Below, piece by piece: positions 1 to 64,000 of a DNA stretch of 64,000 bases. The DNA is taken from positions 1,888,001-1,952,000 of the forward strand of contig OY729431.1 in assembly GCA_963422395.1 (NCBI GenBank), given 5' to 3'. The position numbers were made by a program, and so were the translations under genes. The stretch comes from Vicinamibacteria bacterium. GTDB taxonomy: Bacteria; Acidobacteriota; Vicinamibacteria; Marinacidobacterales; Marinacidobacteraceae. The notes under the pieces were generated by a model. It worked only from the letters and a program-made list of their open reading frames with translations. It did not search any database and was not told where the DNA came from. Positions within the stretch are counted from its first letter, which is position 1. Each line of letters begins with the position of its first letter.

Positions 1-262
1 GGGCGTTCATGTCGGCCCCGGCCGCGGCGAGCAGTTCGATCGGTCTGGGATGACAGAGGTGTAGGCCTACGATATGCAGAGCGGTCTCACCACTCTCGTT
101 CCGCGCATTCGGGTCCGCCAATCCACTCGAGAAACATTCAGCGATGTGGTCCATAGCATCGACCACCGCGAAATTCCTCAGGGCCGGCCATCCCGGGCAT
201 CCTTTCGTCGCACCCGCCTCGGTGAGCAATTCGATCACCTCCGGGATGGGTTCAATACTATT
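1..262 (-). pseudogene. 3' part of ankyrin-repeat gene, separated from its 5' part by IS5 (runs off window edge)
   Basis: Minus strand from 262 reads NSIEPIPEVIELLTEAGA...ADPNARNESGETALHIVG...IELLAAAGADMNA (ankyrin consensus). It is in frame with ...QFYNN at 1473 once the IS and one TATT are removed. Confidence 0.85.
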
Positions 263-1472
263 GGACCCTCTGATTTATTGATTTCGTTTGGGGTATTCTG
301 CTTTGTATCGTCTGAGGAATGGCGGTGGGGGTTGATATGCGTCAGATGAGCTTTGCGGAAGCGGGATTCGACAGGTTTCGGAAGAAGACGAGGCGGCGTC
401 GGTTTTTGGAAGAGATGGACCGGGTGGTGCCGTGGGATGCGTTGTGCGCGGCGATCGCGCCGGTGTATCCGAAGCGGGGGCGTGGGCGACCGCCGGTGGA
501 GCTGGAACGGATGCTGCGGATCTACTTCTTGCAGCAGTGGTTCGACCTGTCGGACCCCGGGGTGGAGGAGGCGCTCTACGAGTCGGATTCGATGCGGCGC
601 TTCGTGGGGATCGACCTGGGGCGGGAGAGGGCGCCGGATGAGACGCGGTGTGCAAGTTCCGGCATCTGCTGGAGCGTCACGACCTGACGGAGGCGATGTT
701 CGAGCAGGTCCAGGAGTATCTGGCGGAGCACGGGGTGCGGGTGCGGAACGGGACGATCGTGGACGCGACGATCCTGACGGCGCCGAGTTCGAGGAAGAAC
801 CGGGCGAAGGCGCGGGCGGAGATGGGCTCGACACGGAAGGGGCAGCAGTGGTATTTCGGGATGAAGGCGCACATCGGGATGGACTCGCAGACGAAGCAGA
901 TCCATTCGGTGGTGGCGACGGCGGCGAATGTGCACGACTCGCAGGTGTTGGCGGAGCTGCTCCACGGAGGGGAGACGCGGGTGTGGGGGGACAAGGCGTA
1001 TTGCGGGCAACGGAAGGTGATTCGAGAAGTAGCGCCGCGGGCACAGGACTTCACACAGCGGAAGGCGTTTCGGAATCAGCCTCTCACCGAGCAGCAGCGG
1101 GCGGCGAACGTCAGGAAGGCGCGGGTTCGGGCTCGGGTGGAGCATCCGTTTCAGGTGATGAAGCGGGTGTTCGGGTTTCGGGAGGTGCGGTACCGAGGCA
1201 TCGAGAAGAACTGGCATCGGGTGGTGGCGACTTGCGCGCTGGTGAACCTGTTCCAAGCCAGGAGAGTGGTGATACGGGCGCAAGAGCGCTGCGCCTGCTG
1301 AGAAGACTCGGGGAGAGAGCCGAGGGGGCTGCCCGGAGCCTGACTCTCTTGCCCGGCGCGGGGGAATACTGCCGATGAAGGTCGGCACTCGAGGTTTCCT
1401 CACGAATCGTAGAAGCCGAGCTCCATCCGATATCGAGAATCCGACTAAAAAATCATCTTGATCAGACCTTCC
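263..1472 (+). mobile_element. IS5-family insertion sequence
   Basis: Imperfect TIRs GGACCCTCTGATT (263) and reverse complement GGAAGGTCTGATC (ending 1472). Flanked by TATT at 259-262 and 1473-1476. Carries an IS5 transposase. Confidence 0.9.
337..1301 (+). pseudogene. IS5 transposase, frameshifted near 643
   Basis: ORF1 has MLRIYFLQQWFDLSDPGVEEALY...PDET; ORF2 has CKFRHLLE...IVDAT...WYFGMKAHIG...WGDKAY...RARVEHPF. The usual PDETTVCKF is broken by one missing base (GAGACGCGGTGTGC). Confidence 0.88.
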
Positions 1473-3159
1473 TATTGTTGTAAAACTGCGCATCGTTGAG
1501 CACGGTCGCATTTCCCTTGTTCCGGATTCGCACATCCGCGCCCCCCCGGAGCAGCGCCTCGACCACTTCCGGTTCCGGAGCATACATATCCCCCACGACT
1601 GCCTTATGAAGAGGGGTCCCTCCTGAGACCCCCCCGATCGCATTCGGATCTAGCTCCATAGTCAAGAGCCTCTCGATCACGGCCGGATTCGGGTTGACTG
1701 CCGCCATGTGGAGCGCGTTCCATCCGGTCATCGTCGTACCCGCACCCGCCTGCGCGTGGACGTCCGCACCCGCGGCGAGGAGCGTCTCGAGCACAGCCAG
1801 GTTCTGGTTGTACATCGCCGCATAATGGAGAGCCGTTAAAGCTCTGCTGCTAGGGGCATCTACATCGGCACCCGCCGCGAGGAGCGCCTCGACCGTCGAC
1901 GGCTCGGCATTCCCCGCCGCCATATGGAGCGGGTTCAGTCCATCCTCATCCTGGATACTCAGATCGGCGCCGCCCGCGACGAGCGCCTCGATCACTTCCG
2001 GGGGTCTTGAGTATTGGGTTGCGAAGTGCAGCGGGGTTTCGTCAGGCTCATCGATACCATGATTCTGGGCGTCCGGATCCGCACCGCCCCTGATCAGCGT
2101 TTCGATCATTCTCGTGGTTTCGATCACTCCTCGCTTCTTGGAGGATTCGATCGTGCTATGGAGCGGAGTTTCTCCGAAGCCGTTCCGCCCGTTTGGATTC
2201 GCGCCCGCTGCGATCAGCGCTTCGAGAACCGCGGGATCCTGGGAGACACCAGCTGCGCCGTGCAGCAGGGTATCGTGGTAATTGTCTCGTACGTTCGGGT
2301 CCAGCCCCGCGGCCAGACACGCCGCCACGATTTCTATCGGGCTGCTCTTGAAAAAGCGAATCTGATCGGATACATCGCATTCCAGATCTTGCGATTCTCC
2401 GGAACGTTCGGAGCTCTCGGCCGTGCTTCCGGCCGCAGGAGCAGCGGCGTCCGGATCAGCGGCGCCCGGGCGCGCCGAGGACTTCTGAGTTTCGACCGGG
2501 TTCTCGGCTTCCCCACCGCCTTCGGAGCTCGACTCCCCGCCCCTCCTTCCGAACGACCTCAGCACGCCACCCACGCGAGACGCCGTCCGGGAAGCGCGCC
2601 GGGCCACTCTCGCCGTCGCTTCGACCGTTTCCGCACTCTCTCTCCCGCCGGGGATCGCCTCGAACACTGCCGAGTTCGCCGCGGCCTCCGCGACGGCCTG
2701 CGGGGTCAGGCCCTCTCCGTTCAGCGCGGTCAGATCCGCACCCGCCGCGACCAGCGACTCGATCACCGCCGAGTCACTGGATTCCGCCGCGAAATGCAGC
2801 GCCGTCCAACCGGCCTCGGACCGGAGATTCGGGTCGGCGCCCGCCTCGATCAGCGCGTCGATCACCTCCAGCGAGGCTTCCGCCCTGGCCGCGAGGTGGA
2901 GCGGGGTCAGGCCCCCCTCGGCGCGAGCGTTCGGATCTGCACCCGCCGCAAGACACGCCTCCACTTCCTCCACCTCGGCACTCTCGAAAAAGCCCGGCGT
3001 GTTCCAGCCCCGGCAATCGGTTTCCGTCCGGTCGGAGAGCAGCCGCTTGGCGAGCCGTCCGAACTGGGCGGCGGCCTCCGCGGGAGCGGCCCACGAAAAG
3101 ACCACCGAACTCAGGACCGCCGCAGCGCCGAACCCGCGCATTCTCTTCCTCTTCGTCAT
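1462..3159 (-). pseudogene. Secreted ankyrin-repeat protein, 5' part truncated by IS5
   Basis: Signal-like N-terminus (MTKRKRMRGFGAAAVLSSVVFSWAAPAEA) and many G-x-T-P/A-L-H...L-I-x-A-G-A-D-P-N repeats. The last codons (RKV*) come from the IS end. Confidence 0.88.
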
Positions 3160-3370
3160 GTCTTCCCTCTCTTTCGACTCCCGGCCCCCAGCCGGAAGAC
3201 GACTACTCTATCCACAGATTGTCGAGCCCCCGGCCCCTCTCGCGTCGGCGAGGCCGGAGAGAGCTTGCGAGCCTCTACAGGACCAGCGGCAGGAAGCCTT
3301 CGTCCACCGGCAGCCCGCCCCGTCCGTATCCGATGCGCCGGCCTCCCTTCTAGAATCCGCGCGGTTCCCC

Positions 3371-4561
3371 TTGCGCATTCTCTACCTCGATCTCTCCGCC
3401 GGCATTTCGGGAGACATGCTGCTGGGCGCGCTGGTGGACATCGGGGTTCCGCGCGAAACCCTCGAGGAAACGGTTGCCGCGCTGGGCTGCCCGGTATCGC
3501 TGACGTTCGAAGAGAGTGCCCGCGGCGGACTTCGCGGGACTCGAGCCCGCGTCGAAGCACCGGACGACCGGGGGCACCGCCGCCTCGCGGATTTCCTGGC
3601 CGCTCTGGACCGGAGCCGGCTCTCCGGCGATGTCCCGGAGCGAGCGGCCCAACTGCTCCGCCGGATCTTCGAAGCCGAAGCCCGGATCCACGGCATGACC
3701 CCCGAGTCGGTCCACCTTCACGAACTCGGCTCCCTCGACACCCTGGTGGACATCGTGGGAGCGGTCGCCGGAGTCGCCTGCCTCGACCCCGATCAGGTCG
3801 TGGGTTCCCCCGTCAACCTCGGCAGCGGCTCGGTCGAGGCCGAGCACGGCACCCTCGAAATCCCCGCCCCGGCCACCGGCATGCTGCTGCGCGGCGTGCC
3901 GACATTCTCCGACGGGTCCGGTTTCGAGCGCACCACTCCGACCGGAGCAGTTCTGACCGGGCTCGCCTGCTCCTTCGGCGGCTGGCCCCCGATGACCGCC
4001 GAACGGATCGGATACGGCCTCGGTTCCGCCGATCCGCAGGAGGGGCGTCCGAACGCGCTGCGCGTGGTGCTCGGGTCCGCCCCTGACCTCGCTGACCACG
4101 CCGGCCGGGTGGTCATCGTCGTCGAGACGACGCTCGACGACCTGCAGCCCGAGCTCGCGCCGCACCTGATCGAGAGCCTGCTCGCCGCGGGCGCGCGGGA
4201 TGCCTTCTTCACCCCGGTGCAGATGAAAAAGGGTCGGCCCGGACTGTTGTTGACCGCCCTCGCCGATCCCGCTCGCCGGGAGGCGGTCGTGGCGGCCCTG
4301 TTCTCGGAGAGCACGACACTCGGTGTCCGGATCACGGAGGCGGAGCGGGAGACCCTGGAGCGCCGCGTCGTCTCCGCCCGTACGCCGTGGGGGGAAGTCG
4401 GGCTCAAGATCGGAATGCGGGGTGGAAACGTGGTCAACCGAGCTCCGGAATTCGAGGATTGCCGGCGTCTCGCGGCGTCCGCCGGCGTTCCCCTGAAGGA
4501 GATCTACCGGCACGCGCTCGGCGCGCCTCTCCCCGAGCTCTTCGGCCGGGACCGAAAGTGA
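3371..4561 (+). CDS. larC: Nickel pincer cofactor biosynthesis protein LarC
   Basis: TTG start, MRILYLDLSAGISGDMLLGALVD; AEARIHG...VHLHELGSLD; PVQMKKGRPG; ESTTLGVR; PEFEDC. Confidence 0.92.
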   Translation: MRILYLDLSAGISGDMLLGALVDIGVPRETLEETVAALGCPVSLTFEESARGGLRGTRARVEAPDDRGHRRLADFLAALDRSRLSGDVPERAAQLLRRIFEAEARIHGMTPESVHLHELGSLDTLVDIVGAVAGVACLDPDQVVGSPVNLGSGSVEAEHGTLEIPAPATGMLLRGVPTFSDGSGFERTTPTGAVLTGLACSFGGWPPMTAERIGYGLGSADPQEGRPNALRVVLGSAPDLADHAGRVVIVVETTLDDLQPELAPHLIESLLAAGARDAFFTPVQMKKGRPGLLLTALADPARREAVVAALFSESTTLGVRITEAERETLERRVVSARTPWGEVGLKIGMRGGNVVNRAPEFEDCRRLAASAGVPLKEIYRHALGAPLPELFGRDRK

Positions 4562-5400
4562 CCGACTCGCACGCCCACCTCGACCAACCGGCGTTCGATC
4601 CCGATCGCCGCCCGGTCCTCGAGCGGGCGCGCGCCGCCGGAGTCGAAATCGTCGTCTCCATCGGGATGCTCGACGCCGAGGAGTCGTGGCGGCGCACCTT
4701 CGCCCTCGTGAGCGACCTCCATCCCGGCGGCAGCGATCACGAAGAGCCGGGACTCCCGCAAATCTTCACTACCATCGGCTGCCATCCCCATGAAGCGCGC
4801 CTCTTCGACTCGTTCGGCGGGGAGAAACGACTCACCGACCTCGCACGCCGTCCGAGACTGCTCGCCATCGGCGAGGTCGGGCTCGATTACCACTACGACC
4901 GGAGCCCCCGCCCGGAACAGCGCGACACTTTCCGCCGGCAGATCCGGGTGGCCCGCGAGCTCGATCTTCCGGTGGTGGTGCATCAGCGAGACGCGGAGGA
5001 CGACTTCTTGCGGATCGCCGACGAAGAGGGACTTTCGGAATGCGGCGCCGTCCTCCATTGCTTCACCGCGAGCGAGCGGCTCGCCGAGGCCGCCGTCGAA
5101 CGCGGTTTCCTGATCTCGTTCTCCGGGATCCTCACCTTCCGGGGAGCGGGCGATCTCCGCCGAACTGCAGCCCGAGTGCCGCTCGACCACCTCCTCGTCG
5201 AAACCGACTGCCCGTATCTCGCCCCGATCCCGCACCGCGGACGACGCGCCGAGCCCGCGATGGTGGTGGAAACCGCCCGGTGCCTCGCTGCCGAAAGGAG
5301 CGCCGCGCTCCCGGACCTCGAAGCGGCCACCGACGCCAACTTCCGCCGGTTCTTCCTCGGAGGATCCCGCACCGGGACCCCGGCACCCACCGTGCGATAA
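4558..5400 (+). CDS. tatD: TatD family deoxyribonuclease
   Basis: DSHAHLD, GCHPH, AIGEVGLDYHY, LHCF, LLVETDCPYLAP motifs. GTG start overlaps the larC stop. Confidence 0.92.
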   Translation: MTDSHAHLDQPAFDPDRRPVLERARAAGVEIVVSIGMLDAEESWRRTFALVSDLHPGGSDHEEPGLPQIFTTIGCHPHEARLFDSFGGEKRLTDLARRPRLLAIGEVGLDYHYDRSPRPEQRDTFRRQIRVARELDLPVVVHQRDAEDDFLRIADEEGLSECGAVLHCFTASERLAEAAVERGFLISFSGILTFRGAGDLRRTAARVPLDHLLVETDCPYLAPIPHRGRRAEPAMVVETARCLAAERSAALPDLEAATDANFRRFFLGGSRTGTPAPTVR

Positions 5401-5414
5401 TCGGCGGTCGGCCC

Positions 5415-6413
5415 ATGCTCTCCGTATCGAGCCCCTCAGGGGTATTGATCGAGCTGGAGGCGGAGATCGCTCCCGATCTCGCCGAGGTGGAACGCATCCT
5501 CGCCGCGCGGGTGGAAAGCGATCTAGAGCTCATCCGGCTGGCCAGCCGGTACCTCTACCGGAGCGGCGGCAAGCGGATCCGCCCGATGCTGCTGCTGCTC
5601 GCCGCACGGGCCGCGGGAGGCGACGGCGGCGGCGGCGGCGCGTACTACGGCGCCATGGTCGAGATCATGCATACGGCCACCCTCGTCCACGACGACATCG
5701 TGGACGCCGCCGACACCCGGCGCGGGCAGGAATCGCTGAACAATCTGCTCGGCAACGACCTGACGGTCCTGATCGGCGACTTCCTCTACATCCAATCCAT
5801 GTCGCTGGCGGTCGAAGGAGAAAAGCCCCGGATCGTCGCCCTGATGTGCGATCTGACGATGCGCATGATCGAGGGGATGCTTCTCGAAAAGGCCCGCGCC
5901 GGCATCTTGGGCCTGACCCGGGACGAACACCTGGAGATCCTCCGCCTCAAGACGGCCTACCTGTTCCACGGATGCGGCAGGATGGGCGCGATGATCGCGG
6001 AGGCGCCGCCCGAGGTCGAACGAGCGCTCGGGGACTACTGCATGAATCTGGGGATGGCGTTCCAGGTGGCCGACGATCTGTTCGATTTCACCGCGAGCGC
6101 CGCCGAAGTCGGCAAGCCGGTCCTGAGCGACCTCAAAGACGGCCACCTCACGCTGCCCATCCTCTATGCCCTCGAACAGGAGCCGGCTGCGATACCGCTG
6201 GTAGAAGGCGTGCTCGAGAGTGGACGACTCAACCCCGAGGCGCACAAGGAAATCCTTTCGCTCGTCGAGCGGCAGGGCGGACTCGACGAAGCGCGGCGGG
6301 TGGCCGAGGGCTTCACCGCCGCCGCGCGCAAGGCGCTCGCCCCGCTGCCGCCGTCTCCCTATCGGGACGGGTTCGAGGCGCTTGCCGAGTATGTGATCTG
6401 GCGCGACCGCTGA
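5415..6413 (+). CDS. Polyprenyl diphosphate synthase (IspB-like)
   Basis: GGKRIRP, HTATLVHDDIVD..RRG, KTA, FQVADDLFD, GKPVLSDL. Confidence 0.92.
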   Translation: MLSVSSPSGVLIELEAEIAPDLAEVERILAARVESDLELIRLASRYLYRSGGKRIRPMLLLLAARAAGGDGGGGGAYYGAMVEIMHTATLVHDDIVDAADTRRGQESLNNLLGNDLTVLIGDFLYIQSMSLAVEGEKPRIVALMCDLTMRMIEGMLLEKARAGILGLTRDEHLEILRLKTAYLFHGCGRMGAMIAEAPPEVERALGDYCMNLGMAFQVADDLFDFTASAAEVGKPVLSDLKDGHLTLPILYALEQEPAAIPLVEGVLESGRLNPEAHKEILSLVERQGGLDEARRVAEGFTAAARKALAPLPPSPYRDGFEALAEYVIWRDR

Positions 6414-6877
6414 ACCTCCGATTTCCGCCCTATCGCCACCGGCCGGGCCAAACACCGCACCCGGAACGGGATCCGGGAGGGCATCGACTGCTGGAACAGC
6501 TGCCCCGAGAGCTGCTGCCGGCGGCGCCGGTTCCCTTGGCGGCGCTTCTCGACGCGGCGCTCTTCGACTACGGCGAGCGCCTGCTGCGGGCCGGGTACGC
6601 CTGGGAAGCCCACGCGGTCTGGGAAGAGCTCTGGCGCGCCGCGAAAGCTTCGGCGGAAGGGAACCAGACGCCCGAGAGCGAAGCGCTGCGCGCCTTCATC
6701 CAGCTCGCCGCCGCCGCGCTCAAGCACGAGCTCGGCAACGCTGCCGGAAGCCGGAAACTCCTCGCGGCGGCGGCGCGCTCTCTCCATCGCGCCGATCGCG
6801 GCGGCCGGGCAGCAGAGAGGATCGAAAGACGCTTCCGGGAACTTTCGACAGCGTGCGGGCTAGCAGCCCATGGATGA
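6410..6877 (+). CDS. DUF309 domain protein
   Basis: PPYRHRPGQTPHP...YAWEAHAVWEELW...FIQLAAAALKH. Start uncertain; stop lies in the adjacent repeat. Confidence 0.7.
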   Translation: MNLRFPPYRHRPGQTPHPERDPGGHRLLEQLPRELLPAAPVPLAALLDAALFDYGERLLRAGYAWEAHAVWEELWRAAKASAEGNQTPESEALRAFIQLAAAALKHELGNAAGSRKLLAAAARSLHRADRGGRAAERIERRFRELSTACGLAAHG

Positions 6878-7076
6878 AGTGGCGCGAGCACCGAGACCGG
6901 GCCAGTTCTCCCGGTGGGGGGGCGGCGCCTGGCTGACAAGGCGCGATTCGGGAGGCATACCGGGCGTATTCCGACTGATTTGCAACGAAGAGCGAAGCGG
7001 TTCAGCCAGGGACCCCACCGGGAGGACTGGGCATCGCCGGTCGACTGCCGTGTGACTTCGTCCAGGGGCGGGCTAG
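6860..7076 (+). mobile_element. MITE-like modular repeat element, copy E1
   Basis: CTAGCAGCCCATGGATGAAGT...GACTTCGTCCAGGGGCGGGCTAG. Internal stem CCAGTTCTCCCGGTGGGG/CCCCACCGGGAGGACTGG. Closely similar to 26652-26830 and, inverted, to 63271-63460. Confidence 0.85.
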
Positions 7077-7085
7077 CATCCTGAA

Positions 7086-8339
7086 ATGCCTCTCCCGCCG
7101 CCCGGAGACGAGGACATCGCGGTGCTCGTGGTGGACGATGAAGCGGTGATCCGCCGATCGCTCCGCCGGCGGCTGCGCTACGAGGGCTGGAGAGTCTCCG
7201 AAGCAGCCTCGGGGCCCGAGGCATTGGCCGCGCTAGAACGCGAACCGGTGGACCTCGTCGTCCTCGACATCAAGATGCCGGGGATGGACGGCATGGAAGT
7301 GCTCGAGCGCATCCGCTCCGAGCGACCCGCGATCGCGGTGGTGATGCACACCGGCCACGGGGATATCGAGACCGCGGTGCGGGCGATCCAGGCCGGAGCA
7401 GCGCACTTCCTCGAAAAGGGGGGAGGCGGAGACATCGGGGCCTGTCTGCGGATGGCGATCGAGAAGACCGCCACGCTCGAGCGGAAGCGCCTCGAAGGGG
7501 AGAACCGGCGCCTCGCCGCCGAAGTCGAGGAACATCGGAACCGGCAGGGTGCACAACGGCAACTGGTGGGGGACTCCCCGGTGCTGCGTGCGGTGCGCGA
7601 GCGGATCGAACGGGTGGCGCCGAGCGATGTGCGGGTGCTCATCACCGGGGAATCGGGCACCGGGAAGGAGGTCGCGGCGCGGCTCCTCCACGACGAAAGC
7701 CCCCGGGCGGGGGGGCCGTTCATCGAAGTCAACTGCGCCGCGATTCCCGAAGAGCTCATCGAGAGCGAACTGTTCGGTGCCGAGCGCGGCTCCTACACCG
7801 GAGCGCACCGGCAGAGGATCGGAAAGTTCGAGCAGGCGAACGGCGGCACTCTGTTCCTCGACGAGGTGGGCGACATGAGCCCGCGCACCCAAGCCAAAGT
7901 GCTGCGCGCGCTCGAGGAGCAACGGATCACCCGGGTCGGCGGCTCGAGTCCGGTCGCAGTGGATGTGCGGGTTCTCTCGGCGACGAACCAGAACCTCCGC
8001 CGGCAGGGCTTCCGCAGCGACCTGCTCCACCGGCTGGAGGTGATTCCTCTCGAGATGCCCCCTCTCCGGGAGCGCCGGGAAGACATCCCCGCACTCGTGG
8101 GCCATTTCCTCGAAACTCTCGAGCAGAACGAACACCAACGCCCCCGCCCGTTCACCGCCGGGGCGCTCCAGACGCTCGCGGCGCACTCGTTCCCGGGGAA
8201 TGTGCGCGAGCTCCGAAACCTCGTCGAACGGCTGCTGATCCTGAGCCCCGGAGACGAGATCGAGGAGGCCGATGTGCGGGAACAGCTGCGCGGCGGCGGC
8301 CCATCCCGGCCCGATGGAAACGGCGAAAACAACGATTGA
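7086..8339 (+). CDS. Sigma-54-dependent response regulator (NtrC/NtrX-like) lacking the C-terminal HTH
   Basis: Receiver (VVDDE, LDIKMP) plus AAA+ (GESGTGKE, ESELFG, GSYTGA, FLDEVG, FPGNVRELRN). Ends soon after the AAA+ domain. Confidence 0.9.
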   Translation: MPLPPPGDEDIAVLVVDDEAVIRRSLRRRLRYEGWRVSEAASGPEALAALEREPVDLVVLDIKMPGMDGMEVLERIRSERPAIAVVMHTGHGDIETAVRAIQAGAAHFLEKGGGGDIGACLRMAIEKTATLERKRLEGENRRLAAEVEEHRNRQGAQRQLVGDSPVLRAVRERIERVAPSDVRVLITGESGTGKEVAARLLHDESPRAGGPFIEVNCAAIPEELIESELFGAERGSYTGAHRQRIGKFEQANGGTLFLDEVGDMSPRTQAKVLRALEEQRITRVGGSSPVAVDVRVLSATNQNLRRQGFRSDLLHRLEVIPLEMPPLRERREDIPALVGHFLETLEQNEHQRPRPFTAGALQTLAAHSFPGNVRELRNLVERLLILSPGDEIEEADVREQLRGGGPSRPDGNGENND

Positions 8340-8446
8340 CGCGGCGGCCGAGAGAGCTGTTCGTTCGGCCGCCAACGAGCGGCTGAGGGTCGCGGAGACG
8401 ATGAGGGACTGCGGAAGGTAGAAGCAGAGTAGAATTCCCCCGGTTC

Positions 8447-8811
8447 GAGTCGTTCAGACGGTCGCCGGCTCGTTCGAGCGGGAGGAAAGTCCGAACTCCG
8501 AAAGGCAGTGCGCTGGATAACTCCCAGTCCGGGTGACCGGAAGGAAAGTGCCACAGAAAACAAACCGCCTCTTCCTTCGGGAGCGGCAAGGGTGAAAAGG
8601 TGCGGTAAGAGCGCACCGCCCGGGCAGTGATGTTCGGGGCACGGTAAACCCCGCATGGAGCAAGACCAAATAGAGAAGCGTCCGAGGGCCGCCTGTCCGA
8701 GCTTCCGGGTAGGTCGCTCGATCCGTCGGGCAACCGGCGGGCTAGATGCATGACCGTCGCCGCGTTCCGGGAAACCGGCTCGCGGAACAGAATTCGGCTT
8801 ACGAGCGGCTC
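8447..8811 (+). ncRNA. rnpB: RNase P RNA (class A)
   Basis: GAGGAAAGTCCGAACTCC, AGTGCCACAGAAAA, GGGTGAAAAGGTGCGGTAAGAGCGCAC, GGTAAACCCC..GGAGCAAG, ACAGAATTCGGCTTA. The 5' and 3' ends pair, and a TAGAAT -10 box lies at 8430. Confidence 0.97.
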
Positions 8812-9020
8812 GGACCGATCGTGCGGAACGATGGGCCTCGCCGGGCCGGCGGCGGATCGTGGCCCGGCCCCCCGGCCGGCGGCCGCCGGCCGGAATACCC
8901 ATCAGGAGTACCCGGCGGGGATCCCTTGTCTGGAGTGCTTTCTGGAAAGCTGTCGGGAACGATGACGGAACCGGCAACGGACCGGCGTGCGCCGCGGCCG
9001 CGGCCCGGAGCCGCCGGCCC

Positions 9021-9968
9021 GTGATCCTCGTAACCGGCGGCGCCGGCTTCATCGGCTCGGTACTCGTCTCGCGGCTCTCCGGCCGGGGAGAGCGGGTTCG
9101 GGTGCTCGACGACTTCTCCACCGGAAAGCGCGAACGGGTGGCCGAGCTCCCTCTCGTGGATGTGTTCGAGGGCGACATCCAGGATCCCGAAGCCGTACGG
9201 AGCGCGCTCGTCGGTGTGGACCGGGTCGTCCATCTCGCCGCAGTGGCCTCCGTCCCTCACGCCGAGCGAGAGCCCGAGGCCGCGACTCGGGTGAATGTCG
9301 CCGGCACGCTGGTGGTGCTCGGCGAGTCCCGCCGCGCCGGGGTGAAAAGCCTGGTGTACGCATCTTCGTGCTCGGTATATGGCGATGCCGGCGAAGATGC
9401 GATCGGCGAAACCACGCCCCAGCACCCCATCTCGGCGTATGCCGCGACGAAGCTGGCGGGCGAGCGGCATGTCCTCCTGTACCACCGGACCGGAGGGCCG
9501 CCGGCGATCGCCCTGCGCTTTTTCAATATCTATGGCCCGGGGCAGTCGCTCGACTCCCCCTATTCGGGAGTGATCGTCCGGTTTGCCGCGGCGGCACTTT
9601 CGGGAGGGCGCCCCCACATCTACGGGGACGGCGAACAGACGAGGGATTTCCTCTCGGTGGCCGATGTCGCCCGAGCGGTGATGCGTGCACTCGAGGCGGC
9701 GGGAGGCGCAGCGGGAGGCGAGGTGTTCAACATCGGCTCCGGGCGCGGAACGACGGTGAACGATATCTGGCGTCATGTCGCGGCGGCCGCCGCAGTCACC
9801 CGGTCCCCCCAGTTCTACCCCCCCCGGCCGGGGGACCCGCGCAACGCTCGGGCGCGGACCGACAAAGCGGCGGAAATGCTTGGTTTTCGGACGCGCATCG
9901 AGCTTGCCGAGGGAATCCGGGATCTCGTTTCCGCGATAGCGCGGGATGGAACTCTCGCGGCTCGTTAG
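9021..9968 (+). CDS. NAD-dependent epimerase/dehydratase (UDP-glucose 4-epimerase-like)
   Basis: ILVTGGAGFIGS, HLAA, ASSCSVYG, YAATK, LRFFNIYGPGQ, GDGEQTRDF. Confidence 0.92.
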   Translation: MILVTGGAGFIGSVLVSRLSGRGERVRVLDDFSTGKRERVAELPLVDVFEGDIQDPEAVRSALVGVDRVVHLAAVASVPHAEREPEAATRVNVAGTLVVLGESRRAGVKSLVYASSCSVYGDAGEDAIGETTPQHPISAYAATKLAGERHVLLYHRTGGPPAIALRFFNIYGPGQSLDSPYSGVIVRFAAAALSGGRPHIYGDGEQTRDFLSVADVARAVMRALEAAGGAAGGEVFNIGSGRGTTVNDIWRHVAAAAAVTRSPQFYPPRPGDPRNARARTDKAAEMLGFRTRIELAEGIRDLVSAIARDGTLAAR

Positions 9969-11379
9969 GATTCCCGCCTTCAGTCCCATGGAAGGTCCCG
10001 CCGGTTCTGCGCCCATGCGCGAAAGCTCCGGGGATCCCGACCCCGGTTCCCGAGCCGGCGCGGCGCGCCGGCCGACAGCGGATCCATCGGCTCGGGGATT
10101 CACTTCCGCCGCGGCGGTCGCCGGCGCGCTCGCCTCGGGGATCGTGCTGTTCGGCGCCTCGGTTTCGGGCTCCTGGCACGGGCCCGTCCCCAAGGCTCCC
10201 GAACCGCCCGCGGTGAGGACGAGCGAGGCGCCCATCTACGGTCTCTTCCTGGTCCCCGACAGCTTCCTCCGAGGCGACTCGCTCTCGAATGTGCTGGAGC
10301 GCAACGGGTTCTCCGCGCGGGAGATCGCCGACATCACCGAAGCCCTCACCCCGGTCAGCGAGGTGAGGCGGTTGCGGGCAGGGCAATCGGTCTGGCTGCA
10401 TCGGAACGAGCGCGGTGTTCCCTCGCGCATCGAATTGCCGATCGAAGACTTCCGCAGGGTCTCGGTCGTCCGCTCTGCAAACGGCTGGACCGCTCGGGAA
10501 ACCGAAGGGGTCCGTTTCAAGCACCGCGAGACGGTACAGGGCATCCTGACCACGAGCCTCGACGAGGCGGTCCATCGGGCCGGCGAGCGCGCCGACCTCG
10601 CCATGTTGATCGCGCAAGTGCTCGAACACGATGTGGACTTCCATCGCGACCCGCGGCGGGGGGACACCTTCTCCCTCGTCGTGGACAAGCTCTACGACGC
10701 CGAAGGCGTCTGGAAGGGATACGGGGATCTCCACGCAGTGCGCTATCGCAACGCCGGCCGCGCGATCACCGCCTTCCGTTTCGAACTGCCGAGCGGGGCA
10801 TCGGGCTACTACGACCACGAAGGGAACTCCGTCCAGCGCTCCTTCCTGACGAGCCCGGTGGCCTACACCCGCATTTCGGGCGTCTTCACGAGCCGCCGAT
10901 TCCACCCGGTACATCGCGTTTACCGCCCTCACTACGGAGTGGACTACGCGGCGCCGCGGGGAACTCCGGTGCGGGCCACCGCCGACGGGGTGGTGGCAGA
11001 CGCCGGCCGTCGCGGCCCCAACGGAAACATGGTCACGCTGCGCCATGCCGGCGGCTATGTGACGAAATACCTCCACCTGCAGCGCATCGCTCCCGAAGCC
11101 CGAACCGGGCACTCGGTGCGGCAGCGGGAGATCATCGGATATGTCGGCTCCACCGGGGTTTCCACCGGGCCGCATCTCGACTACCGCATGTCCCGCTACG
11201 GGAGGCCGCTGAACCCGCGCACTCACATCCTGCCGCCAGGCCCACCGATCTCACCGGAGTACCGGGCGGCGTTCGATGCTTGGCGGAACGGCATGCTGGC
11301 TGCCCTCGACAGCCCGGCACCCCGACCGCGCCCGTCCACCGCACTCCGGACTCTGGACGCGAGCGGGGGCGGCTCTTAG
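9946..11379 (+). CDS. M23 family peptidoglycan DD-metalloendopeptidase
   Basis: RFHPV..YRPHYGVDYAAPRGTPV, YLHL, STGPHLDY. N-terminal TM segment; start uncertain. Confidence 0.9.
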   Translation: MELSRLVRIPAFSPMEGPAGSAPMRESSGDPDPGSRAGAARRPTADPSARGFTSAAAVAGALASGIVLFGASVSGSWHGPVPKAPEPPAVRTSEAPIYGLFLVPDSFLRGDSLSNVLERNGFSAREIADITEALTPVSEVRRLRAGQSVWLHRNERGVPSRIELPIEDFRRVSVVRSANGWTARETEGVRFKHRETVQGILTTSLDEAVHRAGERADLAMLIAQVLEHDVDFHRDPRRGDTFSLVVDKLYDAEGVWKGYGDLHAVRYRNAGRAITAFRFELPSGASGYYDHEGNSVQRSFLTSPVAYTRISGVFTSRRFHPVHRVYRPHYGVDYAAPRGTPVRATADGVVADAGRRGPNGNMVTLRHAGGYVTKYLHLQRIAPEARTGHSVRQREIIGYVGSTGVSTGPHLDYRMSRYGRPLNPRTHILPPGPPISPEYRAAFDAWRNGMLAALDSPAPRPRPSTALRTLDASGGGS

Positions 11380-11738
11380 CAGTCCGTGGATAAAGTCGCG
11401 CGAGCACCGAGAGCGGGCCCGTTCTCCCGGAAAGAGCCGCGGCTTTCACCCATAGCCTGAAAAAAACACCTGTTGCGACCGAGCCTCCGGCTCGGGCGCG
11501 GCACAGCGGGGGTATGTGTGAAAGGGGGTCCACCCCCTTTCACGAATTGGTACCTCGGAATCCGAACTCGCTGCCCCCGGCAGCAGTTCGGATTCCCGGC
11601 GCGGAGCGCCGGGCGCTTCGAGAGCGGGGCATCTTCCCTCCTCCCCCAAAAACGCCCGACGCCATCCCTGACGCCCCGCCCTCGGAGCGCACCGCCCGAG
11701 AGTCGAGGACCGCTGACATCCTCGTCCACCGCAGTTGA
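11376..11738 (+). mobile_element. Modular repeat element E2, carrying an inverted diverged copy of the 302-bp array unit
   Basis: Starts TTAGCAGTCCGTGGATAAAGTCGCGCGAGCACCGAGA. About 11460-11635 aligns to the reverse complement of the 34982-35283 unit. Right end is uncertain (degenerate CTCGTCCACCGCAG). Confidence 0.7.
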
Positions 11739-11949
11739 CGCCGTGACCGCCCGGTCGGTCTCTGGGGGCCGAGAAGGAGATCTCGGCCCCCATCCATTTT
11801 TCATAACTCATTGATTTTTCTACGTATCGTCGAGCTGTCCAACGGGATCCACCCGCGCGTGGCGATCTTGGGAATCCGTTGGCGCGGGAGTTGCTGCTTC
11901 AAGCGTCCCGCATCGGAATCCGGAGCTTCGTCCCCGGATTCCTTTTCCC

Positions 11950-12423
11950 ATGGAGGTCCGCATGGCCCGATTCTGTTTTCCCCTTCCCGTCCTGGCGCTC
12001 GTCTCCTCGGCGGCGATCACGCTGGCGCCGGCGGCGGTCCAGCCCGACGAGCCGATCGACATCAACACCGCCACCGCCGAGCAACTCATCGAGCTGCCCC
12101 GGATCGGCGAAGTGACCGCTGCCCGCATCATCGCCTGGCGCGAGGAGAACGGCCCATTCACCAGCACCGAAGAACTGATGAATGTCCAGGGCATCGGTGA
12201 GCGGATCTATGAGCGGATCGAACCCCATGTGACGGTGGGGGACGGGCCGGGGAAAGAGCTCGGGCAGAGCCGGGAAGCGAGAGGAACCCTGGACGGAAGA
12301 AAAGAGAGGGAAGGGAACGGGGCCTGGAGTGAGATCTGGAACGAGATGCCCGCCCCTGCCCCACCGGGGGCCGCCAAGGATGCCTCCGAGGAGTCCGCCG
12401 GGCGTGCGCCGAGAACTTCCTGA
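11950..12423 (+). CDS. comEA: ComEA-family helix-hairpin-helix DNA-binding protein
   Basis: Signal peptide, then IDINTATAEQLIELPRIGEVTAARIIAWREENGPFTSTEELMNVQGIG. Confidence 0.88.
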   Translation: MEVRMARFCFPLPVLALVSSAAITLAPAAVQPDEPIDINTATAEQLIELPRIGEVTAARIIAWREENGPFTSTEELMNVQGIGERIYERIEPHVTVGDGPGKELGQSREARGTLDGRKEREGNGAWSEIWNEMPAPAPPGAAKDASEESAGRAPRTS

Positions 12424-13048
12424 GCGCAGTGGGAGCGGCGAGACCGGGAGTGATGCCGCCCGTCGGGCGCGGGGCTTCACGCTGGTCGAGCTGTTGCTCG
12501 CGATCGCGTTCCTCGCCGTACTCGGCGCCATGGCAGTCCCACCGTTCGCCGACCGCCTCCGCGCCGAAAAGGTCCGCGCCTCGGCGCTCGCCATCCGCGC
12601 GCTCCTGCATCAGACGCGCGCCGAGGCCGCCGCGAGATCCACGCAGGTGGCGGTTGTCTTCGATCCTCCTTCCCGGGGCTCGGGCAGCAGGATTCCGGGA
12701 TCCGCCGACTCGCCGGTGATCGCGGTGTATCTCGACGCGAACCACAATGGGGTGCGGCGTTCCGAGATCGCCGCAGGCAGAGAACGGCTGCTCGAAAACC
12801 CGTGGCGGTTCGGGAACCGTTTTCCCGGCGTCTCCTGGGGAGCTCCTGCCGGAGCCGGGGGCTCGGATGCGATCCCGGGGCTCGCCGTCGGAGCTGCCGG
12901 GATGATTTCCTTCTCGCCGCTCGGAGGTTCAGGTCCCGGTCGGATCACCGTGAGCGGAGAGGGCGTCGTCTATTCCGTGGTGATCCACGGTGGAAGCGCG
13001 CGGATTCGCCTCGAGCGCCGCGCGGGCGACAGGTGGATCCCGGCGTGA
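12380..13048 (+). CDS. GspH/FimT-like pseudopilin
   Basis: Prepilin cleavage motif RARG/FTLVELLLAIAFLAVLGAMAVP. Start uncertain. Confidence 0.8.
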   Translation: MPPRSPPGVRRELPERSGSGETGSDAARRARGFTLVELLLAIAFLAVLGAMAVPPFADRLRAEKVRASALAIRALLHQTRAEAAARSTQVAVVFDPPSRGSGSRIPGSADSPVIAVYLDANHNGVRRSEIAAGRERLLENPWRFGNRFPGVSWGAPAGAGGSDAIPGLAVGAAGMISFSPLGGSGPGRITVSGEGVVYSVVIHGGSARIRLERRAGDRWIPA

Positions 13049-13051
13049 TCC

Positions 13052-13579
13052 TCACACTTCGCGGGCGGGAATCAGCCTCCCGCCCGCGAGCTCCAGGTGC
13101 CGCCAGTCGGCGAGCGCCCGGAAGACATCGTTGTCGACCGCGACGAGCGCCGGGGACCTCCCGTACATCTCCTCACCGACCACCCCGGCGAGCGCGAGGA
13201 AGGCGTCCACGCCGCGGGTGATCAGCGCGGCCGGCGCAGTGCCGCACCGGATCGCCTCCAGCAGCACTGCAGTCGTCGTCGAAGAGCCCCGGGTCGCCGG
13301 AAGGATCAGCACCCCGCCGGCAGCGTTTTGCCCGGCGAGTGGGTGGTGGGTATCGGTGATCCGCCCCGAAGCAGCGTCGTAGCCTCCCCAGAAGCTGAGC
13401 GGTTCGTCGGCGTGGAGCACTTCGCCCGCGGCGTTTCCGGCGATCACCACCCGCCCCCGAAACACCTTCGTTTCGGCACGCCCGATACCGGAAGAACCGG
13501 CTCCCGCCCCTCCCGAAAATGCGGATTCCCCGGAAGGGAGAACCGGAGGGCTGCCCGCGCCCGCTGCGCTCATTCCCAT
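13052..13579 (-). CDS. Aconitase X swivel subunit (DUF126, AcnX2)
   Basis: PLSFWGGYDAASGRITDTHHPLAG...PATRGSSTT. Confidence 0.88.
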   Translation of the reverse strand: MGMSAAGAGSPPVLPSGESAFSGGAGAGSSGIGRAETKVFRGRVVIAGNAAGEVLHADEPLSFWGGYDAASGRITDTHHPLAGQNAAGGVLILPATRGSSTTTAVLLEAIRCGTAPAALITRGVDAFLALAGVVGEEMYGRSPALVAVDNDVFRALADWRHLELAGGRLIPAREV

Positions 13580-14844
13580 ACCCCCGACTCACGCACCACC
13601 CGCCCCTGCCGCGCCGACTCGACGCACTCCGCGAGGCTTCCGAATGCCACCTCTGTTCCGAGCAGACCCGGTGCATACCAGGCGTATTTGGCCGAGTTCG
13701 TCATGAGCCGGCGCACGGTTCCGGGGAGCATGGGAGTGGCCAGGATGCAGGTATCCACGGTGATGCGGCCTCCGAAAGCATGGAGGGGTTCGAGGAGGCC
13801 GGCGCGCTCCGCCAGCGCGCGCACCGCACGGCTCGTGGTCACCAGGAATTCGCAGCCGCCCTCGCCCCGGGCGCCCCGCTCCCGGAGCACCTGCGCCAGC
13901 TTCTCGAATTCGGCGAAGGAGAAATGCGGGCTCCCGAGCACCACCAGGTCGAGCGGACCTTCGCTCCGGGTGGTGAGCGTTCGGCGCGCGGCACCGAGCT
14001 CTGCGAGTCCCACTTCGCGGGTGACGGCGGGCTCTCGGCCGCCGAGCGCGGCGCGCAGGGTGGGTGCTTCGGGGGTGACGCCGGGAATGTGGAAGAGCGC
14101 CACCGCGCCCGAAGCAGCGGCAGCGGCGCCGAGCGCCTTGAGCTGGTCTTCGTCGGGCGGAACCGGAAGGCCGGTGATCGCCGCCGGCTGATCTTCGGCC
14201 CACGGCCCGAGCAAGTGGCCCAGCACCGGGTAGAAGTCGTCCGCCGCGGCCAGCGCTTCGGAAATTCCGGTCAGCCGAAGCACTCGGGTGGCGAGACGGT
14301 TCTCGTCGAGATGGAGCCCCGCAGCGGGGGCGCGGCCGGTGACTGCGCAGCAGATGTCGAGGAGATCCGGATAGCGCTCGGTGCGCGCTCCGAGAACCGA
14401 ATTGGCGAAACAGACCGCGTTCGATTCGCCCCAGGCGACCTGCTGGCCCCGACGGGGGGTGTGGCCGGCCTGGTACGGGGCGCAGGTCCAGGTCGGCGTG
14501 GTTCCCATCGAGGCGTAGGCCCGCATCTGCCGCGCCGATTTCTCGGCCCATTCCGGCGGCACCGCCCACTCGCTCCAGTGGAATTCGTCGAGACCGCTCA
14601 CATTCAAGGTGGAGGGAACCCGGACGCGCGCCCCGAGCCCGGCGAGCCGCTCCGCGAACTCCAGTCCGGCGTCTCCCACATAGATCGTGCTGTCTATGTG
14701 CGCCGACTCGATGTCCAGCATCGCGCCAGCGCCTCGGACCTCGGCCATCCGCAACAGGATCCGCATGGCGAGGCGCGCTGCCTCCCCCTGCTCTCCCGCG
14801 AGCAGCGCCCGATCCCGCTCGTCGAGCCGGACTTCGGCGCTCAT
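13570..14844 (-). CDS. Aconitase X catalytic subunit (DUF521, AcnX1)
   Basis: AHIDS, TCAPY, AWGESNAVCFANSVLGART, LGSPHFS, DTC, TNSAKYAWYAPG. Confidence 0.9.
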   Translation of the reverse strand: MSAEVRLDERDRALLAGEQGEAARLAMRILLRMAEVRGAGAMLDIESAHIDSTIYVGDAGLEFAERLAGLGARVRVPSTLNVSGLDEFHWSEWAVPPEWAEKSARQMRAYASMGTTPTWTCAPYQAGHTPRRGQQVAWGESNAVCFANSVLGARTERYPDLLDICCAVTGRAPAAGLHLDENRLATRVLRLTGISEALAAADDFYPVLGHLLGPWAEDQPAAITGLPVPPDEDQLKALGAAAAASGAVALFHIPGVTPEAPTLRAALGGREPAVTREVGLAELGAARRTLTTRSEGPLDLVVLGSPHFSFAEFEKLAQVLRERGARGEGGCEFLVTTSRAVRALAERAGLLEPLHAFGGRITVDTCILATPMLPGTVRRLMTNSAKYAWYAPGLLGTEVAFGSLAECVESARQGRVVRESGVWE

Positions 14845-14848
14845 CCGC

Positions 14849-16306
14849 TCAGTCGCGTACCCGGATCCCGGTTCGTTTCCATACGAAGCGATGGATCGCC
14901 AGGCAGACCAGGAGCAGCAGACTCAGCTGGAAAACCACCGTCCCGACGCTGAACTCCCCGAAGGGATTCCACCAGCCGCTTCCCGTGGACGACACCGACT
15001 GCCACATCCACCACAGGGCGAGCACGGTGAACTCGATCGGAACGATCCAGGTGATGACCCTCTCGAACCAGGACCCCACTCGCCATTCCTCCTCGGGTCC
15101 GAGAAGTTGTTCCTCACGGAAGCGGCGGGCTCCGCGGCGGATCACGGTGATGGCCACGAAGAGTCCGGACAGCAGCAACGCCACCCCCCAGACCCAGTCC
15201 TGGTTGCGGAAGAAGCCGAGCGACCAGGCAGAAGGGAGCCCGAACACGAAGGCCACCGCCCCCACCATCGGGACCGAGCGGCGGCGTGCCACTCCGATGT
15301 CCATCACCATCCGGTTCACGAGTTCCAGCTGGGAGATGAGCGAGGAGATCGCGGCGCAGCACAGCGTGAGGAAGAAGAGGGGAAGCAGGATTCCTCCACC
15401 CGGCATCTCGGAGAACAGGCGGGGGAGCCAGAGGAAGGTCAGCCCCTCGTTCCCGGCACCGAGGGCGGCGTCGCGGTCCGTTCCGGAACCACTCAGCGCG
15501 AACACGGTGCAGAGCACCGCGATGCCGGCGAGCAGCGAAGCGAAGTTGTTGGCGAACGCCGCAGCGATTCCGGTCCTCACGAAGCCCTGGCCCTTCGCCA
15601 CATAGGCGCCGAGCACCATGACTAGGCCCCACCCCGCACCCGTGCTCCAGGCGGTCTGAGTGAGCGCAGCGAGCCACAGCCGGTAATCGCCGAGCTGGCC
15701 GAAATCGGGAACGAAGAGGAATCGCAATCCCTCCCCGGCTCCGGGCAGCGTCACCGCCCGCAGCGCGGCGATCGCAAGCAGCACGAAGAGGGTCGGGACC
15801 AGAAAGCGATTGACTCGCTCGATGCCCCCCACCACCCCGCGGAAGATGATCGAGCAACCGATCAGCAAGGCGAGCCCGTGGAAGAGGACCGGCTGCACCG
15901 GATGGCTGGTGAAAGCCTCCCAATACGCCTGCGAATCGGCTCCTCGCAGCTGGCCCAGAACGGAGGCGACCAGGTACTTGAGGCACCAACCGGTGACTAC
16001 CGAGTAGTAGAAGGTGATGCAGGTGGTGACGAGGCCGATGAAGAGCCCCATCCAGTTGTGGCGGGCGCCGGTCAGCGCACCGATAGCGGCGGCTGGCCCG
16101 CGGCGCGAACTCTTGCCGAGTGCGAACTCGGCGAGCAACAGCGGAATCCCCCAGAGGAAGAGGAAGAGCAGCCAGGGGATCAGGAACTCGCCGCCGCCGT
16201 TCTGTGCCGCGATGCGGGGGAAACGCCAGATGTTGCCGGTGCCGACCGCCATCCCCACCGTGGCGAGCAGGACTGCCCAGCGGGAGGTGAACCGTTCGCT
16301 ACTCAC
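14849..16306 (-). CDS. Sodium-dependent transporter (NSS/SNF family)
   Basis: GMAVGTGNIWRFP..AAQNGGGEFLIPW and multiple TM helices. Confidence 0.92.
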   Translation of the reverse strand: MSSERFTSRWAVLLATVGMAVGTGNIWRFPRIAAQNGGGEFLIPWLLFLFLWGIPLLLAEFALGKSSRRGPAAAIGALTGARHNWMGLFIGLVTTCITFYYSVVTGWCLKYLVASVLGQLRGADSQAYWEAFTSHPVQPVLFHGLALLIGCSIIFRGVVGGIERVNRFLVPTLFVLLAIAALRAVTLPGAGEGLRFLFVPDFGQLGDYRLWLAALTQTAWSTGAGWGLVMVLGAYVAKGQGFVRTGIAAAFANNFASLLAGIAVLCTVFALSGSGTDRDAALGAGNEGLTFLWLPRLFSEMPGGGILLPLFFLTLCCAAISSLISQLELVNRMVMDIGVARRRSVPMVGAVAFVFGLPSAWSLGFFRNQDWVWGVALLLSGLFVAITVIRRGARRFREEQLLGPEEEWRVGSWFERVITWIVPIEFTVLALWWMWQSVSSTGSGWWNPFGEFSVGTVVFQLSLLLLVCLAIHRFVWKRTGIRVRD

Positions 16307-16423
16307 CGCGCCCCACCCCTCGCTCGCCGCCGGGCGGAGGCGGGTGCCCCAGGGCCGCGGCGCTCCGGAGGAAAACGGCCGGATCCGTCCGGTGCTCCCA
16401 GCCCCGCACTCCTTCTCCGCTCT

Positions 16424-17416
16424 TCATCCCCCGCGGCCCTGGTTCTGAAGCGTCAGGTCGAGCCCCAGACCGCGGGCTCGGGCCGCTTCGTACACGAAGG
16501 CGGCGCAGGCCACATCCTCGATCGCCACTCCCACCGACTTGAAGAGCGTGATGTCCTCGTCCGACTCCCGACCCGGCTTCTTGCCGGCGACGATGTCTCC
16601 GAGCTCGGCGTGGATCGAGCTCTCTTCGAACTCCCCGCTGCGGAGAGCCGCCATCAGGTCGCCGGCCTCGGCGAGCACCTGCGGGCGGAAGTCGGGCACG
16701 ACCCGCGCGCGGGCGAATGCAGCCGCCTCGACCTCCCGTTTCACCGGAGCGTTGGCGCCCACCGAGTTCACATGCATACCCGGTTCGAGCCAATCCGCCC
16801 GGATCACCGGTTCCTTCGTGGTGGTGGCCGCGCACACGATGTCCGAACCGCGCATCGCGGCTGCGGCGCTTCCGACCGGCTCGGCGTCGAGGCCCTCGGC
16901 GGCGAGCGCGGCGGCAAAGGCGGCCGCTGCCTCGGGAACCGCGTCGTGGATCCGCACCCGGCGGATCTTCCGCACTTCGCGCACCGCCGCGGCCTGGTTA
17001 CGGCCCTGGAACCCCGCCCCGATGAGGCCGAGCGAGGAAGCGTCCTTCCGCGCCAGATACCGAGTCGCCACCCCGCTGGCCGCGCCGGTCCGAGTCCCGG
17101 TGATGTGGGTTCCCGGCATCACTGCCGAGAGCGCTCCGGTTTCGGCATCGAAGTAGAGGAGAGCGAAATAGGTCTCCTCCGGGGCGCGCTTTCCAGGAGT
17201 TCCGGTGAGCGTCTTCAGCCCGAAGCCACGCATCTCGGGAATCACCGCCGCCATGATCCGGAAGTTACCGGCAGCCCCCGAAAGCGGCAGGATCAAGCGC
17301 GGGGCCAGTTGAGTCCGGCCTTCGGCGTGAAGCCGGAAGGATTTCTCGAGAAGACCTACGGCATCCTTCATGGAAAGCGCCTCGGCGACCTCTCGTTCGG
17401 TGAGGATGAGTGCCAC
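16424..17416 (-). CDS. Ornithine cyclodeaminase/mu-crystallin family protein
   Basis: ITGTRTGAASGVAT, IGAGFQG, GMHVNSVG, ITLFKSVGVAIEDVA. Confidence 0.9.
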   Translation of the reverse strand: MALILTEREVAEALSMKDAVGLLEKSFRLHAEGRTQLAPRLILPLSGAAGNFRIMAAVIPEMRGFGLKTLTGTPGKRAPEETYFALLYFDAETGALSAVMPGTHITGTRTGAASGVATRYLARKDASSLGLIGAGFQGRNQAAAVREVRKIRRVRIHDAVPEAAAAFAAALAAEGLDAEPVGSAAAAMRGSDIVCAATTTKEPVIRADWLEPGMHVNSVGANAPVKREVEAAAFARARVVPDFRPQVLAEAGDLMAALRSGEFEESSIHAELGDIVAGKKPGRESDEDITLFKSVGVAIEDVACAAFVYEAARARGLGLDLTLQNQGRGG

Positions 17417-17433
17417 GGGACGAGTGTACCCGG

Positions 17434-17750
17434 CAGCTGCGACCTACGGTAGGTCGTTCATGCGAACCCGATCCCCGAAGCTCATCGGCATCCACCACCC
17501 CTCAGCAGAAGGAGCAACCTCGCTATCCGCCGCTTCGTCCACAGACTGCTGACAGCCTGTGGATGAAGTGGCGTGAGCGCCGAGAGTGGCCAGTTCTCCC
17601 GGTGGGGGCGGCGCCCGGCGGGCAAAGCGCGTGAGGGAGGAATCCCGGGAGTATTTCGACCGAAACAACGATGAACCCCGGGGAACTGGGCGTTCAGCCG
17701 GGGCCCCCACCGGGAGAACTGGGCCGTGTGACTTCGTCCACCGGCTGTCA
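17434..17750 (+). mobile_element. Two abutting modular repeat elements (E3a 17434-17552, E3b 17549-17750)
   Basis: Junction CTTCGTCCACAGACTG-CTGA-CAGCCTGTGGATGAAG. E3a body matches 23078-23160; E3b ends GACTTCGTCCACCGGCTGTCA, whose TCA is the ProDH stop. Confidence 0.82.
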
Positions 17751-18650
17751 ACCCCGGGAGAAGACCGCCCGGATCACATGATGGGCGAGCTCCGGGTTCT
17801 TGCGGAGACGGCGGAGCGAGTAAGGCAACCACTCCGGCCCGAACGGAACAGCGACCCGGACGCGGTGCCCGGCGCGCCGGACGATCTCCCGCAGGCGCGG
17901 GCGCACACCGTGGAGCATCTGGAACTCGTAGCGCTCCGGCGGCACTCCGAGTTCTTCCACCATCGTGGATGCCTTGAAGATCAGCCACTCGTCGTGGGTG
18001 GCGATGCCGACCGAACAACCCGCCGTCAGCAGCTCGCGAAGGAGTAAGCAGTAGTTCTCCCGGATAAGCTGCGGCTCGGTGTAGGCGATCTCGTGGGACT
18101 CCAGATAGACACCCTTGCAGAGCCGCACATAGAACCCGGGGGCGGCCAGCTTCCGCACATCGGCGAGGCTTCGCCGCATCCGCGCCTGGATCACCACTCC
18201 GAAGTTCAGGAAATCGGGATGGAGTTCCCGGTAGAGATCGAGCGTCGCGTCGATCCGCGGACTGTCCTCCATGTCCATCCGCAGGAAAGTGCCGCCGCGG
18301 CTCGATGCGTATTCCAGCAGCGAACGGACCTGGTCTCGGCAGAAGCCGCGGTCGAGAAGCAGCCCGAGCTGGGTCAGCTTCACATGGACATACGCAGCAA
18401 GCTCGCGGCGGGCGACCGTATCCAGGACCTCTCGGTACATTGCGGTGGCGGCTTCGGCCTCCGCCCGGCTCTCGACGAATTCGCCGAGCTGACTGATGGC
18501 GACCAGGTATCCCTGCCGGTTCAGCATCTCGGCCTCCCGGGCGGCCTCCTCCACCGTCTCGCCGGCGATGTATGGCCGGGCGAAGGGACGGACCGCAGCC
18601 TTGGGCAGGAACTGCAGGCTGGCCGCGATCGTCCGATCGAAGAGACCCAA
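17748..18650 (-). CDS. Proline dehydrogenase (monofunctional)
   Basis: PYIAGET, VKLTQLGL, RMDMED, VRLCKGVY, IATHD, EFQMLHG, YSLRRL. TTG start (MGLFDR) chosen because the upstream in-frame part lies in repeat E4. Confidence 0.9.
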   Translation of the reverse strand: MGLFDRTIAASLQFLPKAAVRPFARPYIAGETVEEAAREAEMLNRQGYLVAISQLGEFVESRAEAEAATAMYREVLDTVARRELAAYVHVKLTQLGLLLDRGFCRDQVRSLLEYASSRGGTFLRMDMEDSPRIDATLDLYRELHPDFLNFGVVIQARMRRSLADVRKLAAPGFYVRLCKGVYLESHEIAYTEPQLIRENYCLLLRELLTAGCSVGIATHDEWLIFKASTMVEELGVPPERYEFQMLHGVRPRLREIVRRAGHRVRVAVPFGPEWLPYSLRRLRKNPELAHHVIRAVFSRG

Positions 18651-18664
18651 ACCGGCCAACGCTC

Positions 18665-18818
18665 TCAGCAGTCTGTGGATGAAGTGGCGCGAGCCCCGAG
18701 AGCGGCCCATGCGGGGCCGGAAAGGCCCCGCGAACACGCCGAAGAGCGAGGGGTTCCCAGCCGAGTGTCCTCGACCGGGAGTCCCTCGCTGCTCGGCACT
18801 TCGTCCACAGGCTGTTAG
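18665..18818 (+). mobile_element. Modular repeat element E4
   Basis: TCAGCAGTCTGTGGATGAAGT...ACTTCGTCCACAGGCTGTTAG. Carries the module GCGGGGCC..GGCCCCGC / GAGCGAGGG..CCCTCGCT shared with 26835-26925. Confidence 0.82.
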
Positions 18819-18821
18819 ATG

Positions 18822-19703
18822 TTAGAGCTCGAAGTGGCGGAGGATGCGGTCGAGCGCCTCTTCGGTCGGGGAGTCGAGCGCTGCCGCCGGAGCCCGGATT
18901 CCGGGATGGGAGATCGCACCCCGGCGCCGGAGCATCTCCTTGCGGATCGCCATGCCGATCCCCTCCTGGAACTCGAAGCGCATCATCGGGGCATAACGGT
19001 AGAAGACTTCGGCGGCGCCGTCCCGGTCGCCGGCATCCCAGCGCGACACCACCGAGACGAGCAGCTTCGGATAGGCGAAACCGGTCATGGCGCCGGTAGC
19101 GCCGGCGAGGAGCTCCTCGAGGAGATAGGTCCCGCCGAGACCGCCGAAGATGCCGATCTCGATATCCGGGGTCCGCTCCCGGATCCGCGCCGCCTTGTAA
19201 GGCGTCGGGGCATCTTCCAGCTTGATCGTCCGCGCCGCCGGGATCTCCCGGCACAGGCGGGCGAGGAGGTCCGGTTCCATGGGAAAGCCGGAGATCGGCG
19301 GAAAGTCCTGGATCACGATGGGGATCGAGATCGTGTCGGCGATCGCGGCGAAGTGGCGGAAGACCGCCTCCGCGTTGCACCTCGGGGCACGCGGCGGAGA
19401 CACCATCACCCCAGCGGCGCCCGCCTGCTCGGCGGCGCGGCAACGCTCGAGGCAGATGTCGAGGCCCGGACCGGAAGCGCCGACGATCACCGGAACCCGG
19501 CCCGCCGCATGGCTCATGCTGGCGTCGAGGATCTCGTCGCGTTCGCGGTCGGAGATCCGGGACACCTCGCTGGTCACGCCGAGGGCGGTGAACCCGGATA
19601 CGCCGTCCTCGAGGAAGAGCGCGATCACTCGGCCGAGGCTCGCGGAATCGAAGCGGCCGTCCGCAGCGAAGGGGGTCGGAAGAACCGAGTAGACACCGTT
19701 CAT
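18822..19703 (-). CDS. Dihydrodipicolinate synthase (DapA/NAL) family aldolase-type enzyme
   Basis: GVYSVLPTPF, LGVTSE, VPVIVG, IKLED, GAMTGF. Confidence 0.88.
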   Translation of the reverse strand: MNGVYSVLPTPFAADGRFDSASLGRVIALFLEDGVSGFTALGVTSEVSRISDRERDEILDASMSHAAGRVPVIVGASGPGLDICLERCRAAEQAGAAGVMVSPPRAPRCNAEAVFRHFAAIADTISIPIVIQDFPPISGFPMEPDLLARLCREIPAARTIKLEDAPTPYKAARIRERTPDIEIGIFGGLGGTYLLEELLAGATGAMTGFAYPKLLVSVVSRWDAGDRDGAAEVFYRYAPMMRFEFQEGIGMAIRKEMLRRRGAISHPGIRAPAAALDSPTEEALDRILRHFEL

Positions 19704-19753
19704 GGGGCGATTCTCGCACAGCGGCACCCTCTCTCTGATACAACCCCGGTGTC

Positions 19754-20740
19754 ATGGAACTGCGCCTTCTCACCGCCGCCGAAGTCGTAGCGGCGATGCC
19801 CATGGCCGAGGCGATCCCGGTGGTGCGCCAGGCCTTCATCGAACTCTCCGCCGGCCGGGCGGTGATGCCGGTCCGTACCCGGGTGGAGGTGCCGCGTCGG
19901 TCCGGGATCAGCCTGCACATGCCGGCCTATCTGGAAGGCGGCCACCAGCTCGCCACCAAGATCGTCTCGGTGTTCCCCGAAAATCCGGGACGGATGCCGC
20001 CGCTGCCGACGATCCACGCCCTGGTGGTGGTTCTCGATCCCGAGACCGGGGCGCCCGCGGGAGTCCTCCACGGGGGGGCGCTCACCGCGATCCGCACCGG
20101 CGCCGCTTCGGGAGTCGCCACCGAAGAGCTCGCGCCAGCCGAAGTCCGGAGCGCCGGAGTGCTCGGCGCGGGAGTTCAGGCTCGCACCCAGCTCGAAGCG
20201 ATGGTCGCCGCGAGGCCGGGGATCGAGCGGGCCTCGGTGTACGACCCTCGGATCGGCGCCGCAGAAGCCTTCGCCGCCGAGATGTCGGAAAGGCTCGGTC
20301 TGCCGGTGACCGTCGCCTCCTCCGCCGATGCGGTCGTCGCCGCCTCCGAGGTGATCGCCGAGGCGACCACTGCGGAGACTCCGGTCTTCTCCGACGCCGC
20401 GCTCCGGGACGAGGCCCACCTGAACGCCGTAGGCTCGTTCACTCCCGCGATGCAGATCGTCCCCGAGGCAACCGTCGTCCGCTCGGCGGTGGTGGTGGAC
20501 CACCGCGAATCCTGCTGGGAAGAGGCCGGAGACCTGATCAAGCCCCGCGACCGCGGCGTAATCGACGAATCCCAGGTGCTCGCCGAGATCGGCGAGGTCG
20601 CCGCCGGAACCGCCCCCCGGCCCTCCAGCCGACCCACTCTGTTCAAGACCGTCGGCACCGCGGTCCAGGATGCCGCGGTCGGGGCGGCGACGCTCGCCCG
20701 CGCCGAGGAACGGGGTCTCGGAACGGTGATCGAACTGTAG
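19754..20740 (+). CDS. Ornithine cyclodeaminase/mu-crystallin family protein (second paralog)
   Basis: LTAIRTGAASGVAT, GAGVQA, HLNAVGSF, TLFKTVGTAVQDAA. Confidence 0.9.
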   Translation: MELRLLTAAEVVAAMPMAEAIPVVRQAFIELSAGRAVMPVRTRVEVPRRSGISLHMPAYLEGGHQLATKIVSVFPENPGRMPPLPTIHALVVVLDPETGAPAGVLHGGALTAIRTGAASGVATEELAPAEVRSAGVLGAGVQARTQLEAMVAARPGIERASVYDPRIGAAEAFAAEMSERLGLPVTVASSADAVVAASEVIAEATTAETPVFSDAALRDEAHLNAVGSFTPAMQIVPEATVVRSAVVVDHRESCWEEAGDLIKPRDRGVIDESQVLAEIGEVAAGTAPRPSSRPTLFKTVGTAVQDAAVGAATLARAEERGLGTVIEL

Positions 20741-20894
20741 AAGACGCCGGGATGCGGGCCGGCATCAGCGGCGAAGGCGGTACGCAACCCGGACTGCTCG
20801 ACGCCTCTGACCGAGCCAGCGTCGGCGATGGCGGGGCACCGTCCGCCGACGGCCAGTTCCTGCGGCAGCCGGGGGATATCTCCGGACGCCCCGC

Positions 20895-21755
20895 TCACCG
20901 CCGCACCGGATTTTCGAGCCGGCCGATCTCGGCGACCTCGGCGCCCACCGTGTCTCCCTCCCGGATCTCCACCGCTCCCGGAGTTCCGGTGAGCAGGAGA
21001 TCGCCGGCGCGCCAGGTCATGTCTTCCGAGAAGAAGGAGAGCAGCTTCTCGGGGGAGTGCGTCATCCCCGCCACCAGGTCGCTGCGGACCGGCTCGCCGT
21101 TTCGGAGCGTCGCGGTGCGAACCGCCGGAAGCGATTCCGGGGCCGCCACTTCGTCCGGAGTGACGAGGCAGGGTCCGAGGCTCAGAAAGGTATCGAAGCT
21201 CTTGGCGCGGGTGAGAAAGCGCGGGTTCTGCCGCAGGATGTCCTCGGCGGTCAGGTCCACCGCGAGGGTGTAGGCGCCGATCGCCGAAAGCGCCTCGGCG
21301 GGCTCGAAGTCGCGCCCCGAGCGGCCGAGCACGACCACCAACTCCCCCTCCCCGGTGACCCGCCGTGAGGCCCGGGGCAGGCGCACCGGCTCACCCGGGC
21401 CGATGATGGACTCCTGCGGACGCAGGAAGCCGACGGGAGCATCCGGGGAGGAGGTGCCGAGGTCGGCGGCATGGGCGCGATAGTTGAGTCCGATGCACCA
21501 GATCTTCGGCGGCCGGACGAGGGGGGCGAGAATCCGGGCTTCGGCCAGCGGGATGCCGGGGAGATCGAAGCGGGCCGCAGCTTCGGCTTCGGCCTCGGCG
21601 AGCTCCGGGAGGCGGCCTCCCTGGACCAGTTCGTCGAGGTCGCCCGGAACCGCCGGCTCGAGTTCCGCTGCGAAGGCCCGGACCGGGACCAGCCGGCCGC
21701 CTTGCAGCGCGGCGGCTTCCGGCCCGTCCGGGCCGGCGTGGCGGTAGAGACGCAT
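20895..21755 (-). CDS. Fumarylacetoacetate hydrolase family protein
   Basis: KIWCIGLNYRAHA, EGELVVVLG, DLTAED, AKSFDTF, GDLLLTGTP. Confidence 0.9.
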   Translation of the reverse strand: MRLYRHAGPDGPEAAALQGGRLVPVRAFAAELEPAVPGDLDELVQGGRLPELAEAEAEAAARFDLPGIPLAEARILAPLVRPPKIWCIGLNYRAHAADLGTSSPDAPVGFLRPQESIIGPGEPVRLPRASRRVTGEGELVVVLGRSGRDFEPAEALSAIGAYTLAVDLTAEDILRQNPRFLTRAKSFDTFLSLGPCLVTPDEVAAPESLPAVRTATLRNGEPVRSDLVAGMTHSPEKLLSFFSEDMTWRAGDLLLTGTPGAVEIREGDTVGAEVAEIGRLENPVRR

Positions 21756-21812
21756 CCGGTGAGAATACGCCCCTCCGGGACGGGCGAGAATCGCTCTCCG
21801 AGACCGGCGGGA

Positions 21813-23096
21813 ATGGAACGGATCCGACTCGACTACGACGAACAGGGGCTGGATCTCCGGATCCCGGACCGGGCCGCCGGCCGCTTCGAAGTCATCCGGC
21901 CCCGCTTCCCGCCGCCGCTCGCGGACGAAGCCGGGGCGCTCCTCCGGGCCCTCCGGGAACCGGTCGCCGGCCCGCCGCTGCACGAGCGGGTGCCCCGGGG
22001 GGCCTCCGTCGCGATCTCGGTCTGCGATCCGACCCGTGCCCAGCCCCGGATCCCCATGCTCCGCGCCCTGCTCGAAGAGCTTCCAACCCCGCCGGAGCGG
22101 GTCACTCTGCTCGTCGCCACCGGGACCCATCGCCCGGCGACCGCGCGCGAGCTGGAAACGATGTTCGGCAGCGAGCTGCTCTCGGCCTGCGAGGTCGAAA
22201 ACCACGACTGCCGGGACGGCTCGGCGCTGGTCGAACTCGGGCGGACGGCGACCGGAGTCCCGGTGGCGCTGAACCGCCGCTTCGTCGAAGCCGATGTTCG
22301 CATCACCACCGGCTTCGTGGAGCCGCACTTCTTCGCCGGGTTTTCCGGGGGGCCGAAGATGATCGCCCCCGGACTCGCCGGCCTGGAAACGATCCTGATG
22401 CTCCACGACGGGCACCGGATCGGCCACCCCCGAGCGGTGTTCGGCATCACCGAGGGAAACCCGGTCCACGACGATGTGCGCGAGATTGCGCGGCGATTCC
22501 CGGCGGACTTCGGCCTCGATGTGCTCCTCGACGGAGAGAAGCGGATCACCGGAGTCTTCTCGGGCGATCTCGCCGAGGAACACGCTGCCGCCTGCCGGCG
22601 GTCGCGCGCCGAGGCGATGCGCCCGGTCGCCGGACCTTTCGAGGTGGTGGTGACCACGAATGCCGGCCATCCGCTCGACCTGAACCTCTACCAGGCGGTC
22701 AAGGGGATGGCGGCAGCGGCCAGGATCGTGCGCGAGAGCGGGACGATCCTCTGCGCCGCCGCCTGCCGCGAAGGGATCCCCGAAGGGGGCGCGTACGCCC
22801 GGGCGCTCCGCGCCGGTTCCTCGATCGAGGAAGTGCGGGAGGCGCTCGCCGCCTCCCCGGTGCGCCGGCCCGACGATTGGCAGGTCCAGATCCAGTGCCG
22901 CATCCTGGAACGGGCGCGGGTCGGGCTCTTTTCGAGGCTCCCCGACGAGACCGTCCGGGCGGTGCATCTGGATCCGGTGGCCGATCTCGACGCCGCCTGC
23001 CGGGAAGCGCTCGAGACTGCGGGGCCGCAGGCGCGGCTCGCGGTGCTGCCGCACGGACCGGTCACGATCCCTCATCTAGCTGTGACCTTGCGGTAG
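21813..23096 (+). CDS. larA: Nickel-dependent lactate racemase family protein (LarA)
   Basis: CDPTR, ATGTHR, NHD, EPHFFAGFSGGPK, DLNLYQAVKG, DDWQVQ. The C-terminus runs into repeat E5. Confidence 0.9.
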   Translation: MERIRLDYDEQGLDLRIPDRAAGRFEVIRPRFPPPLADEAGALLRALREPVAGPPLHERVPRGASVAISVCDPTRAQPRIPMLRALLEELPTPPERVTLLVATGTHRPATARELETMFGSELLSACEVENHDCRDGSALVELGRTATGVPVALNRRFVEADVRITTGFVEPHFFAGFSGGPKMIAPGLAGLETILMLHDGHRIGHPRAVFGITEGNPVHDDVREIARRFPADFGLDVLLDGEKRITGVFSGDLAEEHAAACRRSRAEAMRPVAGPFEVVVTTNAGHPLDLNLYQAVKGMAAAARIVRESGTILCAAACREGIPEGGAYARALRAGSSIEEVREALAASPVRRPDDWQVQIQCRILERARVGLFSRLPDETVRAVHLDPVADLDAACREALETAGPQARLAVLPHGPVTIPHLAVTLR

Positions 23097-23310
23097 GTTG
23101 TTCACACGAACCCGATGCCCGGAACTCATGGGCATCCACAACCCCTCAGCACAAGGAGGCGCCCGGCTGACGAGGCGCGATTCGGGAGGCATACCGGGAG
23201 TATTCCGACGGAATCGCAACGCCGAGCGAAGCGGTTCAGCCGGGCCCCCACCGGGAGGACTGGGCATCGCCGACCTTTGGCCGTGTGACTTCGTCCACAG
23301 GCTGCTCTAG
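23076..23310 (+). mobile_element. Modular repeat element E5
   Basis: Bounded by CTAG. The first half matches E3a and the second half matches E1/E6; ends GACTTCGTCCACAGGCTGCTCTAG. Confidence 0.82.
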
Positions 23311-25707
23311 GGCGGGAATGAAGCCGGGAGTCAGGGTCAGGGTCCACGCAGCAGGGCCGGCGAGAAAGGGAGTCGGGCGTCCTTCCTCCCAGTCGCGGTG
23401 ACCCGCCAGGTAGTACGGCGATCCGGGGTGGCCCGACTGCCCGCCCGGCATGTGGAGGATGCCGCGGTGTTCCGCACCCGGAGCGACCACGAAGCGGTTC
23501 GACGGGCCGTGGGCTCCGTTCTGGGCGAGGGGCAGCCCGGCGTCGCCGGGAAGACCTCGGGGCGGCGCATCCAGCCAGCGGGACAGGAGCCGGGGCAGCG
23601 CCGGGCTCAGCGGATGACGGATGGAGACGAGATTCTCCCCGCCCCAGGAGCGCCCTTCGAGCGGGCCGTCAGCGGCCAGCCGGAGGGCGGCGTCGAGCAC
23701 CGCCCGTTCGAGCGCTTCCCGCCAGTCCGCCGCTCCCGGAGGTATGAAATGCGCCGGCTGCTCCCGGGCGAGGCGCAGGAGCGGCCCGGGCCACTGATTC
23801 GCGACCCAGGGCGAAAACTCGGGCAGCAGCTCGCTCGCGGGTCGGGTGAGCGCTCCGTACACGCTGCGGAAGAGCTCGAGCCTGGCGTTCCGCACCAGCG
23901 GATAGGCGGCGCTCTCGACGCTCGCCCTTCCAGTCCACCCCTGCCGCAACACCCGGGCGGCTTCGCCGGCGCGGGCTTCGCCGGATCCGCGAAGCGCTTC
24001 CAGGAAGAGCTTCCGCCAGACCTCGAGTTCCACCGCCCGGTCGTCGCGCTGGACCGAGAGCATCGCCGGTTCGTCGGCGGCTTCCACCCCGAGCAGCCGG
24101 TCCCGGATCTGCCGGGCGCGCGCACCGTGGGCATAGCTGCCGCCGCTGCCGATCCGGCCGAGCCACTCCCCATCCACGATCCGGTTGTTCGCGGTCCAGA
24201 GGAGCCCCGAAGGCGGATTCCGGATCGCGGGCATTTCGTCCGGCTCCAGGAAACCGTCCCAGCCCCGCTCGCCGTCGGCCCACGAAGTGGGGATTCTTCC
24301 GTCGAATCCCCTCCGCCGCGGAAGGGGCCCGGCGATGGTCCAGCCGATGGCGCCCGAACGGTCGGCGGCCACCAGGTTCTGGGGCGGCATTCCGCTTTCC
24401 CAGCCCGCGCGGAACAGCTCCTCGATGGACTCCGCCTCGGCGAAGTCCAACCAGCCGACCCGCCGGCCCGCCGGATCGTGCGCCGTCCAGCGGATCGCAT
24501 AGGGCCGGCCCCACCGCCGGGTGACCGGCCCCCAGATCGTCTCCTGAACCTCCAGGGTCTCCGGCGCTCCGCCGGAGACCAGCAGCCGCTCGGCGAACAC
24601 CTCCATCCGCCGAAAGCCCTCGGGAGTCCGGTAGCGCAGCGGTTCTGCGGGATCCGTCTCCAGCGCGACCAGATCGGTCCCGTCGCCCGCCGAGTTCGTG
24701 AAGCCCCACGCCACCCGGCCGTTGCTGCCCGCGATCACCGCCGGAATCCCGGGCAGCGTGAGCCCGGCGAGCCGGGTGCCGCCGAAGCGCAGTTCCGCGC
24801 GGTACCAGATGTTCGGAACAGCGAGCGGGAGGTGCATGTCGCTCGCCACCAGCGGTGCCCTGCCGGCCGTCCGCTCCGCCGCCACCGCCCACGAGTTGCT
24901 CCCGGAGGCCGGCGGAGGGGCGCCCGGACGAAGAGAGGGAGAGGCGGACGGGGTGATGGCGGACGCCCTTTCGAACCCGGCACGCCGGAACGCCCCGGGG
25001 CCGGGGATCTCCGGGGTGGGGAACGCTTCCCCCACGAGCGGCGCGTCGGACTCGGTGCCGGGCGGATTCAGGAAGCGGACGAGTTCTGCGGGGAGCGTCT
25101 GTTCGAGCGCGAGGATCCGGGCTTCGCGCAAGCCGGCGGCGTCGTTCAGCAGGAAGGCCATCGCCGCCACCACGAGCAGCGAATCGGAGGTCCGCCAGCC
25201 AGCCGGCTCCTCTCCGAGCAGCAGGTACTCGAAAGGCGCCGCCCCGAGCGCAGAGAGCCCGGCGTTCACTCCGTCCCGGTAGGTCTCGAGTGCTCGTCGT
25301 GCGGCGGGCGGCAGCGCCGCCGCCGTCCTCTCGGTCCGGGCGCGCATCCGGTGGAGCCGGGCCTCCCGGTCGGCGTCGAGTGCGGCGGCCCCGACGAGTG
25401 CCGCGAGCTCTCCGGCGGCCTGGCGGCGCATCAGGTCCATCTGGAAGAACCGTTCCTGGGCGTGGAGGAAGCCGAGGGCGCGGAAGCCGTCTCCGGCGGT
25501 CCGGGACGCGATCCGCGGCACTCCGAGACGGTCGCGTTCCACCCGGACCGGCGCCGAGAGTCCGGAGAGCGGCCGGCTTCCACGCAGTGCCGGCTGGCTC
25601 GCTCGGAGCCGCGCGCGAACGAAGAAGCCGGCGCCCACGAAACCCATGAGGACAACGCCGAGCAGAATCGCTCCGGCGAGCGCGATCAGGGAACGCCGCT
25701 TCTTCAC
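23236..25707 (-). CDS. Penicillin acylase family (Ntn-hydrolase) protein
   Basis: VRVERDRLGVPRI, GFLHAQERFFQMDL, GSNSW (catalytic Ser), ASDMHL, TANN, PGGQSG. GTG start (VKKRRSL); the last ~24 codons lie in E5. Confidence 0.9.
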   Translation of the reverse strand: MKKRRSLIALAGAILLGVVLMGFVGAGFFVRARLRASQPALRGSRPLSGLSAPVRVERDRLGVPRIASRTAGDGFRALGFLHAQERFFQMDLMRRQAAGELAALVGAAALDADREARLHRMRARTERTAAALPPAARRALETYRDGVNAGLSALGAAPFEYLLLGEEPAGWRTSDSLLVVAAMAFLLNDAAGLREARILALEQTLPAELVRFLNPPGTESDAPLVGEAFPTPEIPGPGAFRRAGFERASAITPSASPSLRPGAPPPASGSNSWAVAAERTAGRAPLVASDMHLPLAVPNIWYRAELRFGGTRLAGLTLPGIPAVIAGSNGRVAWGFTNSAGDGTDLVALETDPAEPLRYRTPEGFRRMEVFAERLLVSGGAPETLEVQETIWGPVTRRWGRPYAIRWTAHDPAGRRVGWLDFAEAESIEELFRAGWESGMPPQNLVAADRSGAIGWTIAGPLPRRRGFDGRIPTSWADGERGWDGFLEPDEMPAIRNPPSGLLWTANNRIVDGEWLGRIGSGGSYAHGARARQIRDRLLGVEAADEPAMLSVQRDDRAVELEVWRKLFLEALRGSGEARAGEAARVLRQGWTGRASVESAAYPLVRNARLELFRSVYGALTRPASELLPEFSPWVANQWPGPLLRLAREQPAHFIPPGAADWREALERAVLDAALRLAADGPLEGRSWGGENLVSIRHPLSPALPRLLSRWLDAPPRGLPGDAGLPLAQNGAHGPSNRFVVAPGAEHRGILHMPGGQSGHPGSPYYLAGHRDWEEGRPTPFLAGPAAWTLTLTPGFIPALEQPVDEVTRPKVGDAQSSRWGPG

Positions 25708-25734
25708 AGGCTGTGGGTATTCTCCCGGACGCTC

Positions 25735-26655
25735 ATGCGAAGCGGCTTCCGGTCTCGGCGATTCGGGCAGTTTCGGCGATTCGGTCTCGCGCTGTTCCCT
25801 CTCGCGGTGCTCATCGCTCCAGCGGCGGCCGCCTCGTCGGTGCAGGGAGACGAGACAGCGGAAGCCGCCGGCGGCGAGCCCGGCTGGTCGGGAAGCGCCG
25901 ACTGGAACCTCGCGAGCAATTGGGGCAACTCCAGTTCCGGCTCGATCGGCCTGGCCGGAGAGAGCCGGCGGGAGATCGGGCGGTTTCGCCTCCTGATCCG
26001 GGGCGGGCTGCTGCGGGCCAGCACCGATACGGTGAAGCGGGAAGCTTTCGGCGCTGCAGACAGCTTCGAAGTGTCCCGCACGGTGGAGAGCAAGGTCTCG
26101 GCGGATCGGGCCCACCTGCGCACCCGGATCTCCCAAGCGCAGACCGACCGTCCGGTGCAGTTCTTCGCCACCGCGGGCTGGGAGCGCGACGCTCGAGCCG
26201 GGGTGAAGGCACGGCTCGACCTCGGCGCGGGGATCGGCGCCTCGTTCGGCGAGACTCCCGTCGAAGGCGAGCTCGAACTCGGCGCGGGGATGAGCTACAC
26301 CCACCAGAGCGACGAAGTAGTGGATCCGGATCTCAGCAGCGGCACACTGGGACTGCGCTTCGATATGCGCGCTGAAAGAAGTTTCCGCGGCGCCGACCTC
26401 GCGCTGATCGCCGCCTCGACCTGGAGCCTGGGAAGCCGGGACGACCTCCGCCTCGATGTGACCGGGTCGGCGGCTTTCCCCCTCTCCCGCCGTCTCGCCT
26501 TCCGGACCAGCCTGCAGACCCTCTTCGATACCCGGCCATCGCTCGATCGGGTGCGCCTCCGCGCATTCCCCGGCGGACCAGCACTCGGAACGGTCATCGT
26601 GCCGAGACAGCGATTCGACCGGATCTTGATGATCGCCCTCGCTCTCCAGTTCTAG
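25735..26655 (+). CDS. Outer-membrane beta-barrel protein (DUF481-like)
   Basis: Signal peptide, alternating beta-strand pattern (WSGSADWNL...GN), C-terminal aromatic residue (ALALQF). Confidence 0.72.
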   Translation: MRSGFRSRRFGQFRRFGLALFPLAVLIAPAAAASSVQGDETAEAAGGEPGWSGSADWNLASNWGNSSSGSIGLAGESRREIGRFRLLIRGGLLRASTDTVKREAFGAADSFEVSRTVESKVSADRAHLRTRISQAQTDRPVQFFATAGWERDARAGVKARLDLGAGIGASFGETPVEGELELGAGMSYTHQSDEVVDPDLSSGTLGLRFDMRAERSFRGADLALIAASTWSLGSRDDLRLDVTGSAAFPLSRRLAFRTSLQTLFDTRPSLDRVRLRAFPGGPALGTVIVPRQRFDRILMIALALQF

Positions 26656-26957
26656 CAGTCCGTGGATGAAGTGGTGCGAGCACCGAGACCGGGCCAGTTC
26701 TCCCGGTGGGGGCGGCGCCTGGCGGACAAGGCGCGAATCGGGAGACAAACCGGCGTATTCCGACTGATTCGCAACGAAGAGCGAAGCGGTTCAGCCAGGG
26801 CCCCCACTGGGAGAACTGGGCATCGCCGGTCGCTCCGAGCGGGGCCGAATATGGCCCCGCGAGCACGCCGGAGAGTGAGGGGCTCCCGGTCGGGATCCCC
26901 GACGGGAGTCCCTCGCTACTCGGCAAATGCCGTGTGACTTTGTCCACGGGCTGCTAA
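26652..26957 (+). mobile_element. Modular repeat element E6 (longest two-ended copy)
   Basis: CTAGCAGTCCGTGGATGAAGT...GACTTTGTCCACGGGCTGCTAA. Contains the E1 body plus the E4 module. Confidence 0.87.
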
Positions 26958-26967
26958 CTCGAAGCCG

Positions 26968-28002
26968 ATGCCGCTCGACGCGCCGCGGGCGGTGGTGATC
27001 GGACCGCAGCCCGGGAAGATCCACCTCGGCGCCGGGCTCGATATCCTGGGCCCGCCGCCGGGCACGGTGGCGGCCATCACCGTCGGCTGGCGCGAGACCG
27101 AGCCGGTAGCGCGCGAAGTGGATCGGGAGCTCGAGCGGTCCGGGCGCGAACCCGCGCCGCTGCTGATCGGGGAACGGGTAGGGCGCATCTTCGAGCGCGA
27201 CCCGGAGCTCGCCAGAGCCCATCGGGCACTCCAGGAGGGGCTCCTCGCCGAGGAGAAGCTGTACCGCGCGCGGCTCCGCCAGGCCATCGAGGCCTCGCGG
27301 GCGGTGGCCCGGCTCGGGGTGGGGGAGCGCTACCGGGCGCCCTATGTCGAGGAAGCCTGGAAGGGGATCGTGGCGGCCGACCGATTCCACATCGAACACC
27401 AGGCCGCGCTCTGGCGAGAGTTCCGCGCCGCCTTCCGCCCGACCGAACGGCCGGTGCTTCGCGCGGAGCGGGAAGAACTCGAGCGCATTCTGGCGGGCTC
27501 CGCCGCGGTGGTGCTGACCGGCGGGCAGGTGGCGGTGATCCGGAATCGGCTGCTGCTGCTCGATCTCGCCGGGGCGCTCTCGCGGCTTCCCATCCTGGCG
27601 TGGTCTGCGGGAGCGATGGTGCTCACCCGCCGGGTGGTGCTCTTCCACGACCGGCTCCCCTACGGTTCCGTCCGACCGGAGTTCCTGGGCGAGGGCCTCT
27701 CGATGCTGCCGGGGGCCGCACTGTTCCCGGATGCGGGCGGCCGGCTCGATCTCGAGGATCGGCAGAGCCTCCGAGAACTGGCCGGACGGGTGGCGCCCGA
27801 GCGCGCGGTTCTGCTCGACCCGGGCGATCAGCTCCTCTGGGACGGAGAGTGCTGGACCGCGGACGGCGGGATCCGGACGCTCTCTCCCGAAGGAGACATC
27901 GAGTGTGTGCCCCAGCTGCACCCCTCTCGCGATCTGCAGCCACCTCGGAAGCCGTCGTTCTCTCCGGTGCGGGCCTCGCCGCCGGGGAGCGAAGAGAAGT
28001 GA
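26968..28002 (+). CDS. Peptidase S51/class I glutamine amidotransferase-like domain protein
   Basis: ITVGWRE, LTGGQVAVIRNRL, WSAGAM nucleophile elbow, VLFHD. Confidence 0.7.
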   Translation: MPLDAPRAVVIGPQPGKIHLGAGLDILGPPPGTVAAITVGWRETEPVAREVDRELERSGREPAPLLIGERVGRIFERDPELARAHRALQEGLLAEEKLYRARLRQAIEASRAVARLGVGERYRAPYVEEAWKGIVAADRFHIEHQAALWREFRAAFRPTERPVLRAEREELERILAGSAAVVLTGGQVAVIRNRLLLLDLAGALSRLPILAWSAGAMVLTRRVVLFHDRLPYGSVRPEFLGEGLSMLPGAALFPDAGGRLDLEDRQSLRELAGRVAPERAVLLDPGDQLLWDGECWTADGGIRTLSPEGDIECVPQLHPSRDLQPPRKPSFSPVRASPPGSEEK

Positions 28003-29144
28003 TGAGCACCCCTCCCGAACTGGCGATCTCGGAGCTGGCGCTCTCCGGGCCGACTCCCGAAGATCTGGAGCGATTCCTCGAGGAACACGATTTCCCGATC
28101 CGCGAAGGCCCGCACACCACCTTCGTGTTCCGCGGCGAGGCCGACTCGATACTCCTCGGCCACTGGCTCTTCGGGACTGCAGCGGCGCGGTCGATGGAGC
28201 GGATCCCGGGCACCGATCTGTGGTTCGTGACCCTGGACCTGCCAGCCGACTCGCGGGTCGAGTACCGCTTTCAGCGCGTTTCGGGCGCCGAAGCGGAATG
28301 GATCCTCGACCCGCGGAACCCCCGAACGGTCCGGGATCCGTTCGGCGTCTTTTCGGTCTGCCACGGCGCGAGATACCGAAAGCCCGAGTGGACCGAAGAG
28401 GACCCGGTGGTCGGACGCGGCGAGCTGACCGTCACCGAGGTCCGGAGCCGGGTCCTGGGAATCCGGCGGGTCCCGGTGTACACCCCGGTGGGCTTTCGGG
28501 GAAGCCGGCGCTATCCGCTGCTGATCGTGCTCGACGGGGACGGCTATCTCCGCTATGCGAACGCCCGCACCGTGCTCGACAACCTGATCCACCGCCGCGA
28601 GATCCCGCCCCTGATCGCAGCGTTCGTGGACCCCGAAAAACGGATCCGCGAGTTCGCGAACAGTGCCTCCCACGCTGAGTTCCTCACCGCCGACCTCGTG
28701 CCCCACCTCCAGCAGGAGTTCCCCATCCGCCTGCGTCCCGACGACCGGGGCCTCGTCGGAGCGGGTCTCGGCGCCGTCGCCGCGCTCACCGCCGCCTGGA
28801 GGCATCCGGGCTTTTTCGGCAAACTGCTCCTCCAATCGGGATCCTTCACTTTCACCGATGTCGGCCCCAGCACCCGCACCTCGCTGCTCGATCCGGTAGT
28901 GGATTTCGTGAACGCCTACCGCGAGGCGCCGCGCCGGGTGAGCAGCCGGATCTTCCTCAGCTGCGGCATCTACGAACCGCTCATCTACGAGAACCGCTCC
29001 ATCGTCCCCCTGCTGCGGGAAAGCGGGATGGAGGTGCGCTATACCGAAGTGCCGGACGGCCACAACTGGGAGAGCTGGCGCGACCGGCTCCAGGAAGGCC
29101 TCTCGTGGCTCTTCCCGGGACCCCTCTGGCTCTACTACCGATGA
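28002..29144 (+). CDS. Fes-like esterase family protein with N-terminal Ig/CBM48-like domain
   Basis: RVEYRF...WILDPRNP, VYTPVGF..RYPLLIVLDG, QSGSF, DGHNWESWR. The nucleophile elbow reads GAGLG. Confidence 0.8.
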   Translation: MSTPPELAISELALSGPTPEDLERFLEEHDFPIREGPHTTFVFRGEADSILLGHWLFGTAAARSMERIPGTDLWFVTLDLPADSRVEYRFQRVSGAEAEWILDPRNPRTVRDPFGVFSVCHGARYRKPEWTEEDPVVGRGELTVTEVRSRVLGIRRVPVYTPVGFRGSRRYPLLIVLDGDGYLRYANARTVLDNLIHRREIPPLIAAFVDPEKRIREFANSASHAEFLTADLVPHLQQEFPIRLRPDDRGLVGAGLGAVAALTAAWRHPGFFGKLLLQSGSFTFTDVGPSTRTSLLDPVVDFVNAYREAPRRVSSRIFLSCGIYEPLIYENRSIVPLLRESGMEVRYTEVPDGHNWESWRDRLQEGLSWLFPGPLWLYYR

Positions 29145-30421
29145 GTCGGGATCCCGGGTCGCCGCTCGACCGGATCCTCCCCCGCCGGGGCACCGGATCG
29201 GTGAAGTGGGAGTACCGCGAGCAGGCGGCAGGGCACGCCTCGCGGCTCGAACCGGCAGGCGACTCCGAAGTGATCCCGATGTGGGTCGCGGACATGGATT
29301 TCGCCTGCCCGGAGGCAGTGGTGGAAGCGATCCGGCGGCGGGCCGCGCATCCCATCTTCGGCTACAGCGCCGCGTCTGCCGGCTTCGTCCGCGCCTTCAC
29401 CGACTGGGCGGCCGCCCGCCACGGATTCCAGGTGGATCCCGCATGGGTGGTCCCGACCGAGGGCATCGTCCCCGATCTCGGCCTCATCGTCCGCACCTTC
29501 CTCCGGGAAGGCGAGGGGGTGATCCTCCACCCGCCGGTGTACTACCCGTTCTACGGCGCGGTGCGGCACAACGGGGCGCGGATCGCCCGCTGCCCCCTGT
29601 ACACCGATCGGGGCCCGGGAAACCCGTACCGACTCGACCTCGAACGGTTCGAGCAGCTCGCCCTGCGGCCGGAGAACCGGATGACCTTCCTGTCGAGCCC
29701 CCATAACCCGGTGGGGCGCGTCTGGACGGCAGCGGAGCTCGAGGAAGTCGCGAGGATCGCGGAGCGGGGCGACCTCCTCGTGGTCAGCGACGAGATCCAT
29801 GCCGACCTGCTGCTCGAGGGAGGCGTCTTCACCCCCTGGCTCCGCGCTGCGGCGCGCTCGGCACCGCGTTCCTTCGTCTGTTGGGCGCCCAGCAAGACCT
29901 TCAACCTCGCCGGCCTCAAGGCCTCCGTCCTGGTGATCCCCGACCCGGAGCTACGGGCCCGCTACCGCCGGGCCCGCGACCGCACCGGCGCCTACGGGGT
30001 GAACCCGCTGAGTGCGGCAGCCGCCGAAGCCGCCTGGACCGGCGGGGCTGTCTGGCTCGATCGGGTGCTCCGCTACCTGACCGGGAACGCCCACCGTCTC
30101 CACGCCTTTTTGGAGGAGCGTCCGGAGCTCGGAGTGCGGCCGACCCCGATCGAAGGCACCTACCTCGCCTGGCTCGACTTCCGGCACAGCGGGATTCAGC
30201 CCGCCGCGCTCGAGGCATTCTTGCTGGACGAGGCCCGCCTGCGCCTCGAAGACGGCGCGGTCTTCGGCCCCGAGGGCGCAGGTTTCGCCCGCATGAACAT
30301 CGCCTGCCCGCGACCGCTGCTCGACGAGGCTCTGCACCGGCTCGAAGGCGCGCTGACCAGGAAGACCCGATCGAAGACCCGTACCTCGGCTGGCCGCACG
30401 AAGCCGGCAGCGCAACCCTGA
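29141..30421 (+). CDS. MalY/PatB family PLP-dependent C-S lyase/aminotransferase
   Basis: SVKW, PMWVADMDF, HPIFGY, SPHNPVGRVW, SDEIHADL, PSKTFNLAGL, RMNIACPR. Confidence 0.92.
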   Translation: MSRDPGSPLDRILPRRGTGSVKWEYREQAAGHASRLEPAGDSEVIPMWVADMDFACPEAVVEAIRRRAAHPIFGYSAASAGFVRAFTDWAAARHGFQVDPAWVVPTEGIVPDLGLIVRTFLREGEGVILHPPVYYPFYGAVRHNGARIARCPLYTDRGPGNPYRLDLERFEQLALRPENRMTFLSSPHNPVGRVWTAAELEEVARIAERGDLLVVSDEIHADLLLEGGVFTPWLRAAARSAPRSFVCWAPSKTFNLAGLKASVLVIPDPELRARYRRARDRTGAYGVNPLSAAAAEAAWTGGAVWLDRVLRYLTGNAHRLHAFLEERPELGVRPTPIEGTYLAWLDFRHSGIQPAALEAFLLDEARLRLEDGAVFGPEGAGFARMNIACPRPLLDEALHRLEGALTRKTRSKTRTSAGRTKPAAQP

Positions 30422-30436
30422 CCGGGCGTTAGATGA

Positions 30437-30452
30437 ACACTACATATAGTGG
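30437..30452. promoter_or_regulatory. NrdR-box-like palindrome
   Basis: ACACTACATATAGTGG versus consensus acaCwAtATaTwGtg. It is AT-rich in GC-rich surroundings, but lies between convergent genes. Confidence 0.4.
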
Positions 30453-30495
30453 TCGATCGCGTCTGGAATCGTTCTGCGGCGCAGACTGCTAGCGC

Positions 30496-33400
30496 TCATC
30501 CGCTCCGGCTCGGGCGCGGCCTTTCGAGAAAGTCGTTCCAGGCGCGGGCGCGCAGGCCGCGCTCCCGGTAGCGCACCAGCGCGGTCACCACATGGCGGGC
30601 GAGCGAAGGGTCGGTGAGCAGGGGGACGCCCCGATCCACCGCCCGCCGCCGCACCAGATAACCGTCGGGGCGCCCCTCGGGGTCGAACGCCACCGGCACA
30701 TTCACCACCAGATCCACCGCGCCGGAGTCGATCAGGTCGAGAGCACTCAGGGGGCTCGGAGCGGGGAAGTCGGGACCGAGATGCCGCTGTTCGAGGCGAA
30801 CCCGGGCGGCCTCGGTGTTCTCGATGCCGTTTTCCCGAAGCACCCGGCTCGTTCCGCGAGTCGCGTAGATCCGGAGGCCGAGATCCTCCGCCATGGTGCG
30901 CGCGGTGCGGAGAAAACGGTGTTTCCAGCGCGGCGGGCCGAGCGAGAGCAGCACCCCCTTCTTCGGGGGGCGAAATCCGGTGGCGAGCAGTCCGTGGAGG
31001 AGCGCCTCGTGGAAGGAGTCGCCGAGGCAGCCCACTTCGCCGGTGCTCGCCATCTCGACACCCAGCAGCGGGTCCGCACCGGCGAGGCGGGAGAAGGAGA
31101 ACTGCGGCACCTTGACCCCGACATGTTCGAGGTCGTAGAGCGGCCGGTGTTCGATCCCCGGATCCTCGCCGAGCATGATCCGGGTCGCCGCCTTCGCGTA
31201 GTTGCGCCCGGTCACCTTGGACACGAAGGGAAGACTCCGCGACGCCCGGAGGTTGCATTCGATCACCTTGACGATCCCGTCGCGGTGGAGTAGCTGGATG
31301 TTGCAGGGGCCGGTAACCGACAGGTGGCGGGCGATCTGCTCTGCGATCCGCCGCACCTGCCCCAGCGTCGGAATCGTCATGTCCACCGGGGGCAGCACCA
31401 GGGTGGCGTCTCCGCTGTGGACGCCGGCGTCCTCCACATGCTCGCTCACCGCCCAGAGCACGACTTCCCCGCGGTTCGCCACCAGATCGATCTCGATCTC
31501 CCGCGCGTCCTCCTCGAAACGCGAGATGACGACGGGGTACTCGGGAGAGATCTCCTTCGCCTTGCGGAGGATGCGGCTCAGCTCGTGGTGTTCGTGGGCT
31601 ACCGACATGGCGGCGCCGCTCAGCACATAACTCGGCCGCACCAGAACCGGGAATCCACCGAGCCGCTCCACGATGCGTTCGGCGTCCCCCGCGTCGGTCA
31701 CCTGCGCCCACTTCGGCTGATCCACGCCGATCCGGTCGAGGAGCGCACTGAACTTGTTCCGATCCTCCGCTCGATCGATGTCTCGGGCGGAGGTCCCGAG
31801 GATCGGCACTCCCGCGGCGTGGAGCCGCATCGCCAGCCGGTTCGGAATCTGCCCCCCCATGCTCACCACCACCCCGTCGGGCTCTTCCTTCTCCACCAGA
31901 TCGAGCACCGATTCGACGCTCACTTCATCGAAGACGAGCTTGTCGCAGATGTCGTAGTCGGTGCTCACCGTCTCGGGGTTGTAGTTGAGCATCGAGGTCT
32001 CGCAGCCGAGCTCGGCCGCCGCCTGGACCGCGTTCACGCAGCACCAGTCGAACTCCACCGAGGACCCGATCCGATAGACGCCCGAGCCGATCACCAGGAT
32101 GCGGCGCCGACCCTTCCCGGCGCGGCGGCCCACGGCTTCGTCGCGGCTCGCGTGGTAGGTGGAATACAGATAGTTCGTCTCTGCCGGGAACTCCGCCGCC
32201 AGCGTGTCGATGCGGGCGATCGAGGGTCCGATTCCCGCCGCCTGCCGCGCCTCCCGGACCCGGCCGCGGGGCTGGCCGGTCAACGCCTCGAGCGCCTCGT
32301 CCGAAAAACCCTGCCGCTTCGCTTCGAGGAGCCGCGCCTCCGGGATCGGCCAGCCGCCGCGCTCCACCTCGGCCTCGGTGCGCATCGTCTCCGCGACCCC
32401 GCCGAGAAACCAGGGGTCGATCCGGGTCAGGCGGTGGATCCGGGCCACCTCCTCCCCTACCCGCCCCTCGTCCACCGCGCGCCGGAGCGCCTGAGCGAGC
32501 GCGAACACCCGTCGGGGGGTGGCGTTTCGCAGTTCGTCCTCGAGGTCGTCGAAGGAAAAGGCCCGGGACTCGAGGCCGCGGATCCCGATGTCGAGCATCC
32601 GGAGCGCCTTTTGGAGCACTTCGGGGAAGGTCCGGCCGATGGCCATCACTTCTCCGACGCTCTTCATCTCGCTGCCGATGCGGGTTCCAGCCTCCTGGAA
32701 CTTGCCGAGATCCCAGCGCGGGGCCTTCAGCACGAGGTAGTCGAGCGCCGGTTCGAAAAACGCCTTGGTGACCCCGGTGATCGCGTTGTCGAGTTCGGGG
32801 AGGGTGAAGCCGAGCCCGAGCTTGGCTGCCACATAGGCGAGGGGATACCCGGTCGCCTTGCTGGCGAGTGCCGAGGAGCGAGAGAGCCGGGCGTTCACCT
32901 CGATGACCCGGTATTCGGGCCGGGAGGGGCTGAGCGCGAACTGCACATTGCATTCGCCGACGATCCCCAGATGCTGGATCGTGCGGATGGAGACCGTCCG
33001 GAGCAGCTGGTATTCCTCGTCGTCGAGCGTCTGCGAGGGCGCCACCACGATGGATTCGCCGGTGTGGATCCCCATGGGGTCCATGTTTTCCATGTTGCAG
33101 ACGGTGATGCAGTCGTTCGCCCGGTCGCGGACCACCTCGTACTCGATCTCTTTCCAGCCCCGCAGCGATTCCTCCACGAGGACCTGCGCGCCCTCCGCGT
33201 CGTGGGCACCGAAGATCCGGGTCAGGGCGGCGTCGAGCTCCGCTTCGGTCTCGACGATGGCGCTGCCGCGTCCGCCGAGGGCGAAGCCGACCCGGAGCAT
33301 GAGCGGCAGACCGATCGCGGAAGCCGCTTCGAGCGCCGCTTCCCGGCTCCGACAGGCGGTACTCTTCGCGGTGCGGACCCCGATCTCGGCCAGCCGGGCG

Positions 33401-33795
33401 TTGAATCGTCCGCGGTCCTCGGTATCCCGGATACTGCGCAAGGGGGTGCCGAGCACTTCGATCCCGGCTTCCTCGAACCACGCTTCGAGCGCCAGTCCGC
33501 AGTTGAGCGCGGTCTGGCCGCCGAACGAGAGTAGGACGCCCTCCACCTCTTCGTCCGCAGCGATCTGCCGCACGAGATCCGGAGTGACCGCGTTCAGATA
33601 GAGCCGGTCTGCCATCCCCTCGCTGGTCTGGACAGTGGCGATGTTGGGGTTCACCAGGACGGTGCGGACTCCCTCCTCGCGGAGCGCCTTGATCGCCTGG
33701 GACCCCGAGTAGTCGAACTCTCCGGCCTGCCCGATCTGGAGCGCTCCCGAACCGAGGACGATCACCGAACCCGGCCGTGCAGACGCCCCGCTCAT
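30496..33795 (-). CDS. carB: Carbamoyl-phosphate synthase large subunit
   Basis: IGQAGEFDYSG, NPNIAT, GIHTGES, IEVNARLSRSSALASKATGYP, NYNPETVSTDYD, RPSYVLSG, MGS domain. Confidence 0.96.
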   Translation of the reverse strand: MSGASARPGSVIVLGSGALQIGQAGEFDYSGSQAIKALREEGVRTVLVNPNIATVQTSEGMADRLYLNAVTPDLVRQIAADEEVEGVLLSFGGQTALNCGLALEAWFEEAGIEVLGTPLRSIRDTEDRGRFNARLAEIGVRTAKSTACRSREAALEAASAIGLPLMLRVGFALGGRGSAIVETEAELDAALTRIFGAHDAEGAQVLVEESLRGWKEIEYEVVRDRANDCITVCNMENMDPMGIHTGESIVVAPSQTLDDEEYQLLRTVSIRTIQHLGIVGECNVQFALSPSRPEYRVIEVNARLSRSSALASKATGYPLAYVAAKLGLGFTLPELDNAITGVTKAFFEPALDYLVLKAPRWDLGKFQEAGTRIGSEMKSVGEVMAIGRTFPEVLQKALRMLDIGIRGLESRAFSFDDLEDELRNATPRRVFALAQALRRAVDEGRVGEEVARIHRLTRIDPWFLGGVAETMRTEAEVERGGWPIPEARLLEAKRQGFSDEALEALTGQPRGRVREARQAAGIGPSIARIDTLAAEFPAETNYLYSTYHASRDEAVGRRAGKGRRRILVIGSGVYRIGSSVEFDWCCVNAVQAAAELGCETSMLNYNPETVSTDYDICDKLVFDEVSVESVLDLVEKEEPDGVVVSMGGQIPNRLAMRLHAAGVPILGTSARDIDRAEDRNKFSALLDRIGVDQPKWAQVTDAGDAERIVERLGGFPVLVRPSYVLSGAAMSVAHEHHELSRILRKAKEISPEYPVVISRFEEDAREIEIDLVANRGEVVLWAVSEHVEDAGVHSGDATLVLPPVDMTIPTLGQVRRIAEQIARHLSVTGPCNIQLLHRDGIVKVIECNLRASRSLPFVSKVTGRNYAKAATRIMLGEDPGIEHRPLYDLEHVGVKVPQFSFSRLAGADPLLGVEMASTGEVGCLGDSFHEALLHGLLATGFRPPKKGVLLSLGPPRWKHRFLRTARTMAEDLGLRIYATRGTSRVLRENGIENTEAARVRLEQRHLGPDFPAPSPLSALDLIDSGAVDLVVNVPVAFDPEGRPDGYLVRRRAVDRGVPLLTDPSLARHVVTALVRYRERGLRARAWNDFLERPRPSRSG

Positions 33796-34946
33796 CGCCG
33801 CCGGCACTCCTCCAGGAACTCGTCGAAGAGAAACCCGGTGTCCTCGGGCCCGGGATGCGCCTCGGGGTGGAACTGAATGCTCCGGAACGGCCGTTCGAGC
33901 GAGCGGATCCCCTCGTTCGTGCCGTCGTTGAGGTTTTGGAACCACGGCGCCCAGCCTTCGGGAAGACGCGCCTCGTCCACCGCATAGCCGTGGTTCTGGC
34001 TGGTGATGAACGAGCGCCCGCTTACGAGGTCGCGCACCGGCTGGTTCACCCCGCGGTGCCCGTAGGGCAGCTTGAAGGTCGCCGCGCCCGCAGCCAGCGC
34101 GAGGAGCTGATTGCCCAGGCACACACCGAAGACGGGTCCTTCGAACCACCCCAGGACCCCCCGCAGTTCGGCGGCGAGCTCTCCGAGATCCCCGGGATTC
34201 CCGGGACCGTTGCCGAGCACGATGCCGGCTGCGGTCCGCGCCGCTCTCGCGAACGGCCGGAGCCCGGAAACGCGGCGGACCCGCGCGCCCCGGGAAACCA
34301 GCGAGCGGACGATGTTGTCCTTGGCGCCCACATCCACGAGGAGCACCTCGGGGCCGTCCTCAGGGCCGTAGCAGACCGCCGTTTTCGGCACGACCCGTTC
34401 GAAGACCTCGCGGCGCATCTCGACGCCCTCGGCGCGCTCGAACGCTTCCTCGAAACCCGAACCGGCAGAGGAATCGAGAGCGGCAGGGGAGAGCACCCCG
34501 CGCATCGTTCCCGCTTCCCGAAGCCGCATCGTCAGCATCCGGGTATCCACTCCCTCCACCGCCGGGACCCCCTCGGCCCGGAGCCAGTCTCCGAGCGAAC
34601 GAACTCCAGCGTGATGGCTGAACCGCGGCTCGTGCCGCTGCACCACGAGTCCCTGCACCTGGATGCAGCCCGACTCGAAGGGTCCGGAGATCGAACCCTC
34701 GGGGCGGTCCGGAGGAACTCCGTAGTTACCCTGGAGCGGATAGGTCAGGACCAGGAGCTGCCCGCGGTAGGAAGGATCGGTCAGCGCCTCCACATACCCC
34801 GACATCCCGGTGTTGAAAACCACTTCACCCCGGACTGCGAGGCCGCCGGCAGCTCCGAAAGAACGGCCCGGGAATTCGCTCCCGTCCTCTAGGCGAAGTG
34901 TCATCCCGCCGCCGCCAGCGGGCAGAGTTTCCGGTTCCGAACGCAA
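33792..34946 (-). CDS. carA: Carbamoyl-phosphate synthase small subunit
   Basis: GEVVFNTGMSGY..LTDPSYRGQ, NGPGNP, GVCLGNQL, SQNHGYAVD, QFHPE. Alternative start at 34904. Confidence 0.95.
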   Translation of the reverse strand: MRSEPETLPAGGGGMTLRLEDGSEFPGRSFGAAGGLAVRGEVVFNTGMSGYVEALTDPSYRGQLLVLTYPLQGNYGVPPDRPEGSISGPFESGCIQVQGLVVQRHEPRFSHHAGVRSLGDWLRAEGVPAVEGVDTRMLTMRLREAGTMRGVLSPAALDSSAGSGFEEAFERAEGVEMRREVFERVVPKTAVCYGPEDGPEVLLVDVGAKDNIVRSLVSRGARVRRVSGLRPFARAARTAAGIVLGNGPGNPGDLGELAAELRGVLGWFEGPVFGVCLGNQLLALAAGAATFKLPYGHRGVNQPVRDLVSGRSFITSQNHGYAVDEARLPEGWAPWFQNLNDGTNEGIRSLERPFRSIQFHPEAHPGPEDTGFLFDEFLEECRRR

Positions 34947-34961
34947 AACCGAACGGAAATC

Positions 34962-35966
34962 CTAGCAGCTGAGCGGTTCGGGGGCGGGGCGGAATGCCAG
35001 GTTCAGGTTGCACCTCGTAACCCCTCGGGACGAGCGGGATGCCCCGCCCCCGAACCGCCCGGCGCTCCGCGCCGCGAATCGCACTCCTGTCGCTCAGAAC
35101 CAGTCCCCCAGACTCGATCCGCGGTCAGACCGGATCGGGCGGCAGCGAGTCCGATTCGAAATCACCATGCTGTGAACGGGGGTGAACCCCCTTTCACACT
35201 TTCCCCCGCTGCGACGCTCCCGAAGCACCGCTTCGGTCGCAACCGGTGTTTTCCCGGCCGCGGGCGAGGCTCGCAGCTCTCTCGGGCGGGGCGGAATGCC
35301 AGGTTCAGGTTGCACCTCGTAACCCCGTGGGACGAGCGGGATGCCCCGCCCCCGAACCGCCCGGCGCTCCGCGCCGCGAATCGCACTCCTGCCGCTCAGA
35401 ACCAGTCCCCCAGACTCGATCCGCGGTCAGACCGGATCAGGCGGCAGCGAGTCCGATTCGAAATCACCATCCTGTGAACGGGGGTGAACCCCCTTTCACA
35501 CTTTCCCCCGCTGCGACGCGCCCGAAGCTCCGCTTCGGGCGCAACCGGTGTTTTCCCCGGCCGCGGCGAGGCTCGCAGCTCTCTCGGGCGGGGCGAATCC
35601 CAAGTTCAGGTTGCGCCTCGCAACCCCGTGGGACCAGCGAGACGCCCCGCCCCCGAACCGCCCGGCGCTCCGCGCCGCGAATCGCACTCCTGCCGCTCAG
35701 AACCAGTCCCCCAGACTCGATCCGCGGTCAGACCGGATCAGGCGGCAGCGAGTCCGATTCGAAATCACCATCCTGTGAACGGGGGTGAAACCCCTTTCAC
35801 ACTTTCCCCCACTGCGACGCTCCCGAAGCACCGCTTCGGTCGCAACCGGTGTTTTCCCCGGCCGCGGCGAGGCTCGCAGCTCTCTCGGGCGGGGCGAATC
35901 CCAAGTTCAGGTTGCGCCTCGCAACCCCGTGGGACCAGCGAGACGCCCCGCCCCCGAACCGCCCGG
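34962..35966. repeat. Tandem array of ~3.3 x 302-bp hairpin-rich unit
   Basis: Units start at 34982, 35284, 35586 and 35887 (periods 302/302/301). The array is preceded by CTAGCAG, like the dispersed elements. Confidence 0.95.
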
Positions 35967-35988
35967 TCCCCAATGCCTGTTCGAGTTG

Positions 35989-36018
35989 TTGACAACCGGT
36001 CGGACGCCGGCTTAGTAT
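35989..36018 (+). promoter_or_regulatory. Putative sigma70 promoter of rpsA
   Basis: TTGACA (35989)-N18-TAGTAT (36013), immediately after the array. Confidence 0.55.
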
Positions 36019-36168
36019 CTGTCGCTTCCCCGCGGCGTTCGCATACGGCTCTTCGGCCCGATGGGGCAGCCGAGCGGGGCAGAGGGGTGTGTCGAGGGTG
36101 GTGGCCGGGTTGGCCGCTCCCACTTCCCCCGCGTAGAGCGAGGTTTTCCCAAGTTCATGAGAGAGGGT

Positions 36169-38040
36169 ATGCCCGAAACCGATGATGGAGTGGCCGTAGC
36201 CACGGCCGAGAATGATCTTCCCGCAAAGATGCTGGGGGTGGCGCTCACAGAGGAAGGAGCAGAAGAAGAAGCCCTCGCCGGACGATCTTCCGGCGAGGGT
36301 GCCCCGGAGGTCGGGGACAGCGCCTCGGCCATGGGCGGGGACGGCGACGGTGACTCCCTCCCCATGACTGCCGCTGCCGCTGAGGACGGCAACGGGACGG
36401 CCGATGCAGCCGCCGAGGACGCAGCCGAGTTCGAGGCTTTTCTCGATCGGGACGACATCCAGCTCGTCGAGGGCGACATCGTGCCCGGCTCCGTCTTGCA
36501 GATGATCGGTTCCGATGTGATCGTCGATGTCGGCTACAAGTCCGAGGGGATCCTCTCGGTGGACGAGTTCCGGGATGTGGACGGAAATGTCCGGGTGCGC
36601 GAGGGCGACGAGATCGATGTCCTGGTACAGCGCATCGACAACCGTCGCGGCCATCTGGTGCTGTCTCACCGCAAGGCAGAGAAGATGAAGGTCTGGAACC
36701 AGATCGAGGATGCCTTCGAGAGTCAGACCACGGTGCGCGGAAGAGTGGTGGAGCGGATCCGCGGCGGCCTCGAAGTGGAGATCGGCGAGATCGGCGTCCG
36801 CGGTTTCCTGCCCGGCTCGCAGGTGGACCTGCGCCCGGTGCGCAACCTCGGAAGCTACAAGGGCCGGGAGCTCGACCTGCGGGTCATCAAGCTGAACAAA
36901 CGCCGAGGAAACATCGTGCTGTCACGGCGGGTGGTGCTCGAGGAAGAGAAGACGAAGACCCTCGCGGCACTCGAGGTCAACCGGGTGTTCCGCGGTGAAG
37001 TGCGCGACCTGACCGAGTACGGAGCCTTCGTGGATATCGGCGGAATCTGCGGCCTCCTCCATATCCGCGAGATGTCCTTCCGGCGGCTCGAACACCCCTC
37101 CGAACTGATGAAGGTAGGGGACCAGATCGAAGTGGTCATCCTCCGCTTCGACGCCGAAGCCGAGCGGGTCTCCCTCGGGTACAAGCAGCTGAACGCGGAC
37201 CCCTGGTCCACCGCGCATGAGCGTTACACGGTCGGGACGCGGGTTCGCGGCAGGGTGGTCAGCCTCACCGACTACGGCGCCTTCATCGAGATGGAACCGG
37301 GAGTCGAGGGGCTCATCCATGTGAGCGAGATGAGCTGGAGTAGCCGGACGAAACACCCATCCAAGATCCTCACCAAAGGGGATTTCGTGGAGGCCATGGT
37401 GCTTCGGGTGGACTTCAAGGCGCGCCGCATCAGTCTCGGACTCAAGCAAGTCGAGCCGAATCCCTGGCCGAGGCTGGCCGAGCATTACCCGATCGGCTCG
37501 CGCTTGAAGGGGACAGTCCGCAAATTCACCGACTTCGGCGCCTTCATCGAAGTGGACAACTCGATCGACGGTCTCATCCATATTTCCGATCTGAGCTGGA
37601 ACAAGCGGATCAACCATCCGTCGGATGTCCTCGAACTGGCGCAGGAAGTAGAGGCCGTGGTCCTCAGCATCGATCCCGAAAACCGGCGCCTCTCGCTCGG
37701 TCTGAAACAGCTCTCGGACGACGCTTGGGAGGGCTTCTTCACCCGGCACCAGGAGGGAGACCTCGTGGACGGCACCGTGATCCGCTTTGCGGACTTCGGC
37801 GCCTTCGTCCAGATCGAAGAGGGGATCGAGGGGCTGCTCCGACTGAACGACATCGCCGAACCCCCTCCGGCGAAGGTCGAGGACCAACTGCAGCTCGGGC
37901 AGCCGCTCAAGCTCCGCATCGTGCGGCTCAGCCGGGACGATCGGAAGGTGGGGCTGTCGCTCAAGGCAGCCGGAGATTCCTTCCAGGGGAGCTCTGGCTC
38001 CGAAGCCTCGGTGAAAATCGGAGATATCTGGAAGCGGTGA
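36169..38040 (+). CDS. rpsA: 30S ribosomal protein S1
   Basis: VDVGYKSEG, FLPGSQVD, repeated S1 domains (DYGAFI..GVEGLIHVSE..RISLGLKQ). ATG preceded by GAGAGGG; acidic N-terminal extension. Confidence 0.95.
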   Translation: MPETDDGVAVATAENDLPAKMLGVALTEEGAEEEALAGRSSGEGAPEVGDSASAMGGDGDGDSLPMTAAAAEDGNGTADAAAEDAAEFEAFLDRDDIQLVEGDIVPGSVLQMIGSDVIVDVGYKSEGILSVDEFRDVDGNVRVREGDEIDVLVQRIDNRRGHLVLSHRKAEKMKVWNQIEDAFESQTTVRGRVVERIRGGLEVEIGEIGVRGFLPGSQVDLRPVRNLGSYKGRELDLRVIKLNKRRGNIVLSRRVVLEEEKTKTLAALEVNRVFRGEVRDLTEYGAFVDIGGICGLLHIREMSFRRLEHPSELMKVGDQIEVVILRFDAEAERVSLGYKQLNADPWSTAHERYTVGTRVRGRVVSLTDYGAFIEMEPGVEGLIHVSEMSWSSRTKHPSKILTKGDFVEAMVLRVDFKARRISLGLKQVEPNPWPRLAEHYPIGSRLKGTVRKFTDFGAFIEVDNSIDGLIHISDLSWNKRINHPSDVLELAQEVEAVVLSIDPENRRLSLGLKQLSDDAWEGFFTRHQEGDLVDGTVIRFADFGAFVQIEEGIEGLLRLNDIAEPPPAKVEDQLQLGQPLKLRIVRLSRDDRKVGLSLKAAGDSFQGSSGSEASVKIGDIWKR

Positions 38041-38411
38041 GCAAAGCGGCGATGACCCGGGCCGGGCTCGCCGAGCAGGTCTCCCGGGCTTCCGGGGTCA
38101 CCGGACGGGAAGCCAGCATCATCATCGACACGGTGTTCGAAGCCATCTCCGGCGCGCTTCGTTCGGGGGAGGAAGTCGAAATCCGAGGATTCGGCAGTTT
38201 CCGGTTGCGCGACCGGAGAGCGCGCCGCACCCGCAACCCGAGAACCGGCGAATCGATCCTGATCCCCCCCAAGCGGGTCGCCTTCTTTCGTGCCGGCAGG
38301 TTGCTGCGCGAACGCCTCGACCGGGCCGACCAGGAGGCCTCGCCGGCAGACCCGGACGAGCACCGCGCCGCCCGGGACGGCGGCGGTGAAACGCCGACGA
38401 CCGACGGGTAG
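38037..38411 (+). CDS. ihfB: Integration host factor beta / HU family protein
   Basis: MTRAGLAEQV...VEIRGFGSF...RNPRTGE; follows rpsA. Confidence 0.88.
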   Translation: MSKAAMTRAGLAEQVSRASGVTGREASIIIDTVFEAISGALRSGEEVEIRGFGSFRLRDRRARRTRNPRTGESILIPPKRVAFFRAGRLLRERLDRADQEASPADPDEHRAARDGGGETPTTDG

Positions 38412-38460
38412 CAGTCCGTTTCCGCAGTCACACGGCAGCCGACCGGCGATGCATCTCGGC
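38409..38460 (-). repeat. Truncated modular repeat element E7
   Basis: TAGCAGTCCGTTTCCGCAGTCACACGGCAGCCGACCGGCGATGC matches the start of E9 and the reverse complement of the E8 right end. Its TAG is the ihfB stop. Confidence 0.75.
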
Positions 38461-38516
38461 GCAGCCGGTTCGCCGCTGGCGGCGAGAGCCCGCGGACGCG
38501 CGCCGAAGGCGCGGCG

Positions 38517-41500
38517 ATGAGCTCCGCCGTGCCGGTAGCCGCCCCCGAACCGCTGCAGATTTCTCCAGCAGCGGCGCCGGCCGGCGGCGTCCCTCTGCGC
38601 TTCGTGACCGCGACGGCGCTCTTCGACGGGCACGACGCTTCCATCCATGTCTTCCGGCGGCTGCTCCAGCGGCTGGGCGCCGAGGTCGTGCATCTCGGCC
38701 ACAACCGGGCGGCGGCAGAGATCGCGGAGGCCGCGGCTTCCGAAGACGCGGATGCGGTCGCCGTCTCGTCGTATCAGGGAGGGCACAACGAGTTCTTCCG
38801 CTACCTGATGGATCTGCTTCGGGAGGCGGGAAGAGAGCACATCCAGGTGTTCGCCGGCGGCGGCGGCGTCATCCAGCCGGCGGAGGCGGCAGCGCTTCAG
38901 GACTACGGAGTGGCGCGGGTCTATTCCCCCGCTGACGGCCGGAATCTCGGCATCGAAGGGGTCGCCGCGGACATGCTCGAGACCGCCCGCCACGCTCGCC
39001 GACAGCGCCCTGCCGAAGCCTTCGCCGACCTGCTGGCGGCTCTTTCCGGCAACCCCGGAAAGAGAAACGGCGCCGTCGCCCGTCTCATCAGCCTCGCTGA
39101 ACGGGGTGGATTCTCCGACGACCGGCGGGCCCTGCTGAAGGAGCGCGCCGGCGCCCGGGCTCCGGTCCTCGGGGTCACCGGCACCGGAGGCGCCGGCAAG
39201 AGTTCGGTGCTCGACGAGCTATTGCTGCGTTTGTGCGCCGAACGACCGGACCTGGGGGCGGGGCCGGTTTCCCGAATCGGCGTCCTGATGGTGGACCCCA
39301 CGAAGCGGCGTACCGGCGGCGCCCTGCTCGGAGACCGGATCCGGCTGAACGCGATCGGCCACCCCGGAATCTTCATGAGAAGCCTCGCCACCCGGCGTTC
39401 GGGAAGCGAACTGGCGGCAGTGGTGGAGGACGCGATCCTGGTGCTCGCCGCATCGGGCTGCGGACTCGTCCTCGTGGAGACCGGCGGCATCGGTCAGGGA
39501 GATTCCCAGGTCGTGGATGTCAGCGACTTCTCCCTCTATGTGATGACCCCCGACTACGGGGCTGAGAGCCAGCTCGAGAAGATCGACATGCTCGATCTCG
39601 CCGATGCGGTGGCGGTGAACAAGGCGGATCATCCAGGAGCGGAAGACGCCCTCTTCGCGGTGCGGCGCGCATTCCGAAGGGCGCGTTCGTTGCCGCGCGG
39701 CGCAGAGGTTCCGGTGCTGCCGACGGTGGCGAGCCGTTTCGCCGACCCGGGAACCGACTGTCTGTACGCAGTGATCCGGAACGGTCTGTCCGGGGGACGA
39801 GGACCCGCCAGCGCCTCGCTTCCGAGGGGGACGCCTCCCGGCCCCGCGGGACTGATCCCACCGGCCCGGGTCGGGTATCTCGCGGAAATCGCAGAGGCGC
39901 TGCGGGCCGAACGGGAGCGGATCGCCGTCGAAGCAGAACGCGCCGGCCGAGCGGAGCAGCTGGAGGCGGCCGCCGCCGAACTCCGAACCGCCGGGACCTC
40001 CGAAGAAGCGCTGGCGGCCATCGAGAAGCATGCGGCCGCTGCCGAGCGGTCCCTCGACCCGGAGAGCCGGCGGCTGCTCGCCGAATGGCCGCAACTTGCG
40101 GATCGTTACCGGGCGCGCCTGTTCGTCATCTCGGTCCGGGAGCGAGAGCGCGAGGTGGTGACCCACCGGGAAACCCTGGCGGGCACCAAACTGCCGCGGG
40201 TCGCCTTACCCCGCTTTTCGAGCCGGCGGGACACCCTCCGATTCCTTCTCGAAGAGAACCTGCCCGGACGCTATCCGTTCACCGCCGGAGTCTTCCCGTT
40301 CCGTCGCGAGGAGGAGAGTCCGCGCCGCCAATTCGCCGGCGAGGGCGGCCCCGCGCGCACGAACCGCCGCTTCCGACTGCTCACCGCTGGCGAACCAGCG
40401 ACCCGGCTCTCCGTAGCCTTCGACAGCGTGACGCTCTACGGCGAGGACCCCGCCCGCCGGCCGGACATCTTCGGGAAGATCGGCGAAGGCGGAGTATCCA
40501 TCGCCACCCTCGAGGACATGTGCCAGTTGTTCGACGGATTCCGACTGGCCGACCCGGCAACCAGCGTTTCCATGACCATCAACGGACCCGCGCCGACGAT
40601 CCTGGCCATGTTTCTGAACGCGGCAGTGCGGCAGGAAAGCCGGGCGTTCGAGGAAGAGAACGGGAGGCCGCCGTCGCCCGCCGAGTTCGGGGAATTGAAG
40701 GCCCGGACGCTCAGAACCGTGCGGGGCACGGTGCAGGCGGACATCCTCAAAGAGGACCAGGCGCAGAACACCTGCATCTTCTCCACCGGGTTCGCACTCC
40801 GGCTGATGGGCGATGTACAGGAGTTCTTCCTTCGGAACGGCATCCGGAATTTCTATTCGGTGTCCATCTCCGGCTACCACATCGCCGAAGCGGGAGCCAA
40901 TCCGGTAACCCAGCTCGCGTTCACGCTGGCCAACGGATTCACCTATGTGGAGTATTTCCTCGCCCGGGGTCTCGCAGTGGACGACTTCGCTCCGAATCTC
41001 TCCTTCTTCTTCAGCAGTGGGCTTGATCCGGAATACGCGGTGATGGCGCGAGTCGCCCGCCGCATCTGGGCCCGCGCGATGAAGCTCCGCTACGGCGCCG
41101 GAGAGCGCAGCCAGAAGTTCAAGGTCCACATCCAGACTTCGGGGCGCTCCCTCCATGCCCAGGAAGTCCAGTTCAACGACATCCGCACCACCTTGCAGGC
41201 GCTCACCGCCACGAACGACCATTGCAACTCGCTCCACACGAATGCCTACGACGAGGCGATCACCACCCCGACCCTGGAGTCGGTGCGGCGAGCGGTGGCT
41301 ATCCAGAAGATCATCCGTCAGGAATTCGGCGCCGCCTGGAACGAAAATCCGCTGTCGGGTTCCTTCATCGCCGCCGAGCTCACCAACCGGGTCGAGAAAG
41401 CCGTGCTCGCCGAGTTCGACCGCATCCACGCCCGCGGCGGGGTCATCGCAGCGATGGAGCGGCAGTACCAGCGGCACCGGATCCAGGAGGAGTCGCTCCT

Positions 41501-41822
41501 CTACGAAACGAAGAAGAATGCCGGAGAGATCCAGATCATCGGAGTGAACACCTTCCGGCCCGAACCGGCCTCCGGAGCTCCGGAGCGGGTTCCGCTCGCC
41601 CGAGCCGACGACGAGGAGAAAGAAGCACAGGTGCAGCGCGTCGAGGCCTTCAGGGAACGCCACCGAGAAGCCGCCGGCCCGGCACTCGGCCGCCTGCAGA
41701 CGGCCGCCCGTTCAGGCGGCAATGTGTTCGCGGAACTGATGGAGACGGTACAGGTCGCGAGCCTCGGCCAGATCACCGGAGCCCTCTACGAAGTGGGCGG
41801 ACGCTACCGCCGCTCGCTGTGA
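38517..41822 (+). CDS. icmF: Fused isobutyryl-CoA mutase/GTPase IcmF
   Basis: B12-binding domain (LFDGHDASI), MeaB GTPase ([27 protein letters not shown]), mutase barrel ([31 protein letters not shown]). Confidence 0.95.
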
Positions 41823-42277
41823 AGGACTTTCCCGGGCGCACCGCGCCCCAAGAGCCGCCGTACCGTGTGCTCGTCGCCAAACCGGGCCTCGACGGGCACG
41901 ACCGTGGAGCGCTCGTGGTGGCGCGCGCCCTGCGGGACGCGGGCTTCGAAGTCATCTACACCGGATTGCGGAGAACTCCGGAAGAAATCGTCGAGGCTGC
42001 CCTTCAGGAGGATGTGGAGGCCGTGGGGGTCTCGATCCTCTCGGGGGCGCACCTGCCCCTCGTTCGCCGCATCCTGACCGGCATGTCGCAGCGGGGACTC
42101 GCACAGGTTCCCGTATTCCTGGGCGGACTCATTCCGGAACGGGATCTCACCGAGCTCCGCTCCCTGGGGGTGGCTGGGATCTTCGGACCCGATACTCCGA
42201 CCTCCGATGCCGTAAGCGCGCTCCGAGCGCGCCTCGCCGCCCGGCGCGGAAAGCGCGGCGCCGCCTCCTCCGGATAG
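41819..42277 (+). CDS. Cobalamin-binding acyl-CoA mutase small subunit
   Basis: [42 protein letters not shown]. Confidence 0.92.
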
Positions 42278-42281
42278 GCTG

Positions 42282-43229
42282 GTGCCCCGGGAAGCAAAGC
42301 GACCTCTCGAGACCCCGGCCGGCCCTATCGCGGCAGACCGGGGCGCCGCCCGCCCCCTCGCTTCCCGGGAATACCCCGACCGGGTCGCCGCGGCCATCCG
42401 GAGCGCGCTCGGACCGAACCCGGCGCCGCTGATCGGTGTCTGGCGGCGGGCATCGTCCACGAACGAACTCGCCAGGCTGGCGGCGGCGAACCTCGCGGAG
42501 GCTGGCGGCAGCGCATGCCCCGGCTCGGGAAGCGTCTTCGTGGCCGAGGAGCAGACCGCCGGGAGGGGGCGCTACGGTCGGAGATGGGCATCGCCGACCG
42601 GCGGGCTCTACCTCAGCCTGCTCACGGCTTCCTCCCGGGCGTCGTCCTCCCGGCAGGCATGCATCCGCGAACTCGCCCTGCTTCCGATCGCCGCCGGACT
42701 CGCAGCGGTGGAGGCGGTCCGAAGAGCAACTGGGGAGTCCGCCGCCATCCGTTGGCCCAACGACCTCGACCTCCACGGGAGAAAGATCGCGGGGGTGCTG
42801 ATCGAGGCCGGCTTCGTCCGGGATCACCCGGAACTCGCGGTCGTCGGATTCGGGATCAACTGCCGCCCGCTCTCCGTGGGTTCCATCCCCGCGGGAACCG
42901 TGCCTCCAGGCTGGCTCCCCCGAGAAGTGGACCGCCCCCGGCTGGCGGGAGCGCTGGTGGCCGCATTCCGGGAGGCAGCCTCGCTGCTCGATCGGGACCC
43001 GGCCGAGCTCCGGGCGCGGTGGGAGTCGCAGAGCCCCTCGTCCCGAGGGCGTCGGTGCCGGGTTCGACTGAGCGGCGGCGACTGGATCGAGGGCACGACC
43101 GACGGCCTGGACCCGGACGGCGGCCTCCGGGTCCTCCTCGACGGCGGCGGGCGGAAAGTGATCCACGCGAGCGAAGCCGTCCGGGTGGAACACCGACTCG
43201 CGAGGCCGGAGGAATGCGAAATCCCGTGA
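42282..43229 (+). CDS. birA: Biotin--[acetyl-CoA-carboxylase] ligase
   Basis: STN, AEEQTAGRGRYGRRWAS, RWPND, KIAGVLIE. Confidence 0.9.
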   Translation: MPREAKRPLETPAGPIAADRGAARPLASREYPDRVAAAIRSALGPNPAPLIGVWRRASSTNELARLAAANLAEAGGSACPGSGSVFVAEEQTAGRGRYGRRWASPTGGLYLSLLTASSRASSSRQACIRELALLPIAAGLAAVEAVRRATGESAAIRWPNDLDLHGRKIAGVLIEAGFVRDHPELAVVGFGINCRPLSVGSIPAGTVPPGWLPREVDRPRLAGALVAAFREAASLLDRDPAELRARWESQSPSSRGRRCRVRLSGGDWIEGTTDGLDPDGGLRVLLDGGGRKVIHASEAVRVEHRLARPEECEIP

Positions 43230-43963
43230 CCGGAGGGGAGGCCGCAGACTATCTCCGGGAAATCGAACGCGCCTTCGTGGCGCTTCGGGGCGGCCCGTTG
43301 TTCCTGACACCCGCTGACTGGGAAGTGGCGCGGAGTTGGGAAGAGCGGGGCATTCCCCTCTCCGTTGCCCTCTCCGGGATCCGCGAAGCCCTCTCGGAGG
43401 GTGGATCGATTTCCACCCGGACGCCGCTGCGTCGTTGTACCCGCGCAGTGGAGGGCGCATTCGCGGCGCTGCGCCGCCAGGCCGCGGGGGCCGCTCCTCC
43501 CCCGGCGGAACCCGCAGCGGACCCCGGCGGCGCCCGAAACGGACCCCGCCGCCCCGGCGAAGAACTGGAACGGCTGGCGGCCTCGCTCCGGGAGGGGACC
43601 TTCTCGCTCGCCGGGGCCGAGGGGGAGGCCCGGACCGCGGTGCGGGCGGCCGCCGGGCGGGTGATGTCGCTCGCCGGAGCGGTCGGGAGCGGCGTGGCCG
43701 GGAGCCGCGCAGTCGGGAGCGGTGTGGCCGAGTCTCAGGCGGTCGAGGATCAGCTCGCCGCCATCGAGCGGGAACTGCTCGCCCGTCTCCAGGCGGCGCT
43801 GGCCCCCGCGGCCCGCGAGAAGATCGAAGCGGACGCCCGGCGCGCGCTCGCGGGGCACCGGACGCGGATGCCCGAACCCGTCTGGAGGGAGGCCTTCGCC
43901 GGGGCCGTCCGCCGCCGAGTTCGCGAGGCCTTCGGGATCCCGCCTCTCACCCTCGCCGGGTAG
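43226..43963 (+). CDS. Hypothetical protein
   Basis: Operonic GTGA overlap with birA; YLREIERAFVALRGGPLFLTPADWEVARSWEERGIPL. Confidence 0.7.
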   Translation: MTGGEAADYLREIERAFVALRGGPLFLTPADWEVARSWEERGIPLSVALSGIREALSEGGSISTRTPLRRCTRAVEGAFAALRRQAAGAAPPPAEPAADPGGARNGPRRPGEELERLAASLREGTFSLAGAEGEARTAVRAAAGRVMSLAGAVGSGVAGSRAVGSGVAESQAVEDQLAAIERELLARLQAALAPAAREKIEADARRALAGHRTRMPEPVWREAFAGAVRRRVREAFGIPPLTLAG

Positions 43964-44125
43964 CCGCCTGTGGAGGAAGTGACACGAGCTCCAAGAGCGA
44001 GCCCGTTCTCCCCGGCGGGGCTCCGCCGTGTCCCCCAACGGAAGAACAGGACATCGCCGGTCGCTCCATGCGGAGCCAGCATGGCCCCGCGAACACGCCG
44101 GGTGACTTCGGAAACGGGCTGCTAG
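43961..44125 (+). mobile_element. Modular repeat element E8
   Basis: TAGCCGCCTGTGGAGGAAGT...GACTTCGGAAACGGGCTGCTAG. Its left TAG is the stop of the upstream gene. Confidence 0.78.
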
Positions 44126-44139
44126 CTCGAAGCGAGGCC

Positions 44140-46671
44140 GTGCCGCGCGCCGAAAGCGGCGAGCCGGCTCCTTCTTCTTCGTCCGGCTCCCCCAGAGCCG
44201 GCGGCTTTCCGGCGCCCCTCCTCGTTCTCGCCGCCGCCTTCTGGTCGGGAATCGCCCTCTCGGCTTCACTCTTCCCGAAGCAGGAGGCGTCCCCCCTCGG
44301 GTTCGCAGCCGCCGGGGCGCTCCTCGCCGCGGCTTGCCTGCTCTCCGGCACCTTCCCGAGATTCCGGCCGGACGCGCCGCCGCCTCCCTTCCGGGGCGGA
44401 GCAGCGACTGCGGCGCTGGTAGCCGCCGCCTTCGCCGCCGGTTTCCCGAGCCGTCCGGAACCCGGTTCCGCCTCTTCGCTCGCCGCCGCCGCCCGTGCCC
44501 TCGGAGCGGACCGGCTCCGGCGTCCGGTCCGCCTCGAAGGCGAGCTGCTCGGCGAGCCGGAGGACTTCGGCAGCCGCACCGTGCTCCGCCTCCGGGTGGA
44601 CCGGCTGGCGGCGAACCGGAAGGAGTGGGCCGTCGCCGGCGAGGCGCGGACTACCGTGCATGGCAGCCGCGCGCATCTGCGAGGTCTCGCCCGCGGCGCC
44701 CGCATCTCCGTCTGGGCCCGAGTCGCCGAACCCCGGCCGCCAGGCAATCCCGGGGCGCGCGAGGGGTGGGAGCCGGTCGCGCTTTTCGGTTCCGCCAAGA
44801 GCGGCCTGTTGGTGCGCGAGCTCGAAGCAGGGCCGGCTTTCTGGCGGGCAGTGCGGAGCATTCGCATCGGCGTCCGGAATCGGCTCCTCGAATCGGGTCT
44901 CCCGCCGCCAGCGGCAGCGGTGGCCGCCGCGATGCTGATCGGCGACCGAACTCTGGCCCGCCCCGAAACCGAACGCGCCTTCCGGGACGCCGGGACCCTC
45001 CACCTGATGGCAGTGAGCGGCCTCCATGTGGGAATCGTGAGTTTCCTGTTCTACGGAGCCGCGGTGCTCTTCGGTGCCCGGCGCCGCACCGCGTTCACTC
45101 TGCTGCTGGGAGTGCTCCCCCTCTACGCGGCTCTCTCGGGCGGGCGCCCGTCGGTGATGCGAGCGGTGCTGATGGCCGGGGTGCTGATCATCGGGATGCG
45201 GCGCGGGCTCTTCGGAACGGCGATGAACGGGTTGGGCTTCGCCGCGCTCCTGCTGCTGGCCCACTCCCCCGGGAACGCTCTCGATGCGGGGTTCCAGCTC
45301 AGCTTCGCCGCCACCCTGACCATCCTCGCCGCCTTCCGTCCTCGGGACCCGGCGGAAGTCTCCTGGGAACGGCCGCCGCGCTGGCGCGCCTTCCTGATCG
45401 GCCCCCTGCTCGTCACCCTCGCGGCGCAGCTCGCCACCTTCCCGATCATCGCCTGGCACTTCGGCAGAGTGGTTTTCGGCGGCCTGCTGGTCGCGGTCCC
45501 TGCCGCGCTCCTCGCGGGTCCGGTACTGGGCATCGGCTTCGGCTGGATCGTGCTCGGCGGAATTCCGCTGCTCGGAGACGGGCTGCTCTTCGGGCTTCGG
45601 CAGACCGCCGAGGCCATCATCTCTCTCAGCGAATGGGGTGCTTCCCTTCCGTTCGGGGCTTTTCCGGTTTCCCGGCCCGGCCTGGCGTGGCTGCTCGCCT
45701 GGCTCGCGCTGACGGTCTTCGTCCTGGCAGCCCGTTTCCGAAGAGACCCGGCAACCGACCGACGGCTCCCGCAGGTGCTCGCCGCCGGATTGCTCGTCCT
45801 GCTCGCCCTCTCTCGCCTGCCCTGGCGGGATCCGGCGGACGGGACGCTGCGGCTCACCGCCCTGGATGTAGGCCAGGGCGACGCGCTGGTGCTCGCCCTG
45901 CCCGATGGAGGCGCAGTGCTGGTGGACGCCGGAACCGCCTTCGACGGCTGGAGCGCCGGCGAATCGGTCGTGATCCCCTTCCTCGCCGAGCGGGGGCATC
46001 GCCGGCTCCGGGCCGCAGTGGCCAGCCACGGCGATCTGGACCACATCGGCGGCTTCTCCGCGGTATTCCGGGACTTCGCGGTGGACGAAGTCTGGGAGAG
46101 CGCCGGGACTGCCGAGGACGGGCGCCGGACGGTCGAGCGCTTCCGCCGGGAGAGGAGGCGGCGTGCCATTCCGCTACGCCGCCTCCGCAGCGGGGAGCGG
46201 TTCACGCTCGGGGGGGCCGAATTCCGGGTGCTCTCCGCCGGCGAGCGGGCTCCAGAAGGGGCCGACCGGCCCAACGAGCGCTCGCTGATCCTGGTGGTGG
46301 AGTTCGCCGGCCGCCGGATCCTCCTCACCGGCGACGCCGGCAGCGCCTCCGAGCGGATGCTGCTCGACCGCTACCGCGGCTCTCTTCGCGCCGATGTGCT
46401 CAAGGTCGGCCACCACGGCAGCCGCTCCTCGACCTCGGCGGCGTTCCTGTCGGCGGTGGCTCCCCGGATCGCTCTGGTTTCCGCCCGGGCGGATGAGCGG
46501 CGCCGCCTCCCGGACGAAGGCGTCCTCGAACGCCTCGCGGCTTCCGGCGCCCGGGTGTACCGCACCGATCACTCCGGCGCGATCACCGTAGAGATCGCTC
46601 CCGACGGAAGCCTGACCGTGAAAACTTTCCACGATCGGCAGCGCCCGCCGCCCGCGGCCCGGCCTCAGTAG
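44140..46671 (+). CDS. comEC: DNA internalization competence protein ComEC/Rec2
   Basis: GTLHLMAVSGLHVG, PSVMRA, GFQLSF, LDVGQGDA, SHGDLDHIGG, LLTGDA, LKVGHHGS, YRTD. Confidence 0.93.
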   Translation: MPRAESGEPAPSSSSGSPRAGGFPAPLLVLAAAFWSGIALSASLFPKQEASPLGFAAAGALLAAACLLSGTFPRFRPDAPPPPFRGGAATAALVAAAFAAGFPSRPEPGSASSLAAAARALGADRLRRPVRLEGELLGEPEDFGSRTVLRLRVDRLAANRKEWAVAGEARTTVHGSRAHLRGLARGARISVWARVAEPRPPGNPGAREGWEPVALFGSAKSGLLVRELEAGPAFWRAVRSIRIGVRNRLLESGLPPPAAAVAAAMLIGDRTLARPETERAFRDAGTLHLMAVSGLHVGIVSFLFYGAAVLFGARRRTAFTLLLGVLPLYAALSGGRPSVMRAVLMAGVLIIGMRRGLFGTAMNGLGFAALLLLAHSPGNALDAGFQLSFAATLTILAAFRPRDPAEVSWERPPRWRAFLIGPLLVTLAAQLATFPIIAWHFGRVVFGGLLVAVPAALLAGPVLGIGFGWIVLGGIPLLGDGLLFGLRQTAEAIISLSEWGASLPFGAFPVSRPGLAWLLAWLALTVFVLAARFRRDPATDRRLPQVLAAGLLVLLALSRLPWRDPADGTLRLTALDVGQGDALVLALPDGGAVLVDAGTAFDGWSAGESVVIPFLAERGHRRLRAAVASHGDLDHIGGFSAVFRDFAVDEVWESAGTAEDGRRTVERFRRERRRRAIPLRRLRSGERFTLGGAEFRVLSAGERAPEGADRPNERSLILVVEFAGRRILLTGDAGSASERMLLDRYRGSLRADVLKVGHHGSRSSTSAAFLSAVAPRIALVSARADERRRLPDEGVLERLAASGARVYRTDHSGAITVEIAPDGSLTVKTFHDRQRPPPAARPQ

Positions 46672-48040
46672 CCGGTGGACGAAGTCAGCCGGAACATCCA
46701 GCCTTCCAGCCAGTTCTGGAATTCGCGGTTGCCGTGGAATTCCCGAAAGAGGATGGCGTCGTCCTCGATCAGATCGGCAAACACCTGCCGGAGCGCTTCC
46801 GCGTGCTCGATCCGGGCGTTCTGCTCGTCCCCATGACGGAGCGCGTTGTCGTACGCGGTATGTTCCCGAAGCCGCCGGGGAATGTCCTCGGTGAGGAGCC
46901 GCTGGACGCGGTCGCGGTCGCACCATTCCAGATCGCCGTAGCGCGTATTGAACTCCTCGACGATGACCGAAAGCGGGTGCAGTTCGGCCTCCGGCTTTCC
47001 GCCTCCGCCGGACAACGGCGTGGGCTCGATCTCCGGGGTCTCTTCCAAATACGAAAGCGCCCTCACCGCCTCCTTCTCCGCCCGGTAACTGTCCATATCG
47101 ATTCGAGGATCCCCTTGGAGAGGTCCTGCTCGACAGGAGCGGGCAGCCTGGGAACGAGGAATTCGAGGAAGATGGACAGCGTCTCCCATTCGGCCCTGGT
47201 GTAGGGAAGGATCTGGGCGAGGAAAGCGTAGGCGCGCAGGAACGCTTGGCCTTCTCCTTGAAGTCCACCTGAGGTCTGCCCGGTAGCGTTCGATGCTCGG
47301 GTCGAGGAGGGGGTCGAGCTCTCCGCGACCCTCCCCAGCCAGATAGCGGCGGGCCACCTCTTCGATCTCCCGCTGGCTGTACACCCGGCAGCCGTCGAGG
47401 GCGGCCTTCGGTGCGGTACCGCGCCTCGTGCTCGTCCACCGCGAAATGCGCGGCGCAGCGGCCCGGTCGGAAGAGCGGCTCCTTCGGATCCCGGTCGAGT
47501 TGGTATTGCTTCACCGCGTCGGCGACCGTCTGTCGGGTCAGGTTGTTCTTGAGCTCGACGGTGACCCACCGGCAGGCCGTTCACGAAGAGGCAGAGATCG
47601 AGAGCGTTCTGCGGCTTCTTCGCGCTGTATCGCAGCTGGCGGGTGACCGTGAACCGGTTGGCGGCGAACCGCTCCTCCGCCGTTGGATTCTCCGGGGACG
47701 GCGTCGGGTGGAAAAGGGTGAGCTGGTGCGGGCCATGCTGCAGACCGTGCCGCAACAGGTCGACAATTCCGCGTTTTTCGATCTCCCGCGAGAGCCGCGC
47801 GAGGAACTTCCGACGAAGGGGGCCGCCGCGGTCGAGGGTGAGCGCCTGGGCGGTCTCCGGCTGGGACTCGCCGAGGAAGGTGCACAGCTCGGAGAGGTCC
47901 ACCGAGAACTCGCGGTCGTAATCGTTCGGTGATCCGCACCGCCATCCCGGCCCGTAGGATGCCGGCCGCTCCTCCACCCGGTCTGCGGCCACCGCGCGGT
48001 CCGACTCGCCGCCCGAACCGGTGAGCAGCCGGCAGACCCG
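46665..48040 (-). pseudogene. hsdR: Type I restriction endonuclease subunit R remnant
   Basis: N-terminal piece (DYDREFSVDL...NRFTVTRQLRYS..LDLCLFVNGLPV, HFAVD) joined to a C-terminal piece (LDPLLD, FLRAYAFLAQILPY, DLSKGILESIDMDSYR, QNARIEH). Helicase core missing; several frameshifts. Confidence 0.85.
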
Positions 48041-48170
48041 CTCTTCACTTCGATGGCGACCAGCGTTTCGCCCTGCCGAAGAACGAAATCCACTTCGCGG
48101 TTCCGCTCGCGCCAATAGAAAACCTCGAAATCTCCCGCGGCAGCGGCGTTTACCAGATTTTTACTCACTG
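48030..48170 (-). pseudogene. C-terminal fragment of AAA ATPase with DUF4143 (PD-(D/E)xK-like) domain
   Basis: VFYWRERNREVDFVLRQGETLVAIEVKSG. Confidence 0.65.
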
Positions 48171-48189
48171 TTCGTCGGACCGGGCAGCT

Positions 48190-48339
48190 CGCGTGCGCCA
48201 GCTTCTCCTCCTGGGCGAGGCTGATCCGCCCGGACCGCTCCCACGCGGCCACCCGGCCTTCCCCGGCACCGACCTTGCTAACGAGTTCCGCATAGTTGAG
48301 GCTGGGCCGTTCCAGAGCGAAACCGATCAAATAGCCCAA
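48190..48339 (-). pseudogene. XRE-HTH fragment (like the N-terminus of ImmA/IrrE-type proteins in R-M loci)
   Basis: FALERPSLNYAELVSKV...RVAAWERSGRISLAQEEKLAH. Confidence 0.45.
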
Positions 48340-48532
48340 CTCGTTATGAGTTCTTGCGCTATGAGATTTCAGGGTCGGATTCGGGTTTCCCGGTCAAAGA
48401 AATCCTCAGAGCTCGGGAACGGCGGCTTCCCTCGCGTGGGCGGGGATCCGTCAGGCGGGACTCGGGCCTCGATCCGCGGGGGCGTCCGGCGGGCGGGGCG
48501 ACGGCTTCCCGGAGCTTCGAGACCGCGATCGG

Positions 48533-50032
48533 TCAGCTGGACCGATCTCCGTTCTCCAAATCGGGTGCCGCCCACCACGGGATGTACTTCATGAGTTTCC
48601 GCGCCGCGTTCTGGTCGAAGGGCGCGATCGCTCCGGTCTTGACGGCATCCCGAATCATTCTCGACGCTTGGGAGGCGTTCCCGTCCGCGATACCGAGCCG
48701 CTTCCGCAGGGACGCATTGCTGAGAAAATCGCCGCTCAGATACCGCAGGCAGGCGTGCAGATAGCAGGTCCAGGACCGTTCGGTGGAGGTCATCTCGCTC
48801 AATTCCTTGTGGGCGTAGAGAGTGACCTTCGTGAAACCGGCCGGGGTCTGGAATGCCGGAGGCGGGAGCTGGCGCGCCTCGACCTGCTCGACTACCTTGT
48901 CGATCCCGATGCCGCGTTCTTCACAGAAATCGAACCGCCGCATGAGCGACGCGAGCGCCTCGTTCCTCGACTTCGGCGGCGCATCCACGAAGCGGTCGGT
49001 CGCCACCAGCGGCTCGCCGGGATTCGTGATCTCGATCCTCCGGTCGAAGATCTCGACCATCGGTCCCGCACCCCGAACTTCGAAATCCTGATGGATCAGG
49101 GCATTGGCGACGAGTTCCCGCACTGCTCCCGGCGGGAACATCCACTCGATCCGACGCCGTGCCCGCTCGATGACTTCGCGTGAGGGAAGCAGCGCGTCCA
49201 GCTGGTCGTTGATTCGGCCGAAGGAGATCGCGTATCCGCTCGGGAACTCCCATTCGCGGGCGTCGGCAGTGCGTCCGGCGCCGTCATATCGGACAACCCG
49301 CAGAGCCTTTCGTCCGAGCCCGGGGAAGTCGAGAAGCCTCCGGGCCAACAGGACGCCGCCGAGATTCACGATGTCCCAGCCGCCGGCGGCACCGGGGCGA
49401 ATCAACCCGTCGCGGGCCAGAGCCGAAAGGGCGGCTCGCCGGCTCGCCGGGGCCGGGATGCGCAGCCGGTCGAAGAACGCGGGGCAGTCGAGCAATCGCA
49501 CGACCTCGGCATCGCCCAGACCTTCCGCAGCCACCCGGGATTCGAACAGGGTTCGGTCGAAGACGCGCCAGAGCTCCCGTTCCTTTTCCGGATGGTCCCG
49601 AAGCCGGTTCGTGACCCCGCCGATCCGGAGGAACTCCTTGCCGGAGAACGCCACCGGCTGGGTGCGGGCGGCGCCGATTTGCAGCACGACCACCCTTCGT
49701 TCCTGCACTGTGGTCTCGTGGAAACGAAAGTCCAGGCGGGGAGTCGACATCCGGAGCAGCCAGATTTCGAGCGGTTCGCCGCCTTTCCTGGCTTTCGATG
49801 GCGAGAACCGGGTCCCGACGATCCGGTGGGTTCCGTTCTGGACCCCCCATACGAGATAACCGGCCGGCTTGCCGCACAGAGCCGCGCCGTTCGCAAGCGC
49901 CGACAGATACTTGCCGATGACCTGCGGATCGCTCTGATTTTCCTTGAACTCGACCCATTCGGTCTCCTGCGGCAACCGGCTGAGCTCCCGTACCAGGCTG
50001 GCGATGCGGTCCGGATTCCGGTCAGCGGTCAT
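48533..50032 (-). CDS. Schlafen AlbA_2 + HATPase_c_4 + wHTH protein
   Basis: ETEWVEFKEN..IGKYLSALANG..GYLVWGV; VRELVANALIHQDF, IEITNPG, SRNE..LMRRFDFCEERGIGID; C-terminal NASLRKRLG. Confidence 0.88.
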   Translation of the reverse strand: MTADRNPDRIASLVRELSRLPQETEWVEFKENQSDPQVIGKYLSALANGAALCGKPAGYLVWGVQNGTHRIVGTRFSPSKARKGGEPLEIWLLRMSTPRLDFRFHETTVQERRVVVLQIGAARTQPVAFSGKEFLRIGGVTNRLRDHPEKERELWRVFDRTLFESRVAAEGLGDAEVVRLLDCPAFFDRLRIPAPASRRAALSALARDGLIRPGAAGGWDIVNLGGVLLARRLLDFPGLGRKALRVVRYDGAGRTADAREWEFPSGYAISFGRINDQLDALLPSREVIERARRRIEWMFPPGAVRELVANALIHQDFEVRGAGPMVEIFDRRIEITNPGEPLVATDRFVDAPPKSRNEALASLMRRFDFCEERGIGIDKVVEQVEARQLPPPAFQTPAGFTKVTLYAHKELSEMTSTERSWTCYLHACLRYLSGDFLSNASLRKRLGIADGNASQASRMIRDAVKTGAIAPFDQNAARKLMKYIPWWAAPDLENGDRSS

Positions 50033-50278
50033 GGTGTCCGCCCTCCCGACCGGTTCCACTGCGTCGGATCAGGGCAACCAAATCGGCATGGACCTGTTCT
50101 GGAGCGAAAGCCGGTCAAATACGCCAAGTCGTTCCATATCATTGCGTTACGAGGATCGCGGGTTCGGGTTCGGGTCTCCCGGTCAAAGAAATCCGCGGCG
50201 CTCGGCAACGGCGGCCTCCCGAACATCGAGCTTGCCGGTGACGACATCGGCGACGAGCCGCATCCGGTATTCCTCGAC

Positions 50279-50420
50279 CCGCTCGATGCGATTACCCGGC
50301 GCGACATCGAGGCTCGCTTCCATCTCATCACCGAACGGCGCGGCCCGGGAGCCAGCTCAGCGCATCGCCGACAGGATCGACGAGCTGATGGGTGCGGCGG
50401 GAGGCCCGGAACCGGTCGCG
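50279..50420 (+). pseudogene. Tyrosine integrase scar (N- and C-terminal bits joined)
   Basis: PLDAITRRDIEARFHLITERRG followed, in another frame, by REPAQRIADRIDELMG. Both resemble integrase segments as recalled; not searched. Confidence 0.45.
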
Positions 50421-50800
50421 ACCTCATCGGCGCCGGACCAGGTCATGCTTCGGTCACTGTCGCACGGCGCGGAGGTCGATTGTAAGCCGTCCGGCGGCGC
50501 GCTACAGATTTCCGCGGGCAGTCCGGCTGCCGCCGCCGAAGAAATGGACCAGGAACGTGTCGGCGGTGTTGCCGGGTATCGCCATTGCTGCGCTCATCGT
50601 GCCGTCTCCGTTTTGCCGTCGGTGGGGAACGGCGGCGACGCCTCCCTTCGGGACGCCGACCGCTGCCCCGCTTCCGGCCAGACTCTCCTCTCGATCGCGC
50701 CGGGCGCGGTCGGGCGCGATCATCGGTATGCGACGTCATCGCCGGACCGGGGACGGGACGGCGGCAGACCGGCGATGCGTCGCGGAACGCGGGGCGGGCG

Positions 50801-50826
50801 TTGACGGGCTGTAGCCTGACGGCTAC
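50801..50826 (+). promoter_or_regulatory. TA promoter with operator palindrome
   Basis: TTGACG (-35) followed by GTAGCC-TGAC-GGCTAC about 10 bp before the toxin ATG. Confidence 0.6.
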
Positions 50827-50835
50827 GGTGTGCAC

Positions 50836-51126
50836 ATGTCCGAGGTCCGCAAGACCGATGTCTACGCCAGGTGGCTTGACGGGCTGCGGGATCCCCGTGC
50901 CCGGGCGCGCGTCCTCGTCCGGGTCGAGCGTCTGGCGACCGGCAACCCCGGAGACGTCAGACCCGTCGGTGAAGGCGTATCGGAACTGCGGATCGACTAC
51001 GGACCGGGCTACCGGGTGTACTACAAGCAGCAGGGGCGCACGGTCGTCGTCCTGCTGGCCGGCGGGGACAAGCGTTCCCAGGACGACGACATCGCGACGG
51101 CCATGCGCCTCGCACGAAACCTGTAG
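50836..51126 (+). CDS. RelE/ParE-family (HigB-like addiction module killer) toxin
   Basis: WLDGLRD..ARARVLVRVERLATGNPGD..VGEGVSELRIDYGPGYRVY..LLAGGDK. Confidence 0.92.
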   Translation: MSEVRKTDVYARWLDGLRDPRARARVLVRVERLATGNPGDVRPVGEGVSELRIDYGPGYRVYYKQQGRTVVVLLAGGDKRSQDDDIATAMRLARNL

Positions 51127-51135
51127 GTGGGCGAC

Positions 51136-51462
51136 ATGACCGGAACCGCGACTTCACCCTACGACGTGGCCGAGCACCTTCGCACGGCGGAGGACATGGC
51201 GGCGTATCTGGAAGCCGCCATCGAGGAGGCCGGCGACGACGCCGCGTTCGTCGCCAGGGCGCTGGGCGACATCGCCCGCGCCAAGGGCATGTCGCAGGTC
51301 GCATGCGACGCCGGCCTGTCGCGCGAGAGCCTCTACAAGGCGCTCTCGGGAGAACGCAATCCGACGTTGAGCACGGTTCTCAGGGTCGTCTCCGCTCTGG
51401 GTTTGAAGCTGCGCGCCGAAGCGGCGCCCGCTTCCGGCCCGGACGCGCCGGCGCATGGTTGA
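51136..51462 (+). CDS. Addiction module antidote protein (HTH, HigA-like)
   Basis: YDVAEHL..YLEAA..ALGDIARAKGMSQVA..GLSRESLYKALSGERNP. Confidence 0.92.
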   Translation: MTGTATSPYDVAEHLRTAEDMAAYLEAAIEEAGDDAAFVARALGDIARAKGMSQVACDAGLSRESLYKALSGERNPTLSTVLRVVSALGLKLRAEAAPASGPDAPAHG

Positions 51463-51531
51463 AATCGAACCAGCGGGAATCCTGGTTCCTTGTAACCCAT
51501 TGTAATTCTGGCTGTATTTCGGCACGAAAGG

Positions 51532-52115
51532 TTCACGATGTCCCAGCCGCCGGCGGCACCGGGGCGAATCAACCCGTCGCGGGCCAGAGCCGAAAGGGCG
51601 GTTCGCCGCCTTTCCTGGCTTTCGATGGCGAGAACCGGGTCCCGACGATCCGGTGGGTTCCGTTCTGGACCCCCCATACGAGATAACCGGCCGGCTTGCC
51701 GCACAGAGCCGCGCCGTTCGCAAGCGCCGACAGATACTTGCCGATGACCTGCGGATCGCTCTGATTTTCCTTGAACTCAACCCATTCGGTCTCCTGCGGC
51801 AACCGGCTGAGCTCCCGTACCAGGCTGGCGATGCGGTCCGGATTCCGGTCAGCGGTCATGGTGTCCGCCCTCCCGACCGGTTCCACTGCGTCGGATCAGG
51901 GCAACCAAATCGGCATGGACCTGTTCTGGAGCGAAAGCCGGTCAAATACGCCAAGTCGTTCCATATCATTGCGTTACGAGGATCGCGGGTTCGGGTTCGG
52001 GTCTCCCGGTCAAAGAAATCCGCGGCGCTCGGCAACGGCGGCCTCCCGAACAATCGAGCTTGCCGGTGACGACATCGGCGACGAGCCGCATCCGGTATTC
52101 CTCGACCCGCTCGAT
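51532..52115. repeat. Direct duplication of 49365-50287 with a 340-bp internal deletion; truncated AlbA_2 gene copy
   Basis: 51532-51601 equals 49365-49434, then jumps to 49771 at GCGG(C/T)TCGCC microhomology and continues to 50287 nearly identically. Confidence 0.92.
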
Positions 52116-52610
52116 CTGGAGGCGGGTTCGCTCGATGGCGCGGTCGAGAGCTGCGGTCGCGCGGTCCAGGTACGCGGCGATGGCCCGCTGCTCCGCCAGC
52201 GGCGGAACAGGGACTGGCAGGACAGCGAATCTCCCCTCCGCAACTGCCGGATAGACAACACCTACCGACTCCCGCATCACGCTGTCAGTGAAACCGATGC
52301 TCTGAGTAACAAAGGTCACGAACATCGGATCGGTGTCCGGTTTCGGGGTCAGCACGATAAATCCAGTCGAACAGATGATGTCCGTAGCGGCTGAAGGCAA
52401 CGTCCAGCCGCTCGAAGATAGGTACGGACTGCCGAAACGATCGTGTCTCCTTTCCTTACGATGCGCCGCGCTCGCGAGGGCGCCACCGAGAACCGGAGCT
52501 GCGACGGCGGCTCGAGCAGTACACCCTGTCCCACCGACCCGATATCTATGTAAGAGAAATGGTAAACGAGCGTGAAAATCCCCCGCGGCGAGTGCCTCTC
52601 CCACCGAGGC
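52010..52610 (-). pseudogene. hsdS: Type I R-M specificity subunit remnant
   Basis: APSRARRIVRKGDTIVSAVRTYL, ICSTGF, YPAV, PVPPLAEQRAIAAYLD...EEYRMRLVADVVTGKLD; frameshifted. Confidence 0.85.
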
Positions 52611-52730
52611 GGTGTTCCGCGCGACGATCTCCTCGAGGAAGCTGTCTCGGAGAACGGGCTTTTCGGCCGCGACCCACGCCGCTCGAAACCCATGAGGTTC
52701 CGTAGGATGTTTCGATGCGTACTGTCATGA

Positions 52731-52739
52731 TGCTATGAT
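52731..52739 (+). promoter_or_regulatory. Extended -10 promoter, leaderless vapB transcript
   Basis: TGCTATGAT ends 6 nt before the ATG at 52746; ATGATGC repeats overlap it. Confidence 0.5.
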
Positions 52740-52745
52740 GCGCCC

Positions 52746-53009
52746 ATGCGCACCACATTGACGATCGAAGATGACATCCTGCGGGAACTGAGGCGCCTCG
52801 CCCACTCCCGGAGAGTTTCCCTGACCCGCATCGCCAACGAAACGCTGGGCGCCGGGCTGGCCCGGGCGGCCGCCGCCCAAGCGCCGCGACGGTTCCGGCA
52901 GCGAGTCTTCGATCTGGGAGAGCCGATGGTGAATCTGGACCACGCACTTCGGATCGCCGCGGCGCTGGAAGACGAAGAGACAGCTCGTGAAATGGCCGCC
53001 GAACAGTGA
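52746..53009 (+). CDS. vapB: VapB-like ribbon-helix-helix antitoxin
   Basis: MRTTLTIEDDIL...NLDHALRIAAALEDEE; GTGA overlap with the PIN toxin. Confidence 0.85.
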   Translation: MRTTLTIEDDILRELRRLAHSRRVSLTRIANETLGAGLARAAAAQAPRRFRQRVFDLGEPMVNLDHALRIAAALEDEETAREMAAEQ

Positions 53010-53443
53010 CCGTCGTCGATCTGAATGTCCTCCTCTACGCCGTCAACTCCTCTGCACGCAGGCATCGGGTTGCACGCGAATGGCTGGAAACGGCGATCGG
53101 CAGTGATGAGCCGACCGGGCTTGCCTGGACCGTTCTGCTGGGCTTTCTCCGTCTGAGTACGCGCCGCGGAATCATCTCGCAACCCCTCGGCGTGGAAGCG
53201 GCCAGCCGCCTGGTCGCCGACTGGCTCGCCGAGCCCGGCGTGCGCCTGGTAACCGAGACCGAAGAGCACTGGCGGCATCTCAGCGACCTGCTCGCACACA
53301 CCGGAACCGGCGGCAACCTCACCACCGATGCCCACCTCGCGGCCATCGCCATCTCCCGTGGCGCCACCCTGGTCTCTTTCGGCCACGACTTCGACCGCTT
53401 CCCGGGCCTTCGCTGGTTGAACCTTTCCGCAAAGCCCATCTGA
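53006..53443 (+). CDS. vapC: VapC PIN-domain ribonuclease toxin
   Basis: VVDLNVLLYA, GFLRLST, GNLTTDAHLAA, DFDRFPGLRW. Confidence 0.9.
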   Translation: MTVVDLNVLLYAVNSSARRHRVAREWLETAIGSDEPTGLAWTVLLGFLRLSTRRGIISQPLGVEAASRLVADWLAEPGVRLVTETEEHWRHLSDLLAHTGTGGNLTTDAHLAAIAISRGATLVSFGHDFDRFPGLRWLNLSAKPI

Positions 53444-53533
53444 CCTATGAATGGAAGCTGATATAGCGATCGATGTCGTTCGAGTGACTTCGTAGTATGG
53501 GGATATGGGTATGGGGATGCGTCGAGTGGAAAT

Positions 53534-55795
53534 TCATCGGGCGGGAGCGATGCTGGTCCCGTGGTAGTAGTGCGCCAGGATCTCACGGTAGTCGGCGCCG
53601 GCCGCGGCCATCCCGTACGCACCCGCCTGACACAACCCGAGCCCGTGGCCCCAACCGCGTCCGGTGAACCACCACTCGATCACTTCTCCTTCGCCGTGCC
53701 GACGCGGTTCGGCGAAAAACAGGTTCTCGGAGATCCCGAGGAGCCGCCGGATCTGGAGCCCGCGAGCTTCCCACTCCCCTTCGGTGCCCACGAAGCGGAG
53801 CCGCACGATCCGCCCGGATCGGCCGTATTCCAGCGGCTCGAGCGCCACGATCTCTCCGATCGGGCGCACGCGGGCGACCGCGGCGGAGAGATCGCGGTTG
53901 TTCTTCGGAACCAGCCAGGTGCTCTGCCGGGAGAAGCGGTCGAGCGCGTCGCCGCGGTCTTCGAGGATCAGGGCCTCGAACTCGATCCCGGCTTCGTCAT
54001 CTGGCCGAGAGGCGGCCTCCCCGGGCCGAGGTCGGTATCGCACGAAGTCGCCCACCCGCAGGCGGAGGCGCCCTACCGGGACGGCGAGGGGAGCAGGATC
54101 CGCGCGTCCCGGGATCCGGACAGGACGCACTTCCCGAAAAAGCCGAGCCTCCGAAGCCGGTTCGATCCAGAGAAGGTCCCGATCCCGGTCGGGAGGACCG
54201 CTCCTCTCGGGCTCTACCGCGATTCCGCCGGCGCCGGCCTCACGGACCTGTCCGCGCCGGAAGAGGCCGGGATCCCGACCGAGCAGGCGGGCGGCGAAAC
54301 CGACCACTTCCCGGCGGCTCACCGTCCGACGGGGATCGAGGCCCGCTTCGCTGGGGTCGAAGAGGCCCTCGGCGAGCAGCCGGCCCACCGCGGGCGGCCC
54401 GCCTCCCGCCAACGCGCTTCCATCCGGCCCCGGTCCGCGGTACAGCCCCTCCGGATTTCGACACCGAACCGCCTCCACGAGCTCGGCGAAGCGGCCGAGA
54501 GTCAGGGGCCCGGCGGGTGTTGCCTCCGCCGGATCGACCTCGCAGACCGGGAGGCCGAACCACTCCACCGCCGCCGCCACGATCCCGAGGGCCTCCTCGA
54601 GGGAAACCGGTTCCCCGAGACCGGAGCCGGAGAAGCCGTCGGGGAGGGCTCCCGCCATCCGGGCCACGGCAGCGTCGAGAGGGTCGTCGGCGGGGGCCGG
54701 GGAGATCAGGGTCGCCCCGCCTGCTTCGCGGACGCAGGCGCGCGCCACCAGGTACGGCGTCGGCGTGGAGAAGACATTCTCGGCATTTTCGGTGTGGCCG
54801 CCGCAGGCGGCGGTATAGAGAGCATCGATGAGCTTCCCGTCGTGGTACAGGACTTCACCGGCGGTTTCGCGCACCGCGGCGTCGGTCAGTGGATGCTCCG
54901 CCGCGGCGCCGCCGTACACCTGGCAGGCAGGGCCGCTGCAGATGTCGTAGCCGCGGTCCCGATAGACCTCTCGCGGGCGCAGCGCATAGGTGCGGGCGGC
55001 GAGCGCCTGCGCTTTCAGCGCCGCCAGCTCGGGGAAGAGGTCCGGAGGCAGTTCGGAGGGAACGACGCCGCGCAGGTACTCCTCGAGCGGCACCCGATTC
55101 ACCACCGTCACGCCGTCACCGCGCCGGTAGAGGATCAGGACACCCCGGTACGGTCTTCCCTCCCATTCGAGGAACCCGCCGGCCGCGGGCGGCTCGACGG
55201 TCAGGGTGACGCCGCCGGGGATCCGGAGCGCAGCACCGCCGAGAGGTCGGATCAGGAGCGCATCACCGGAGGCCGCCGGCAGCTGGAACACCCCGGCCTG
55301 GGGGAAGCCTTCGGCGCGCAGCCGCTCGGCCTGCGCCTCCCAGGACTCACCCGGGGCCGGGGAAGCGAGCACCGCGAGGGTGCGGCCGGTGTCCGGATGC
55401 CGGGCCATGCGCACCCCGCTCTCGCTGCCCTGCGTTTCCCGAAAGGAGGATGCGGCTCCCCGGGCCCGCTCTTCGTTCGAGAAGGAACCGAGCGCGAGAA
55501 CCCGGACGCTCCCTTCGGTCTCGGGCGAAACGACGACCTCGACCGCCTCGATACGCAGATCCCCCGCTCGCAGGAAAAACGCCGACGGCGCCGAGATGCG
55601 CGCCGCCGGGACTCCGTCCGCGAGGCCGACGCGCAGCGCGGGGTTCGGCCCATCCTGCGCGAACCGACCCTCACCCGCTGCTGCCAGCCCGGAAAGGAAC
55701 GCGAGCACGGACGCTCCGGCTCGAAGAGCCCGTGAGCGGGCGCCTCCTCCCGGGCCTCTCCCGGGAAGAGCGCTCCGCTTCCAGGCAGTGCGCAT
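53534..55795 (-). CDS. SpoIID/LytB domain protein
   Basis: YRG..VNRVPLEEYLRGVVPSE, ALKAQALAARTY, CQVYGG, ACGGHTE, GRGWGHGLGLCQAGA..ILAHYY. Confidence 0.9.
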   Translation of the reverse strand: MRTAWKRSALPGRGPGGGARSRALRAGASVLAFLSGLAAAGEGRFAQDGPNPALRVGLADGVPAARISAPSAFFLRAGDLRIEAVEVVVSPETEGSVRVLALGSFSNEERARGAASSFRETQGSESGVRMARHPDTGRTLAVLASPAPGESWEAQAERLRAEGFPQAGVFQLPAASGDALLIRPLGGAALRIPGGVTLTVEPPAAGGFLEWEGRPYRGVLILYRRGDGVTVVNRVPLEEYLRGVVPSELPPDLFPELAALKAQALAARTYALRPREVYRDRGYDICSGPACQVYGGAAAEHPLTDAAVRETAGEVLYHDGKLIDALYTAACGGHTENAENVFSTPTPYLVARACVREAGGATLISPAPADDPLDAAVARMAGALPDGFSGSGLGEPVSLEEALGIVAAAVEWFGLPVCEVDPAEATPAGPLTLGRFAELVEAVRCRNPEGLYRGPGPDGSALAGGGPPAVGRLLAEGLFDPSEAGLDPRRTVSRREVVGFAARLLGRDPGLFRRGQVREAGAGGIAVEPERSGPPDRDRDLLWIEPASEARLFREVRPVRIPGRADPAPLAVPVGRLRLRVGDFVRYRPRPGEAASRPDDEAGIEFEALILEDRGDALDRFSRQSTWLVPKNNRDLSAAVARVRPIGEIVALEPLEYGRSGRIVRLRFVGTEGEWEARGLQIRRLLGISENLFFAEPRRHGEGEVIEWWFTGRGWGHGLGLCQAGAYGMAAAGADYREILAHYYHGTSIAPAR

Positions 55796-55858
55796 CGCTC
55801 CGCGCTGCCCATCCACGCCCTCGCGGACCCTAGCCACGCAGACCCTCACCACCGACAG

Positions 55859-57121
55859 CTATCTGGAGAAGAGATCGTAGGGCTGTTCGTTGTACCAAAA
55901 GACCAGCATGATCTCGAAGTCGGATCCGGGATAGTCGTCGGGGAGCGGCAGCAGCTGGGCGCCGCGCAGAGCGCCGACCGCAGCGTTGTCGAAGCCGGCC
56001 ACCCCCGACGGCACCACGACCTGCAACCAGGCGATCTCGCCGCTTCGCAGCACGCTGATGGCGATCGCCACATGCCCCCGCTCGTAGGTGGCCGCATAGG
56101 GGATGTACCAGTTTCGGCGGACCTCGGCGATGAGCCGGCCGATCCAGGGCACCAGATTCGCTCCCCGGTCGTCGTAGTAGAGGGTGTTGTTCCGGTTGGA
56201 CACCAGTCCCCCCTCGGGGTTGCGGAAACGCTTGTCTTCCAGAAACCGCCAGATGTCGGTGGGAGTCCCCTGCTTTCGGCGCTCCGCTTCCGCCTGGATG
56301 CGGGCCTTCGTCCGGGCCATTTCGTCGCCTCGCTCCCGTACCGAAGCGGCGGGGTCGTGGATTCGTCGGCGGAAGGCGTCGGCGTCGAAGCGGAGATCCG
56401 GGGGGGAGGCCGCGTCCGCTGCTGCCGCCGCCGCGTCCGCTTCCGGTGCCGCTTCCGGTGCCGGCTGCTCGGCGATCAGGAGGGGCGGCTCGGGCTCTTG
56501 GGCTCCGGCAGGCTCCGAATTCGGGGCCTCGGGGTCGTCTCCCCTTTCCCGGTCGGTGAAGAACTCTTCGGAATCTCCCTGAGAAAACGGCAGATCGTTC
56601 TGAAAGCCGGTGTTCGGGGCGGCGATCATGGCTTCGGGAATCACGAGAGGAGGAGCGGGGTCTGCGGGCGGCGGAAGGGCGGCCTCCTCCTCTGCTGCGG
56701 GCGCCGGCGCCGCTTCCGGAGCGGGCAGCGGAAGCGGAGTGGGTGCCGCAGCCTCTTCGAGAGGCGGCGCCTCGAAGGCATAGAGCAGCGGATCTTCCTC
56801 GACCGGCGCGAAGGGGGCAGAGTCCTCGCCTCCGGCAGGCAGGCCCAACCCGAACGCCAGCGCGAGAATCAGCGAGTGGAACACTGCCGAAACCCCGGCG
56901 CCCACGAAACGCCGCCTTTCGGAGGCGCCGAGGAGCCCCTCCACCGCCCCCCCCCGACTGAGACCCGAAAGCGTGGAAGGCGACAGGGCCTTCGGCAGCT
57001 TCCGGCGGGGACCCGCGCCCTGCCGCCGGCGGAAGGGAGGCGCGCCGGTGCGCCGTTCGCGGGAAGAGCTGGCGCGGCGTCCTGGGTCCACCAGGCCGAG
57101 CTCGCGAATTCCCGAACTCAT
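55859..57121 (-). CDS. TonB-family energy transducer
   Basis: TM with SAVFH, Pro/Ala-rich spacer, C-terminal domain (VRRNWYIP..SGEI..SGVAGFDNAAVGAL..PLP). Confidence 0.8.
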   Translation of the reverse strand: MSSGIRELGLVDPGRRASSSRERRTGAPPFRRRQGAGPRRKLPKALSPSTLSGLSRGGAVEGLLGASERRRFVGAGVSAVFHSLILALAFGLGLPAGGEDSAPFAPVEEDPLLYAFEAPPLEEAAAPTPLPLPAPEAAPAPAAEEEAALPPPADPAPPLVIPEAMIAAPNTGFQNDLPFSQGDSEEFFTDRERGDDPEAPNSEPAGAQEPEPPLLIAEQPAPEAAPEADAAAAAADAASPPDLRFDADAFRRRIHDPAASVRERGDEMARTKARIQAEAERRKQGTPTDIWRFLEDKRFRNPEGGLVSNRNNTLYYDDRGANLVPWIGRLIAEVRRNWYIPYAATYERGHVAIAISVLRSGEIAWLQVVVPSGVAGFDNAAVGALRGAQLLPLPDDYPGSDFEIMLVFWYNEQPYDLFSR

Positions 57122-57561
57122 CGTTCGGGGGACGAGGCGGGTTCTCCGCCGTCATCGCCGAAGCGTCCCAGGTGGAGGACGGACTGGACCGCTCGCTGCC
57201 CGGCTATCGCCGCGGTGGCTTCGAAGCGATGGACCGCGCCCTCGGTCCCGGTGGGGACCACCGTGAGTTCGAGCGTGTCGCCCGGCAGGACCCGGCGGCG
57301 GAAACGAACCGCAGGGACTTCCAGCAGCACCCAGGACCCCGCTGCCGAGGGAAACCGGTCCGCGAGGAACCTCCGGGCGCACTCGGCGAAAGCCTCCAGG
57401 ACGAAGACCCCGGGAACCACCGGAGCGCCCGGAAAGTGCCCGGCGAAAAAGGGCTCCTGCTCGGGAAACCGCCGCTTCGCGACGATCCGGAGGGGGTCGG
57501 ATTCCCCGCTCCCCAGCTCGATCTCATCGAGCAGGGGCCGCACCCCCTCGAAGCTCGTCAT
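57118..57561 (-). CDS. fabZ: 3-hydroxyacyl-ACP dehydratase FabZ-like
   Basis: EPFFAGHFPGAPVVPGVFVLEA, VRFRRRVLPGD. Confidence 0.82.
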   Translation of the reverse strand: MTSFEGVRPLLDEIELGSGESDPLRIVAKRRFPEQEPFFAGHFPGAPVVPGVFVLEAFAECARRFLADRFPSAAGSWVLLEVPAVRFRRRVLPGDTLELTVVPTGTEGAVHRFEATAAIAGQRAVQSVLHLGRFGDDGGEPASSPER

Positions 57562-57731
57562 TACCGCCCCGCTGCCCGCCCCCTCGGGGAGGCGCTCCGC
57601 TCAACGACCCGCGGGAAAAGCGCGCTGCCCTCCCGACACACCGAGAGATACCGACCGAAAGGCCCCCCGGCAACGGTTCACCCCACGGCGATCCCGCGCT
57701 CTGTCGTCCACGGGCCAGTCAGGTTCCCGCT

Positions 57732-58271
57732 TCAGGGCTCGCTCTGGCCTTCGCTCAGGGCGTTGAACCGGGTGATCACCGCACCCGATATGTCGAGCGC
57801 AGGATCCATGATGAAGGTGAGGCCGGGAGTGACGCGGAGGATGAGCTGGATGTCCTGCTCGCGGGCGATCTCCTCGACGACCGGGCCGAGTTCCTGCTCG
57901 AGAGCGGCGAAACCCGTGGTCTGCTTCTCGTTGAAGTCCCGCTGCTGGTCCTCGAGCCAGCGCTGCAGATCGGTCTGCTTGCGCTCGATGTCGCGGGTCA
58001 GATCGGCGCGCGCCTCCTGGGAGAGCAGCTGGGAACCGGCCCGGTTCGTCAGGTCGCGAATCTCCTGCTCGCGGCTCTCGCGGGCACGCAGGATCTCTTC
58101 CTGCAGCGATTGCAGCTCCGTGAACATGGTTTGGCCTTTCGCGGATTCCTGCGCGATGCGGTCGATGTCGATCACCGCCACTCGAGTGGCCTGCCCCGCC
58201 GCGACGGCCGGAAGGCCGAGAAGGAATCCGGCAAGTGCCGCCGGAAGAAAACGGTTCATCACCCTGGTCAA
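57732..58271 (-). CDS. skp: OmpH/Skp outer-membrane chaperone
   Basis: Signal peptide, RVAVIDIDRI, coiled coil, LDISGAVI; downstream of bamA. Confidence 0.88.
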   Translation of the reverse strand: MTRVMNRFLPAALAGFLLGLPAVAAGQATRVAVIDIDRIAQESAKGQTMFTELQSLQEEILRARESREQEIRDLTNRAGSQLLSQEARADLTRDIERKQTDLQRWLEDQQRDFNEKQTTGFAALEQELGPVVEEIAREQDIQLILRVTPGLTFIMDPALDISGAVITRFNALSEGQSEP

Positions 58272-58334
58272 CTCCTGAACGCTGAATCAGCCTGAAACTG
58301 CGGGCCGCTCCCCGCTACGGCCCCCGGAAGGTGG

Positions 58335-60779
58335 TCAGAAGGTCGTTCCGATCCCGAAGACGAAAGCCGTGGGCCGGTGGTAATAGTCCCGGTGAGGATT
58401 GTAAGCGAAGATCAGCCGGAACGGCACATTGAGCATCGGGATGAAGACCCGCATTTCGATCCCGGTGGAGGTGCGGAAGTTCTGAAGCATCGAGAAGCTC
58501 CAGGACTGCTCCTCGGCGAAGGCGTTGCCGGCGTCGAAGAACAGGATGGCCCGGAGAGGTCCGGCCAGCGGGATCGCGTACTCGGCGTTGAAGAGGAGCA
58601 TCTTGTTGCCGCCGAGGAGCTGGCCGCGTTCGTTGCGGGGCCCGACCGAGCGGATGTAGTAGCCCCGGATCTGGTATTCGCCGCCGAGGAAGAAGCGGTT
58701 GTAGTAGGGGACCCCGGTCTGCTCCACATTGAAGATGTCGAGCTCCTCACCTTTCGGCGGAGGGGTGCCGCCATAGCCGTGCAGGTAACTGCCCATCAGC
58801 CGGACCCCGAGCGAAGTGGCGCCTACGACCCGGGTGTGGAGCACGGTCTCCAGCGTGGGTTTGTAGTAGTGGACATTCCCGCCCAGCTGGCCGCCGGCCA
58901 CATCGAAGGACGCGGTGAGCTTGCGGCCGGTGCTCGGGAAGATCGGGTGGTCCACCGTGTTGTACACGAAGGTCGGGCTGATCTTGCTCTCCCGGAAGTT
59001 GCCCGACAGGCCGTAGAACCGGGGATCGAGGTAGGTGCTGTTGTAGTAGAGGTCGTAGAGGTTGAGGACGATGTCCGGATCCGGCTCGCGGATGGTGATC
59101 ACCGAGTAGCCGTAGTTGAGGAAAGCGCGCGACCAGCGGCCGATGGGAATGCCGAAGACCAGCCGCCCGCCGATGTCGTCGCGGGTGAACTCCCTCAGCT
59201 TCAAGGTCCGCTTGAAGACATCGAAGCCGAGGGTGACCGGCTTGTCCATGAAGTACGGATCGGTGATCGCGATCTGGTAGTTCTGCGTGCGCCGCCCGGT
59301 CTGGATGGTGAAGTTGGCGGTCTCGCCCCGGCCGAGGAAATTCGTGGTTCCGAACGAGGCGTTCACGAACACTCCCTCGAGACCCGAGACCCCGGCGCCG
59401 AAGGTGAGCTGGTTCCGGTTCTCCTCGACGAGATCGAGGGTGACATCGAGCCGGGTCTCGTCGTCCGGGCTCGGCTCGATCTCGGGTTGCTCGATGGGCC
59501 GGAAGTAGCCGAGCTGGTTGATGCGCTGGATGGACGCCTTGAGCAGCTCCATGTTCATGATGTCCTGCTCGTTGAGCCACATCTCGCGGCGGATCACCCG
59601 GTCCTTGGTGGTCGAATTCCCCCGGAACTCGATGCGGTTCACGAGGAACTGGTCCTCCTCGGCCAGGTTCACCACCACATCCACCACCCGCGCCTCGGGC
59701 CGGCGGTGCCAGGTCGGAAAGCCGGTGAACTGCACATAGCCCCGGGCGCCGTAGATCTCGCGCAGCGAATCGAGACCCTTCGTCACCCGGGACTCGTCGT
59801 ACACCTCCCCGGTCTCGAACGGGAAGAAGCTCCGCACCAGATCGGCGGGAAACACCTCGGCGCCCTCCACCGTGATCTCGCCGACCCGGTACTGCTCGCC
59901 CTCGACCACCGGAATCGTGATGTCCATCCATCGCTTCGGGCGCTTCCAGAACAGGAAGGACCGCGAAAAGCCGTCTTCGTATTCGAACTGCGGCGGACCG
60001 AAGGAAACATCGAGATAGCCGCGTTTCAGATACTCCTGCCGGACACTCTCGATGTCCTCGGCGTACTGCTCTTCGGTGTAGGTGGACCCGCCGAGCAGCG
60101 CTCCGAGCGCGTGGCTCTCCCGCGTCTTCTTCATCGCCCAGCGCAGCACCCAGTCGTCGAGCGCGAAGGCGCCCTCGAAGCGGATGCGGCGGATCCGGAT
60201 CTGCTGTTCGTCGCGGATGTCGAAGACCACACGGACGCCATTCGGCTGTTCGCTGATGTCGCTCGTCACCGCACCTTCGGTGCGGCCCTCGTCCACCAGC
60301 ATCTCTTCGATGATGTCGCGGGCGCGGACCACCTTCTCCGGATCGTAGGGAGCGCCTACCTCGATCTCGTTCCCTTCCTCCTCGAACTTTTCGAGGATGT
60401 CGTCGTCGTCGAGCTCCTCCGAGCCGACGAACTCGAGGCTCACCAGCCGCGGCCGTTCGTGGACCACGAACACGACCCGCTTGCCCCGTTCGCCGTCCCG
60501 CAGCTCGAGGCGGAGATCGTCGGCGAAACCGGTGTTCCAGAGGGTGCGGAATTCGGCCCGGAGCGCTTCCCGGTCCACCGGATCGCCCGGCTTCACCGTG
60601 AGATGCGCGAGCCAGGCATCGGTGGCGATCAGGTCGTTCCCCTCGATCACCACCGCCTCGACGGTTTCCTGCTGCGCGGGTAGGAACCCCGGGGGCGGCC
60701 CGCCGGCGGCAGCGGTTCCGGCTCCGAGCAGCACGGGCAGCAGCGCCGCCATCGCTGCGGCGAGGGAGAAGCGGGTCAT
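58335..60779 (-). CDS. bamA: Outer membrane protein assembly factor BamA
   Basis: POTRA repeats (IEFRGNSTTKDRVIRRE), NFLGRG, RFFLGGEYQIRGY, C-terminal FGIGTTF. Confidence 0.95.
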   Translation of the reverse strand: MTRFSLAAAMAALLPVLLGAGTAAAGGPPPGFLPAQQETVEAVVIEGNDLIATDAWLAHLTVKPGDPVDREALRAEFRTLWNTGFADDLRLELRDGERGKRVVFVVHERPRLVSLEFVGSEELDDDDILEKFEEEGNEIEVGAPYDPEKVVRARDIIEEMLVDEGRTEGAVTSDISEQPNGVRVVFDIRDEQQIRIRRIRFEGAFALDDWVLRWAMKKTRESHALGALLGGSTYTEEQYAEDIESVRQEYLKRGYLDVSFGPPQFEYEDGFSRSFLFWKRPKRWMDITIPVVEGEQYRVGEITVEGAEVFPADLVRSFFPFETGEVYDESRVTKGLDSLREIYGARGYVQFTGFPTWHRRPEARVVDVVVNLAEEDQFLVNRIEFRGNSTTKDRVIRREMWLNEQDIMNMELLKASIQRINQLGYFRPIEQPEIEPSPDDETRLDVTLDLVEENRNQLTFGAGVSGLEGVFVNASFGTTNFLGRGETANFTIQTGRRTQNYQIAITDPYFMDKPVTLGFDVFKRTLKLREFTRDDIGGRLVFGIPIGRWSRAFLNYGYSVITIREPDPDIVLNLYDLYYNSTYLDPRFYGLSGNFRESKISPTFVYNTVDHPIFPSTGRKLTASFDVAGGQLGGNVHYYKPTLETVLHTRVVGATSLGVRLMGSYLHGYGGTPPPKGEELDIFNVEQTGVPYYNRFFLGGEYQIRGYYIRSVGPRNERGQLLGGNKMLLFNAEYAIPLAGPLRAILFFDAGNAFAEEQSWSFSMLQNFRTSTGIEMRVFIPMLNVPFRLIFAYNPHRDYYHRPTAFVFGIGTTF

Positions 60780-63226
60780 CCGACGAGCACCTCCTCTCCC
60801 GAGGTCTGCGGAAGCAGTTCGCCCCCGCGCTGACGCACCACGAGTTCCCCCTTTTCGAGAACCATCTCCACCGGGACGCCCGGTCCCACTTCTCCGGTGA
60901 GCACCGCTTCCGAGAGGGGATCCTCGACATGCCGCTGGAGCGCCCGCCGCAGCGGGCGGGCACCGTAGGCGCGATCCTGAAGCGTGTTCCGGAGGAGGAA
61001 TGCCTCGGCTTCCGGCGAGAGTTCGACCGTGAGGCCGCGCTCGCCGAGTTCGCGGTTCATGCGCCGGATCATGCGCCGCAGGATCTCGGCGAGATCCGAT
61101 TCGGTCAGCATGTCGAAAACGACCACCGCGTCGAGGCGGTTCAGGAACTCGGGGCTGAAGGTCTTCTTCACTTCTCCCTGGATCAGTTCGCGCATCGCGC
61201 GCTTCCGCGGGTCCGGATCCGCCGACGCGAAACCGAGCGATGCCGGCTTCGAGAGGCGCCGCGCCCCGAGATTCGAAGTCATGATGATGATCGAATTCCG
61301 GAAATCCACCACATTCCCGAGGCCGTCGGTGAGCCGGCCGTCTTCGAAGACCTGCAAGAGCAGATTCCAGACATCGGGATGCGCCTTTTCGATCTCGTCG
61401 AGCAACAACACGCAATACGGGTTGCGGCGGACGCGCTCGGTCAGATGCCCGCCTTCCTCGTGTCCCACATAGCCCGGCGGCGAGCCGATGAACCGCGAGA
61501 CCGAGTGCCGTTCCAGGTACTCGCTCATGTCGAAACGCAGGAGCGCCTGTTCCGTTCCCAGGAGGAACTCGGCGAGCGAGCGAGCGACCTCGGTCTTCCC
61601 CACCCCGGACGGTCCCAGGAACAGGAAGACGCCGCCGGGCCGGAGCGGGCTCGCGAGCCCGGCGCGGGTGCGCCTGATGGCCCGCGCCACGCTCCCCACC
61701 GCCTCGTTCTGCCCCACGATCCGCTCATGGAGCTCTTTCTCGATCCGCAACAGCTTGCGGCTCTCTTCCTCCTCGATCGAGCCGAGCGGGATTCCGGTCC
61801 AGTCGGCCACCACCTCGTCTATGTCGCGGCGGGTCACCAGGGGCCGGTCCGCATCCCTGGTCTCCCAGCGGTTGCGGATCGCCGCGAGACTCTCACGCTC
61901 GGCGTTCTCCTGGTCCTGCGCCAGCGAGGCGCGCTCGAGGTCGTCCCCGGCCAGCGCCCGGTCCTTGCGTTCGCAAATGGCGCGGATCCGCTTGCGAACC
62001 TCGGCGAACTCCCTCGAGACACTGCTCTCGCGCAGCTTGACCCGCGAACCCGCCTCGTCGAGGAGGTCCACGGACTTGTCGGGAAGGAACCGATCGGTGA
62101 CATAGCGCTGCGCCTGGCGCACGGCCGCCTCGATCGCGTCCGGTGCGTAGTGGACATGGTGGTAGCGCTCGTAGCGCTGCTGCACTCCACGCAGGATGAC
62201 CAGCGTCTCCTCGTCGCCGGGCGCCTCCACCCGGACTCCCTGAAAACGCCGTTCGAGGCTCCGGTCGCGCTCGATATGCCGGCGGAATTCGGCCGGGGTG
62301 GTCGCTCCGATGCACTGGATGCCGTCGCGGGAAAGCGCGGGTTTCAGAATGTTCGCGGCGTCGAGCGAGCCCTCCGCCGAACCCGCGCCGACCAGAGTGT
62401 GCAGTTCGTCCACGAAGACGAGGAACGACGGCGATTCCTCGAGCTCCTTGATGATCGCCTTGAGCCGCTCTTCGAACTGCCCCCGGTATTTGGTTCCGGC
62501 CACCACCAGGGAGATGTCGAGCGAAACGATCCGGCGTTCGGCGAGGAAGATCGGGCACTCCCCGCTCACGATCCGGCTGGCGAGCCCCTCGACGATGGCC
62601 GTCTTGCCGGTCCCCGGCTCTCCGATGAGCACCGGGTTGTTCTTGCTGCGGCGGCATAGGACCTGGATCACCCGCTCCAGCTCCGCTCGCCGGCCGATCA
62701 GCGGGTCGAAAGCCCCTTCGCTGGCCGCCTGGGTCAGATCGCGGGAAAACTCGGCGAGCAGCGGAGTCTCGCGGAACCGCTGTCCGGCCTTCCTCCGGCC
62801 CCGTTCGAGGGCGATGGCTTCGCGGACGGTCGGGGCGCGCACCCCCTGCCGGGCGAGGATCGCGGCGGCCCCCGAGCCCGACTCCCGCAGCACGCCGAGC
62901 AACAGGTGTTCCGTCCCGATGTGTTCGTGATGCATCCGGTCCGCTTCTTCCTTCGCGTGCTCGAGCACCCGCTTCGACTCGGCGGAGAGCGGAATCCCCG
63001 CCGAAGTCGAAACGGTGTCCCGCAGCAGGACATGGCTCTGCACCTCACCGCGAACGCGTTCGATCGAGATGCGCAGCCGTCCGGCGACGGCAGCGGGAAG
63101 CTCCCGGAGGAGGCCGAGAAGCAGGTGTTCGGGTTCGATGGCGTTGCCTCCCAACTGCGACGCCTCGTGCCGCGCGAAATAGATGGCTCGCTTGGCGCGC
63201 TCTGTATAACGCTCGAACACTGGCAA
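60776..63226 (-). CDS. clpC: ATP-dependent Clp protease ATP-binding subunit (ClpC-like)
   Basis: [17 protein letters not shown] x2, [52 protein letters not shown]. Confidence 0.95.
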
Positions 63227-63270
63227 ACCCTCCGGCCCTGGAGATCCAGGAAGCCGCGGACGACCGGAAT

Positions 63271-63460
63271 TTAGCAGCCCGTGGACGAAGTCACACGGCA
63301 GTCGACCGGCGATGCCCAGTCCTCCCGGTGGGGGCCCCGGCTGAACCGCTTCGCTCTTCGTTGCGAATCAGTCGGAATACGCTCGGTATGCCTCCCGATT
63401 CGCGCCTTGTCCGCCAGGCGCCTCCCCGGTCTCGGTGCTCGCGCCACTTCATCCTGCTAG
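63271..63460 (-). mobile_element. Modular repeat element E9 (inverted relative to E1)
   Basis: TTAGCAGCCCGTGGACGAAGTCACACGG...GCGCCACTTCATCCTGCTAG. The terminal CTA is the lolD stop. Confidence 0.85.
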
Positions 63461-64000
63461 CAGCCGGCACCGACGGTCCCGGATCCGACGGACGCCGGAG
63501 CGAGCGATCCCCCCGAAAGACGCCAGACTACATCGCAGCGCCGGGCGACTTCCACGCTGTGGGTAGCGATGATCGAAGTGAGCCCGTGAGCGGCGTGGAG
63601 CGACGCCAGCAGGTCCAGCAACACCCCGCTCGACCCGGCGTCGAGATTGCCGGTGGGCTCGTCGGCCATCAACAGGCCCGGGCCGCCGGCGAGCGCCCGC
63701 GCCACCGCCACGCGCTGCTGTTCGCCGCCGCTGAGTTCCTCCGGGCGATGGCCGGCGCGGCCCGAGAGCCCCAGTTCGGCGAGCAGTTCCGCCGCCCGCG
63801 CCTCGGCGGCACGCCGCGGAATCCGACGGATCCGCAGCGGGAGGGAGGCGTTTTCGACAGCGCTCAGTTCGGGGAGCAGCCGGTGGTGCTGAAACACGAA
63901 CCCCACCTGGCGGTTGCGGAACGCCGCGGCCTCCCGTTCCGGGAGCTTCGAGACTTCCTGCCCGGCGAGGCGGAGGGCGCCCCGGTCCGGCCGGTCGAGC
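63457..64000 (-). CDS. lolD: LolD-like ABC transporter ATP-binding protein (5' partial)
   Basis: [42 protein letters not shown]. Confidence 0.85.

Follow-up and report, generated by a model that had tools for sequence, protein, structure and literature searches.

Hairpin-forming MITEs of a Vicinamibacteria genome share their ends and probably a CTAG-like target with an IS1182-like insertion sequence

Introduction

Correia elements (CREE/NEMIS) of Neisseria are dense hairpin MITEs of 100–160 bp with 26-bp ends and a TA duplication, which fall into subtypes by their internal segments and are often adjacent to genes and cotranscribed with them. To our knowledge, they have no known cognate transposase. 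BOX elements of Streptococcus pneumoniae are modular, with conserved modules at their ends and a short box that is repeated a variable number of times between them, and they are not known to have IS-type inverted ends and duplications. REP/REPIN sequences are intergenic palindromic repeats whose proposed roles, in the accessible portion of PMC3733652, include termination and mRNA stabilization. Regarding MITEs related to the IS5 group, the accessible portion of PMC11602168 names IS1106_IS5-type entries as described MITEs, and in that of PMC8841776 MITEs appear in the reference list only.

Here, we describe a family of repeats found in a 64-kb stretch of a Vicinamibacteria bacterium genome (hereafter the window, 64,000 nt of contig OY729431.1). 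Like MITEs of the IS5/IS1182 superfamily, these elements are short, non-coding, present in many intergenic copies, bounded by terminal inverted repeats identical to the ends of a DDE-type IS, and flanked by what is probably a 4-bp duplication of a TAG-containing target. Unlike them, they have an interior unrelated to the IS past the ends and an interior core conserved across three phyla, and the corresponding transposase reaches the NCBI curated cut-off neither for IS1182 nor for IS5. They resemble Correia elements as dense hairpin MITEs lying next to genes and forming subtypes by internal segments, but differ from the general description of that family by a 4-bp target, mostly CTAG, and by the existence of a matching IS. 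With BOX elements they share a modular build, conserved end modules and a variable short internal unit, although this unit, a 19-nt cassette, takes different positions and orientations. Finally, they are intergenic palindromic repeats as are REP/REPIN sequences, but carry no GTAG or CGTC tag, have the ends of a DDE-type IS and are accompanied by no RAYT gene in the window. Our literature searches returned no description of this element family.

Results

An initial annotation of the window had listed ten copies of a modular, non-autonomous MITE-like family, along with two possible remnants. Allowing up to 3 mismatches, the end motif AGCAGYCYGTGGAYGAAGT matches the window 14 times against 0.10 expected, and none of 100 shuffles reached 14. 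Direct reading of the sequence, self-BLAST and an nhmmer profile made from 16 foreign copies yielded identical copy lists, which recovered the earlier one exactly and added nothing to it. The window holds about 10 copies in 64 kb, which are non-coding, hairpin-forming, 111–298 bp long and all located between Pfam-supported genes. Full-length copies occupy positions 6864–7072, 17553–17747, 18669–18814, 26656–26953, 43964–44121 and 63275–63456 (the last one inverted), and E-type copies occupy positions 17434–17548 and 23080–23304. The copies share only 70–92% pairwise identity and thus show no sign of recent transposition here; several of them (E2, E8 and those at 38413 and 46667) are decayed or truncated. 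All are short and devoid of a transposase gene, and a matching IS carries the same ends (see below), in agreement with the non-autonomous character proposed earlier. Regarding the possible remnants, the one at 46667–46685 is an end motif alone (2 mismatches), and the doubtful one at 30482 comes down to about 7–9 nt beside a CTAG. A blastn search of a plasmid collection with E6 gave no match. A 36-nt weak similarity at 45717–45752, within comEC, was judged to be due to chance.

E1 (6864–7072, plus strand) is composed of an arm, a cassette, the B core, a second cassette and an arm between CTAG flanks (6860–6863 and 7073–7076), and its right end lies 10 nt upstream of the start codon (7086) of a sigma-54 response regulator gene. 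E2 (11380 to approximately 11434, plus strand) is truncated and retains only the left end; its flank TTAG (11376–11379) includes the TAG stop codon of an M23 peptidase ORF, and a fragment of an unrelated 301-bp repeat follows at 11463–11634. E3a (17434–17548, plus strand), which consists of module E and the right end, is separated by 4 nt (CTGA) from E3b (17553–17747, plus strand), in which cassettes at 17590–17608 (plus) and 17704–17722 (minus) enclose a diverged B core, and whose right end directly adjoins the stop codon of a minus-strand proline dehydrogenase gene. E4 (18669–18814, plus strand, flanks TCAG and TTAG) lies between DHDPS-family and proline dehydrogenase genes and combines the left end and arm with module D and the right end. 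E5 (23080–23304, plus strand, CTAG at 23076) contains module E (23080–23158), the B core, a cassette in minus orientation (23245–23263) and the right end; the neighboring LarA (plus) and penicillin-amidase (minus) ORFs each extend a few codons inside the element.

E6 (26656–26953, plus strand, flanks CTAG and CTAA) is the longest copy, with a cassette at 26694–26712 (plus), B at 26713–26800, a cassette at 26801–26819 (minus) and D at 26833–26927, and the upstream DUF481 ORF terminates at the TAG of the left flank. A solo right arm (38413–38473, minus strand) comprises the end and about 45 nt, with GTAG at 38409–38412. The degenerate copy E8 (43964–44121, plus strand, flanks GTAG and CTAG) retains a decayed cassette pair, the first hairpin of D and a decayed right end. 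The end-motif remnant at 46667–46685 (plus strand) lies directly at the TAG stop codon of the ComEC ORF. Finally, the inverted copy E10 (63275–63456, minus strand), from which 6 nt of one end are deleted, is flanked by TTAG (63271) and CTAG (63457), and CTA at 63457–63459 is the TAG stop codon of an ABC ATPase gene on the minus strand.

A scan of genome contigs with the end motif identified at least 87 loci. Twelve of the loci listed, all from one Vicinamibacterales MAG, correspond to a 1504-bp IS with the motif, the same 17 bp, at both ends. Its single ORF encodes a 461-aa protein with DUF772, DDE_Tnp_1 and DDE_Tnp_1_6 domains, the first two above their cut-offs. The best NCBIfam match of this transposase is IS1182 (NF033551; 176.6 bits, below the curated cut-off of 270), and the IS5 model NF033581 gives 103.4 bits, under its cut-off of 140. 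Eight IS copies encode 100% identical proteins. Seven of the nine copies with both flanks visible are bordered by identical 4-nt sequences (CTGG, CTGA twice, CTAT, CTAA, CTAC and CTAG), and the other two differ by one base. In relatives that were identified only through protein similarity, the ends match at 14–15 of 17 positions. Such relatives occur on alphaproteobacterial plasmids, with flanks CTAA/CTAG on Sphingobium pCHQ1 and GTAG/GTAG on a Rhodovastum plasmid, and in a Pirellulales MAG a 45%-identical transposase adjoins the same end. The resemblance to IS5/IS1182-type ends, pointed out in the initial annotation, hence has its counterpart in an IS1182-like IS with 4-bp target duplications. 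The mobilizer had been placed elsewhere than in the locus, and a tblastn search of the window with the IS transposase indeed found no homologue. The interiors of the MITEs have nothing in common with the IS past the 18–20 nt of the ends, and about 48 kb of IS flanks in the IS-bearing MAG contain no MITE of the family.

The shared ends had been delimited as TAG...CTA. Ends are common to the copies as claimed, but the true ends are 17 bp, CAGYCYGTGGAYGAAGT, and run from CAG to CTG. Since the IS with the same ends generates 4-bp target duplications, we assign the outer (C/T)TAG to the target and not to the repeat. Among 45 inverted end pairs in the window and the loci listed, 14 have identical 4-nt flanks: 11 CTAG, one CTGG, one CTCG and one doubtful CCAG. 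The CTGG (L023) and CTCG (L026) MITE copies display clear 4-bp duplications. Flanks of the window copies are mostly the palindromic CTAG or one-base variants such as TTAG...CTAA, so that a duplication and an extended inverted repeat are indistinguishable there. CTAG occurs 18 times in the window, whereas a mononucleotide model predicts 187 occurrences and a Markov model 45; at 7 of the 18 sites it borders an element end. In 14 of the 41 copies that were examined, the stop codon of a GC3-supported ORF falls exactly at the end of the element. Where a gene's stop codon abuts the element, 8 copies are in sense and 9 in antisense orientation to that gene (manual tally); a strand-specific 3'-UTR RNA role is therefore unsupported.

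The modules described earlier as A/C, B, D and E agree with the sequence, except that A/C is one discrete 19-nt cassette present in two orientations (A/C stem, for example at 6902–6920, plus strand: CCAGTTCTCCCGGTGGGGG). Module F did not hold up: it is the unit of a separate 301-bp array (34982–35966), and because its occurrence next to the truncated 11380 copy is reversed and is not followed by a right end, we rejected it as a module. The cassette has 33 matches, 20 of them exact, in the window and the loci listed. All 9 copies in the window are within elements, and 3 of the 24 in the loci listed are outside, in stretches without a convincing ORF. This distribution led us to reject a DNA-uptake-type motif and a location inside a conserved gene. 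Promoter and ribosome-binding-site readings of the core and cassette, which came from inspection by eye only, were dropped. The cassette is not itself palindromic, and its per-site conservation is about 97%, compared to a mean column identity of 83% for the scaffold.

Mapped against one natural copy, the cassette was found across genomes at at least six scaffold positions, in both orientations and at 0–3 copies per element. Furthermore, orthologous copies L035 and L077 differ by its presence in one and absence from the other. In L035, it takes the place of 3 nt of an apical hairpin that is intact in L077 and in other phyla, indicating that the L035 cassette is an insertion. Another orthologous pair, L043 and L082, differs by the 90-bp D module. 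The variation therefore goes beyond simple deletion, as anticipated in the initial annotation.

The element folds over its whole length into a single hairpin (z-scores of the DNA fold: −8.96 for E6 and −5.27 for E1). Double (compensatory) changes affect 14 of 60 predicted pairs, and 96.8% of the cells are paired compared to 91.5% in shuffles, none of 500 of which reached the observed value. The plus strand has 96 G.T cells compared to 7 A.C cells, and 18 compared to 6 at minor-variant positions (p = 0.023), with a pair list derived from plus-strand folding. Rfam searches at gathering level detected only RNase P in the window and no family matching the elements; at E up to 1, the region 17380–27020 gave one chance-level miRNA match and nothing else.

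Related MITEs with a central core in common occur in Acidobacteriota, Gemmatimonadota and Myxococcota (about 28 of the 87 loci listed, from several MAGs), and all three phyla retain the B core and the AT-rich hairpin at its apex. Empty alleles had been suggested as a test of mobility. Three ortholog groups (about 92% identical overall) were filled throughout, in a set of loci fetched by the end motif and hence biased to filled sites. The window shares no orthologous flanks with the loci listed. Orthologous copies are 96–98% identical, compared to 78–90% for flanking third codon positions (Fisher p = 7.5e-8 and 5.2e-10), suggesting that they are under constraint. They diverge 4–6 times slower than third codon positions, and as slowly as first and second positions. 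In a rough count, about 80 nt of adjacent non-element spacer seemed less conserved.

Discussion

These repeats are probably MITEs with the ends of an IS1182-like DDE IS, mobilized in trans into a 4-bp CTAG-like target, long resident, and diversified by cassettes. As a family they are of an ordinary kind, with copies that are unusually well conserved. We infer that a transposase supplied in trans, and not encoded in the window, would insert the elements and duplicate their 4-bp target, usually CTAG or a one-base variant of it. Because this 68% G+C genome has far fewer CTAG sites than expected and many of those that remain are stop codons, elements would gather right behind ORFs, where the duplicated TAG would preserve the stop codon after insertion. 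Inserted copies would remain in place for long and diversify in situ as discrete hairpin cassettes in their interior, namely the 19-nt cassette, D and E, are gained or lost. This would most likely happen through gene conversion between paralogous copies or through replication errors associated with hairpins, and the long hairpin would be maintained through compensatory changes.

Two other accounts of the family's origin fare poorly. All variants could be deletion derivatives of one long master element with a fixed order and no module exchange, as every window copy is collinear with E6 (end, arm, cassette, B, cassette, arm, D, end) and E1, E4 and E8 could each derive from E6 by loss of some part. 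A fixed order thus describes the window, but across genomes the position, orientation and number of the cassette vary, the L035 cassette is an insertion, and module E substitutes for the left end instead of being nested in E6, making this account very unlikely. Even less credible is a REP/REPIN-type origin, in which a RAYT (Y1/HUH) transposase would move the elements as palindromes. They are intergenic, abundant and hairpin-forming, and inverted cassette pairs look like REP doublets; however, their ends belong to a DDE IS with 4-bp duplications, a Pfam scan of the 61 window ORFs revealed no Y1 transposase family, the cassette is not palindromic, and there is no GTAG- or CGTC-tagged 20–40 bp unit of the kind described in the accessible portion of PMC3733652.

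A more serious contender, though still an unlikely one, is that the elements are host-functional hairpins that serve as 3'-end stabilizers, terminators or protein-binding sites, their former spread by transposition having given way to maintenance by selection, with the cassette as a putative binding site. The high identity of orthologous copies relative to third codon positions, the seemingly lower conservation of the adjacent spacer, the 14 compensatory pairs, the plus-strand excess of G.T over A.C (including at minor-variant positions), the retention of the B core and its apical hairpin in three phyla, and the near-invariance of the cassette relative to the scaffold all point in this direction. 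Against it stand the lack of a relevant Rfam match in the window at gathering level or in 17380–27020 at E up to 1, the even split between sense and antisense copies, and the truncated or decayed state of E2, E8 and the copies at 38413 and 46667. Moreover, rare gene conversion to the family consensus could also slow divergence, and the G.T count uses pairs taken from the plus-strand fold. A purely selfish relic would not predict the slow divergence of orthologous copies, and we tentatively entertain the idea that copies were exapted and are under purifying selection locus by locus, with the near-invariant 19–21-nt cassette as the putative functional unit. The cassette would then either be bound by a protein or be a very small mobile unit inserted by a mechanism of its own; it would join and drop out of MITEs that are already fixed, at defined positions of the hairpin, and the excess of plus-strand G.T over A.C would reflect selection on the single-stranded form of one strand.

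Our findings tie an abundant repeat family, found in Acidobacteriota that are poorly studied and for the most part uncultured and related to repeats in MAGs of Gemmatimonadota and Myxococcota, to a clade of IS1182-like transposases and to a CTAG target, and account for the accumulation of these repeats precisely at stop codons in a genome of high G+C content. Two features go past a routine MITE, namely the slow evolution of orthologous copies and the exchange of a 19-nt cassette, which fixed copies gain and lose; should either of them have a functional basis, the family would be a clear case of domestication of a bacterial MITE. For annotation, about 3% of the window is repeat DNA of this kind, a source of false ORF extensions and assembly breaks.

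MITE copies in the window and their ends

With up to 3 mismatches allowed, the 64-kb window contains 14 instances of the end motif where 0.10 would be expected, and none of 100 shuffles reached this count. Direct reading of each claimed copy, self-BLAST of the window and an nhmmer profile search based on 16 copies from other genomes recovered the same set of places that the initial annotation had listed, with no additional copies. The MITE family is thus real. Full copies were found at 6864-7072 (E1), 17553-17747 (E3b), 18669-18814 (E4), 26656-26953 (E6), 43964-44121 (E8) and, inverted, at 63275-63456 (E10), together with two E-type copies at 17434-17548 (E3a) and 23080-23304 (E5), a truncated left end at 11380-c.11434 (E2) and a solo right arm at 38413-38473. 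Two possible remnants had also been proposed: the one at 46667 consists of the end motif alone, and the candidate at 30482 is too short for judgement. A Pfam scan of 61 GC3-selected ORFs places all copies in intergenic regions. Folding of the single-stranded DNA gives one long hairpin that spans the whole element (z -8.96 for E6, -5.27 for E1).

An exact-motif scan using one genome per species returned at least 87 loci. Twelve loci among the matches listed belong to one Vicinamibacterales MAG, in which a multi-copy 1504-bp element terminates in the motif. Its 461-aa protein (L004:594-1979), 100% identical across 8 copies, contains DUF772, DDE_Tnp_1 and DDE_Tnp_1_6 domains; the top NCBIfam match is IS1182 (176.6 bits, below the curated cut-off of 270), and IS5 scores 103.4 bits (below the cut-off of 140). 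In seven of the nine copies with both flanks visible, the 4-nt sequences just outside CAG...CTG match on the two sides (CTGG, CTGA twice, CTAT, CTAA, CTAC and CTAG), and the other two pairs are one base apart. The 1504-bp element is thus an insertion sequence that has inverted ends of 17 bp and duplicates a 4-bp target. Relatives retrieved by protein similarity alone (48-51% identity) from plasmids of Sphingobium indicum and Rhodovastum bear ends that agree with the 17-bp end at 14-15 of 17 positions, flanked by CTAA/CTAG and GTAG/GTAG, and a transposase of 45% identity adjoins the end motif in a Pirellulales MAG.

In kind, the family consists of MITEs tied to a transposase of the IS5/IS1182 superfamily, and the initial annotation was right to liken the ends to those of IS5/IS1182-type elements. 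It had also counted the outer TAG...CTA as part of the repeat; these bases are target sequence. The MITE interiors show no resemblance to the IS past the 18-20 nt of its ends. A homologue of the cognate transposase was looked for in the 64-kb window and not found, in agreement with the proposal that the mobiliser lies elsewhere. The IS5-family element at c.270-1475, whose transposase is split into two overlapping frames (316-684, DUF772; 642-1298, DDE_Tnp_1), has its own ends, and their comparison with the MITE ends bore out that the two are unrelated.

Target site and stop codons

Identical 4-nt flanks border 14 of the 45 inverted end pairs of the window and loci (CTAG in 11 cases, CTGG and CTCG in one each, and a doubtful CCAG), and most of the others are one-base variants. 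CTAG being palindromic, a duplication at the window copies is formally indistinguishable from a longer inverted repeat; for the clade, the duplication mechanism is settled by the IS and by the flank pairs that are not palindromic. The one-base variants are frequently paired TTAG...CTAA, as expected if the outer C had changed to T on each of the two strands. CTAG is strongly depleted in the window (18 seen, where base composition predicts 187 and a Markov model 45), and 7 of the 18 sites flank element ends.

The stop codon of a GC3-supported ORF ends precisely at the element end in 14 of the 41 copies examined; in the window, this concerns the genes for an M23 peptidase, proline dehydrogenase, a DUF481 protein, an ABC ATPase and ComEC. 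The stop codon of the abutting genes is the duplicated TAG. At E5, convergent LarA (+) and penicillin-amidase (-) ORFs both terminate inside the MITE, so that the element encodes the final 6 codons of the former and about 22 of the latter.

Hairpin modules and cassette exchange

Alignment of 16 cassette-free copies of other genomes yielded a 60-pair consensus hairpin, with compensatory double changes in 14 of the pairs. Paired cells amounted to 96.8% vs 91.5% in shuffles, none of 500 being as high, and 34-37% in slid controls. The A/C stem of the initial annotation proved to be a discrete 19-nt cassette, with 33 matches in the window and loci when up to 3 mismatches are allowed, 20 of them exact, and about 97% conservation per site vs a mean column identity of 83% for the scaffold. 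When its insertion points are placed on a natural copy that lacks it, the cassette occupies at least six positions, in both orientations, with 0-3 cassettes per element.

Resident MITE copies undergo module exchange, as shown by orthologous pairs that have identical flanks on both sides and differ by one module. In the first pair, the cassette of locus L035 replaces 3 nt of an apical hairpin that is intact in L077; in the second, L082 carries a 90-bp D module that is missing in L043. Such exchange would stem either from gene conversion between paralogous copies or from replication errors linked to the hairpins. Module D is homologous among E6, E4, part of E8 and three foreign copies; in a comparison of the window with the loci, module E occurred in the window alone. 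Within the window, the order of modules is collinear with E6.

The proposed module F was rejected, as it belongs to a separate tandem array with a 301-bp unit and simply lies next to the truncated copy at 11380. The unit of this repeat family, which is distinct from the MITEs, is repeated 3.3 times with 96% matches at 34982-35966, in the interval from carA to rpsA. A fragment 75-87% identical to it is found in reverse orientation at 11463-11634, beside the truncated MITE, and a Marinacidobacterium locus has short stretches that resemble it (L076:2664-2796).

Three cassettes lie outside recognisable MITEs (L013:3146-3164, L033:3407-3425 and L069:335-353), with no convincing ORF there and with similar flanks in two of the three. 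Six-frame translations of L013:2650-3170, which has the cassette at its edge, repeat the same peptide-like strings, suggesting that this region may be another tandem DNA repeat.

Divergence and possible constraint

The window copies are mutually 70-92% identical and therefore show no sign of a recent burst. Three orthologue groups, about 92% identical overall, are filled in every member, the choice of loci by motif having excluded empty sites. Orthologous copies are 96.1-97.8% identical vs 78-90% at third codon positions of the flanking ORFs (Fisher p = 7.5e-8 and 5.2e-10), so that divergence is 4-6-fold lower in the elements. Frequent homogenisation is unlikely, given that orthologs resemble one another much more closely than paralogs do, and constraint acting on the individual copies is the simpler explanation. 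Evidence for constraint and in-situ cassette exchange add to the interest of the family.

With the pair list taken from folding the same strand, plus-strand hairpin mismatches of the 16 foreign copies comprise 96 G.T vs 7 A.C cells, and minor-variant positions 18 G.T vs 6 A.C (p = 0.023). This excess on one strand stands beside a random insertion orientation relative to genes. A strand-specific role in 3'-UTR RNA is unsupported, since 8 copies are sense and 9 antisense to the gene with the abutting stop. Searches of Rfam gave no match to the MITEs.

Relatives and comparison with known repeats

Interior similarity of 70-80% to the window MITEs was detected in about 28 of the 87 loci listed; the hosts are Vicinamibacteria MAGs, Candidatus Marinacidobacterium, other Acidobacteriota MAGs and Gemmatimonadota/Longimicrobiales MAGs. 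Judged by the family found in it, the window probably stems from an acidobacterium of this group. Myxococcota MAGs contain 150-170-bp elements bearing the same ends, which align with the acidobacterial family over the B core, its AT-rich apical hairpin included and in the corresponding place. Elements of Nannocystaceae and some tiny elements have the ends alone in common with the family. Tiny elements in Planctomycetota and Opitutaceae MAGs (L039, L046 and L055) are scarcely more than two ends; the one at L046:2003-2059 measures 57 bp, with flanks CTAG and TTAG.

The family works like the Correia and ERIC-type hairpin repeats but differs from these by its 4-bp CTAG-like target, its known cognate IS, a core common to several phyla and a movable 19-nt cassette. 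A literature search yielded no description of the family, although the supplementary MITE catalogues of PMC11602168 might list members; in PMC8841776, MITEs appear in the reference list only.

Other features of the window

A lower-G+C stretch with Schlafen/AlbA_2 genes at 48300-53450 resembles a small island of defence or toxin-antitoxin genes. Besides a 518-bp segment present twice at 99.6% (49771-50287 and 51598-52115), it contains a Gp49-like/HTH antidote pair at 50815-51459 and, at 52991-53440, a PIN-domain gene. The RNase P RNA (bacterial class A) lies at 8446-8816 on the + strand (304 bits).

Follow-up and report, generated by a model that had tools for sequence, protein, structure and literature searches.

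Which kind of element fills the gap between the divergent carA and rpsA genes of this Vicinamibacteria genome, and does it act as RNA or as DNA? A preliminary description of the window (the whole 64,000-nt stretch of contig OY729431.1 that was analysed) had placed there a tandem array of 3.3 copies of a ≈302-bp unit with several hairpins, and had proposed that selection acts on its secondary structure.

The tandem array between carA and rpsA

Tandem Repeats Finder returned a single array at 34982–35966, with 3.3 copies, a period of 301 and 96% matches, confirming the proposed repeat; its score of 1772 was by far the highest of the 10 rows in the window. The Pfam domains and strands of the flanking genes confirmed that the gap is divergent. 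The outer limit first proposed, 34962, is a fair one, because the full first hairpin of unit 1 starts at ≈34968. The array consists of units of 302, 302 and 301 nt and an 80-nt partial fourth unit (Table 1), and unique sequence toward the promoter-like site of rpsA starts where the partial unit ends. All five stems named previously were present in the units.

Table 1. Coordinates (in the window) of the array, its flanks and the diverged copy, with the hairpins of the family. HMM E-values are for the profile from non-window homologues, except where indicated.
Feature	Coordinates	Strand	Description	HMM E-value	Covariance model
carA, left flank	33792..34946	-	Pfam GATase 2e-42, CPSase_sm_chain 1.4e-41; divergent from the array
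Unit 1	34968..35283	+	sole unit with complete P1 (arms 34968–34990 and 35041–35063); then P2 to P5 and a 32-nt tail	1.5e-27	69.0 bits, 35058–35237
Unit 2	35284..35585	+	P1 5′ arm shortened to distal 9–12 bp	1e-24	73.3 bits, 35360–35541
Unit 3	35586..35886	+	301 nt; truncated P1, 3+4 variant	1.9e-22	61.6 bits, 35661–35840
Partial unit 4	35887..35966	+	truncated P1 alone; stops at first bases of P2	4.8e-20 (window-derived profile)
P4 hairpin	35171..35198 (unit 1), 35473..35500, 35774..35801	+	most sequence-conserved part of the family; C-rich tract follows
P5 of unit 1	35220..35252	+	terminator-like hairpin, 35220–35226 with 35230–35236; short T run 35249–35252 (4 T)
Promoter-like site for rpsA	35989..36018	+	TTGACA, 18 nt, TAGTAT; 10/12 matches; downstream of the array, outside the repeat
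rpsA, right flank	36061..38040	+	Pfam S1 4.6e-87, six stretches; co-oriented with the array
Copy 2, diverged paralogue	11446..11720 (approx.)	-	P1 arms 11608–11633 and 11670–11695; P3 11557–11596; P4 11517–11544; then P5; T7 run 11460–11466	3.1e-26	89.2 bits
GC-rich 12-bp hairpin with T-rich tail	11763..11792	+	directly 5′ of copy 2 in the orientation of copy 2
Promoter-like site upstream of copy 2	11814..11841	-	TGGACA, 16 nt, AAAAAT; 9/12 matches; consensus match only
P1 (family)			≈20-bp stem, variable tip
P2 (family)			small hairpin
P3 (family)			long stem
P4 (family)			near-invariant G5/C5 hairpin, then C-rich tract
P5 (family)			intrinsic terminator

The repeat comprises the entire 301/302-nt unit, 96% identical between copies and lacking any unique segment, which ruled out a CRISPR or other repeat-spacer array and bore out the earlier observation that unique spacers are lacking. 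An integron attC array was rejected by inspection: the bases of the P1 arms lack the consensus core motifs of attC sites, the array is bordered by carA and rpsA, and the ORFs scanned contained no integrase domain. A coding repeat was also rejected. Two ORFs, of 180 and 233 aa, run across the array; they had no Pfam match and no GC3 signal (0.62–0.66, compared to 0.80–0.83 in the adjoining genes), and the unit length is not divisible by three, in agreement with the previous judgment that there is no credible ORF. The lone transposase among the window ORFs scanned, an IS5-like one at 319–1301, lies ≈34 kb from the array, so that none is adjacent, as had been stated, and the unit matched no IS end.

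Short-read assembly has difficulty with 300-bp tandem repeats that are 96% identical, and the copy number could in principle be an artefact, produced by mis-expansion of a single element or collapse of a longer array. We consider this very improbable: artefactual copies would be identical, whereas one indel and differences at ≈25 positions, mosaic in their distribution, distinguish these units, and comparable tandem copies are found in three other genomes on contigs of several megabases. The mosaic pattern, which had been described before, is real. In the first hairpin, units 1 and 2 are distinct from units 3 and 4 at 8 columns; the middle of the unit splits unit 1 from units 2 and 3, and the last hairpin splits units 1 and 3 from unit 2.

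The GGGCGGGGC..GCCCCGCCC stem occurs four times, compared to 0.00 expected in shuffles, and a GTGAAC..TTTCAC hairpin is found three times in the array and once at 11517–11544. Folding of one unit beats shuffled sequences on both strands (z = -4.6 for plus and -4.8 for minus). The differences between copies had been taken for compensatory changes, but those quoted proved to be one-sided. In the GGTTGC..G(T/C)AACC stem, a T>C change converts G.T to G-C, and an A>G change pairs with a pre-existing C, while two T>G changes in unit 2 each close a mismatch opposite an unchanged partner. These differences fit the pairing, yet cannot show selection, because there are only four copies, 96% identical. 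Unit 2 has a perfect 11-bp P5 stem (35518–35528 with 35532–35542), and P4 of unit 3 is weakened by a single C>A change. Within the window, a full P1 is limited to unit 1 (23-nt arms, 91% complementary, with a basal helix of 19 bp) and copy 2 (20 bp), while the helix is 12 bp in units 2 and 3. Units 2–4 are weakened, with a shortened P1 and just four T after P5.

A family of five-hairpin elements in Acidobacteriota

Homologues were collected by one hairpin-motif scan of a genome collection (species-representative genomes). The scan returned 45 stretches, 41 of which (39 distinct places) were homologous well beyond the motif; all 41 lie in Acidobacteriota/Vicinamibacteria MAGs, 11 in number. The family occupies many places per genome in marine Acidobacteria, and has so far been seen only in Vicinamibacteria-type Acidobacteriota MAGs. 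An HMM profile built from 35 non-window copies found units 1–3 and copy 2 at E-values of 1.9e-22 to 1.5e-27 and nothing else in the 64 kb (nhmmer), and a covariance model from 27 non-window copies gave the same four 61.6–89.2 bits with full model coverage, 1–162 (cmsearch), copy 2 being the top match of the window (Table 1). No further copies were found in the window beyond the array and copy 2 by blastn, nhmmer at maximum sensitivity or cmsearch with filters off. The homologues support the earlier suggestion of a dispersed, REP-like or ncRNA-like unit that was amplified in tandem.

Apart from RNase P and tRNAs, no Rfam family was matched by the array, copy 2, the window or 15 homologous loci. 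At the gathering threshold, the entire window gave RNase P at 8446–8816 only (Rfam 15). The best matches in the array region were 14–23 bits against thresholds of 50–90, and the copy 2 region and the 15 loci gave just tRNAs and sub-threshold noise. A search with 4227 Rfam models, 6S, Ms1 and ribozymes among them, yielded no match to the element; the cut-off was E ≤ 10 for the regions of the array and of copy 2, and E ≤ 0.1 for the 15 loci. Neither one unit nor copy 2 had a match in a plasmid collection (blastn, distant mode), and a full-text search of the literature found no non-coding RNA or repeat family described for Vicinamibacteria. Acido-1 (RF01686) and Acido-Lenti-1 (RF01687) are described as candidate non-coding RNAs that are restricted to Acidobacteria and of unknown function (PMC2864571); the element resembles them in these respects, but matches neither model. 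The family appears to be previously undescribed.

The family unit is ≈270–300 nt long and consists of a fixed series of five hairpins, P1 to P5. The order P1-P2-P3-P4-C-rich tract-P5 is kept in every unit and in copy 2, and the single-stranded linkers are pyrimidine-rich. The basal helix of P1 has a median length of 20 bp across the family. Covariation was strong in the RNAalifold consensus, with compensatory two-sided changes at 31 of 53 pairs. Paired cells made up 94.8% (84.4 ± 0.4 in shuffles), and the covariation score was 0.275, compared to 0.100 in shuffles, none of 500 of which reached it, and 0.040–0.078 in slid controls. Two-sided changes were seen at 12 of 15 pairs in P1, 8 of 9 in P5 and 5 of 6 at the base of P3. 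Judged from these alignments, stems P1, P2, P3 and P5 are shown to be maintained by compensatory substitutions. In P4, 9 of 11 pairs never vary among 38 distinct sequences, an invariance partly due to the search pattern; four copies not selected by that pattern retain the hairpin too.

Copy 2 is 75–88% identical to the array in blocks (blastn), and its stems are maintained via two-sided changes relative to the array. It is situated between a convergent M23 peptidase gene and a divergent ComEA-like gene. Copy 2 and the copies in two other places, L038 and L004, are each located between two genes of one direction, to which they are antisense, and their 5′ end is flanked by a terminator-like hairpin that faces the opposite way; L038 and L004 share the layout of tgt, antisense elements, the opposite-facing hairpin and yajC. 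The hairpin beside copy 2 possibly terminates plus-strand transcription that runs through copy 2 on its antisense strand. The proposed selection on secondary structure is upheld by 35 homologues from other genomes together with the one paralogue in the window, but not by the differences between array units.

Six syntenic loci, in which recA is followed by tRNA-Phe and the element, allowed the rate of change to be compared. Identity in P2–P3 was 0.77–1.00, versus 0.66–0.93 at recA third positions, and this comparison shows that the ≈110-nt core (P2 to P4) evolves slower than recA third codon positions. The identity of the P1 tip between groups of these loci was just 0.22–0.39. Exchange of P1 among them is mosaic and does not track recA similarity, and P1 arms also differ widely between copies of one genome.

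Orientation, tRNA genes and transcription

A run of at least four T follows P5 in 25 of the 35 non-window copies, whereas an A run before P5, as required for a terminator on the antisense strand, is found in 0 of 39. These counts show that the element carries a strand-specific intrinsic terminator. In the array, P5 with a short T run is also present in units 2 and 3, and a terminator scan called terminator-like sites at 35233–35246 and 35836–35849.

A tRNA gene lies directly upstream of the element in 18 of the 39 loci, co-oriented in all 18, and five tRNA identities are represented. The distance from the tRNA end to P4 is 161–178 nt in 14 of these 18 loci, and from the tRNA end to P1 it is only 2–7 nt, which leaves no room for a promoter. 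Of the 39 loci in all, 30 have a 5′ neighbour in the same orientation as the element and 6 have one in the opposite orientation, while no neighbour was called for the other 3; these counts are approximate, since the gene-context screen used a crude GC3 filter and missed some genes. A position 3′ of a co-oriented gene is typical of the family, but not universal. Both window copies lack it: the array is divergent from carA and copy 2 from the ComEA-like gene, and no tRNA gene occurs anywhere in the 64-kb window. Because both loci are divergent from their 5′ neighbour, neither fits the trailer layout, and a trailer reading was ruled out for the window copies.

We also considered whether the array could be a battery of independent small-RNA genes, each unit with its own promoter and terminator, that raises the dose of a trans-acting RNA. 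Every unit ends in a terminator-like hairpin, the core is conserved in sequence, and copy 2 has both a promoter-like site 65 nt upstream of its P1 and a T7 terminator. However, a sigma-70-type scan of 34800–36200 on either strand found the rpsA site and no other, with none within the units and none before unit 1. The U tracts of the units are short, and the spacing behind tRNA genes is too small for a promoter. Such a battery is therefore quite improbable. A sigma-54 or ECF promoter in the hairpin module that precedes some copies was rejected in a by-eye comparison with the two consensus sequences, neither of which fitted.

Since the repeat fills the gap, is co-oriented with rpsA and has pyrimidine-rich linkers, it might be a cis-regulatory leader, serving either S1 autoregulation at rpsA or pyrimidine control at carA. 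But the rpsA promoter-like site is downstream of the array, none of 60 flanking ORFs scanned from family loci (39 places) contains an S1 or carbamoyl-phosphate-synthase domain, and the window paralogue has no such neighbour, lying as it does between the M23 peptidase and ComEA-like genes. A leader is hardly credible, and the placement beside a strong ribosomal-protein promoter, mentioned in the preliminary description, looks incidental.

RNA trailer or DNA repeat

On balance, we lean towards a reading in which a new transcribed trailer/terminator module, specific to the lineage, was amplified locally in tandem to give the three full units and the partial one of the array. Lacking its own promoter, the element would be transcribed from the U-tract strand, mostly by read-through from an upstream tRNA or protein gene. 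The ≈20-bp P1 duplex might serve as a processing or insulating stem, and P5 would terminate the transcript, leaving a stable structured 3′ trailer or a freed ≈170-nt core RNA. The invariant P4 hairpin and the C-rich tract would be the likely recognition site for a protein or RNA partner. The array itself may have arisen when unequal recombination or replication slippage used the P1 hairpin as its anchor, with gene conversion between units probably following. Its unit boundary lies inside the P1 5′ arm, as do the junctions of the tandem copies L007, L008 and L025 in three other genomes. Nothing in the analysis shows a functional value of the amplification itself. Counting against the trailer reading are the lack of a promoter-like site for the array, the divergent placement of both window loci, the antisense copies and the weakened units 2–4.

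Alternatively, the family could be an interspersed repeat that acts at the DNA level, of the REP/REPIN/BIME type. Its hairpins would then be important to a transposase, gyrase or a nucleoid protein, in the form of single-stranded DNA or cruciforms; its spread and amplification would be selfish or neutral and any transcript incidental. Several observations point this way. P1 alone resembles two inverted ≈20-nt arms around a variable spacer of ≈45 nt (36–50 nt), its exchange is mosaic and independent of recA similarity, and some copies are found in either orientation relative to operons. Separate modules have been duplicated (P1–P2 in L030 and P1–P4 in L029), and some copies carry an extra ≈85-nt module between P2 and P3. 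Sequence conservation and the duplicated units continue for 22–33 nt beyond the U tract, and a second hairpin repeat, with a unit of 87–89 nt, forms tandem arrays with as many as 10 copies next to the elements, behind the terminator; both features point to DNA-level dynamics. Furthermore, a classical structured RNA is expected to show an excess of G.U over A.C on the sense strand, and the wobble test gave 32 G.U versus 49 A.C cells, with no excess for the proposed sense strand.

Against a DNA repeat, the T tract is strictly strand-specific, the co-orientation with tRNA genes is complete and at fixed spacing, and at orthologous sites the core has changed less than the third positions of recA, which is unusual for selfish repeats. 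The wide variation of P1 arms within one genome leaves no master-copy population, and no Y1 (RAYT-type) transposase domain was found among the window ORFs scanned. Thus, the U tract and the tRNA co-orientation favour RNA, while the missing G.U excess does not. A DNA repeat is possible, on the doubtful side. The one-sided changes in the array, the lack of a wobble strand bias and the lack of a visible promoter for the array keep the RNA-level reading tentative, next to a DNA-level (REP/BIME-like) one.

An unlikely further reading is that of a promoter-less, self-terminating RNA cassette that hitch-hikes on upstream transcription, preferably of tRNA operons. Cleavage of P1 by a double-strand-specific RNase would free an RNA of ≈170 nt, whose G5/C5 hairpin and C-rich tract might act in trans, by sequestering an RNA-binding protein or by base-pairing to ribosome-binding sites rich in G. 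If this were true, tandem arrays would be a way to raise the RNA dose.

The REP/REPIN/BIME repeats of proteobacteria are GC-rich extragenic hairpins, many per genome and often just after gene ends, with complementary arms, mosaic modules and tandem amplification. The family resembles them in its dispersed GC-rich hairpins, frequent location behind genes, retained complementarity of arms, mosaic modules and tandem units, but differs in its length of 270–300 nt, with five distinct hairpins in fixed order, a ≈110-nt conserved core and its own intrinsic terminator. It also differs in the strong divergence of P1 arms within one genome and the strong linkage to tRNA 3′ ends. P1 alone fits the description of a short palindrome, while the conserved unit is the whole series; no RAYT-type gene was seen in the 64-kb window.

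ERIC/IRU, pneumococcal BOX and Neisseria Correia elements are structured intergenic repeats of 100–300 nt that are co-transcribed with their neighbours, BOX being modular with a variable internal copy number. Long hairpins of the Correia type can be cleaved by a double-strand-specific RNase and are able to terminate transcription. The present element is likewise a structured, modular intergenic repeat. Unlike these, it has no terminal inverted repeats joining its ends (in 6 copies examined, every inverted repeat was a local hairpin, P1, P3, P4 or P5), and it has a directional terminator, a strong orientation bias and copies a few bases past tRNA genes.

The 3′ETS-leuZ RNA of E. coli is a tRNA 3′ external-transcribed-spacer RNA. 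Similarly, the element fills the stretch from the tRNA 3′ end to the operon terminator at the 18 tRNA-linked loci, from which release by tRNA processing would be predicted to follow. The difference is that one homologous structured sequence stands behind five tRNA genes as well as protein genes, and also in tandem, and that the window copies are not tRNA-linked.

With this family, a bacterial class that is known almost exclusively from metagenome bins gains a well-supported structured element, which shows strong covariation. Its fixed placement a few bases behind five tRNA genes is unusual and suggests a testable idea about 3′-end processing or termination of tRNA operons in Acidobacteriota. 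If its function is at the DNA level, it would represent a BIME-like mosaic repeat system outside the proteobacteria. The family also indicates sites where tandem amplification recurs and assembly is difficult, and it accounts for long spurious ORFs in such gaps, which here reach 180–233 aa.

The tandem array and its diverged copy

Tandem Repeats Finder reported a single array in the carA–rpsA gap (period 301, 3.3 copies, 96% matches), the score of which (1772) far exceeded those of nine other arrays in the window, all short. Alignment resolved three units (302, 302 and 301 nt) and a partial one of 80 nt, and reproduced the mosaic spread of variants among units noted in the preliminary description. 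All the stems named there were found, the outer stem motif occurring four times against 0.00 expected, and folding of one unit beat shuffled sequences on either strand (z = −4.6 and −4.8). The array has no unique spacers and no credible ORF, as had also been stated: the ORFs crossing it have no coding signature by GC3 (0.62–0.66, versus 0.80–0.83 in neighbouring genes), none of them matched Pfam, and the unit length is not a multiple of three. In contrast, the differences between units that had been described as compensatory turned out to be one-sided, closing or strengthening a pair opposite an unchanged partner. Since the four copies are 96% identical, selection is not demonstrable from the array units alone.

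The hairpin search gave a fourth match in the window outside the array, at 11517–11544 (−). By blastn and alignment, this match belongs to a diverged copy spanning the entire unit (copy 2; 75–88% identity in blocks), in which the long middle stem is ≈45 nt shorter at its tip and the sequence ends in a run of seven T. Copy 2 is flanked by the genes for an M23 peptidase and a ComEA-like protein and is antisense to both. Relative to the array, two-sided changes have preserved three of its stems, the first real indication of selection on pairing.

A family of structured elements in Vicinamibacteria

A collection of species-representative genomes was scanned with the hairpin motif, leaving the loop and one stem position free. 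The scan returned 45 stretches, 41 of which were homologous far beyond the motif; all 41 came from Acidobacteriota/Vicinamibacteria MAGs, from 11 genomes. Three overlapped in one region, leaving 39 distinct loci (handles beginning with L). The other four stretches (two Oscillospiraceae, one Bacillota, one Celerinatantimonas) had no wider homology and were judged to be chance matches. Two genomes contained nine loci each, counting exact-motif copies only. No homologous stretch in this species-representative collection was near-identical to the window, which therefore comes from a genome outside it; the distribution of the family suggests that the window stems from this lineage. For several of the MAGs with related loci, the name resembles that of a sponge-derived bin.

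A profile and a covariance model, the latter with filters off, were trained on the foreign copies alone and run on the 64-kb window. The nhmmer search recovered the array units (E = 1.5e-27 to 1.9e-22) and copy 2 (E = 3.1e-26), and the covariance model scored the window copies at 61.6–89.2 bits; the foreign-copy profiles matched nothing else in the 64 kb.

The element starts with P1, a ≈20-bp stem (median 20) of freely variable sequence with a variable tip of ≈45 nt, followed by P2, a small hairpin of 6 bp; P3, a long stem with interruptions that leads into a U-rich linker; P4, an 11-bp hairpin with five G–C pairs, followed by a C-rich tract; and P5, a GC-rich hairpin with a T run. Some copies carry an extra GC-rich module of ≈85 nt between P2 and P3, the pattern of which gave five matches in four loci.

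RNAalifold predicted 53 pairs from the 39-sequence alignment, and 31 of them stay paired via two-sided changes. Paired cells made up 94.8%, against 84.4 ± 0.4% in 500 shuffles, and the covariation score was 0.275, against 0.100 in this control, which ignores the relatedness of the sequences (0 of 500 shuffles matched the observed value). The result is robust, because a slid control with partners moved by 1–3 columns scored 0.040–0.078 and because many pair types occur per column. Two-sided changes affected 12 of 15 pairs in P1, 8 of 9 in P5 and 5 of 6 at the base of P3. In P4, 9 of 11 pairs were invariant, for which the search pattern is partly responsible; P4 is also kept in four extra copies found via flanking homology only.

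Among six recA-linked orthologues, P2–P3 identity (0.77–1.00) was above that of recA third positions (0.66–0.93) in every pair. Identity of the P1 tip between groups was only 0.22–0.39, and the P1 stems differ in sequence and retain their pairing. Since the P1 groups do not track recA similarity, P1 seems to have been exchanged between copies, the same kind of mosaic as among the window units.

The elements are a new, lineage-specific structured family, and the evidence for selection on pairing is strong. The earlier proposal that secondary structure is under selection is borne out by the alignment including foreign homologues, not by the differences between array units. No Rfam family matched the element, nor did any plasmid record, and full-text literature searches, among them one on noncoding RNA in Vicinamibacteria, brought up no account of an element of this type.

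Gene context and mode of action

In 18 of the 39 loci the element is immediately preceded by a tRNA gene (Phe, His, Leu, Val or Pro-GGG), always on the same strand. In 14 of these, P4 follows the tRNA end at 161–178 nt; the spacing is 254 nt in two copies with the inserted module, and 81 and 98 nt in two from which P1 has been lost. A recA–tRNA-Phe–element arrangement is common to six MAGs, and rdgB–tRNAs–element, facing a methyltransferase gene, was found in four; other copies start where a co-oriented protein gene ends, directly behind its stop codon. A crude gene screen placed the 5′ neighbour in the same orientation as the element at 30 loci and in the opposite one at 6, with no call at 3. 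Because orthologous loci do not count as independent, the balance by distinct contexts is roughly 16 versus 7 with the two window loci included. At least four T follow P5 in 25 of 35 foreign copies, and the A run required by an antisense terminator was present in 0 of 39 copies.

We lean towards the family acting as a transcribed trailer, in which P1 would be a processing stem, followed by a conserved core and P5 as terminator. Processing would take place at the P1 duplex; a duplex of ≈20 bp is the type of substrate required by a double-strand-specific RNase. That the elements are DNA-level, BIME-like repeats appears rather unlikely, but several observations speak against a simple RNA reading and keep this one viable. 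G·U cells (32) are not in excess of A·C cells (49), and no promoter-like sites were found upstream of the array or inside it. At each of the two window loci, element and 5′ neighbour diverge; copy 2 and the tgt–yajC copies (L038 and L004) lie antisense within co-directional gene pairs, with an opposite-facing terminator-like hairpin at the 5′ end. Furthermore, sequence conservation continues beyond the terminator, and behind elements there are separate 87–89 nt arrays of a second hairpin repeat. The preliminary suggestion of an ncRNA or REP-like unit was partly supported, in that the element is structured, amplified in tandem and without an Rfam match.

The nearest known kinds are REP/BIME mosaics, transcribed MITE-like repeats and tRNA 3′ trailer RNAs. 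The element lacks unique spacers and per-unit promoters, and terminal inverted repeats were absent from all six copies examined. It matches neither of the two Acidobacteria RNA motifs listed in the available part of PMC2864571, and Acidobacteria are not mentioned in the accessible portion of preprint 10.64898/2026.10.21.760802.

Amplification, associated repeats and neighbouring genes

Amplification is a recurrent habit of the family. Tandem copies occur in L007, L008, L025, L029 and L038, and a duplication limited to P1–P2 in L030. The junction falls inside the P1 5′ arm and 22–33 nt past the T run in the window, L007, L008 and L025, nearly the same position in four genomes; in L029, copies are joined head to tail at a 4-nt microhomology. 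The window array has P1 at both its start and its end, consistent with P1 hairpins having been the sites of unequal exchange or slippage, which would have generated the array, with conversion afterwards. Of the window copies, only unit 1 and copy 2 have a full P1, units 2–4 retaining just the distal 9–12 bp. Most simply, the array is a recombinational amplification of one family member, and by itself it may be without function. A 12-nt inverted repeat (83% complementary) flanks the terminator hairpin and T run in each unit and could form an alternative outer helix.

The second hairpin repeat, with two GC-rich stem-loops per unit, forms arrays right behind element terminators. It gave 51 matches in 21 of the 39 loci, with single copies after or before many elements, and none in the window.

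Coordinates of features in the window and in related loci
Feature	Location	Strand	Details
IS5-like transposase	window 319–1301	+	two overlapping ORFs: DUF772, then DDE_Tnp_1
565-aa protein	window 1462–3159	−	almost wholly ankyrin repeats
RNase P RNA	window 8446–8816	+	bacterial class A, 304 bits
Copy 2	window ≈11446–11720	−	
carA	window 33792–34946	−	flank of array
Array	window 34982–35966		
12-nt inverted repeat	window 35208–35219 with 35266–35277		
rpsA	window 36061–38040	+	flank of array
IcmF-type fusion	window 38517–41822	+	B12-binding/MeaB GTPase/methylmalonyl-CoA mutase, 1101 aa; directly follows rpsA
Two Schlafen AlbA_2 ORFs	within window 48533–53443		one with RecG-C-like ATPase domain
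Gp49-like toxin + HTH antidote	window 50830–51462		
PIN-domain protein	window 53006–53443		
Second-repeat array	L013:2091–2960	+	10 copies, 87-nt period
Second-repeat array	L011:1520–1920	−	5 copies, 89 nt
Second-repeat array	L005:2090–2650	+	3–4 copies, ≈136 nt
Extra P2–P3 module	L012:2080–2280	−	
Extra P2–P3 module	L001:1740–1800		
Extra P2–P3 module	L007:2430–2520		
Extra P2–P3 module	L040, L036		
IS1595-family transposase gene	L007:2555–3532	+	DDE_Tnp_IS1595 2.4e-33 + zinc ribbon
Large serine recombinase gene	L020:2–1840	+	

The IS1595-family gene lies inside an element copy, which it interrupts at the foot of P3 on the 5′ side; short inverted ends can be made out by eye. The serine recombinase gene is 91 nt past a tRNA-Leu-linked element and convergent with it; the region may be a mobile element integrated next to the tRNA/element. 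Its position is taken by hairpin-repeat arrays in L005, the orthologous locus.

In the window, the RNase P RNA was the sole Rfam match at the gathering threshold, and no transposase besides the IS5-like one was found among the ORFs scanned. The split of the latter may reflect a frameshift or programmed frameshift. The Schlafen, toxin–antidote and PIN-domain genes, all of defence or addiction type, lie clustered together.
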